NCBI GenBank assembly: GCA_964399015.1
Contig: CAYNOY010000006.1
Location: 1 to 35,267, forward strand
DNA: 35,267 bases
Source of the DNA: Candidatus Woesearchaeota archaeon
GTDB lineage: Archaea > Nanobdellota > Nanobdellia > Pacearchaeales > GW2011-AR1
Direction: 5' to 3'
In this document: in pieces, positions 1 to 35,267 of the stretch
How the letters are laid out: every line of letters starts with the position of its first letter
Numbering within the stretch: the first letter of the stretch is position 1
Notes under the pieces: generated by a model
Database searches by the model: none
What the model was told of the DNA's origin: nothing
The model's input: the letters and a program-made list of their open reading frames with translations, nothing else
Program-made: the position numbers and the translations under genes

Positions 1-807
1 TTTTTCATTGGTGCGTTTTACGCTACGATTTCTTTGATATTGACCAAATGGATTTTTTCAGGAGACCCTGTCTTGTCAAAATATACCGGAATTTTAGTTG
101 TGACCTTTTGTGTTATGTTTTCTATCCCATTTATGTATTTCTCTATAAAGAATGAGGAAGAAAAAGATTTGGCGATTGATGGTTTGGGAAGATTAATGAA
201 AGAGCATGGTAAAGCATTAGTTTATTTTATGTTTTTATTTTTTGGATTTATTGTTGCGTTTAGTTTTTGGTATATTGTTTTTGAGGATGGGAATCAGAAT
301 TTTAGGGCGCAGATTGAAACCTATTGTATGATAAATAAACCTGCACATTTTAGTGAATGTGTTTCTGAGTATGGGATGGAGACGGTTTCTAAGACTACTG
401 CATTTTTAACTGCTAAAGAAAAAATTGTGAATATTTTTGTTAATAATATTTATGTGTTGATTTTTACGTTGGTTTTCTCGTTGATATTTGGGGCCGGGGC
501 TATTTTTATTTTAGCTTGGAATGCCAGTGTGATAAGTGCGGCGATTGGTATTTTTTCAAAATCTGATTTGACTAATTTGCCTTTAGGCTTAATGCGATAT
601 ATGATTCATGGCATTCCAGAGATTGGGGCTTATTTTGCAGGAGCTTTAGCTGGAGGGATTGTGAGTATTGCAGTGATTAAACATGATGTTCAATCAGAGA
701 AATTTTGGACCATTTTGCAAGATTCATTGAACTTGATTATTTTGTCAGTGGTATTATTGTTTGTTGCGGCGTTGATTGAAGTTTTTGTTACTCCTGTGTT
801 TTTCTAG
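1..807 (+). CDS. SpoIIM (stage II sporulation protein M)-like polytopic membrane protein, 5'-truncated by the window edge
   Basis: The frame is open from base 1 (FFIGAFYATISLILTKW...), so the track start at 34 is probably not the true start. It has multiple hydrophobic helices and SpoIIM-like motifs (IFxNN, HGIPEI, AALIExFVTP). Confidence 0.8.
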   Translation, partial: FFIGAFYATISLILTKWIFSGDPVLSKYTGILVVTFCVMFSIPFMYFSIKNEEEKDLAIDGLGRLMKEHGKALVYFMFLFFGFIVAFSFWYIVFEDGNQNFRAQIETYCMINKPAHFSECVSEYGMETVSKTTAFLTAKEKIVNIFVNNIYVLIFTLVFSLIFGAGAIFILAWNASVISAAIGIFSKSDLTNLPLGLMRYMIHGIPEIGAYFAGALAGGIVSIAVIKHDVQSEKFWTILQDSLNLIILSVVLLFVAALIEVFVTPVFF

Positions 808-862
808 ACTGAAAGATTTAAAAACTTGGGACATTAAATTTGTTTAAGAGGTTTTAGAAAAA

Positions 863-1006
863 ATGAAGTTTGTATGTAGAGGTTGCAATTACAGATTTGG
901 AGGAGATGATCCTGTTGAGTGTCCTTATTGTGGATTGGAAAGTTTTGAAGTAGAGAAGGATGCTGAAGGATTGTTGGATGAGATTGAGGGGTTGTTGAGT
1001 GGTTAG
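863..1006 (+). CDS. Small 47-aa CxxC...CPxCG zinc-ribbon (rubredoxin-like) protein, not in the ORF track
   Basis: Manual translation: MKFVCRGCNYRFGGDDPVECPYCGLESFEVEKDAEGLLDEIEGLLSG*. SD-like GAGGT at 848-852 and BRE/TATA-like GAAAGATTTAAAAA at 811-824. Confidence 0.85.
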   Translation: MKFVCRGCNYRFGGDDPVECPYCGLESFEVEKDAEGLLDEIEGLLSG

Positions 1007-1043
1007 ATTTTTTATTCTAATTATAGATTATATCTACTAAATC

Positions 1044-1051
1044 TTTAAAAA
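1044..1051 (+). promoter_or_regulatory. Archaeal TATA-box-like element of the gmhB operon
   Basis: TTTAAAAA starts 30 nt upstream of ATG 1074; similar spacing recurs at many genes in the window. Confidence 0.6.
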
Positions 1052-1073
1052 AGAAAAAGTAGATTTTAGGTTA

Positions 1074-1649
1074 ATGGAAAAAAGTGAAAAAAGGATGGTT
1101 TTTCTTGATAGAGATGGAGTTATTTGTGAAGAGAAACATTTGTTGCATAGGAAGGAAGATTTAGAATTAATTCCTCGAAGTGCAGAGGCGATTAAGCTCT
1201 TGAATGATGGAGGTTATCAGGTGGCTATTGTAACTAATCAACCTGTGGTTGCAAGAGGGCTTTGTTCTGAAATTGAAGTTCAGGAGATTCATTTGTATTT
1301 GGAGGAATTATTGAAGAATCTGGATGCTTTTGTTGACAAAATTTATTATTGCCCCCATCATCCGAAGGTTGGAGTAAATCCTGAATATACTCGAGTTTGT
1401 GAATGTAGAAAGCCCGATATTGGTATGTTATTACAAGCTAAGAGAGATTTTGAATTGGAAACATTTGATGGATGCTATATGATTGGAGATCGAATTGGAG
1501 ATATAAATGCCGGAAATAATGCTGGCTGTAAAACCATCTTGGTTAAAACCGGTTATGCTGGAAGAGAAAAATTTAATGATGCAGTTCCAATGTTTGAGGC
1601 TGATGACTTGTATGAGGCAGTAGTTAAAATAATTTTAGAGGACAAATGA
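1074..1649 (+). CDS. gmhB: D,D-heptose 1,7-bisphosphate phosphatase (HAD IIIA, GmhB/HisB-N family)
   Basis: FLDRDGVI, VTNQ, Zn site CPHH...CECRKP, MIGD...D..AG motifs; adjacent to an HddA-like kinase. Confidence 0.88.
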   Translation: MEKSEKRMVFLDRDGVICEEKHLLHRKEDLELIPRSAEAIKLLNDGGYQVAIVTNQPVVARGLCSEIEVQEIHLYLEELLKNLDAFVDKIYYCPHHPKVGVNPEYTRVCECRKPDIGMLLQAKRDFELETFDGCYMIGDRIGDINAGNNAGCKTILVKTGYAGREKFNDAVPMFEADDLYEAVVKIILEDK

Positions 1650-4150
1650 AACTTTTTATTAATGCTGGTGGAAAGGGAAAAAGACTGTATCCATTAACTG
1701 AGAATTTGCCAAAACCTCTAGTTGAGATTAATGGTAAACCTGTTTTACATCATCTTGTTGATTGGGCAAAGGAAAATGGGATAGATGAAATAGTGATGAT
1801 GAATGGTTATATGTCTGAAAAAATTGTGGATTATTTTGGAGATGGGAGTGATTTTGAGGTTAGGATAACTCATTCAAATGAGCCCTATGCCTTAGGAAGT
1901 GGTGGAGCAATTAAATTTGCTAAACCGCATATTAATGAAAGGTTTGTTTATATTTCTGGAGACCATATCTGTGATGTTGATTTGAGGAAGATGGTTGAGT
2001 TTCATGAGGCTCGAAAATCTCATTTTACTGCTCTTGTTCATAAATCTTCTCATCCCCAGGATTCTGATTTGTTGGATATTGATGACGGGTTTAAAGTTAA
2101 GAGATTTATTTCAAAACACGATGAACATATTGATGTAGGAGATTTATCTAATTCTGGTTTGTGCATTATTGAACCTGAATTGATTGAATTAATGGAGGAT
2201 GAAATTTTTAATTTTGAAAATGATTTTTATCCAACTGTTTTAGAAAATGGATTTAATTTTTTTGCTTATAAATCTGACGAATTTATGGCAGATATGGGTA
2301 CTTTTGAGAGATTAAAAAAATGTGGGGATTATTTGACTAGTAAGAATAATGATGGGATTGGAGATATTAGTGCATTGATTTTAGTTGGCGGGTTGGGAGA
2401 GAGATTTAGACCTCAAACAGAAAAAGTTCCAAAGCCTATGGTGGAGATTAATGGTAAACCTTTTTTAGAATTTAAAATTGAGAGTTTGAAAAAAGAGGGG
2501 ATCAAAAATATTGTTTTGTGTGTTAGTCATTTGGGGCATCTTGTTGAAGAATATTTTGGGGATGGGAAACGGTTTGGAGTTAATATCAAATATTCTTATG
2601 AAACTGAAAGTTTATTAGGGACTGCGGGGGCAATCAAGAATGCAGAACATTTGCTTGGGAATACATTTATTGCTATGAATGGAGATACATTTATTGATAC
2701 TGATATTAAAAAACTTTTAGAATTTCATAAGGCTCATGATTCTTGTTTTTCAATTATTGTTACTAATGCAACTCATCCCAAAACTCAGGAACTTGTTGAG
2801 ATTACTGGAGATGATGTTTCTAAAATCCATAAAAGAGATACTTCTGAACATGAGGCTTATTCGATAACCTCGCATAAACCTTTGGTTAATGGGGGAATGT
2901 ATGTGATGGATAAAGAACTTTTAGATAATATTCCTTCTAATCAACATGCTTCTCTTGAGAAAGATATTTTTCCTAAATTTATTGGAAAAATGAAGGGATT
3001 TTTGCATGAAGGTTATATGTTAGATATTGCAGATGAGGGCGATTGGAGGGAGTTTAAGAAGGATGTTAGACAAGGTTTGATAATGCCGAGTATTACGGGT
3101 TATCAAAAAATAATTAGAAGTCGAGCTCCTGTAAGAATTACTTTTGGGGGTGGAGGAACTGATATTTCTCCATATGATAAAAATCATGGTGGAGTTTGTA
3201 TTAATGCTACAATAAATAGATATGTTTATTGTTCATTAAAATTAAGAGATGATAAAAAAATGAATTTGAAGTCGGATATAATTAATGTTCATGGGGGTTT
3301 TGAGTCTTATGAAGATAGTTTTGAAGAAATTAAAGATATTAAAATTGTTAATGATGATAATTTAAAATTGATTAAAGCAGTTATTGTTGAAATGAATCCT
3401 TGTTATGGTTTTGATCTTTATGTTCGGAGCGAAGTGCCTCCTCATTCGGGGCTTGGGGCCAGTGCTTCGTTATGTACTTCAATAATTGGGGTTTTAAATC
3501 ATTTGAGAAAAAAAGATAGATTAACCAGGCATGAAATTGCAGAAAAGGCTTTTGAAATTGAAAGAGATGGGTTGGGAAATTCTGGAGGTAGGCAAGACCA
3601 ATATGCGACTGCTTTTGGGGGAATAAATCTTTATGAATTTAAAGATAAAAATGTTAAAATAAATCCCATCCATATGGATGAAAATGATTTGCTTGAACTT
3701 GAAAAGAATCTTTTGATTGTTTCTTCTGGAAGAAGGGCAGATTCTTCGGGAGATATTCATAGGGGGGAATCTGAAAAAGGATTTTTTGAAAAAGATGAAA
3801 AGGTTAAAAAATTGCATGAAATTAAAGATGCCACAATGGAAATGGAATTTAATTTGAGAAGAGGTAATTTGAAGAAATTTGGGGAATTGATTCTTGATGG
3901 CTGGAATAAGAAAAAACAATTTAATTCTGAAGTTAGTGGAGGTTATATTGATGCATTAGTTGAAGAATCTTTGGTTAATGGCGGGGTTGGTGTAAAATTA
4001 ATGGGGGCAGGTGGTGGCGGTCATTTGTTAATTTATTGTAATCCAGATAGGGAGCATAAGGTTCGAGAGGTTTTAGCTGAGCGGGGGGCTAAATCCATTG
4101 ATTTTAGTTTTGATTTTGAAGGTTTAAAGGTTTGGGAGATTGATGAGTGA
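1646..4150 (+). CDS. Three-domain fusion: two NDP-sugar nucleotidyltransferase domains (HddC/ManC-like) plus a GHMP kinase (HddA-like heptose-7-phosphate kinase)
   Basis: Domain 1 has NAGGKGKRL...PKPL. Domain 2 has LVGGLGERF...PKPM, 240 aa later. The kinase has SRAPVRITFGGGGTD, PPHSGLGASA, GGRQDQYATAFGG and KLMGAGGGG. ATGA overlap with gmhB. Confidence 0.88.
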   Translation: MKLFINAGGKGKRLYPLTENLPKPLVEINGKPVLHHLVDWAKENGIDEIVMMNGYMSEKIVDYFGDGSDFEVRITHSNEPYALGSGGAIKFAKPHINERFVYISGDHICDVDLRKMVEFHEARKSHFTALVHKSSHPQDSDLLDIDDGFKVKRFISKHDEHIDVGDLSNSGLCIIEPELIELMEDEIFNFENDFYPTVLENGFNFFAYKSDEFMADMGTFERLKKCGDYLTSKNNDGIGDISALILVGGLGERFRPQTEKVPKPMVEINGKPFLEFKIESLKKEGIKNIVLCVSHLGHLVEEYFGDGKRFGVNIKYSYETESLLGTAGAIKNAEHLLGNTFIAMNGDTFIDTDIKKLLEFHKAHDSCFSIIVTNATHPKTQELVEITGDDVSKIHKRDTSEHEAYSITSHKPLVNGGMYVMDKELLDNIPSNQHASLEKDIFPKFIGKMKGFLHEGYMLDIADEGDWREFKKDVRQGLIMPSITGYQKIIRSRAPVRITFGGGGTDISPYDKNHGGVCINATINRYVYCSLKLRDDKKMNLKSDIINVHGGFESYEDSFEEIKDIKIVNDDNLKLIKAVIVEMNPCYGFDLYVRSEVPPHSGLGASASLCTSIIGVLNHLRKKDRLTRHEIAEKAFEIERDGLGNSGGRQDQYATAFGGINLYEFKDKNVKINPIHMDENDLLELEKNLLIVSSGRRADSSGDIHRGESEKGFFEKDEKVKKLHEIKDATMEMEFNLRRGNLKKFGELILDGWNKKKQFNSEVSGGYIDALVEESLVNGGVGVKLMGAGGGGHLLIYCNPDREHKVREVLAERGAKSIDFSFDFEGLKVWEIDE

Positions 4151-4178
4151 TGGCAACTTTAAATGGAGAATTTAAACT

Positions 4179-5174
4179 ATGAAGGCAACCCTTTTCAAAA
4201 AAGGCTTGACCCAAAACCAAGATTCTAGGGGAAGGGCATGGGTAACTGGGGCAGGAGGATTTATGGGGGTACATTTAGTTGAAATGTTAATTGGTAAGGG
4301 TTATGAAGTTTTGGCTACTCATTATAGGGCCACTACTCCGATTAAGGATTTAAATTCTCGAGCGCAAGTTGAGGAATGTGATGTTAGAGATAAAGAGAAA
4401 GTTTTTAGATTGATGGAAGAATTTATGCCTGATAAAATTTTTCATTTAGCAGCTCAAAGTTATCCTACTGTTTCGTGGGAGGACCCTAACTATACTATTG
4501 AGACTAATGTTATTGGTACTGCAAATATTTTTGAAGCTGTTAAAAAGTTTAATAAGAATTGTAAAGTTTTGAATGCGGGAAGTAGTGCAGAATATGGTTT
4601 TGTGACTCCTGATGAAGTTCCTGTTAAAGAGAGTCACTCCCTGAATCCATTGCACCCGTATGGGGTTAGTAAAGTTGCCCAAGAAATGTTGGCTTATCAG
4701 TATTTTAAAAATTTTGATTTAAAACCTGTGACAATTAGAATTTTTAATACTACTGGCCCTAGGAAAGTTAATGATGTTTGTGCTGATTTTACTAAACGGT
4801 TGATTGAGATTGAGAAGGGAATTAATTCTGAGAAGAAATTAAGGGTTGGGAGTTTAGATACTAAGAGAGCTATTACTGATGTTAGAGATGTTTTGAGAGC
4901 TTTTGATTTGGCCTTAGATTATGGTCATGCAGGAGAGGTTTATAATATGAGTGGTGCGAAAGTTTATTCTATTGGAGAGATAGTTGAAATTTTGAGAGGA
5001 TTAGTTGATTTTGATTTTGAGCTGTGGCAAGATCCTGCTTTGATTAGGCCTACTGATGAGCCTATTATTTATGGGGATAGTTCTAGGCTTGAGAATGAGA
5101 CTGGGTGGAAACAGGAGATTGGATTGGAGAGAACTTTGAAAGATATGTTGGAATATTGGAGAGGTGTTTTGTGA
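4179..5174 (+). CDS. NAD(P)-dependent NDP-sugar dehydratase/reductase (extended SDR, GMD/RMD/WcbK-like)
   Basis: TGAGGFMG, HLAAQSYP, GSSAEYG, YGVSK (YxxxK), RxFNTTGPR, TDVRD and LIRPTDE motifs. Confidence 0.85.
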   Translation: MKATLFKKGLTQNQDSRGRAWVTGAGGFMGVHLVEMLIGKGYEVLATHYRATTPIKDLNSRAQVEECDVRDKEKVFRLMEEFMPDKIFHLAAQSYPTVSWEDPNYTIETNVIGTANIFEAVKKFNKNCKVLNAGSSAEYGFVTPDEVPVKESHSLNPLHPYGVSKVAQEMLAYQYFKNFDLKPVTIRIFNTTGPRKVNDVCADFTKRLIEIEKGINSEKKLRVGSLDTKRAITDVRDVLRAFDLALDYGHAGEVYNMSGAKVYSIGEIVEILRGLVDFDFELWQDPALIRPTDEPIIYGDSSRLENETGWKQEIGLERTLKDMLEYWRGVL

Positions 5175-6064
5175 GGAGTTTAACTTTAGATGTTTGTGTT
5201 GAAGCTACATTGGCTGGAGGAAAGGCAGCATTGGGTTGTGAGAGTTCTGTTGCGGAATTAAAAAAAGATAATTATGTTGATGGTCATGCGATTGTTTCTG
5301 AAGCAGATTATGTTTCTCAGAGGGCCATTTTAGAAGTTTTAAAAGATAGAGATCCTGAGGCTTTGTTTATGACTGAGGAAGAGTGTGATTCTAGTTTATG
5401 TATTAATCGAGAAGCTGATGTAGGGAGATTAGTTGATTCTAGGGTTTATGTTATTGATGAAATTTGTGGTTCAAGTGGGCATAATGTTGGACATTATGAA
5501 TGGAATGTTTCTGTTGGTTGTGTTGAAAATTTAGAGGCTATTGCTGGAGCAGTTTTTGCACCTCAGGTTTTTGGAGGGGCATTATTTTATGCTGAAAAGG
5601 GGCAAGGGATGTTTATGACCAAGGGAGTTAATTCGTTGGATTTTTTGAAGAGAGATAAAGTTAAGGTTAATGAAACTAAAGTTTCAGACTCTTATGTTAT
5701 TTTTGGACCTGATTGTGTTCTTTCAAAATATCCTAGACATCAAAAATTGATGAATGATGTGGGAGATGCTGTTAGGACTACTAATATCAGTGGTAGTTGT
5801 GGATTGCCTCTGGGGCTTGTTGCTAGTGGGAGCGCGGATGCTTTGGTTCAACCTTTGCAATGTCCTTGGGATTATGCTGCTGGAAAAGTAATGATTGAAG
5901 AAGCTGGTGGAGTTATTGATTTTTATGAGATGGATGATAGAGGGGATTGTTTTAAGATTGATGAGTTGGAGTTGAAACATTATAATCCTGAGAAAAGAAA
6001 TGTTGGATTTATTGCTGGAAATCGTGAGATAGTTGATTTTATTGGTGGGAAGTTATTTGGGTGA
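5171..6064 (+). CDS. Inositol monophosphatase (FIG/SuhB-like) family protein with an atypical metal-binding motif
   Basis: SEADY..Q, TEE, VIDEICGS (canonical DPIDGT), GLVASG.AD and WDYAAG..MIEEAGG. Start reassigned to in-frame GTG 5171, which overlaps the upstream stop (GTGA) and follows SD-like GGAGAGGTG, rather than 5105. Confidence 0.78.
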   Translation: MRSLTLDVCVEATLAGGKAALGCESSVAELKKDNYVDGHAIVSEADYVSQRAILEVLKDRDPEALFMTEEECDSSLCINREADVGRLVDSRVYVIDEICGSSGHNVGHYEWNVSVGCVENLEAIAGAVFAPQVFGGALFYAEKGQGMFMTKGVNSLDFLKRDKVKVNETKVSDSYVIFGPDCVLSKYPRHQKLMNDVGDAVRTTNISGSCGLPLGLVASGSADALVQPLQCPWDYAAGKVMIEEAGGVIDFYEMDDRGDCFKIDELELKHYNPEKRNVGFIAGNREIVDFIGGKLFG

Positions 6065-6069
6065 TTTGT

Positions 6070-6149
6070 ATTTCAGTCTCCTCGGAAAGCCGTTCATGAA
6101 ATCACTTTCCCTTTCCGCCCCGAGTATTGAAATGTTCCAAAATTTTGGA
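6070..6149. other. GC-rich structured intergenic element between convergent genes (possible bidirectional terminator or small RNA)
   Basis: Nested or alternative inverted repeats: ATTTCA/TGAAAT, CTCGG/CCGAG, CGGAAAG/CTTTCCG; central palindrome TTCATGAA; perfect 14-bp palindrome TCCAAAATTTTGGA at 6136-6149. Confidence 0.4.
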
Positions 6150-6172
6150 GGTAGAGATTAGTTTTTGATTAA

Positions 6173-7306
6173 TTATCTTGCTAAAAATTGTTCTGGAATA
6201 ACACATGCTTCGTTGACAGTTCCTTTTTCATCTCCTTTTCCGCTGATAAAATCTTCTGCAAATGCTTTGCTTATTTCTAGTTCCCATTGGAGTTTTTTTC
6301 CGGCATAGCCTGGAACTCCTAATCCATCAAGACAAGCCCTTAATGTGTCTTGGGGTGCCCATAAATTAGGTTTATTGACAGGTGTTGCTCCAGGACCTAA
6401 ATATTCAAGAGGGGAATTGTGGGGTGTTTCTACGATTCTCATTTTATTTGAAGAATCCCAATGAGATTGAAAGACTTGAGGGTTTAACATTGGACAACCA
6501 TATCCTATATCGTTAAGAGTTTGGATATGAGCATTACAGTATAATTCACTAGGGTTTGTTATAAAAGATTCTCTATTAAAATGAACCTTATATTCATCTC
6601 CAGATTCTGTAAAAATTCCTTCTGCATCAATCGGTAAAATTTCTTCTGAATGAATGTCTAATTGCCTTATCTGCATTGCTATTGTGCTTGCGTCAATATT
6701 CCATAACATTGTAAAAAAACAGGGGAGTTGGTAAATCCCTTCATTAGGGCCATAAGAAACATTTAAGGTGTCTTTTCCTGGAAGTAATTCTTCTTTTACT
6801 TCTCTTAATGGGAGATTTTCCAGCCCCAATCTTTTTGCAGATTTGATGGTTTCTTGTTTTGTTGAGGAGGTTACGATTAAATAAGGATTTTTATCTCGCG
6901 TGATTAAAACAACTTCTTCTGCTGATTCTCTTTGCCCTAATGTACGCATCCCTTTTTCAGAATAAAGCTCATCAGGTGTTCTTGCAAATCCTGAATAAGC
7001 TGCATGAAACATTTTATGGACTGGTGCTCCGTTATCTCTTCGAGTGTGGATTATTTTTCCATCGCTTGTTATTGGTAATGAACCTGCAGTTGGTGGAGAA
7101 ATGGGATTTTTAGGATTTGCTATTTGTGCATGTCCATGTTTTATTAACTCTGTTAATGTTTGTACTCCAAATTCTGGATTTGGACCTAATCTTGTATTTG
7201 TTTCTGAAGGATTTTTTGGATAACGGAAATCTAAGGATAGGGCTCCTGTGTGAGAATTATATTCTGCATAAGCTTCTGTTACTACGAATTGTGAAATTTC
7301 TGGCAT
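6173..7306 (-). CDS. Hypothetical protein with a probable divergent Nudix-fold N-terminal half
   Basis: 377-aa ORF with its own TATA-like box 28 nt upstream. LPITSDGKIIHTRR is followed by SG...RESAEEV, resembling the RExxEE helix of a Nudix box. Confidence 0.55.
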   Translation of the reverse strand: MPEISQFVVTEAYAEYNSHTGALSLDFRYPKNPSETNTRLGPNPEFGVQTLTELIKHGHAQIANPKNPISPPTAGSLPITSDGKIIHTRRDNGAPVHKMFHAAYSGFARTPDELYSEKGMRTLGQRESAEEVVLITRDKNPYLIVTSSTKQETIKSAKRLGLENLPLREVKEELLPGKDTLNVSYGPNEGIYQLPCFFTMLWNIDASTIAMQIRQLDIHSEEILPIDAEGIFTESGDEYKVHFNRESFITNPSELYCNAHIQTLNDIGYGCPMLNPQVFQSHWDSSNKMRIVETPHNSPLEYLGPGATPVNKPNLWAPQDTLRACLDGLGVPGYAGKKLQWELEISKAFAEDFISGKGDEKGTVNEACVIPEQFLAR

Positions 7307-7353
7307 ATTATAATTTAGATATAGTATTTAAAAAGTTAATGTAGGTAAAAAAG

Positions 7354-8238
7354 TTATTTTGTGCTCTCTACCCTTTCCCAGGCATCTTGATATTCTTTTC
7401 CAGAAAAATAAGTTGCTGCCGCCTTAACCCAGATGTAAAGTCTCAGTGGGATTAATTGGAGTGTCCAAAATAATTCGGTTATTGATTTTGGATAAGTGAA
7501 TAAATAAGTGATACCTTTGATTTCGTTTAGGAAAGTTTTTGTTCTTGGTGCTTTTTTTGTATTTACATATTTTGCTATTTTTTCGTGTGCCTTTACTGTT
7601 CTTGTTTTTTGTTCTATCCAATCTTGGAGGTTGTCGGTATTTTTAACATAGACTTTTGCATTTTCTGTGTAAGTTATTTTGTATCCTTTTTCATTAAATA
7701 AAAATGGGACTACGCTGTCTTCTGCTACATCTAAAGGGAATTTTTTTATTGTGTTATTTCTGAATGCCCAAAGATATCCAGAGCACTCTAAGAATTTGTT
7801 TTGCTTTTTTAAATTAAATCTTAGTTTGTGTGCTGAATCAAAAAGAAAATTTGCCCAGTAACCATATTTTGTTTTCTTGTTTTCTTGTGGGATTGGTCTT
7901 CCTGTAGTGCATCCTATTTTTGGATTTTTGAATTCGTTTGCTAATTCATTTATTGAGTTTTCTGAAATGTAAACGTCTCCGTCTGTGAAGATTATTATCT
8001 CTCCTTTTAATTTGGGTAGAAGTAAATTAAGGGCGTAGCTTTTTCCTTTTCCAGGGTCTTTGAATAATTTAATTTTGGAGTTTTGCTTTTGATAAGTTTT
8101 TGCTATGTCTCTGGTCGGTTTGTCTGGAGCTGAGATAATTAGTTCGTAATCTTGAGTTATGTTTTGGGAGATTATTGCTTGAATTGATTTTCCTATTGTT
8201 TTTGGTTCGTTGAATGCTGTGATTATTATTGAAATCAT
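7354..8238 (-). CDS. Family 2 glycosyltransferase (PgaC/IcaA-like motif layout)
   Basis: ISIIITAFNE, GKSYALN, FTDGD (DxD), AED, degenerate QxxRW (QKTRT); hydrophobic C-terminus. Confidence 0.88.
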   Translation of the reverse strand: MISIIITAFNEPKTIGKSIQAIISQNITQDYELIISAPDKPTRDIAKTYQKQNSKIKLFKDPGKGKSYALNLLLPKLKGEIIIFTDGDVYISENSINELANEFKNPKIGCTTGRPIPQENKKTKYGYWANFLFDSAHKLRFNLKKQNKFLECSGYLWAFRNNTIKKFPLDVAEDSVVPFLFNEKGYKITYTENAKVYVKNTDNLQDWIEQKTRTVKAHEKIAKYVNTKKAPRTKTFLNEIKGITYLFTYPKSITELFWTLQLIPLRLYIWVKAAATYFSGKEYQDAWERVESTK

Positions 8239-8282
8239 GTTTTTTAGAGTTTGGGAGAGTTTTTAAGATTTGTTTAGATGTG

Positions 8283-9815
8283 TTAGAGTTTGTATCTAAT
8301 TTTGTCGTACCATGCCTTAAATGAAACTGGCATTGCTCGATAAGTTGGTTTGAGTATTCTTTCCCTTATTTTATCTGATAGGCTTATGAAGATTAAAGTG
8401 ATTTTTGTTGGTGTTTGATTTTGGAGATTTCTTTTTATTCTTTGAGGTTGGAGAAGAAAATTAATTATGAAGTTTGGTGTGGGTCCAAATCTTTTTTCTG
8501 TTGCTGAACCTCGCATCATGTTTAATATGAGGTTGAGGTACATGTTTTTCTTTTTTAGTTTGATGTGGGCGGCCCTGTCCCAATAATTGAGATTTGCTGC
8601 AGAGTCTTCTTCATTTTTTATTATTCCGTCTTCTTTTGCTTTGTAGTATAATGGGGTGGAGGTGAAGAAAACTAAATTGTTCACTGAGAGAAAATAAGGT
8701 TTGGGTAATTTTTGTAAGAGTCGAATCATGTTGATTACGTCTTCTGGTTTTTCGTAGGGATTTGTGGTTATGACATCGTACATTACGGTTAATTTATTTT
8801 TGTAATTGTTAATAATTTTTCCTGCATTCAGAACCTGGGCATCAGTTTGATTTCTGTGATAAATTTCTTTGTTTACTCTTTCTACTGCTTGGATTCCTAT
8901 TATGATATCTGTGCATCCTGCATCTGTGAGGAGTTTTATTTTTTCGTCTGAAACTGTGTGAGGGTCTGCTAAACATTTGAATCTCATGTTTACTTTGTCT
9001 TTATATAGTTTACAGAATTCTTTTATTTGAGTGATTGGTCTTAATGAAAAAGTATCATCTCTGATGTCAAAGTAAGATAATGTTTTGAATCTTTTTTTGA
9101 GTTTTACTATTTCGTTGATTATGTATTCTGGAGAGTGCCATCTTAGAATTTGTTTTCTTTTTCCTTCATAAAGCTTGTTTAACTGGTCGTTTGAACAGTA
9201 GGCACAACCATAGGGACAACCCCTTCCAGTTAGGAAAAATATTTGTCCATCTAAATCTGATTCTTGGAACGGTGTTATGTGGTTATTGTTTAAGATGTAG
9301 TGATCTTGTATTTCATAGTCTACAGGAGGGAGTTCGTCGAGATTGTCGATTAGGGGTCTTACTGGGTTTTTTGTGAGCTTAGAGTTTTCTTTTATCCAGA
9401 GGTTTAGAATGTTTGTTATAGGTTTGTTCTTTTCTATTGCTTCTGCTAATTCGGTTATTGTTTCTTCTGCTTCCCCTACACAGACGAGGTTGCAGTGATT
9501 GATGCATTGTTCTGGACTGAGGGTTGCATGAATTCCTCCCCAAACTAGGGGAATGTTTAGTTGTTTGAGTTTATTGATTACTTGGATTGCTCTTGGAGCT
9601 GTTGATGCGAAGGAATTTATTCCGATTAGATCTGAGTTTTTTGCTATTGAGAGTATTTGGTTTAGAACTTGTTGAGGATAAGATTTTGTGTAGTCTTCTG
9701 TGAACTTGAGGAAGATTATTTTTACTTGATGTCCTTTTGATTTGAGGATTGAAGAGATTGTTCTGATGCCCTGGTCTGATGGAAATGTGGCTGTGGAGAT
9801 TAGAGTTATTTTCAT
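8283..9815 (-). CDS. B12-binding-domain radical SAM enzyme
   Basis: N-terminal cobalamin-binding-type domain (IGINS, WGGIHAT, CVGEAE), GRGCPYGCAYC (CxxxCxxC), RDDTF. Confidence 0.88.
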   Translation of the reverse strand: MKITLISTATFPSDQGIRTISSILKSKGHQVKIIFLKFTEDYTKSYPQQVLNQILSIAKNSDLIGINSFASTAPRAIQVINKLKQLNIPLVWGGIHATLSPEQCINHCNLVCVGEAEETITELAEAIEKNKPITNILNLWIKENSKLTKNPVRPLIDNLDELPPVDYEIQDHYILNNNHITPFQESDLDGQIFFLTGRGCPYGCAYCSNDQLNKLYEGKRKQILRWHSPEYIINEIVKLKKRFKTLSYFDIRDDTFSLRPITQIKEFCKLYKDKVNMRFKCLADPHTVSDEKIKLLTDAGCTDIIIGIQAVERVNKEIYHRNQTDAQVLNAGKIINNYKNKLTVMYDVITTNPYEKPEDVINMIRLLQKLPKPYFLSVNNLVFFTSTPLYYKAKEDGIIKNEEDSAANLNYWDRAAHIKLKKKNMYLNLILNMMRGSATEKRFGPTPNFIINFLLQPQRIKRNLQNQTPTKITLIFISLSDKIRERILKPTYRAMPVSFKAWYDKIRYKL

Positions 9816-9836
9816 GATTGGGGAAAATGGGGTTAG

Positions 9837-9856
9837 TTTTTAAGTTTTATTGAGGT
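9837..9856 (-). promoter_or_regulatory. BRE/TATA-like promoter of the radical SAM gene
   Basis: The minus strand reads ACCTCAATAAAACTTAAAAA; the CTTAAAAA box starts 29 nt upstream of ATG 9815. Sixteen bp are identical to 25894-25909. Confidence 0.55.
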
Positions 9857-9972
9857 GAGGGCTTTGTGGATATAATAAGGAATTTTATTGAAGTGAATGT
9901 TTATAATTGGCATTGTATTTCTTCTAAATATAGTATTTTATGGGAGTTAAATTTAAAAGGCATCTAGTTTAA

Positions 9973-12852
9973 ATGATACTAGATAAAATGGATGAAATGG
10001 ATAAGTTTGTAAGTCTTGACAACATTAAAAATGTTAACAGGAATGAAGTAAAAAAACAGGAAAATTTAGAAAATAGGGATGCTAGTAAGACTAATCTAAA
10101 TGTTAGGTCTGTTGTTCATCGGATAAAACCTGAAGATGCGTTGATTAGAGAACGAAAAGAAAATGTAATTAATTTTTTTAAGAATAAACAAACCTGGGTT
10201 ATTGGATTGTTAATTGTTGCTTTAATTTTGGGAGTCTATATCCGAAGTATGCCTATGCATGATCATGGGGGAAATCCTGGATTATGGAATGTGGCAACAA
10301 ATGATTGGACATTGGGACCTGATTTGGATCCTTGGTTGTTTTTAAGAATTGCAGAGGACATTGTTAATGAGGGTTCTATTCCTGAAAGAGATGAGCTTAG
10401 AAATGTTCCCCTGGGGTTTGATAATTCCAAAGAAACTCAGGTTCTCCCATATATGATTGCATATACTCATTATTTTTTTAATATTTTTGGAGATTATCCC
10501 ATTGAATTTGCAGGAGCAATCTTTCCAGTAATAATGTTTGGGCTAACTATTATTGCATTCTTTTTATTTGTGAGAGAAATTTTTGTTAGAAAATCTAAGA
10601 AAAGTAAAATTAATGCAAATATTATTTCGTTGCTATCTACTTTTTTTATGATTGTTATCCCGGTTTTTCTATCTAGAACTATTGCAGGGATTCCTGAAAA
10701 AGAATCTGCGGTGTTCTTTTTTATGTTTCTTGCTTTTTATTTATTTTTAAAAGCATGGAATTCGGCATCGATTAGGGGGGGGATTATTTTAAGTATTTTA
10801 GCAGGGATTGCAACTGCAGGGGCAGGATTAGTTTCTGGACTTTTTATCTATGTTTATATCTGCATTGCTTTTTCGGGGTTTTTAGCATTTATATTAAACA
10901 AATTTAAGAAAAAAGAAATCATTGTTTATTTTTGTTGGTGGATTATGGCGGCCATATTATTATCAACAATTCCAGGTAAGGTAAACTGGTATTCTTTAAT
11001 TTCTTCATTAACTCTGATTCCTGCATTTATTTTGTTGGGGGTTTTAATTTTTCATAACATTTTATGGAACACAAAACTTTCAGAAAATAGTTATATTAAA
11101 AAAATCAGGCTTCCTAAAACAATTATCTCATTAATTATTGCACTACTAATAATGTTCTTAATTGTTATTATTTTTAATCCTTCACTGTTAATTGAAAAAA
11201 TTAAAGTAGTCCAGCAAATTTTATTCAAACCAATAACTGGACGATGGAATACTACTGTTGCGGAAAATAGGCAACCCTATTTTAGTGAATGGGCGGGTAA
11301 TTTTGGACCGTTTGTTAAGGAGGTTCCCTTATTTTTTTGGTTGTTTTTTGCAGGATCTGTTGTCTTGTTTAAAAAAATGATTAATCCGATAAAAAATAAG
11401 GATGCATTAGTTTTGACAGGACTTTATATTTTTGCATTTATCGGGCTAGTATTTTCAAGATATTCTAGCTCAAGTTTATTTAATGGAGAAAATATTCTTA
11501 GTAAACTATTTTATTTTGGAACTTTATTCTTGTTTTTTGTAGGTTTTATCTACTATTATATCAAATATGATAATGCCGGTAATGAAAATTTTGAAAAAAT
11601 AAATTTTGGATACATCTTGTTATTTATGTTGTTTGGATTCACATTATTTTCTGCAAGAAGTGCGGTCAGGTTAATTATGATTCTTGGACCCATTTCCACA
11701 ATTTTTGTTTCCTACCTTATTGTTGAGTCTATAAATAGATTTAGGAAAACTCGGGATGAGACATTAAAAATCTTAATTGGGGCATTGGTGATTTTAATTT
11801 TAGTGTGCAGTATTTTTAGTTTTTGGACATTTTATAATACTGTGAAAGTTCAGGCATATAATTTTGTTCCATCCCATTATAATCAGCAATGGCAAAATTC
11901 TATGAGGTGGGTGGATGATGAAACTCCTCAGGATGCAGTTTTTGCTCATTGGTGGGATTATGGTTATTGGCTTCAGAGTATTGGGAATCGTGCAACGGTC
12001 TTAGATGGAGGAAATGCAATTACTTATTGGAATTATTTGATGGGAAGGCATGTTTTAACTGGTGACAATCAAGAAGATGCTCTTGAATTTTTATACAATC
12101 ATGATGCAGATTATTTGTTGATAGATTCTAGCGATATTGGTAAGTATGGTGCTTTTTCAAGTATCGGGAGTGATGAAAATTATGATAGGTATTCTTGGAT
12201 TGGAACGTTTTTACTTGATGAATCTCAAACTCAAGAAACTCAAAATCAAACTTTGTTGGTTTATCCTGGAGGAATTGGGTTGGATGAAGATTTGATAATT
12301 GAAGAAGATGGGAAAGAGATTTTGCTTCCAGGTCAAAATGCAGGTGTTGGAGCAATAATTATTCCATCTAAACAAGATAATGAGGTCATGGAATTTATGC
12401 AACCTTATGCCTTAATTGTATACCAGGGGCAACAACATAAAGTTAATTTGAAATATTTAGAGGTTGGAGGCCAATTTGTTGAATTTGATACTGGAATTGA
12501 GGCTTGTGCATTTGTCTTCCCTAAGCTTGATGTGAGCGGACAAGGAGTATCTCAAAATCCAATCGGTGCTGCGATGTATCTTTCTCCAAGATTGCTTAGG
12601 GGATATTTGGTCCAGAAATACATCTTAGATGATCCTTTTAATAATTTTCCTAATTTTAAATTAGCGCATACTCAATCTAATTTAATTTTAGAGAATTTAA
12701 GAAATCAGGGAATGGACCTTCCAGATTTTGTTTATTATCAGGGCCTGCAGGGACCCATAAAGATTTGGGAGATTGAATATACAGGTAATGAAAAAGAAAG
12801 AGAAGACTATCTAGATAAAGATGCTACAAAATATTTGAGTTGGAATTTATGA
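9973..12852 (+). CDS. aglB: Archaeal oligosaccharyltransferase AglB (STT3 family)
   Basis: Many TM helices, DxDPW loop, TVAE, WWDYG, DGGN and DK-type DSSDIGK motifs. The true start may be ATG 9988 or 9997; TTTAAATG lies 29 nt before 9997. Confidence 0.95.
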   Translation: MILDKMDEMDKFVSLDNIKNVNRNEVKKQENLENRDASKTNLNVRSVVHRIKPEDALIRERKENVINFFKNKQTWVIGLLIVALILGVYIRSMPMHDHGGNPGLWNVATNDWTLGPDLDPWLFLRIAEDIVNEGSIPERDELRNVPLGFDNSKETQVLPYMIAYTHYFFNIFGDYPIEFAGAIFPVIMFGLTIIAFFLFVREIFVRKSKKSKINANIISLLSTFFMIVIPVFLSRTIAGIPEKESAVFFFMFLAFYLFLKAWNSASIRGGIILSILAGIATAGAGLVSGLFIYVYICIAFSGFLAFILNKFKKKEIIVYFCWWIMAAILLSTIPGKVNWYSLISSLTLIPAFILLGVLIFHNILWNTKLSENSYIKKIRLPKTIISLIIALLIMFLIVIIFNPSLLIEKIKVVQQILFKPITGRWNTTVAENRQPYFSEWAGNFGPFVKEVPLFFWLFFAGSVVLFKKMINPIKNKDALVLTGLYIFAFIGLVFSRYSSSSLFNGENILSKLFYFGTLFLFFVGFIYYYIKYDNAGNENFEKINFGYILLFMLFGFTLFSARSAVRLIMILGPISTIFVSYLIVESINRFRKTRDETLKILIGALVILILVCSIFSFWTFYNTVKVQAYNFVPSHYNQQWQNSMRWVDDETPQDAVFAHWWDYGYWLQSIGNRATVLDGGNAITYWNYLMGRHVLTGDNQEDALEFLYNHDADYLLIDSSDIGKYGAFSSIGSDENYDRYSWIGTFLLDESQTQETQNQTLLVYPGGIGLDEDLIIEEDGKEILLPGQNAGVGAIIIPSKQDNEVMEFMQPYALIVYQGQQHKVNLKYLEVGGQFVEFDTGIEACAFVFPKLDVSGQGVSQNPIGAAMYLSPRLLRGYLVQKYILDDPFNNFPNFKLAHTQSNLILENLRNQGMDLPDFVYYQGLQGPIKIWEIEYTGNEKEREDYLDKDATKYLSWNL

Positions 12853-12897
12853 TTTATGTTTGTTAAAGTTTAAAAAGATTAAAAAATCGGATAGATT

Positions 12898-13911
12898 ATG
12901 GAAATATTGTTATTTTGTTCTGTTGTGGTAAGTTTTTTGTTTACCCTATTTATGCTCCCTAAATGGATAAAAAAGTGTGGTCAGGTTGATTTATTGTGGG
13001 AAGATATGAATAAATTTAATCGTCCAAGAAATGTCGCTTCTTCGGGAGGAATTGTAGTTGTCTTGGCATTTATTATAGGGGTTTTAAGTTATATTGCTAT
13101 TAGAACTTTTATTCTTCAGGTGGATGGCATTACTACAAATGTTTTTGCATTACTGGGAGTTATTTTAATTTTGGCTATTGTGGGGTTAGTAGATGATTTG
13201 TTAGGTTGGAAACATGGAGGATTATCCATGAGGTTTAGATTATTTCTTATTATAATGTCCTCTATCCCCCTGGTTGTAATCAATGCAGGGAATCCAGTCT
13301 TAAATATCCCATTTCTAGGATATGTAAATGTGGGCTTGCTGTATCCACTGGTTTTAATCCCAATAGGCATTACTGGAGCAACTGCAACGTATAATTTCTT
13401 AGCAGGATTTAATGGTTTAGAGGCAGGACAAGGAATTATAATAATTGGTTTTTTATCATTTATTGCATATATAACTGGTTCTCCTTGGTTAACTGTCATT
13501 GGTTTGTGTATGGTTGCATCGTTACTGGTTTTTTATTTTTATAATAAATATCCTGCAAAGGTTTTTCCAGGAGATATCTTGACTTATGCAATAGGCTCTT
13601 TGATTGTCAGCATGTCTATTTTAGGTGATTTTGAGAGGGTGGCTTTGTTTATTTTTACGCCCTACATAATAGAAACTTTTTTGAAATTGAGGGGTCGACT
13701 AAAAAAACATTCTTTTGCTAGGGTAAATTCTGATGGAAGTTTAGAAATGCCATATAACAAAATATATAGTTTAACTCATTTATCTCTTTTTATTCTTAAA
13801 AAATTTAAAAATAAAGTTTATGAAAAAGATGTTGTTTATTTAATATTTATATTTCAAATAATTGTTTGTTTAATTGGATTGTTAATTGCAAATAGGTGGA
13901 TGTTCCTATGA
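12898..13911 (+). CDS. aglH: UDP-GlcNAc:dolichol-phosphate GlcNAc-1-phosphate transferase (AglH/Alg7/GPT; MraY/WecA superfamily)
   Basis: EDMNK, GLVDD, YNFLAGFNGLEAG and NKYPAKVFPGD motifs; polytopic; directly downstream of aglB; TATA-like box at 12869. Confidence 0.85.
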   Translation: MEILLFCSVVVSFLFTLFMLPKWIKKCGQVDLLWEDMNKFNRPRNVASSGGIVVVLAFIIGVLSYIAIRTFILQVDGITTNVFALLGVILILAIVGLVDDLLGWKHGGLSMRFRLFLIIMSSIPLVVINAGNPVLNIPFLGYVNVGLLYPLVLIPIGITGATATYNFLAGFNGLEAGQGIIIIGFLSFIAYITGSPWLTVIGLCMVASLLVFYFYNKYPAKVFPGDILTYAIGSLIVSMSILGDFERVALFIFTPYIIETFLKLRGRLKKHSFARVNSDGSLEMPYNKIYSLTHLSLFILKKFKNKVYEKDVVYLIFIFQIIVCLIGLLIANRWMFL

Positions 13912-14351
13912 GCTCTTTAATGGAAATAAGAAGATTTGTAACTTTTTGTTTTGTTGGTGGAACTAGTGCCTTGATTCATTTGATTATTTTTAATATCTTT
14001 TTTTATTTGTTAGCATTTGAAATGTTGATTGGAGGAATTAGTTTAAATTTTATTTTATCTACAATAATCGCCATATTTATTTCTGTAATATATAATTTTA
14101 CAATGAATAAGAATATAACTTTTTCTGCCAAATCTGGAAAGGCGCATAGACAGTTTGTAAAATTTCTAATCCTCTATAGTGGGTCTATTTTTATTGGTTC
14201 TGTTGTTAATTTTACAATAATATCGTTAGTTGAAGAGACTATTCTTACGGCAAATATTGCTACTATCGCGGGCACGTTGGCTAGTATTCCAATTAGTTTT
14301 TTTGGTTCTAAGTTTTGGGTTTTTAGAAAAGAGATGATTCTATTGCGTTGA
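13908..14351 (+). CDS. GtrA-family small flippase-like membrane protein
   Basis: RFVTFCFVGG, YNFTMNKNITF, QFVKF and SFFGSKFWVF with four hydrophobic segments. Start set at ATG 13908 (ATGA overlap; SD-like AGGTGG at 13894-13899). Confidence 0.85.
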   Translation: MSSLMEIRRFVTFCFVGGTSALIHLIIFNIFFYLLAFEMLIGGISLNFILSTIIAIFISVIYNFTMNKNITFSAKSGKAHRQFVKFLILYSGSIFIGSVVNFTIISLVEETILTANIATIAGTLASIPISFFGSKFWVFRKEMILLR

Positions 14352-14532
14352 TAGCTTTATCCTCATAAAACTCTTCTGGAATCTTATATATGATTATCAT
14401 CGGTTGTGTTTTCTGAGAGTCTGCAAAATAAACCTGCATTATTGTAAAATTATTTTCTGTTGGATAGGAATAGGTTTCGGGAGGAGTTCTTTCAAAAGAA
14501 GATAACACATAATAACTGAGTTTATTTTTTAG
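14323..14532 (-). pseudogene. 3' remnant of a GT-C (ArnT/PMT-like) glycosyltransferase paralogous to 14671..16209
   Basis: YYVLSSFERTPPETYSYPTENNFTIMQVYFADSQKTQPMIIIYKI aligns by eye to YLMVSAYENQPAWTNSYVERNNLDVAKAFFRGEQPIVIIYHL. In-frame TAA at 14535-14533 and no N-terminal portion. Confidence 0.75.
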
Positions 14533-14684
14533 TTAGTTTTAGTATTATTAAGGCCCTTGAAGAAACTACTTTTAATGCAAATATTGCTACTTTTTCTGGA
14601 ATTCTTATAAGTATTCCTTTTAGTTATTTTGGTTCGTTATTGTGGGCATTTAAAAAGGGTTCTGAAAAAATTATTGTGTCATAG
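14529..14684 (+). pseudogene. 3' remnant of a second GtrA-family gene (not in ORF track)
   Basis: LVSFSIIKALEETTFNANIATFSGILISIPFSYFGSLLWAFKK aligns to VVNFTIISLVEETILTANIATIAGTLASIPISFFGSKFWVFRK of the intact GtrA. In-frame TGA at 14517-14519, no ATG, stop TAG at 14682-14684. Confidence 0.8.
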
Positions 14685-16209
14685 AGTCATTAATAGAAAT
14701 TGATTGATTTTTTAAATGATATATTATAACTATTGGTTGTTCTCCCCTAAAAAATGCCTTAGCAACATCTAAATTATTTCTTTCTACATATGAATTGGTC
14801 CAAGCGGGTTGATTTTCATAAGCAGAAACCATGAGGTATTTAATCTTTGGATTATTTTGTAATAGATCTTCAAATTCTTGTTCTGTCTGGGGATAACTAA
14901 CTGATTCCTTCTTGCTATAAAAAAGTACCTGGATTACACTTTTTGTCACTAGGAGGTCTGAGGGGGGCGTATTGTCCCTATACCAATATCCTGCATCCCT
15001 TATTTCGGAATAAGAATCTACTTTTACTCTTATTAAAGAGTCTGTTGAGCTAAGTTGAAAAAATCCAATGTAAGCTAATAATGCTATTAAAATTAATACT
15101 GCAAAAAATTTATTTTGTTTTTTAGTAATTCTAAATAATCTATAGATAAATGCGCTGGAAATAATAAAAACTGCAGGCATTGCATTAATGATATATCTGT
15201 TTTCATTGTGACCTATTAAAGTACTTGCAAGAACGATCGGAATAATAAATATTAGGAATAAGAATAAGAGTTTTTTGAGTTGTTTGTCACCCTTTTTGAT
15301 AAGAATATCAAACCCCAAGATCAATGGATACATCATAAGTAATCCTAGAATAAAAATAAGGAGTAGCGTCCATGAGAGATATGTTGGAAATAGATCAAAA
15401 TAACCTGAGGTTCCCTGATAAAATCTTTGAAAATTAGTCATTCCGGCACTTGTAGGGCCTACTTGTGCGGATCCTTGTGCTAAGACAAATCCTCCAAATT
15501 CAATATATCCAAAAATGAGGTAGGGAGAAATAACTAAAAAAAAGATAATTCCGGATATCCAGAGTTCTTTTCTTTTTAAAAAATTAAATTTTTCAGTTAT
15601 TAGGAGATAAATTAAGACTGCCATTAAGAAGAACCCTGTAGATTGTTTAAATGCCGTTCCAATGGAAATTAAGACTGCCCCAATATAAAGCGCTTTGTGA
15701 GAACCGTACTTAAAATACCTATAAAAATAGAGTGCTGAAAAAATAAAAAAAGTTAGAGAAGGCATATCTACTAAAAGTCTTGAAGTGAAAAACATATTTA
15801 AATAAAAAACTGCCATAAGATACGCGGCAATCAAGCCTATTTTTTTATGATATAATTCTTTTCCTAAAAGATATACTCCTATTACTGAGGATATGGAGAA
15901 AATTAAAAGGAGGAATCTTGGGAAGAATAATGAGGGAGATAACCTAAAGAATAATGAAGTTACAAATGAGAGTAGAACTGGCCTCACAGGGGTGAATTCA
16001 TACTCGAGGCCAAATGCAAATCTGTTTGCAATATTCATATATTCTGCTTCATCCCACCATAGGGGTTGATTATAGGTAAGGGCAAAATAATAAATCCTTA
16101 TCGCTATTGCTAAAATTAAAATTAAAATGAAGGTTGCATTGTACGGGTTTCTTACCCATTTAATTATCTTATTTTTTCTATCTTCTAAACTTTGTTCAGA
16201 GGTTTCCAT
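14671..16209 (-). CDS. GT-C superfamily membrane glycosyltransferase (ArnT/PMT_2-like, lipid-phosphate-sugar donor)
   Basis: LWWDEAEY in the first external loop, RP motif, many TM helices, ENRY, small soluble C-terminal domain. Confidence 0.85.
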   Translation of the reverse strand: METSEQSLEDRKNKIIKWVRNPYNATFILILILAIAIRIYYFALTYNQPLWWDEAEYMNIANRFAFGLEYEFTPVRPVLLSFVTSLFFRLSPSLFFPRFLLLIFSISSVIGVYLLGKELYHKKIGLIAAYLMAVFYLNMFFTSRLLVDMPSLTFFIFSALYFYRYFKYGSHKALYIGAVLISIGTAFKQSTGFFLMAVLIYLLITEKFNFLKRKELWISGIIFFLVISPYLIFGYIEFGGFVLAQGSAQVGPTSAGMTNFQRFYQGTSGYFDLFPTYLSWTLLLIFILGLLMMYPLILGFDILIKKGDKQLKKLLFLFLIFIIPIVLASTLIGHNENRYIINAMPAVFIISSAFIYRLFRITKKQNKFFAVLILIALLAYIGFFQLSSTDSLIRVKVDSYSEIRDAGYWYRDNTPPSDLLVTKSVIQVLFYSKKESVSYPQTEQEFEDLLQNNPKIKYLMVSAYENQPAWTNSYVERNNLDVAKAFFRGEQPIVIIYHLKNQSISINDSMTQ

Positions 16210-17386
16210 TGTTAGTCGTATCCTTAAGTATTTTTATAGCTTGTTGTTTAAGGAGTCTTTTATACTCTCTATCTAAAACCTTGGCAGTATTTTTCCATTT
16301 GAAATTTTTTGATTTTTCTTTTCCTTGTTTTTGGAATTTTGTTCTTAGTTCTTTGTTGTTGATTAATTTTTCAAGTTGATTTTTAAAATCTTCAAGGTCA
16401 TAGTCCTTGAATGTTAATCCATTATTTCCAACAACCCAGGGCATTCCTCCTGCATTGCTAGTAAGAACTGCGCATCCTTGGGACATTGCCTCCAATATTG
16501 AGATGCAAAAAGCTTCGTAGTGACTTGGAGAACAGAAAATATCTGACCCTGCGTATGCTTCTAGTTTTTCTTTTTCTGTTACCTCTCCCGTGATGATAAT
16601 GTTTTTGAGGTTTAATTTTTGGATTAGTTGTTCTAGTTCAGGTTTAAACCCTCCATCTTTTCCCATTATGATGAATTTTGTTTTTGGAAAATGTTTTGCA
16701 GTTTTAACTATTTGGTCTATTCCCTTACTGGGATGTAATCTGGATACGGTTAATATTACTAATTCGTCTTTTTTTAAGTCATATTTTTTTCTGAAATTTT
16801 TTCCATCATAATTTTGGAAATAATATTCAGGTATGCAATTGGGGGTTAAGATTATGTCTTTCTTTTTTTTGTTGAATGATTCTACCCAAGGGGTTTCAAG
16901 GTCGGTTACAACACAAACTTTTGAAAAATGTTTAAACATGTATTTTCCTAAAAATTTGTCTGTAAGGTCGACTAAAAATTGTGCCCATTTTGCCCTTTGT
17001 CCTTTGTATACTGGCCAGTGAGGGGTTATGAATATCGGTTTTTTTGTGAACCAAAAAATGAAATTAAATGGGTGTCTGTAACCATGAATATGGAAAATGT
17101 CTGCATTAGATATTGTTATCGCCTTAAAGAGTCCTGGAAAAATTATTCCTGAGAAGCTAAATTTTAACCAACTTCTGAAACGTTTTATTTTTATGTTGTC
17201 TATTTTTTGAGGTGCTTTTTTGATTCTTTTATCTCGGTCCATATCAGATACATAAGCTTCGCAGTCATATCCTAGTTTGATAAGTTCTTTAGCAGTATTT
17301 TGAATATGAGTTTCAACCCCTCCTACTGTAGGGTAAAAAAAAGAGGTTACGAAGCATATTTTGGGTTTTTTAGTTAAATCTTGCAT
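16196..17386 (-). CDS. Family 4 (GT-B) glycosyltransferase
   Basis: FYPTVGGVE, SRLHPSKG, PSHYEAFCISILEAMSQG (ExxxxxxxE). Confidence 0.92.
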   Translation of the reverse strand: MQDLTKKPKICFVTSFFYPTVGGVETHIQNTAKELIKLGYDCEAYVSDMDRDKRIKKAPQKIDNIKIKRFRSWLKFSFSGIIFPGLFKAITISNADIFHIHGYRHPFNFIFWFTKKPIFITPHWPVYKGQRAKWAQFLVDLTDKFLGKYMFKHFSKVCVVTDLETPWVESFNKKKKDIILTPNCIPEYYFQNYDGKNFRKKYDLKKDELVILTVSRLHPSKGIDQIVKTAKHFPKTKFIIMGKDGGFKPELEQLIQKLNLKNIIITGEVTEKEKLEAYAGSDIFCSPSHYEAFCISILEAMSQGCAVLTSNAGGMPWVVGNNGLTFKDYDLEDFKNQLEKLINNKELRTKFQKQGKEKSKNFKWKNTAKVLDREYKRLLKQQAIKILKDTTNNGNL

Positions 17387-17491
17387 TTTAAGTTTTAATT
17401 TGAGATGTTTAAAAGTATTTATGTAGTAAACCTAAAGATTCATATTCATTAATGCACATAAATTTATAAGCTAATATTCAATTTTTACTTT

Positions 17492-18517
17492 ATGAACTTA
17501 AGGTATATTTTAAAGGAAGCAAGATATTATCGTAAAATTACTGGCATTTCTAGACCTTTAAAAAAATTTCTTTTAACTCAGACAAAGTTATCTGAGTTTG
17601 TTAATGGTCCTTGGTACCAAAAAATGTATCAAAAAATAATTAATAAAAAATCTAAAGAATTTGAGCCAAAACTCCTTCAAATAGAAAATACAAATTTATG
17701 TAATGCGCGATGCATCATGTGTCCCCATGTTAGTATGAAACGAGAAAAGAAGGTTATGGGTCAAAAGGATTTTGAGAAAATTTTTGATAATGTTCTTAGA
17801 AGTTATAAAATAGAAAGATTTACTGTAAATGGATTTGGAGAACCCTTGATAGATAAGGGATTATTTAATAAAATAAATTATGTTAATAAAAAATATCCTC
17901 AGATTAAAATAGATATATACACAAATGCCTCTCTTTTGACTCCTGAAAAAACGGAGGCATTGTTAAAATCTAATATAGATAGGATTACCTTTTCGGTGAA
18001 TGGGACTCGAAAAAACTATTCTAAGGTAATGGGTTTAGATTATGATAAGACTATTCAGAATATTAGGTATTTTTTAAATAAAAATTTGAAGAAAAATAAA
18101 AAGGTTTTGACGAATATTTCTTTGATGATTTTAGATGAAAATAAGGAGGAAATTAATAAGTTTATGAATTTTTGGAATGCTTATGCAGATTCTGTAAGGG
18201 TTTATGTTCCTAATGATTGGGCTGGGGGGGTAGAGAATATAATTGACATTTCTCCGTTTAAAATAAACAAACGGTGGCCTTGTTTTGCATTATGGAGAAA
18301 TATTACTGTAGATGTCGATGGTAATTTTGTAATGTGTTGTAGGGATTATGAGTCGAAAGTTAAGTTTGGTAATTTATTGGATGAAGATATTAGAGAAATA
18401 AGAGAATCTAAGAAATTTAAAGCCTTGTTGGATAATCAATTGAATTTTAATTTTAAAACTCCGGTTTGTTCTAGTTGTGATAATATTTTAGAGTCTAGTT
18501 TGGATTGGTTTTGTTAA
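17492..18517 (+). CDS. Radical SAM protein with SPASM/twitch domain (BtrN-like layout)
   Basis: CNARCIMC, GFGEP, YTNA; C-terminal WPC...DGNFVMCCRD...FGN...CSSC; TATA-like TTTATAAG 29 nt upstream. Confidence 0.88.
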   Translation: MNLRYILKEARYYRKITGISRPLKKFLLTQTKLSEFVNGPWYQKMYQKIINKKSKEFEPKLLQIENTNLCNARCIMCPHVSMKREKKVMGQKDFEKIFDNVLRSYKIERFTVNGFGEPLIDKGLFNKINYVNKKYPQIKIDIYTNASLLTPEKTEALLKSNIDRITFSVNGTRKNYSKVMGLDYDKTIQNIRYFLNKNLKKNKKVLTNISLMILDENKEEINKFMNFWNAYADSVRVYVPNDWAGGVENIIDISPFKINKRWPCFALWRNITVDVDGNFVMCCRDYESKVKFGNLLDEDIREIRESKKFKALLDNQLNFNFKTPVCSSCDNILESSLDWFC

Positions 18518-18571
18518 AGGTTGTAGATTATTATCTGAATCGCCCGAGCTAGTGAATTGCTAGAATTCATT

Positions 18572-19306
18572 TTAATTTCTTCTGTCCAAATAATCAAGGA
18601 CTTCCCTTAAACTAGAGATAGGAGGATTTCCTGATTTTTGATATCTGCAAATTTTCTCAAACTCTCTTTCAAGAATCTCTTTTCTAAGTCCCCTTTCAAT
18701 GCCCTGAGAATGAACCACATTTTCATTCCAATTCAAAGGTTCTCCAGGTCTACTATATAATTTTAAACCCGTAGCTCCTTCTTGAAGCAATATACTTATA
18801 TCAGAAATATATGAACGAACTTGGTGAAATGGGGGAGAAGTAATGCAAACAGTTTCAATTCCTTGTTGCCTACAAAAATTAATTAATCCTCTTGCTTCAG
18901 TGTTAGTATTAAGATAGGTGTAATCAAAACTGGGTTCTATCACTAAAATATCTTCTTTTTTAACTCCTAACTCCCTAAGATTTCTCTTCCAATGTTTAAA
19001 CCCTAAATAACCTACCATTGTTCCATCATTACCTGGTTTTAATTTTCTTCTTATTTTATCAGCAAGGGAGGGATTTTTTTCGGTATACTTTTCATTCATC
19101 TCTTCAAAAACAGATGCATCAACTCCAGTTATTCCAACTTTAGAAGTAAAACCACTTGAATAAAGTTTTGCCCCTGTATGAAAACAAGAAGATTCATTAT
19201 CTTTTGTCTCTGCATGGAGAAAAGTTAAATCAACGCTTTCGGGAATATTATCACATAAGATTCTATTCACAATTTCAAACCATTCACCAATATTTTCTGA
19301 AGTCAT
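18572..19306 (-). CDS. YdcF/DUF218 (SanA/ElyC-like) family protein
   Basis: ITG, LRELGV..EDI, NTNTEA and ITSPPFHQVRS match the (S/N)TxE and TSxxHxxR motifs. Confidence 0.7.
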   Translation of the reverse strand: MTSENIGEWFEIVNRILCDNIPESVDLTFLHAETKDNESSCFHTGAKLYSSGFTSKVGITGVDASVFEEMNEKYTEKNPSLADKIRRKLKPGNDGTMVGYLGFKHWKRNLRELGVKKEDILVIEPSFDYTYLNTNTEARGLINFCRQQGIETVCITSPPFHQVRSYISDISILLQEGATGLKLYSRPGEPLNWNENVVHSQGIERGLRKEILEREFEKICRYQKSGNPPISSLREVLDYLDRRN

Positions 19307-19489
19307 TAAGAAATTATAAAAAAATACTATTTAAATGTTGAGGTGTTGAAGGTATTGTGCTAAGTCCAGATATATGCCTTAGAGAACAAAAAATTAGTTG
19401 GTTAGTGATGCAACTGTCAACTATTTTTCGGACACTACACAAGAGATAATGAACACATAAATTTAAAAAATAAGATTAATAAGTAAAAT

Positions 19490-20371
19490 ATGGATAAAGT
19501 TTTAATCATCGTGGTTAATTGGAATGGTGCAGACATCTTAAAAAAATGTTTAAATTCCCTTGATAAAACTGATTATCAGAATTATCAAATAGTTGTTGTA
19601 GATAATAACTCTAATCTTCGCAATGTTAATTATCTTAAAAAAAATAAAAAGGTAATTCCATTATTCTTAGATAAAAATTATGGGTACTGTTATGCGATTA
19701 ACCGTGGAATAGAATATGGTTTAAAGAATGGCTTTAAAATATTTATAAATTTGAATAATGACGCGATTATTCCCCGCAAAAATTGGTTGAAAGAAATTTT
19801 AAAAAATCTAAATCCGAAAAATGTTGGTGCAGTTGGTGTTAAAATCGTTGGATATGACAAAAGGATTCAGGCAGCATGGTATGGAAAAAGGATGATTAAT
19901 CAGATTGATAGGGGGCAGTATGAAGAAGTTAAAGAAGCCTCTGCAGTTTCAGGAGTATTAATCGCCTATAAAAAAGAAACAATTGAAAAAGTGGGTTTTT
20001 TTGATGAAAGGCATTTTTTTGGAGAAGATGATTTAGATTTTTGTTTCAGAGTACGGAAGGGGGGGCTTAAAGTAATTTATGATGGAAAAATAAAGGTTAT
20101 TCATTTCGGCGGCTATAGTTCTAATCTTTCTGGAGGAAAATCTGGGGAACTTTTTAAGAGTATGCAAAAAGGACATTTACTTTTTACATTTACCCATAAG
20201 GGGCTAGGTGCTAAGATAGGATTATTAGCTAAGTTATATTTTGAAATATTTATTACAAAAAAGGATCGATGGGATAAGTTCTCTTTAAAAAATTTAAGAT
20301 TCCATAAAGATTTTATTGAAAGATCCCATATTACCACTCTTGCAGTTTTTGAAACTGTATTTGATATTTAA
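19490..20371 (+). CDS. Family 2 glycosyltransferase (WbbL/rhamnosyltransferase-like)
   Basis: IIVVNWNG, VVDNNS, NYGY..AIN.G, LNND, VGFFDE.HFFGEDDLDFC.R, H.GG.S. Confidence 0.9.
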   Translation: MDKVLIIVVNWNGADILKKCLNSLDKTDYQNYQIVVVDNNSNLRNVNYLKKNKKVIPLFLDKNYGYCYAINRGIEYGLKNGFKIFINLNNDAIIPRKNWLKEILKNLNPKNVGAVGVKIVGYDKRIQAAWYGKRMINQIDRGQYEEVKEASAVSGVLIAYKKETIEKVGFFDERHFFGEDDLDFCFRVRKGGLKVIYDGKIKVIHFGGYSSNLSGGKSGELFKSMQKGHLLFTFTHKGLGAKIGLLAKLYFEIFITKKDRWDKFSLKNLRFHKDFIERSHITTLAVFETVFDI

Positions 20372-20382
20372 ATTATCTCGGA

Positions 20383-21513
20383 TTATTTTCTTTTTAATAA
20401 GAATTTTGGATTTTTTAAAATAAGGGGTATAAGGGGATAGACTGATGAATTTATACTCCATGAGACTCCCCAGGTATTTAGGCATCCCTCACAACATTTA
20501 ATTTTATTTCTTATTTGTTTTGCATTTTCTGATTTCCAAATTTTACTTGGAGCATCATTTTTAACATTTCCTGCACTTAAATTGGAAAGCTTTAAGCAAG
20601 GAGTTACATCCCCATTATATCTCAAAAGAAAAAAGGTATTCATGGCATAACACTTAAATTTATATTTATATTTTAAAGATTTTATTACGAACCTATGATA
20701 AATTGAATCTGGAAATTTTTTAATGCTTAAAATAAGATCTTCTATCTTTTGGTCGACATTATTTAAATTTGTATAAAATGAGCCTTCTTCATACATTTGA
20801 GCTATAAGATCTATGTCGTATTTTTTCGCATGAGCAATCATTTCATCTGCAAAATTTTTAGTTAATTCTGATAATGTAAATCCTATAGTATAATCTATTT
20901 TACCTGTTTCTTTTTTTAATTTTTTTAATTTCTTTAATAAGTAATCTGCTTTTTCGAAATTTCCTGGAACCCCCCTCATATCATCGTGATGTTTCCCAAT
21001 TCCATCCATTGAAATACCTACAAGTAAATTTATATCATTTTCGATTGAAAATCTGCATATATCTAAGACCTTATCTGGAAGAAGTGCATTTGTAGAGAAA
21101 GCAAAGGTTGCTTTAGGAATACGATTATGGATCTCTTGAAGTATTTCTTTTATGTCCTGCCTTAAAACTGGTTCTCCTCCGGTTATATTAAAAAACTCAA
21201 CCTCACTAAAAAGTGGATCGCTAAATGTTTTAACTATCTCTTCAGTAGTCAAACAGCGGTCTTTATTTTTAGTATTCCAGATATTGCAATGTTTACATCT
21301 CGAATTACACTTATCAGTTACTTCAAATACTATTAATCTAGGTTTGACTCTTCCGTCGCCATGTTTTCTCGCTGAAATATGTTTAAGAGCTGAAAAGGCA
21401 TGTTTAAGCCTAGATATCTTAAAATAATATTTAGGTTTTTCTATTTTACCTCCAGATTCTTCTCTTGCAGAGACATATTCAGAATCTGAAAAATCATTTT
21501 TAATTCTTGACAT
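20383..21513 (-). CDS. Radical SAM protein with SPASM/twitch domain
   Basis: CNSRCKHC, TGGEP, STN, ISMDG..HDDMRG; C-terminal C...NGDVTPC...GN...IW...CEGC; overlaps the upstream gene by 14 nt. Confidence 0.88.
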   Translation of the reverse strand: MSRIKNDFSDSEYVSAREESGGKIEKPKYYFKISRLKHAFSALKHISARKHGDGRVKPRLIVFEVTDKCNSRCKHCNIWNTKNKDRCLTTEEIVKTFSDPLFSEVEFFNITGGEPVLRQDIKEILQEIHNRIPKATFAFSTNALLPDKVLDICRFSIENDINLLVGISMDGIGKHHDDMRGVPGNFEKADYLLKKLKKLKKETGKIDYTIGFTLSELTKNFADEMIAHAKKYDIDLIAQMYEEGSFYTNLNNVDQKIEDLILSIKKFPDSIYHRFVIKSLKYKYKFKCYAMNTFFLLRYNGDVTPCLKLSNLSAGNVKNDAPSKIWKSENAKQIRNKIKCCEGCLNTWGVSWSINSSVYPLIPLILKNPKFLLKRK

Positions 21514-22993
21514 TTTGAAATAATTTCCTTAATAATTGATTATGAAAATTTCGTTTAAACAATATATTGGGATTTCTAATAATATGGAGGATTATATTTT
21601 TAAATCTTTCCATAGGGTGCCTTGTTTCACGAATGCCTTTTAGTTGTAATTTTTTTATCTCTTCTTTTGTCCATTCTGGAGTCTCGATTAGAGGTTCATT
21701 TGCAGAAAGTTTATCGACTTCAATAGATTTTATGTACCCTTTTTTAATTGCAGTAAGATAGAGTTCTGATCCTGGGATAGGAGTTGCTATATTAAAACCT
21801 ATATCCGTTACACCTAATTTTTTGATTTCTTTTGCAAATTCAATTGTTTTTAATATCTCGCCCTTAGTCTCTCCAGGCATACCTATAACAAAAGAGGCAT
21901 CAACAATTATTTTATATTTTCTCAATAATTTAATTGCCTCAATGACTTTTGAAAGGTCCATATTCTTTTTTATGATTTCTTTTAAAACTCTATTTGACCC
22001 TGACTCTGGAGCAACAAAAACCCTCCTACAACCAGATTCTTTCATTTTCTTTACAGTTTCTTCGTCTAAAGTATCTGCCCTAATCCCATTTGGAGCACTC
22101 CAGGTGAATTTTAGGTTTCTTTTTTTTATTTCGTCCGCTATTTTTTGAAATCTTATTCTATCGAATGTTAAATTATCGTCTTCGAAGTTAATGTGTTTAA
22201 CCTTATGTTTTTTTATTAGCTCTTCTATTTCATCCACCACATTTATTGGACCTCTAGCTCTGAATTTTCTTCCCATAACTAATCGAACACTACAAAAGGT
22301 GCAACCAAAAGGACAACCTCGACTAGTAATCATGCTCGCCCAGTTTGAATTAAATAGATAACTTTTTCTTGAACCCCTCATAGATTCTGCTGAAGAAAAA
22401 TATTGTTTCATGGGTAAAAGGTTTCTTGTAGGAAATTTAATTTTATCTAGATCTGAGATTAGTTTTCTAGGAGAGTTTATTAATATTTCATTTTTATCTG
22501 ATTTGTATCCAATTCCATCTATATTACTAAAATCTTTTTTTAATTCAATTGCATTTAATAATTCTGGAAATGTTTCCTCTCCTTCTCTGATTACAATGAA
22601 ATCGACGTCATTGATTTTAAGTAATTCTTTTGGTCTGACCGAGGCACCAGGACCTCCTAAAACTGTGTAAATTTTTTTGTTGATTTTTTTTACTATGGAT
22701 GCTATTTCTAAACTTTTTTTTTCAACCACTGAAAAAGGGAGGGTTATTCCAACAATATCTGGATTAAAATCAATTATTTTATTAGAAATTTCTTCTAGAC
22801 TTAAACCCATACAATATTTGTTATTATTTTCAGCAACTTGATTCCATGCTTCGGCATTTGCATCTATGATTTTAACTGTATGATCTCTCTGGATTACTGC
22901 TGCAATGTAGGCAATGCCGAGAGGTTGAAAAACCGTGGGGATTCCCCATTTTTTAGGTACTTCCATAGGGGGGTTAATTAGTAGGACATTCAT
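21500..22993 (-). CDS. B12-binding-domain radical SAM enzyme
   Basis: LLINPP, PLGIAYIAA, LGGP, IREGEETF, SRGCPFGCTFC, EDDN, ESGS, IGMPGET. Confidence 0.92.
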   Translation of the reverse strand: MNVLLINPPMEVPKKWGIPTVFQPLGIAYIAAVIQRDHTVKIIDANAEAWNQVAENNNKYCMGLSLEEISNKIIDFNPDIVGITLPFSVVEKKSLEIASIVKKINKKIYTVLGGPGASVRPKELLKINDVDFIVIREGEETFPELLNAIELKKDFSNIDGIGYKSDKNEILINSPRKLISDLDKIKFPTRNLLPMKQYFSSAESMRGSRKSYLFNSNWASMITSRGCPFGCTFCSVRLVMGRKFRARGPINVVDEIEELIKKHKVKHINFEDDNLTFDRIRFQKIADEIKKRNLKFTWSAPNGIRADTLDEETVKKMKESGCRRVFVAPESGSNRVLKEIIKKNMDLSKVIEAIKLLRKYKIIVDASFVIGMPGETKGEILKTIEFAKEIKKLGVTDIGFNIATPIPGSELYLTAIKKGYIKSIEVDKLSANEPLIETPEWTKEEIKKLQLKGIRETRHPMERFKNIILHIIRNPNILFKRNFHNQLLRKLFQNVKN

Positions 22994-23096
22994 TTTAGTT
23001 TAGATTTAATTAAATTTTTAACCAAATTTATTGGGTTTTATTCTTTCTGAAATTCTAATGGACATTTATTTAAGGTTATTTAAGAGTTATTTTTAA

Positions 23097-24569
23097 TTAC
23101 CATTCAGTATTACTGGACCTTCTTGAGGTTAATAAATTCCAATATAAGCTTCCTATTGCTTTTTTTATTAGTGGAGTTAAACCATAAATCTTAATGTAAC
23201 TTTCATATTTTTCAATAGGTAAATAGTCTTTAATCCAAGGTAGATTTGATACATCTCCAGAGATATATAGGGGCGTATCTGACCATTCTCTAAATGTTTT
23301 TGGTTCGTCTAAACCTCCCTTTATACACTGAGGATATAATTTAGAACCTGGAAATGGTCTAAACAAATGAGGTCCAACAATTAAAGATTTGGGGTGTATT
23401 TTTTTTGTCTTTCGCATTAAGTTGTATGTCTCTTGTCTCTCTTTGTGCTGTTCACCTGGAATGCAAGTCATAAAATTATATGCAGTCCATATATCTAAAT
23501 CTTTTAATATTTTTATTGATTTTAGTGATTGTTCTATGGTTATTCCTTTGTTCAATACTTTGAGTATTTTATCAGAACCACTTTCAACTCCGAGTATTGT
23601 TTCACTCCAACCGGATTTTTTAAATGTTTCTAAATAACTTTTTGGTGTATTTAATAATGTATCAATACGAATTGTGGCTAAGTAATTAATATTAAAATCA
23701 TCTTTGATAAGTCTTTTTGAGACGTCTAATGAATGTTCTTTATTTAAAAATGCGTTATCATCTTCAAAATAAACATAATCAAATTTGTATTTTTCTTTTA
23801 AGATACTTAGTTCTTCTATTACTTGATTTGAAGTTTTAGATCTCCATCCCCTATTTTGTGGAAGAATATCATTTACACAAAAAGAACATTTAAATGGACA
23901 TCCTCTTGTTGTGAGATAATCTAACCCGATTGTTTTTTTCTCAGAGTAATAGGGAGTCCATGGGAGATACTTTTCCATATCAAATAAATGATATGCAGGA
24001 ATTGGACTTTTTCTAATATTGAAGGGTTCTCCGAGGGGATTAGTTATTACCTGATTATTTTTCTTATAAGTTAGCCCTTTAATCTTATTATAAGACTTTT
24101 TTTCTTCTAATGCAGTTACTAATTCACATAAAGGATATTCTCCATCACCTGAGATTACAAAGTCTATATCTTTATCCTTGCAAGTTTGTTTTGGAAATAA
24201 AGTAGGATGAATGCCACCCACCACAATATAAACATTTGAATTTACTTCTTTTATTAGATTAATTATTTCTACAGTTTGAGTAATGTAGGGGGTGGTCACT
24301 GAAATACCGATTAATAGATTTGTGTTTTTAATTCTTTCTTTCAATATCTTAATGTAGTTTTCACGCCCATTAGAATAATATAATCTACAATCAAATATAT
24401 CCACCTTATAATTTAGGTCATCTAAAACAGTTGCTAAGGATAATAAATTTTGAGGTACTCTAGTGCATTTTGTTTTTATAGCATAAGATTTGCTATCTAG
24501 TTCTTTCTCTGGTTTATTATACAGCTCTGGAAGTCCTATTGGTGGTTGAATTAGTAATATGTCGTTCAT
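23097..24569 (-). CDS. B12-binding-domain radical SAM enzyme
   Basis: LLIQPP, GGIHPT, GDGE, TRGCPFKCSFC, EDDN, GVESGS, PGE, PFPGS. Confidence 0.92.
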   Translation of the reverse strand: MNDILLIQPPIGLPELYNKPEKELDSKSYAIKTKCTRVPQNLLSLATVLDDLNYKVDIFDCRLYYSNGRENYIKILKERIKNTNLLIGISVTTPYITQTVEIINLIKEVNSNVYIVVGGIHPTLFPKQTCKDKDIDFVISGDGEYPLCELVTALEEKKSYNKIKGLTYKKNNQVITNPLGEPFNIRKSPIPAYHLFDMEKYLPWTPYYSEKKTIGLDYLTTRGCPFKCSFCVNDILPQNRGWRSKTSNQVIEELSILKEKYKFDYVYFEDDNAFLNKEHSLDVSKRLIKDDFNINYLATIRIDTLLNTPKSYLETFKKSGWSETILGVESGSDKILKVLNKGITIEQSLKSIKILKDLDIWTAYNFMTCIPGEQHKERQETYNLMRKTKKIHPKSLIVGPHLFRPFPGSKLYPQCIKGGLDEPKTFREWSDTPLYISGDVSNLPWIKDYLPIEKYESYIKIYGLTPLIKKAIGSLYWNLLTSRRSSNTEW

Positions 24570-24761
24570 TTTTATTCTCTTATCATTTCTAATTTTGTTT
24601 TATCTTCTCGCTCTTTTTTTAGATTTTAATTCATTCTGTTTTTATATCTAATTTTCTTAAAATTGATCCTACAAATCTATTTTAAATCCCATTGTACGTC
24701 TTTAATTATATATTTGATTAGGTTTTTAAACATTTCTGGGGTAGATTGAACACAAAAACGT

Positions 24762-25868
24762 TCATTTTTCTTTTAAGGCTTTTTCAACTTTATTTACTAC
24801 TTTTTCCCAGGTAAATTTCTTACCTGTGATTAAACTTTGATCTCTTAATTTATGGTATAAATTTTCGTCATTTAATAATTTAATTGCAGATTTGGCTAAT
24901 TTTTCAGAAGATTTTATTGGAACAATTAAACAATTAAAATTATCTTTTGCAAAATCATTAATTCCACCTGAATCTGCAATAACTGAAGGAGTTCCACAGG
25001 CCATAGCCTCTAAGGGTGGTAGCCCATAACCTTCTAAATGTGCTGCATATAATAATAAATAGCTTTCAGAATATAATCTTGCTAATTTGAGGTCATTTTC
25101 TATGGGAGATATCAACTCCAAATTATTTAATTTTATCTCCGAATCTCTAAATGCCTTCTTTATGTTTTTCATGCGCCCTATAATTCTAAATCCTATATTA
25201 GGGATTTCTTTTTGTATGATCTTAAATGCCTCTAATAACTCCTTGTCTCCCTTCCAGTCTAAACCCCGAATAAATCCTAATAATAATTTTTTATTTTTAT
25301 TTGCAGAGGGTTTAAAAGTTGATTGATCTACTGCATTTCCAACATGAATTGATTCGTTTCCAGTTGTTTCATAAACAAAATCCTTTAACCATTTGGAAAC
25401 TACGATTGGTTTAAGTGGTAAGAAATAAGTGCTTTTAGCCAGCTCGGTACTTTTTTCTAATGACCAGAGTTCTTCATTATGTTGAATATAATAAAACAAA
25501 TTTCCTTTTCCACCTATCATTGTAGAATAGGCGGTTGGATAAAATGTAGCAATTGTTGCATCTGCTGGTGGAATGTTTTCAGACAAATATTGAATCCTAT
25601 TTAACTCGTAAGGATATTTTACTAAGTTTAGTATTTTATTTATTAAAAAAGATACAGATCTTTTACCAAAAAAAGGAACCCATATCAAAGACTTTTTCTC
25701 AAGATAAATCAATTTCATGTTTTTATGGATTTTAAACCAATAGTGAGGTTCATTTAAGGCAATCATATTAATCTTATGCCCCCTTTTTGCCAAACCATAT
25801 GCTACTTCCATTAAAACCCTTAAACCGCCTCCCTTTCCAGTTCCCCATAGAACAAAGTTGATTATCAT
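24762..25868 (-). CDS. Family 4 (GT-B) glycosyltransferase
   Basis: GGGLRV, ATFYPTA, WKG, EGYGLPPLEAMACG. Start reassigned to ATG 25868 because CTTATATA begins 29 nt upstream of it; the track start is GTG 25874. Confidence 0.9.
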   Translation of the reverse strand: MIINFVLWGTGKGGGLRVLMEVAYGLAKRGHKINMIALNEPHYWFKIHKNMKLIYLEKKSLIWVPFFGKRSVSFLINKILNLVKYPYELNRIQYLSENIPPADATIATFYPTAYSTMIGGKGNLFYYIQHNEELWSLEKSTELAKSTYFLPLKPIVVSKWLKDFVYETTGNESIHVGNAVDQSTFKPSANKNKKLLLGFIRGLDWKGDKELLEAFKIIQKEIPNIGFRIIGRMKNIKKAFRDSEIKLNNLELISPIENDLKLARLYSESYLLLYAAHLEGYGLPPLEAMACGTPSVIADSGGINDFAKDNFNCLIVPIKSSEKLAKSAIKLLNDENLYHKLRDQSLITGKKFTWEKVVNKVEKALKEK

Positions 25869-26040
25869 ATTCACCGAAAAATAATCGAGTATATAAGTTT
25901 TATTGAGGTAACTACGTTTTTATAGGATAATAATTATGCTCATTAGGCCTTATTTATTTGGATTATTCGATTATAAAAACTGAGATACCTAGATATTTAA
26001 AATCGGTAATCTTTAAAAACCCTTTTGGGTTAATTTTTTT

Positions 26041-27033
26041 ATGATAGTTTTAGTCACGGGGGGATGCGGATTCATTGGGTCGAATTTTATAGACTACTTA
26101 CTTCAGAGTTCTGAAATAAAAAATATTAACTTAATTATAAATGTGGATAAAGAAACCTATGCGGCCCAGGGGAAAAATATAGAGCATTTAAATTTACATT
26201 TAAATCCAAAATATAAATTTATTAGGGCAGATATCTGTGACAATTTTCAAATGCAAAAAATCTTTCAAAGATATGGTCCTGATTTGGTTTTTAATTTTGC
26301 AGCAGAAAGTCATGTTGATAGAAGTATAGAATCTTCAAATGAGTTTGTAATAACTAATGTTCTTGGTACTATCAATTTATTGCATACTGTTAAAAAATTT
26401 AAGGTTAAAAAATTTATACAAATATCTACTGATGAGGTTTATGGGAGTATAAAAAATGGAAGTTTTCATGAAAACTCTCCCCTTAATTCTTCAAGTCCCT
26501 ACTCTGCTAGTAAAACTTCTGCAGAACATTTTGCTATTTCTTATTTTAAAACACATAATGTTCCAATAATAATAACTAGAAGTGCAAATAATTATGGACC
26601 TTATCAATTTCCAGAAAAATTGCTCCCATTATTTATTATAAATTTAATCAAAGATAAAAAGGTCCCCTTAATGTGGTCTGATGAAAATCCTGGGATTAAT
26701 GTAAGGGATTGGCTCCATGTTAAGGACAATTGTCGTGCAATTTGGTTTCTTTCTCAGAATGGGCAAGTGGGGGAGATTTATAATATCCCTGGAGAAAACG
26801 AGCGCACCAATATAGAGCTTACAAAAATGATACTAACCTATTTTAATTATGGAGAAGAAATGATTGAAAGAGTTCCGCATAGGAGTGGACATGATTTTAG
26901 GTACTCTATTACTGGAGACAAATTAAAAAATCTTGGATTTAAATATAATCATACGGATTTAAAGAAAGAGATAAATGAATTGTGTGAGTGGTATGCAAAA
27001 AATGAGTCTTGGTGGAAACCATTGGGAGTTTAA
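26041..27033 (+). CDS. rmlB: dTDP-glucose 4,6-dehydratase
   Basis: TGGCGFIG, AAESHVDRSI, STDEVYG, PYSASK, NNYGPYQFPEK, RDWLHV, GHDFRY; TATA-like box at 26012. Confidence 0.95.
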   Translation: MIVLVTGGCGFIGSNFIDYLLQSSEIKNINLIINVDKETYAAQGKNIEHLNLHLNPKYKFIRADICDNFQMQKIFQRYGPDLVFNFAAESHVDRSIESSNEFVITNVLGTINLLHTVKKFKVKKFIQISTDEVYGSIKNGSFHENSPLNSSSPYSASKTSAEHFAISYFKTHNVPIIITRSANNYGPYQFPEKLLPLFIINLIKDKKVPLMWSDENPGINVRDWLHVKDNCRAIWFLSQNGQVGEIYNIPGENERTNIELTKMILTYFNYGEEMIERVPHRSGHDFRYSITGDKLKNLGFKYNHTDLKKEINELCEWYAKNESWWKPLGV

Positions 27034-27492
27034 ATGATCGAAGGAATCAGGATAAAAAAAGTGAAGGTTAACGAAGATGAAAGGGGTAATTTTAGAGAGA
27101 TTATTAGGTGTGATGAGAATATGATGGATGATGTAAAACAAGTTTCTGTTGGAAAAACTAAGCCCGGAATAATAAAAGCATTTCACTGTCATAAGAATCA
27201 GGACGATCTATTCCATGTATTAAGGGGTAATCTTCTTGTTGTCTTATATGATGGCAGAGAAGATTCTAAAACAAATGGAGAAACTCAAACAATCTTTTTA
27301 GGAGAATCTTATGAGCCTCAGATTGTTTTTATTCCTCGAGGAGTTTTTCATGGGTATAAGGTCTTAGGTGAAAAATCTGCTGAAGTTTTATACCTAATGA
27401 ATACGGTATATAATCATGAGAACCCAGATGAATTAAGGATTGATTTTAAAGATCCTTCAATAAACTTTAATTGGGACAAATATGGGAATTAA
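27034..27492 (+). CDS. rmlC: dTDP-4-dehydrorhamnose 3,5-epimerase family (RmlC/SpsL-like cupin)
   Basis: DERGNFRE, IKAFH.H..Q.D, D.R.DS.T.G, IP.GVFHG; follows rmlB directly. Confidence 0.88.
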   Translation: MIEGIRIKKVKVNEDERGNFREIIRCDENMMDDVKQVSVGKTKPGIIKAFHCHKNQDDLFHVLRGNLLVVLYDGREDSKTNGETQTIFLGESYEPQIVFIPRGVFHGYKVLGEKSAEVLYLMNTVYNHENPDELRIDFKDPSINFNWDKYGN

Positions 27493-29560
27493 AGTTTTAA
27501 TTATTGGTGCTGATGGAAATCTTGGAACTCAATTAAAGAAAGATTTTTCGTATCATTACGATGTTGTTGGAACCTGTTATGAAAATTCTGTCAGGGGTCT
27601 GAGCTATCTGGATATAACTGATAGAGAGAAAGTGAGAGACCTTTTAGAAAAAGAAAATCCTGAAATCGTAATTTTGACTTCTGCATTAACAAATGTTGAA
27701 GAATGTGAACTTAATCCAAAAAAAGCGCAAAAAATAAATGTAGGGGGTGTGAAAAATATTGCGGAGTTTTGTGAGGGCCGGAAGTTGGTATATTATTCAA
27801 CAGATGCCATTTTTGATGGCATTAAAGAAGAATATGTTGAGGAAGATATTCCAAATCCATTAAATGTTTATGGGAAAACTAAATTAGATGGAGAAAAATA
27901 TGTTCAAGGTCTGAATGATTTTTTAATTATTAGGACTTGTAGACTTTACGGGTTAAGAGGAACAAAATTCATTAATACTCTTATTTCTACACTTGGGGAT
28001 GGAAATAATATAAATGTTCCTGAAAATTCTTCAGGTAGTCCTAGCTTTATAGGGGATGTTTCTAATGCCACATTGAATCTGATTAAAAAAGAAAGAACGG
28101 GAATATATCATATTGCAGGACCTAAATGTTCGCTTGATGAAACTGCATTTATAATTGCAGAGGTATTTGGTTTTGATAAAAATTTAATCTCAAGCGTTGA
28201 TAAGAATTTTTTTAATAACAATGTTAAAAGGGCGAGTGTTGTTCTTAATACTGATAATATTAAAAAGGAAGGAATTTTTATGCGAGCTATGGAAAAAGGT
28301 ATAGAAAAAATAATGGAGGATTTGTTGAATACGAAATTCAATGAAATTAAATCTTGCAGGGCTTGTGGGAGTGAGGATCTTTTTCCATATTTAAATTTAG
28401 GGGACATGCCTCTTGCAAATAATCTTTTAGATAAAAAACAGGACATATTGGATGAAGAAAAATTTCCATTAAAAGTTCTTTTATGCAAGAATTGTTTTTT
28501 TTCCCAATTAAGCATAATTGTCAAACCTGAGGTTATGTTTCGAAATTATGTTTATCGTTCTTCAATCTCTGAGACTTTTAAATCTCATTGTAAGGAACTA
28601 TCTGAAGAATTAGATAAAGATCTTGAAAGTAATGATTTGGTGGTAGATGTTGCAAGTAATGATGGTTGTTTGTTACGCCCATTTCAAGCTAATGGGAAAA
28701 GGGTTTTAGGTATAGATCCTGCAATTAATTTAGCCAAGATTGCAAATGAATCTGGGATTGAAACCATTTCAGAATTCTGGAACGAGGAATTAGCCACAAA
28801 AATTCGAGAAAAATGGGGTCCTGCCAAGATTATTACTGCATTTAATGTTTTTGCCCATGTAGCAGATATTAAATCTTTTGCAATGGCTGTAAAAATTTTG
28901 CTTGCGGAAGATGGTTATTTTATTATAGAGAGCCCTCATGCATTAAGCCTATTAAAAAATGTTGAGTTTGACACAATTTACCATGAACATTTATCCTACA
29001 TTACATTAAGTCCTTTAAAAATATTTTTTGAAAAGTTAGGCCTTAGAATTTCCAAGATTAAAAAATTTGATATTCATGGCGGTTCAATAAGAATTTATAT
29101 TGAACATGATTCTCAAAATCGGCAAGATGGGAGTGTTGAAAAGGTAATAAATGAGGAGGAAAAAGAGGGCTTAAATAATTTAGAGTTATATGAAAATTTT
29201 AAAAATAATGTTGAGAGTCTTAAAAAAGAACTTGTAGAAAAATTAAAGGAAATAAAGGATGAGGGAGGACAAATATCTGTTTTTGGAGCCTCTGCGAAAG
29301 GTAATACTCTTTTAAATTATTTTAATATTGATAATGAGATGATTGATAATATCTTGGATGATACTCCTGAAAAACAAGGCAAAATTGCTCCAGGTGTTCA
29401 TATTCCAATTGTTAGTTCTGATTTTTTAAATGAAAAAACTCCAGATTATCTCCTGATACTTGCCTGGAACTTTGCTGAAGAAATAATGAAAAAAACAGAA
29501 AATTATCAATTAAACGGCGGAAAGTATATTATACCAATTCCGAAATTAAAAATAATTTAA
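27482..29560 (+). CDS. rmlD: Fusion of an RmlD-like dTDP-4-keto-sugar reductase and an NDP-hexose C-methyltransferase (TylCIII/TcaB9/NovU family)
   Basis: N-terminal half: IGADGNLG, STDAIFDG, YGKTK. From about aa 290: CRAC...CKNC Zn site, DVASNDG, NVFAH, FDTIYHEH, HGGSIR, GASAKG, LAWNF..EI. No internal stop. Confidence 0.9.
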   Translation: MGIKVLIIGADGNLGTQLKKDFSYHYDVVGTCYENSVRGLSYLDITDREKVRDLLEKENPEIVILTSALTNVEECELNPKKAQKINVGGVKNIAEFCEGRKLVYYSTDAIFDGIKEEYVEEDIPNPLNVYGKTKLDGEKYVQGLNDFLIIRTCRLYGLRGTKFINTLISTLGDGNNINVPENSSGSPSFIGDVSNATLNLIKKERTGIYHIAGPKCSLDETAFIIAEVFGFDKNLISSVDKNFFNNNVKRASVVLNTDNIKKEGIFMRAMEKGIEKIMEDLLNTKFNEIKSCRACGSEDLFPYLNLGDMPLANNLLDKKQDILDEEKFPLKVLLCKNCFFSQLSIIVKPEVMFRNYVYRSSISETFKSHCKELSEELDKDLESNDLVVDVASNDGCLLRPFQANGKRVLGIDPAINLAKIANESGIETISEFWNEELATKIREKWGPAKIITAFNVFAHVADIKSFAMAVKILLAEDGYFIIESPHALSLLKNVEFDTIYHEHLSYITLSPLKIFFEKLGLRISKIKKFDIHGGSIRIYIEHDSQNRQDGSVEKVINEEEKEGLNNLELYENFKNNVESLKKELVEKLKEIKDEGGQISVFGASAKGNTLLNYFNIDNEMIDNILDDTPEKQGKIAPGVHIPIVSSDFLNEKTPDYLLILAWNFAEEIMKKTENYQLNGGKYIIPIPKLKII

Positions 29561-29561
29561 A

Positions 29562-30305
29562 ATGAAAGGAATAATTTTGGCAGGTGGAAAGGGAACTAGA
29601 CTGTATCCATTAACTACTGTGACAAATAAACATTTGGTTCCAGTTGGAAAACTTCCAATGATAGAATATCCCTTGCATACATTAAAAAATTTGAATGTTG
29701 ATTCAATAAGTGTAGTTACTGGAGGGGAAAATTTTCAGGACATAGCCCAATATCTTGGTACCTTGCATTCCGAAGACAATTTTTCTTTTCACTATCAATC
29801 TAAGGCTGGGGGCATAGCTCAGGCATTAGCTCTTACAGAATCATTTGTTAAATATGGAAAAATAGCAGTTATATTAGGGGACAATATATTTGAAGAAGAT
29901 TTTTCAAAAGCTGCAGAAATATTTGAAAAATCTGATTCTGGGGCGATGATTTTCTTGAAGGAAGTAAACAATTCTTCGGAATATGGTGTTGCTGAAATTA
30001 TTGGAGGTAAAGTTGAGGGGATTGAAGAAAAACCTAAAATACCTAGATCTAATCTAGCGGTTACAGGATTATATTTTTATGATTCTACCGTTTTTGATAA
30101 GATAAAATTGCTTAAACCCTCTATGCGGGGGGAACTTGAAATAACTGATGTTAATAATATGTATCAAAAAGAGGGGAGATTGTCTTATTACAAATTATCT
30201 GGTTTTTGGGGTGATGCTGGAACTTTTGAAAGTAGGGATTTATGCAATAATTTTGTTAAAGAAAAATTAGAGGCTGAGATAGGTTCTAAACTATCCTTAA
30301 TTTAA
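29562..30305 (+). CDS. rmlA: Glucose-1-phosphate thymidylyltransferase (short RmlA/SpsI-type)
   Basis: GIILAGGKGTRLYPLT, GIAQAL, LGDN, EEKP, AVTGLYFYD, PSMRGELEITD, WGDAGT. Confidence 0.93.
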   Translation: MKGIILAGGKGTRLYPLTTVTNKHLVPVGKLPMIEYPLHTLKNLNVDSISVVTGGENFQDIAQYLGTLHSEDNFSFHYQSKAGGIAQALALTESFVKYGKIAVILGDNIFEEDFSKAAEIFEKSDSGAMIFLKEVNNSSEYGVAEIIGGKVEGIEEKPKIPRSNLAVTGLYFYDSTVFDKIKLLKPSMRGELEITDVNNMYQKEGRLSYYKLSGFWGDAGTFESRDLCNNFVKEKLEAEIGSKLSLI

Positions 30306-30307
30306 GC

Positions 30308-31927
30308 TTACGATTTTGCATTGTTTGAATTAGGTTGAGCCTTTCTAAGCTGGATTATTTTATTTTTAATGGATTTTAATATCATTATGTCATTTTCGTC
30401 AAAGCATCCGGTTATAATTATTAGTAAAAGGTAGGTTAAGGTAAATAAAAATCCTTGTGCAATCAAAGTTATTGCATTAGTTGGCAATATTCTTTTTGTG
30501 AAGGTTATTAATAATGCCGGAATAATTGTTATTAATGCGATTAATATCATTTTTCTTTTTAGAGGGATAATTCCAGAATATTTTTTTGCAATTAACAGAG
30601 ATAAAATGCTCCAAAGAAGGTAACTTATCATTGTCGAAATCGAAGCACCTATAGTCCCTAAGGAATTATCTAAACCAAATATTTTAGGTATCGGAATCAA
30701 AATTATATTAAGCAGAATATTTATTATCGAAATTATGGCTAGATTTGAAAGAACTAATTTGGATTTCCCCCTCATTGATAATAAATTTTCTGAAATTAAA
30801 AAAATTGAGCTAAAAAATATACCTATTGCTAAAAATCTTAGAGGCCATGCTGCGCGAATATACTCTGAGCCAAATAATATATTTATCAGTATTTCTGGAA
30901 ATAAAATTATGATTACAAGTATTGGGAGGTTTAACATAAAGATCCATTTTCCTACCTGCTTGCTTAATCCCTTAATCATATGAATTTCATCCCTTATGTA
31001 CCCCCTTGTTATCATGGGCAAAAATAAATAAATAAATAATTGGGGAGCTATAACTAATAGGAGGGCTATTGGAACTGCAGCATTATATATTCCTACCGCA
31101 GTAGAATTTTTAAAATAACCGATTAATAAAGAATCTGTCCAACCAAAAATAAATGATACTAATCCTACAAAAATCAAGGGCCATGAATAGCTGAATAATT
31201 CTTTTCTAATTTTTGCTTTTGTTTTTTTATCTAAATAAGATTCTTTGAAGACCTCTTTTAGCTTATATTTGCAATAAAGGTATGAGGGAATTAACAATGT
31301 AAATGCCCCTAGAACATATGCAACTATAACTGCATATAAAAGAAATCTCTCGTCCCCATTTAATAGAAAAATTGCTATAATAACTCCAGATGTCAATGTA
31401 ATCAGTTCAACAAAATTAAACAAGATGTTTCTTATAAAAGTGACCCATTGCATTTTTTCATACGCTTGTATAATCGAAATGTATATGGATCCGATACCTG
31501 AGATAGGGATTACCAAACTAAAAATTATCAAAAATAGATTAAGATTAGGGTCATGGAAAATATTTGTAGATATATATTTGGAAAGAATGAGTAATAGTAT
31601 GCATCCAATTATTCCTGAAAAAATTACTGAGTTTACTGCTAGTTTTACAATATACCTTATTTTTTTAATGTCATTTTTTGCACGATAAATAGCGATATAT
31701 CTTACCACTCCTACACATAATCCCAAGGTAAAAATTGCAACCCAACATTCAGTTATTATTGAAGCTAATGTGAATAAACCATAAATTTCTGAATGCATGA
31801 ATCTAGCGATAATCATTCTGAATAGGTAACTCAAAAATTTTGAGAAAATTAATCCAACAAATACTATTATCGAAAACTTTGCCATAGTTTTTAAGGAGTT
31901 ATCTAAAGATTCTTGTTTTTTGTTCAT
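30308..31927 (-). CDS. Oligosaccharide flippase (Wzx/AglR-like, MOP superfamily)
   Basis: Many TM helices; YGLFTLA, YSWPL, TD.LLIG, VGIYNAA; TATA-like box 29 nt upstream. Confidence 0.88.
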   Translation of the reverse strand: MNKKQESLDNSLKTMAKFSIIVFVGLIFSKFLSYLFRMIIARFMHSEIYGLFTLASIITECWVAIFTLGLCVGVVRYIAIYRAKNDIKKIRYIVKLAVNSVIFSGIIGCILLLILSKYISTNIFHDPNLNLFLIIFSLVIPISGIGSIYISIIQAYEKMQWVTFIRNILFNFVELITLTSGVIIAIFLLNGDERFLLYAVIVAYVLGAFTLLIPSYLYCKYKLKEVFKESYLDKKTKAKIRKELFSYSWPLIFVGLVSFIFGWTDSLLIGYFKNSTAVGIYNAAVPIALLLVIAPQLFIYLFLPMITRGYIRDEIHMIKGLSKQVGKWIFMLNLPILVIIILFPEILINILFGSEYIRAAWPLRFLAIGIFFSSIFLISENLLSMRGKSKLVLSNLAIISIINILLNIILIPIPKIFGLDNSLGTIGASISTMISYLLWSILSLLIAKKYSGIIPLKRKMILIALITIIPALLITFTKRILPTNAITLIAQGFLFTLTYLLLIIITGCFDENDIMILKSIKNKIIQLRKAQPNSNNAKS

Positions 31928-32017
31928 ATCTTCAATATAAAAAAGTATTATTTAAAACCTAGGTATTAAAAATATTAATGCCACTAAATTTGATTGCATC
32001 AAAAAGTTTATCTCTGA

Positions 32018-33637
32018 TTAAGGGCCTGTTTTAAATTCCAGGGTCTTAGGGGTATTTGATCCTTTGTTTTTGAAAAATTTGTTTTTTATAGATTCAATGA
32101 CGATTATATCCTTGTTATCTAGGCATTTAGTAACCAGAATTAGAAGAATATATGTTAATAAAAATAGGGTGCATTCCATAACTACTATAAAAAGACTCTC
32201 TGGCAAAAATCGTTTAACATAAAATAAAATAATTCCAGAAACTAATGCAACTAATGTTATTCTTATCATCTTCATTTTCAGAGGGATTATTGAGGTATAA
32301 TATTTTGATTGAATGGTAGATATCATGCTCCAAAGGCTATATGTAGTCATCGTAGCTATTGCTGCACCCAAAATGCCCCATTTTAATATTAGAAAATAAT
32401 TTAGAATTAAATTTACTAACCCTGAAATAAACATATTAAAAAGAACTGCCTTTGATCTTCCAGCCATAGAAACAAGGTTCTGAGAGATATTAAATATTGA
32501 ATATAAAAATATTCCTATTGCAAGAAATCTTAGGGGAAATTCTGCTGGAAGATAATTGACTCCAAAAAGAAGATTTATGATTGTGCCTGGAAAAAATAGA
32601 ATTAGAATCAAGAAAGGGAGATTAATTAAATAAACCCATTTTGCTACTTGTTTACTTATATCTCTTATCAAGGAGATGTTATTTTTACCGAATTCTTTTG
32701 AGATTAATGGGGAAAATAATTGCATGAATAGATTCGATGAAATAATCATTAATCCTGCGAGGGGGGTTGCAGCATTATAAAGGCCCACAGATTTAGCATC
32801 CATAAGAATACCTATCATCAATGTATCCATTCCAAAAAATAAAAAAGATAATAAATTCACCAATGCCAAGGGCCAGGAATAATAAAATACCTCCATTATT
32901 ACTAATTTTTTGGTTTCTTTGTTAATCTCTGGTTTTATTAATACTTCTTTAATTACATATCTACAAACTAAAAAAGAAGCTATCAGAACAAAAATATAAC
33001 TGAGGTTATATGAAAAAATAATTGCGTTGTTTGTTAAACCTATAAATAACATACTAATTAAAAGTATTATTTTTACAGATTGTGTAAGGATATTTCCAAT
33101 AAAACTATTCCAACCTATTTTTTCGTAAGCTCTTGTGACAGTTAAAAATGCACCTGAAAGTGTAACTAAAGGGATAAAAAATGAAAACCATTTTAAATAA
33201 ATTGATAATTCAGGATTATGAAATAGGTGGATAGAGATCGTTCCTGAAAAAATATATAGCAAAATAGCACATACCATGCTTGTTAAAAATGTAAATAATG
33301 CTACAAACCTAAATAAAAACTGAGCCTTACTTATTTCTCCTTTCCCCCGATAATAAGAAATGTATCTTAACATCCCTTCGTGAAAGCCTAATGAAAAAAA
33401 AGAGGTCAGAAAACTAACTACCATTACTGCAAGAGTAAAAGTACCATATATTTCAATTCCGGAAATAGTCTCAGTAGTGGGAATTCTTGCTATGATTATT
33501 CGATATGCTAATGTCAATATTTTTGAAATAATAATGCTAATCAAGACTATTATTGCAGAATTAAATATAGATTTTAAAGAAAAATGTAGGTTTTCTTCAT
33601 GATTCTTCATTTCCATAGTGTTAAAAATGTGAGACAT
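32018..33637 (-). CDS. Oligosaccharide flippase (Wzx/AglR-like), paralog of the adjacent gene
   Basis: Same motif series (YGTFTLA, YSWPL, VGLYNAA, SKQVAKW, LRFLAIGIF). The start may be ATG 33616 or 33610. Confidence 0.88.
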   Translation of the reverse strand: MSHIFNTMEMKNHEENLHFSLKSIFNSAIIVLISIIISKILTLAYRIIIARIPTTETISGIEIYGTFTLAVMVVSFLTSFFSLGFHEGMLRYISYYRGKGEISKAQFLFRFVALFTFLTSMVCAILLYIFSGTISIHLFHNPELSIYLKWFSFFIPLVTLSGAFLTVTRAYEKIGWNSFIGNILTQSVKIILLISMLFIGLTNNAIIFSYNLSYIFVLIASFLVCRYVIKEVLIKPEINKETKKLVIMEVFYYSWPLALVNLLSFLFFGMDTLMIGILMDAKSVGLYNAATPLAGLMIISSNLFMQLFSPLISKEFGKNNISLIRDISKQVAKWVYLINLPFLILILFFPGTIINLLFGVNYLPAEFPLRFLAIGIFLYSIFNISQNLVSMAGRSKAVLFNMFISGLVNLILNYFLILKWGILGAAIATMTTYSLWSMISTIQSKYYTSIIPLKMKMIRITLVALVSGIILFYVKRFLPESLFIVVMECTLFLLTYILLILVTKCLDNKDIIVIESIKNKFFKNKGSNTPKTLEFKTGP

Positions 33638-33658
33638 ATTTAACTTTTATAATCTGGA

Positions 33659-35266
33659 TCATATTTCTTCCCTCAATAGGTTATCAGTTATACGGAGATA
33701 ATTCCTTCTAAGGAAATCCAGTTTTTCATAATGTTTCATTTCAAAACGATAAATTCTGCTAGATACATAGAATCGCATATGGCATTTCTTACATGACATC
33801 CAGATTACATAATGTAATGAGTTCCTTATAGAGGCATTATTGTAGTTTATTGTTTCATTGCAAAAAGGGCATTTAACGATTAGATTATACCTTTTAGAAT
33901 TTCTTTTTATTTTTTTAATGGGAACTATATATTTGCAATGTTTCCATCTTTGCCCTACAATTTCTTTCTTTAGGTCTTTGATTTCATTATCTGACATATT
34001 ATCTGTCATGTTGAACCAATTAGTATGAGCCATATTATTTTTAATAAACTCCAATTTATCTTTAATAATTCCTTTTTTTATGCATTTATCATATATTTCA
34101 CTTCCGGGATAAGGTTGGATAAATCCTAACTGAACCTGCCCGTTACAACTAGTTTTCCAATATTTTAAAGTCTCTCTTGCAGTTTCTTTTGTTTCTGCAA
34201 TATCTCCAAAAATAAAATTTGCTTGTAACCCTATTTGAACTTCCTGAGCTAGTTTAACGGCATTGTCTATTTCTTGAGGGGTTATTGGCTTTTTCATACT
34301 TTTTAGAACGATTGAGCTATAACTCTCAAAACCTAAACTTATTAAATTGCATCCAGAATCTTTTAAAGTGAAAAGAAGTTCTCTGTCCAAAGTATTAACA
34401 AGAACTTGACAGGACCATACTATTTTTCCTTTTAAATTTTTTGAAATCTCTTTAATTCTTTTGCAAAATTCATACAACCTATCCTTATTGAGAGATAATA
34501 AGTCATCGTGTATTGTTAGTGAATTAATTTGATATTTTTTTATTGCCAAATTTATTTCTTTAAAAATGTCGTCCAAGGATCTTTCCCGATATTTAATACC
34601 GATTGAATGATAGCAAAATGTGCATTGATATGGGCACCCTCTACTACACAATAAGGGGTAGCTTCTTGGAAAGTCTAATTCACAATAATTTGCCCCATTA
34701 GATTGCTTATCCAAAAATTCCTTAAACCCTAATAATTCAAAGTCTGGAAAAATAATTGAGTCTATATCTTTGATTAATTCACGAGGTTTTGTAAGAATTG
34801 TCTCTCCTTGGGCATTGATAAATCCGATTCCATCCACCCTAGAGGGATCTGATTTATTTTCGATAGATTCAATAAGGTCGATTATTGTTATCTCTCCTTC
34901 CCCTACAACAATAAAATTCGGTTTTAGAGATTTTAGAATTAGTTGTGGTTCGCTTGTGATAAGGGTCCCCCCCAGGATAATTTTTGGATGAGTGGGGTGA
35001 TTTTTTACAGCATTTGTAATCTTTTCTATTGCTGAATAACCAATACCAATATGCCCTGAACATACCAAATCATAATTATTTTGATCTAAGGTCTCATTTA
35101 CAAGATCATTAGAAGTTCCATTTAAATGATTTAAATTTAGACAATCTAATTCATAACCTCCTTTTTTTATAACTGTGGCGATATAACTCAATCCTAAGGG
35201 AAAAGAATATTCATAATTAGCCTTGTTGGTAAAATTGTATTTTGGAACAATTAATAAAATTTTCAT
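33659..35266 (-). CDS. B12-binding-domain radical SAM enzyme with a C-terminal CxxC...CxxC extension
   Basis: ILLIVP, FPLGLSYIA, ILGG, VGEGE, SRGCPYQCTFC, HDD, GFES, PYPGS; tail CPFC...CKKC. Confidence 0.9.
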   Translation of the reverse strand: MKILLIVPKYNFTNKANYEYSFPLGLSYIATVIKKGGYELDCLNLNHLNGTSNDLVNETLDQNNYDLVCSGHIGIGYSAIEKITNAVKNHPTHPKIILGGTLITSEPQLILKSLKPNFIVVGEGEITIIDLIESIENKSDPSRVDGIGFINAQGETILTKPRELIKDIDSIIFPDFELLGFKEFLDKQSNGANYCELDFPRSYPLLCSRGCPYQCTFCYHSIGIKYRERSLDDIFKEINLAIKKYQINSLTIHDDLLSLNKDRLYEFCKRIKEISKNLKGKIVWSCQVLVNTLDRELLFTLKDSGCNLISLGFESYSSIVLKSMKKPITPQEIDNAVKLAQEVQIGLQANFIFGDIAETKETARETLKYWKTSCNGQVQLGFIQPYPGSEIYDKCIKKGIIKDKLEFIKNNMAHTNWFNMTDNMSDNEIKDLKKEIVGQRWKHCKYIVPIKKIKRNSKRYNLIVKCPFCNETINYNNASIRNSLHYVIWMSCKKCHMRFYVSSRIYRFEMKHYEKLDFLRRNYLRITDNLLREEI

Positions 35267-35267
35267 A

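Follow-up and report, generated by a model that had tools for sequence, protein, structure and literature searches.

The window analyzed here, 35,267 nucleotides long, is a whole contig from the ~1 Mb genome of an archaeon belonging to a class of small-genome (DPANN-like) archaea, in line with the reduced DPANN host supposed in a first-pass annotation. A genome-wide check of the assembly (84% complete) reveals no island for surface-glycan biosynthesis other than the window. The island comprises genes for an AglB-type oligosaccharyltransferase, an AglH-type transferase, GT2, GT4 and GT-C glycosyltransferases, two Wzx flippases, NDP-sugar pathways and six radical SAM proteins, here called A to F (Table 1). 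The radical SAM genes are intact ORFs, and Pfam analysis confirmed the coordinates and domains given by the first-pass annotation, as well as the glycosyltransferase, AglH-type and flippase genes interleaved with them. About 95% of the locus is coding, no gap adjoining a radical SAM gene exceeds 192 bp, and genes overlap or abut their neighbors in an operon-like manner; the PMT_2 and GT4a genes overlap by 14 nt. As also described earlier, A is divergent from aglB across a 157-bp gap, and F lies directly upstream of the flippase pair, at 21 bp. The window is slightly AT-rich relative to the genome (0.315 versus 0.333 ± 0.010).

Table 1 Features of the window with coordinates, strand and basis of assignment
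Feature	Coordinates	Strand	Basis
HAD phosphatase (sugar-activation module, 1074–6064)	1074–1649	+	Pfam
834-aa protein, two nucleotidyltransferase domains and GHMP kinase	1646–4150	+	HddC/HddA-like, below cutoffs
SDR epimerase/dehydratase (sugar-activation module)	4179–5174	+	Pfam
Inositol-monophosphatase-family protein (sugar-activation module)	5105–6064	+	Pfam
377-aa ORF	6173–7306	-	No family assignment
GT2 glycosyltransferase GT2a	7354–8238	-	PF00535, 75.4 bits
Radical SAM A: N-terminal B12-binding-type domain, radical SAM core	8283–9815	-	Pfam
AglB-type oligosaccharyltransferase, 959 aa	9973–12852	+	WWDYG motif, weak STT3 HMM matches
AglH/WecA-type polyprenyl-phosphate sugar-1-phosphate transferase	12898–13911	+	PF00953, 97.8 bits
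GtrA-like membrane protein	13896–14351	+	PF04138, 60.6 bits
PMT_2 GT-C glycosyltransferase	14671–16209	-	Pfam
GT4 glycosyltransferase GT4a	16196–17386	-	Pfam
Radical SAM B: core, truncated twitch-like SPASM domain	17492–18517	+	Pfam
DUF218/YdcF-like protein, 244 aa	18572–19306	-	Atlas structural matches
GT2 glycosyltransferase GT2b	19490–20371	+	PF00535, 62.5 bits
Radical SAM C: core, twitch-like four-cysteine auxiliary site	20383–21513	-	Pfam
Radical SAM D: B12-binding-type domain, radical SAM core	21500–22993	-	Pfam
Radical SAM E: B12-binding-type domain, radical SAM core	23097–24569	-	Pfam
GT4 glycosyltransferase GT4b	24762–25874	-	Pfam
dTDP-6-deoxyhexose pathway: RmlB-like, RmlC-like, RmlD fusion, RmlA-like	26041–30305	+	PF08421, PF08484, PF04321
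RmlD fused to TylC3-type sugar C-methyltransferase	27482–29560	+	Pfam
Wzx/MOP-family flippases, two	30308–31927, 32018–33637	-	PF01943, 101.3 and 66 bits
Radical SAM F: B12-binding-type domain, core, C-terminal extension with two CxxC pairs	33659–35266	-	Pfam, cysteine list

The earlier designation of the island as an aglB locus fits the WWDYG motif of the protein, at residue 660 behind a multi-span N-terminal region, although HMM support is weak: the Pfam match has E 1e-4, and the NCBIfam model archaeo_STT3, with a cutoff of 450, yields 74.8 bits. The 834-aa protein scores 195 bits with the NCBIfam HddC model (cutoff 300) and 193 bits with HddA (cutoff 600), and the rmlD model gives 189 bits (cutoff 224). 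The 377-aa ORF has neither a Pfam nor an NCBIfam match, and its low-confidence structural model gives a weak NUDIX-like lead in the atlas. The 244-aa protein has no Pfam match either; its predicted structure resembles DUF218 clusters in the atlas (TM 0.73–0.80), one of which is a DUF218–GT4 fusion cluster.

The six radical SAM proteins

Clustering of radical SAM genes on the contig exceeds chance. The window makes up 3.65% of the assembly, yet holds 6 of its 16 radical SAM genes (binomial p 1.4e-5) and 4 of its 5 B12-domain genes (binomial p 8.6e-6). Outside the window, the radical SAM genes serve housekeeping functions, with NrdG, Elp3, TYW1 and an MtaB-type enzyme above curated cutoffs; the fifth B12-type gene, on C20, adjoins a methyltransferase and a two-component system. 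All six proteins retain CxxxCxxC (at residue 200 in A), their Pfam domain scores exceed the gathering cutoffs (B12-binding and Radical_SAM in A, D, E and F; Radical_SAM and SPASM in B and C), and no membrane segment is predicted in any of them. The four B12 paralogs share only 23–32% identity, which excludes recent tandem duplication.

None of the six reaches a curated NCBIfam family cutoff. HpnJ ranks first or second for A, D, E and F, with 91–185 bits against a cutoff of 577.6. For lipid enzymes, a grouping that the first-pass annotation had named as contrary to its proposal, scores fall far short of the cutoffs: D scores 145 bits with the ladderane-lipid family (cutoff 360) and 96 with HpnR (cutoff 650). 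The six proteins represent four distinct B12-domain subfamilies and two twitch-like ones, and no characterized family matches any of these. A and E each form their own clade in the tree (SH-aLRT 99 for both). Orthologs of A occur in 8 of 200 related genomes (49–56% identity), where a GT4 gene adjoins 6 of the 8 and AglB 2, and relatives of E in 7 of 200 (34–39% identity), with adjoining glycan genes in 4 of the 7. Homologs of B are present in 5 of 200 genomes, at six loci, three adjoining glycan genes and three other radical SAM genes. F sits on a long, unplaced branch and has no ortholog at E ≤ 1e-70 in the 200 genomes.

The best solved relative of B is BtrN (E 1.3e-12), the twitch-domain radical SAM dehydrogenase that acts on carbohydrate-like 2-deoxy-scyllo-inosamine in butirosin biosynthesis, and the C-family profile also matches the BtrN twitch region (E 1e-15). 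After the core, B and C carry CX(13)GX4C...CX2C (CX17C...CX2C in B), enough for about one auxiliary cluster. They are nevertheless not members of the twitch subfamily, since model NF033640 scores them at 64–67 bits against a cutoff of 170. Unlike BtrN, which belongs to an antibiotic cluster, both are encoded among genes for a primary cell-surface glycan; C also has a B12-domain radical SAM protein as its partner, either separate or fused.

Proteins D and C as a split bacterial fusion enzyme

D lies upstream of C with a 14-nt overlap. Single fusion proteins of 788–868 aa occur in MAGs of Omnitrophota, Firestonebacteria, Elusimicrobia and Nitrospirae. D is 50% identical to residues 1–451 of a bacterial fusion (E 2e-153), and C is 42% identical to residues 530–846 of the 864-aa Omnitrophota fusion (E 5e-88); across four fusions the N-terminal half is 47–53% identical to D and the C-terminal half 41–42% to C. 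In the tree, D is sister to the four bacterial fusions. These alignments show D and C to be the two halves of one predicted enzyme, which is fused in bacteria. The bacterial loci have Wzx directly upstream in 3 of 4 cases and GT4 directly downstream in all four, and one additionally contains Wza, Wzc and Wzy. Among the ORFs scanned in these clusters, none belonged to the STT3 family. The GT4 gene immediately following the Elusimicrobia fusion encodes a protein with 31% full-length identity to GT4b, and GT2b is 26–29% identical to GT2s downstream of the fusion enzymes. In 30 genomes from its own genus, nothing comes close to the D/C cassette as an ortholog; the best matches, in 2 of the 30, reach 30–33% identity. 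We found no description of an architecture that pairs a B12-type radical SAM protein, as a separate chain or as a fusion, with another radical SAM protein.

The closest solved match to the D profile is AprD4 (E 7e-52), a radical SAM diol-dehydratase with an aminoglycoside sugar as substrate, followed by QCMT and OxsB; TokK, TsrM and CysS match too. The analogies to BtrN and to aminoglycoside enzymes drawn at the outset thus hold as nearest solved relatives of B and of the D profile. The AprD4 match is, however, confined to the radical SAM core (profile positions 167–434), and the AprD4 NCBIfam model scores D at 101 bits against a cutoff of 500. The N-terminal domain of D, in contrast, scores high enough for the B12-binding family of Pfam and can be aligned with QCMT and OxsB. 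Class B radical SAM methyltransferases, cobalamin-dependent enzymes that act on sugars or activated small molecules (GenK, GenD1, Fom3, SD_1168, PhpK), likewise have a Rossmann-type B12 domain at the N-terminus ahead of the radical SAM core, and SD_1168 is the best NCBIfam family match of D (225 bits against a cutoff of 575; bacterial fusions 215–253). D differs from these in its unreached curated cutoffs, putative cobalamin binding, surface-glycan context and its pairing or fusion with a second radical SAM enzyme.

The C family is small (85 representatives at E ≤ 1e-30), with C69/C73/C76, GGE, C288, C306 and C344 invariant and C341 near-invariant. Its profile is closest to SkfB (E 3e-28), then to CteB and anSME. 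Most SPASM/twitch enzymes are peptide maturases, the best solved match of D in a single-sequence search is the protein C-methyltransferase QCMT, and a metagenome study (PMC9902471) took the B12 domains of biosynthetic clusters for peptide methylases. Together these would fit enzymes that modify peptides or proteins, either as RiPP maturases or by methylation, thioether formation or epimerization of S-layer and other surface proteins (as for QCMT, PoyC, SkfB and anSME). We regard this as improbable. The window contains no protease, RRE or peptide-export gene (Pfam), and its dense coding leaves only short gaps, which could still hold short ORFs. Glycan genes dominate the related loci, and the fusion partners seen in relatives of C are a GT2, a polysaccharide pyruvyl transferase, a class I methyltransferase and, in reverse order, a B12-type radical SAM protein, with no peptide-pathway domains among them.

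Gene neighborhoods in related genomes

Of 200 related genomes, 97 carry D-like genes, and 29 of 30 genomes in the genus hold 2–12 B12-domain genes despite a size of ~1 Mb, which argues for selection. The arrangement is therefore a trait of the whole class and not particular to this window; the same interleaving is seen in two more islands of >35 kb (G141 and G153). Enrichment near glycosylation genes, proposed earlier as a check, is evident: 19 of 29 D-like loci have an unambiguous glycan gene within ~1.5 kb, as against 3 of 29 control regions that were taken from the same genomes (Fisher p 2.8e-5; since the compared genomes are related to each other, p-values overstate independence). Counting GT and GT-C genes alone gives 13 of 29 versus 2 of 29, and 11 of 29 loci versus none of 29 have a further radical SAM gene next to them, all tallied by hand from Pfam tables. 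The neighbors are mostly GTs and NDP-sugar enzymes (DegT, SDR, GFO plus hexapeptide transferase, and NTP transferases). Ten loci are without a clear glycan neighbor, eight being ambiguous and two unrelated. Gene neighbors and fusions in many archaea and bacteria thus suggest tailoring of surface sugars.

AglB homologs are present in 132 of the 200 genomes. Both AglB and D-like genes occur in 79, D-like genes only in 18, AglB only in 53 and neither in 50 (odds ratio 4.1), and AglB lies within 20 kb of a D-like gene in at least 23 of the 79. The AglB or N-glycan link drawn in the first-pass annotation is borne out as co-occurrence, but the association is with surface-glycan clusters generally and not AglB specifically, because the bacterial clusters that hold the closest homologs of D and C yielded no STT3-family gene in the scanned ORFs, 18 of 97 D-like genomes are without an AglB hit and 53 genomes have AglB only.

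The same neighborhoods bear on lipids as substrates. Isoprenoid chains of membrane lipids or of a dolichol-type carrier could be methylated, cyclized or cross-linked, with the glycan genes merely co-located. Passages of PMC11214058 describe archaeal GDGT-modifying enzymes (Gms of SPASM type, Gmm of B12 type, and GrsA/B) whose SPASM-type and B12-type radical SAM genes cluster likewise, and list 39 and 6 DPANN sequences as homologs of Gms and Gmm. LPG_synthase_TM or CDP-alcohol phosphatidyltransferase genes occur at three related loci (L003, L008, L021), and the NCBIfam matches include HpnJ, HpnR and the ladderane-lipid B12 family. These matches, however, fall far under their cutoffs. HpnJ itself, a B12-type radical SAM protein, takes bacteriohopanetetrol glucosamine as substrate in the account of PMC9204698, and its proposed reaction is contraction of the glucosamine ring, which gives a cyclitol ether; its target is the sugar on the lipid, and it stands there alongside other sugar-handling enzymes. 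In contrast to the setting of HpnJ, the window has no hopanoid genes and the host is archaeal. The substrates of Gms/Gmm and GrsA/B are lipid tails, against glycan-gene neighbors here, and Gms/Gmm are set apart from A–F by this gene context. No tetraether synthase was seen in the genome, where the Tes model (cutoff 450) reaches 44 bits with another gene. With isoprenoid genes not the main neighbors, C relatives fused to GT2 and pyruvyl transferase, and no membrane segment in the six enzymes, a lipid role seems unlikely, if somewhat less so than peptide modification.

A phosphonate or other non-sugar head group is more doubtful than either. D-type enzymes would then methylate P or C of a nucleotide-activated substituent later attached to glycans or lipids; the models would be a 2-aminoethylphosphonate-type group as in Fom3, PhpK or SD_1168. 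The SD_1168 P-methyltransferase family does top the NCBIfam list of D, and locus L003 combines a D-like gene with a cytidylyltransferase–class-V aminotransferase fusion, a methyltransferase and a CDP-alcohol phosphatidyltransferase, a set that we take to resemble phosphonate-tailoring cassettes. The SD_1168 scores are nonetheless well under the cutoff, PEP mutase was not found in the genome (84% complete), and just one of the 29 loci has the L003-type context. For SD_1168 itself, PMC9204698 gives the substrate as unknown.

Proposed glycan tailoring and cofactor supply

Our preferred reading, with a probability of about 0.7, is that the six radical SAM proteins are accessory glycan-tailoring enzymes of the host's single surface-glycan island. 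Tailoring of sugars or lipid-linked glycans, as first proposed, has strong contextual support from neighborhood enrichment, the bacterial D–C fusion and the fusions of C relatives. A–F are predicted to be soluble and would act on the cytoplasmic side on nucleotide-activated or polyprenyl-phosphate-linked sugars. SAM would be cleaved at a [4Fe-4S] cluster to yield a 5'-deoxyadenosyl radical, which would abstract a hydrogen atom from an unactivated sugar carbon. By analogy with GenK-type C-methylation and HpnJ-type contraction, A, D, E and F would preferably methylate a carbon or rearrange a ring; alternatively they may carry out AprD4-like dehydration without cobalamin. B and C may oxidize or epimerize a sugar carbon in the manner of BtrN, and D and C would act in sequence on one substrate. 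Tailoring would precede Wzx flipping, after which AglB or another GT-C enzyme would transfer the glycan. The assignment of chemistry is a guess, since A–F reach no curated family cutoff. We found no paper describing the system, and none linking such chemistry to archaeal N-glycans, in agreement with the first-pass annotation.

Some observations count against glycan tailoring: the C profile lies closest to peptide-modifying enzymes and QCMT acts on protein, ten D-like loci have no clear glycan neighbor, the C20 gene lies outside a glycan context, and parts of the cofactor supply are not visible. Across 31 related genomes, neither CobS (cobalamin synthesis) nor a BtuC-type permease (cobalamin import) was found, and a PduO-type adenosyltransferase was found in one; cobalamin, if used, must be scavenged. 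Scavenging of SAM, also envisaged earlier, is unnecessary because the genome encodes a bacterial-type MetK. SufBD was not found in this genome (84% complete), which has two NifU/IscU-type genes, one carrying an in-frame TAG. The B12 dependence originally taken as given is putative for A, D, E and F, because AprD4-type enzymes, which have a similar N-terminal domain, do not bind cobalamin according to passages of PMC12931638.

Missing cobalamin genes would also suit laterally acquired passengers of a variable island without a glycan role, possibly inactive for want of cobalamin, as would the slight AT-richness of the contig, the scarcity of D/C relatives in the genus and the lack of F orthologs in the 200 genomes. 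Such chance co-location or decaying cargo is the least probable of the readings considered. The six ORFs are intact, with conserved cluster cysteines and GGE motif and operon-like overlaps with their neighbors, B12-domain genes are kept by nearly all genomes of the genus, and the association recurs across many families and four bacterial phyla.

Radical SAM genes and gene content of the island

The best-supported reading of the six radical SAM enzymes (A to F) encoded on contig C6 is that they tailor glycans, and we put its probability at roughly two in three. The proposal, first made for an AglB-centered locus, still leads in a form that is less tied to AglB; it is also wider than in the first-pass annotation, because the trait belongs to the whole class and is shared with bacteria. 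Contig C6, which is the window in its entirety, accounts for 3.65% of the 966 kb assembly of the genome (76 contigs, 84% complete). It nevertheless carries six of the 16 radical SAM genes (p 1.4e-5) and four of the five B12-domain genes (p 8.6e-6) of that assembly. This clustering is not due to chance. A blastp search of all ORFs outside C6 in this 84%-complete assembly returned one ORF resembling GT2, three resembling nucleotidyltransferases and two resembling SDR enzymes, whereas additional GT4, Wzx, PMT_2, AglB or AglH genes were not detected; C6 is the sole glycan island of the genome. Elsewhere in the genome, four of the nine classified radical SAM genes pass curated housekeeping cutoffs (NrdG, MtaB-type methylthiotransferase, Elp3 and TYW1), and the remaining ones give weak MoaA-, viperin/NirJ-, RlmN- and YydG-like matches. 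The tenth outside gene, on contig C10, has an in-frame stop and was left out of the scoring. The fifth B12-type radical SAM gene lies off-island (C20, 978-2495, plus strand) next to a class I methyltransferase, a response regulator and a histidine kinase, and its product forms a long, unplaced branch in the tree.

The genome encodes the archaeal/eukaryotic ribosomal protein L21e, and same-class control regions contain PolD DP2, fibrillarin/Nop, RtcB/archease and class III signal peptides. Genome sizes across the class range from 0.5 to 2.1 Mb (200/200 sampled), and these small genomes together with the archaeal markers make a "DPANN-like" label reasonable. A 16S rRNA gene was not found in the assembly. 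The sequencing runs that carry positions 20383-24569 are DNA only and labelled "salt lake metagenome", with no RNA run listed. Contig C6 is slightly AT-rich relative to the genome. Over the window (1-35267), GC skew is 0.22-0.46 across plus-strand genes and about 0 to -0.1 across minus-strand genes, an asymmetry that exceeds coding-strand bias and may reflect a replication-strand effect.

ORF calling and Pfam resolve 27 genes that fill ~95% of the contig. The gene coordinates and domain calls of the first-pass annotation were all correct, and the domains of the six radical SAM proteins all score above the Pfam cutoffs.

Features of contig C6, in order along the forward strand
Feature	Coordinates	Strand	Basis and remarks
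Sugar-activation module	1074-6064	+	ORF calling and Pfam
Unassigned 377-aa ORF	6173-7306	-	Structural-atlas search: only a weak NUDIX-like lead
GT2a	7354-8238	-	Pfam; between 377-aa ORF and A
Radical SAM A	8283-9815	-	Divergent from AglB-type gene
AglB-type oligosaccharyltransferase	9973-12852	+	WWDYG motif and family HMMs
AglH-type transferase, GtrA-like protein next	12898-13911 (AglH-type)	+	Pfam
PMT_2 GT-C enzyme and GT4a	16196-17386 (GT4a)		Pfam; between GtrA-like gene and B
Radical SAM B	17492-18517	+	Radical_SAM and SPASM
DUF218/YdcF-like 244-aa ORF	18572-19306	-	No Pfam match; predicted fold, TM 0.73-0.80
GT2b	19490-20371	+	Pfam; between DUF218-like ORF and C
Radical SAM C, D, E	20383-24569	-	Pfam
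GT4b	24762-25874		Pfam; between E and Rml set
RmlB/C/D/A set			Pfam; RmlD fused to TylC3-type sugar C-methyltransferase
Wzx/MOP flippases (two)	30308-31927, 32018-33637	-	PF01943
Radical SAM F	33659-35266	-	Pfam

The flippases score 101.3 (30308-31927) and 66.0 bits (32018-33637) against PF01943 (cutoff 28.2), which makes them Wzx/MOP members, and the AglH/WecA/MraY-type transferase belongs to PF00953 with 97.8 bits (cutoff 27). HMM support for the AglB-type protein is weak, with 23.3 bits for PF21436 against 23, 22 for PF02516 against 24.5, and 74.8 for TIGR04154 against 450. The protein nevertheless has WWDYG at residue 660, preceded by a membrane domain with several spans (~13 hydrophobic segments), and it appears to be a divergent AglB/STT3 member. 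On the plus strand at 1074-5174, the gene for a HAD phosphatase comes first, next that for an 834-aa protein in which a GHMP kinase is combined with two nucleotidyltransferase domains, and last that for an SDR dehydratase/epimerase. HddC and HddA of the GDP-heptose pathway are among the best NCBIfam matches of the 834-aa protein, both below cutoff. This part of the module may serve to activate a heptose-type sugar; a GmhA-like isomerase does not occur in the window. The protein at 27482-29560(+) joins RmlD (dTDP-4-dehydrorhamnose reductase) to a TylC3-type NDP-hexose C-methyltransferase (PF08421 and PF08484), so that a conventional route to a C-branched 6-deoxyhexose already exists in the island, beside the radical enzymes. 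One cluster related to the DUF218-like ORF is a DUF218-GT4 fusion from Omnitrophota.

All six radical SAM proteins keep CxxxCxxC (residue 200 in A, 70 in B, 69 in C, 227 in D, 224 in E and 211 in F) and score 59-91 bits against PF04055 (cutoff 29.5), which places them in the radical SAM superfamily. Decay or passenger status is unlikely, since the motifs are intact and the genes are retained across ~1 Mb genomes. In A, D, E and F a B12-binding Rossmann-type domain precedes the radical SAM core (PF02310: 52.6, 72.0, 54.3 and 43.6 bits, cutoff 32.1), and by this layout they would be of the class B (cobalamin-dependent) type, with putative cobalamin binding. B and C fall within PF13186 (SPASM; 48.3 and 36.1 bits, cutoff 21.5). 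A full SPASM domain with two auxiliary clusters has a seven-cysteine motif, for which both proteins have too few cysteines: past the core, C has only C288, C306, C340/C341 and C344, and B has C264, C282/C283, C326, C329 and C341. Four cysteines are conserved in 50 members of the C family, in which a GGE motif is invariant. Judged from these residues, the auxiliary site of B and C is twitch-like, with four to five cysteines. None of the six reaches the curated NCBIfam cutoff of any family. The highest score is that of D against SD_1168 (224.8 bits, cutoff 575), all others being lower relative to their cutoffs, and A, D, E and F stay below the cutoffs for HpnJ, BchE, SD_1168, PhpK, HpnR, BzaD, QCMT, KedN5, AprD4 and others.

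The D/C pair and a bacterial fusion enzyme

The closest relatives of D are bacterial, with 47-53% identity over ~450 residues, from MAGs of Omnitrophota, Firestonebacteria, Elusimicrobia and Nitrospirae, while the best archaeal match has 42% identity. All four bacterial relatives are fusions of 788-868 aa with B12-binding, radical SAM, second radical SAM and SPASM domains. D aligns with residues 1-451 of the 864-aa Omnitrophota fusion (L060, 9637-12228; E 2e-153) and C with residues 530-846 (42% identity, E 5e-88). On their shared strand in the window, D precedes C and overlaps it by 14 nt, and this gene order matches that of the fusion. From the alignments, the D/C pair is a split form of one enzyme; the gene fusion suggests that D and C may also bind each other. 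The bacterial fusion matches no named family in NCBIfam either (SD_1168, 215-253 bits, cutoff 575).

The bacterial fusion genes sit in typical Wzx-type polysaccharide clusters. A flippase lies directly upstream in three of four loci and a GT4 gene directly downstream in all four, with methyltransferase, GT2, GT4 and GT9 genes further on and, in the Nitrospirae locus, also Wza, Wzc and Wzy. GT4b and GT2b of the window share 26-31% identity with the glycosyltransferases flanking the fusions. When C was the query of an exhaustive phmmer search, only 85 of 1.84 billion cluster representatives matched at E<=1e-30, mostly stand-alone proteins of 330-420 aa. Longer relatives include a B12 radical SAM domain followed by C (P0009), C followed by a B12 radical SAM domain (P0087), a class I methyltransferase with C (P0012), a GT2 with two C-like modules (P0078) and a C-like radical SAM domain with a polysaccharide pyruvyl transferase (P0141). 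The 792-aa relative P0027 has a LAGLIDADG domain upstream of its radical SAM/SPASM part, which suggests an intein within a C-family member.

Such fusion partners, together with the genomic context, weaken the alternative that the enzymes modify peptides. There is also little space for precursor genes in the window, where no gap next to a radical SAM gene exceeds 192 bp. Lipid modification is likewise weakened as an explanation. The radical SAM enzymes Gms/Gmm and Grs are known modifiers of archaeal lipids (PMC11214058), but here the neighbors are NDP-sugar genes and relatives of C are fused to GT2 and polysaccharide pyruvyl transferase. The Tes model, moreover, reaches 44 bits against a cutoff of 450 in the 84%-complete genome, and does so on an unrelated gene.

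A quick maximum-likelihood tree of 61 sequences, with the characterized enzymes compared instead through NCBIfam and PDB searches, places A and E each in a clade of its own (SH-aLRT 99) and D as sister to the bacterial fusions (81) within a seven-row clade (95); F is on a long, unplaced branch. Bacterial sequences are spread over several clades. No close ortholog of C occurs in 30 genomes of the window's genus, which makes the D/C cassette an accessory part of a variable island. The cassette has probably been exchanged laterally.

Association with glycan genes and with AglB

Of 200 other genomes in the class, 97 have homologs of D (E<=1e-20), frequently as several copies close together, and 29 of 30 genomes of the window's genus have 2-12 B12-domain ORFs. 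We compared the neighborhood of the best D homolog in each of 29 genomes (~1.5 kb on each side, 119 ORFs against Pfam) with 29 same-sized control regions at preset positions on contig C1 of the same genomes, counting neighbors by hand. A clear glycan gene was taken as GT2, GT4, GT9, PMT_2, an SDR NDP-sugar enzyme, NTP transferase, DegT, GFO with hexapeptide transferase, or a NodU-type carbamoyltransferase. By this definition a clear glycan gene is present at 19 of the 29 D-like loci, with 8 others ambiguous and 2 unrelated, compared to 3 of the 29 control regions (Fisher p 2.8e-5, which overstates independence as the genomes are related). The enrichment near glycosylation genes that the first-pass annotation had named as a check is thus found in these 29 class genomes. 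Glycosyltransferase and GT-C genes alone occur at 13/29 D-like loci vs 2/29 controls, and an adjoining radical SAM gene at 11/29 vs 0/29 (Fisher p 3e-4, with independence again overstated for related genomes).

The pattern takes a different form for each of the other paralogs. Orthologs of A (49-56% identity) occur in 8 of 200 genomes, next to GT4 in six and to a divergently oriented AglB gene in two, both of one family. E-like genes, found in 7/200 genomes, adjoin a glycan gene in four cases and a radical SAM gene in three; B-like genes (5/200 genomes, six loci) lie beside glycan genes at three loci and beside radical SAM genes at the other three. No ortholog of F was detected at E<=1e-70 in the 200 class genomes. 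The same alternation of radical SAM and glycan genes is seen in two islands of other families, each longer than 35 kb: one has five radical SAM genes amid GT4, GT2 and Wzx (G141, contig C2), the other seven B12-type genes and one SPASM-like fragment amid GT2, GT4 and PMT_2 (G153, contig C1).

At a single locus, L003 (G082, contig C4, 32093-36337), the evidence is suggestive of a phosphonate variant. There, a D-like radical SAM gene separates a class I methyltransferase and a CDP-alcohol phosphatidyltransferase from a cytidylyltransferase-class-V aminotransferase fusion, a layout that resembles phosphonate-tailoring (CMP-aminoethylphosphonate) cassettes. Against a phosphonate product in the window's genome, PEP mutase was not found in the 84%-complete assembly.

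Whether the glycan tailored is specifically an N-glycan was judged from the link to AglB, homologs of which (E<=1e-10) occur in 132 of 200 class genomes. D-like genes and AglB occur together in 79 genomes, D-like genes only in 18, AglB only in 53 and neither in 50 (odds ratio 4.1). Among the 79 genomes that have both, AglB is no more than 20 kb away from a B12-type gene in at least 23, and no more than 10 kb away in at least 17, these counts being lower bounds from 150 of 341 D-like places plus the A-like places listed. The link to N-glycosylation first proposed is supported only in part: 18 genomes have D-like genes only, and the ORFs that were scanned at the bacterial loci with the closest D/C homologs include no STT3-family gene. 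Besides AglB, the window has another GT-C gene, for PMT_2, and two Wzx genes. Considering these together with the bacterial loci, the enzymes may act on an N-glycan, on a different surface glycoconjugate, or on both.

Proposed chemistry, cofactors and implications

By profile, AprD4 is the solved relative nearest to the radical SAM core of D (E 7e-52), and once the N-terminal part is included, the D profile also matches the cobalamin enzymes QCMT, OxsB, TsrM, TokK and CysS. BtrN is the best solved relative of B, and a C profile matches SkfB, CteB, anSME and BtrN. HpnJ is the first- or second-ranked NCBIfam family for A, D, E and F. HpnJ is proposed to contract the ring of lipid-linked glucosamine (PMC9204698). 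From the nearest solved relatives, the twitch-like sites and the HpnJ ranking, we propose hydrogen abstraction on NDP- or polyprenyl-linked sugars. After such abstraction the B12-domain enzymes would methylate or rearrange the sugar ring, and the twitch enzymes would oxidize or epimerize. None of the six proteins has a membrane segment, which fits a cytoplasmic step ahead of flipping. A paper that identifies structure 9CCB as QCMT also places AprD4 and ArsL homologs inside the B12 radical SAM similarity network and describes them as not binding cobalamin (PMC12931638). With such relatives in the same network, cobalamin use by A, D, E and F stays putative.

Scavenging of SAM and cobalamin had been suggested for a reduced host. 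For SAM this is not borne out: the archaeal-type SAM synthetase (PF01941) was not found in the genome, but a bacterial-type MetK is present (contig C12, 5645-6055, minus strand; PF02773, E 1e-69). For cobalamin, CobS and a BtuC-type permease were each found in none of the 31 genomes sampled (the window's genome, 18 of its genus and 12 of its order), in which a PduO-type adenosyltransferase occurs once. Cobalamin would therefore be scavenged, but only if the enzymes use it. SufBD was not found in the 84%-complete genome and is patchy in the genus (6/18 genomes). Two NifU/IscU-type genes are present, one of them with an in-frame TAG (contig C11, 20464-20829, plus strand) that could mark a pseudogene, a sequencing error or recoding.

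Antibiotic pathways provide known cases of radical SAM tailoring of sugars (GenK, GenD1, BtrN and AprD4), and one lipid-linked sugar provides another (HpnJ). By gene content, the present loci appear to place such tailoring in the primary pathways for surface glycans, where the enzymes have a new architecture, either paired or fused. A full-text literature search gave no report of radical SAM sugar tailoring in primary cell-surface glycan pathways, and no paper, in the main texts covered, on radical SAM enzymes in archaeal N-glycosylation or in glycan islands of DPANN, nor on the fused enzyme. This agrees with the earlier remark that no such chemistry had been characterized for an archaeal N-glycan. 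Among the AglB and N-glycosylation papers listed by the search, none has the term "radical SAM", and a word-start search of the main text of a 2026 review of B12 radical SAM enzymes finds no occurrence of polysaccharide, glycan or sugar. One metagenome study refers to the B12 domains of biosynthetic clusters in general terms only (PMC9902471).

If the tailoring reading is true, it would add a new chemistry class for archaeal N-glycans and bacterial surface polysaccharides, and enzymologists would gain clearly delimited candidates, chiefly the 864-aa fusion from bacteria and the split version of it in archaea. The reading would also imply a possible nutritional dependence with bearing on symbiont-host interaction, as genome-reduced archaea with no detected CobS or BtuC-type importer keep several putative cobalamin enzymes for their coat. 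A fuller picture, tentative and less likely than not with all its parts taken together, is that a paired or fused family of B12-type and twitch-type radical SAM enzymes, common to archaea and bacteria, installs undescribed C-branched, ring-contracted, deoxy or keto surface sugars. These would belong to N-glycans in DPANN-type archaea and to O-antigen-like polysaccharides in Omnitrophota, Elusimicrobia, Firestonebacteria and Nitrospirae. Ultrasmall archaea would keep 2-12 such genes per ~1 Mb genome, a variable "radical glycan toolkit" used in contact with hosts or in evading viruses, and their coat would depend on the cobalamin of neighbors.

Small 4Fe-4S ferredoxin genes directly adjoin B12-type radical SAM genes at two other loci (L009, 1169-1408; L096, 785-1381), the latter fused to a PterinBD-DUF4346 domain, and these ferredoxins may be dedicated electron or methyl donors. 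At a further locus (L029, 2948-3736; G008, contig C5), a PNP_UDP_1 phosphorylase-family gene lies immediately downstream of a D-like radical SAM gene; this family includes nucleosidases that clear 5'-deoxyadenosine, a by-product of radical SAM enzymes.
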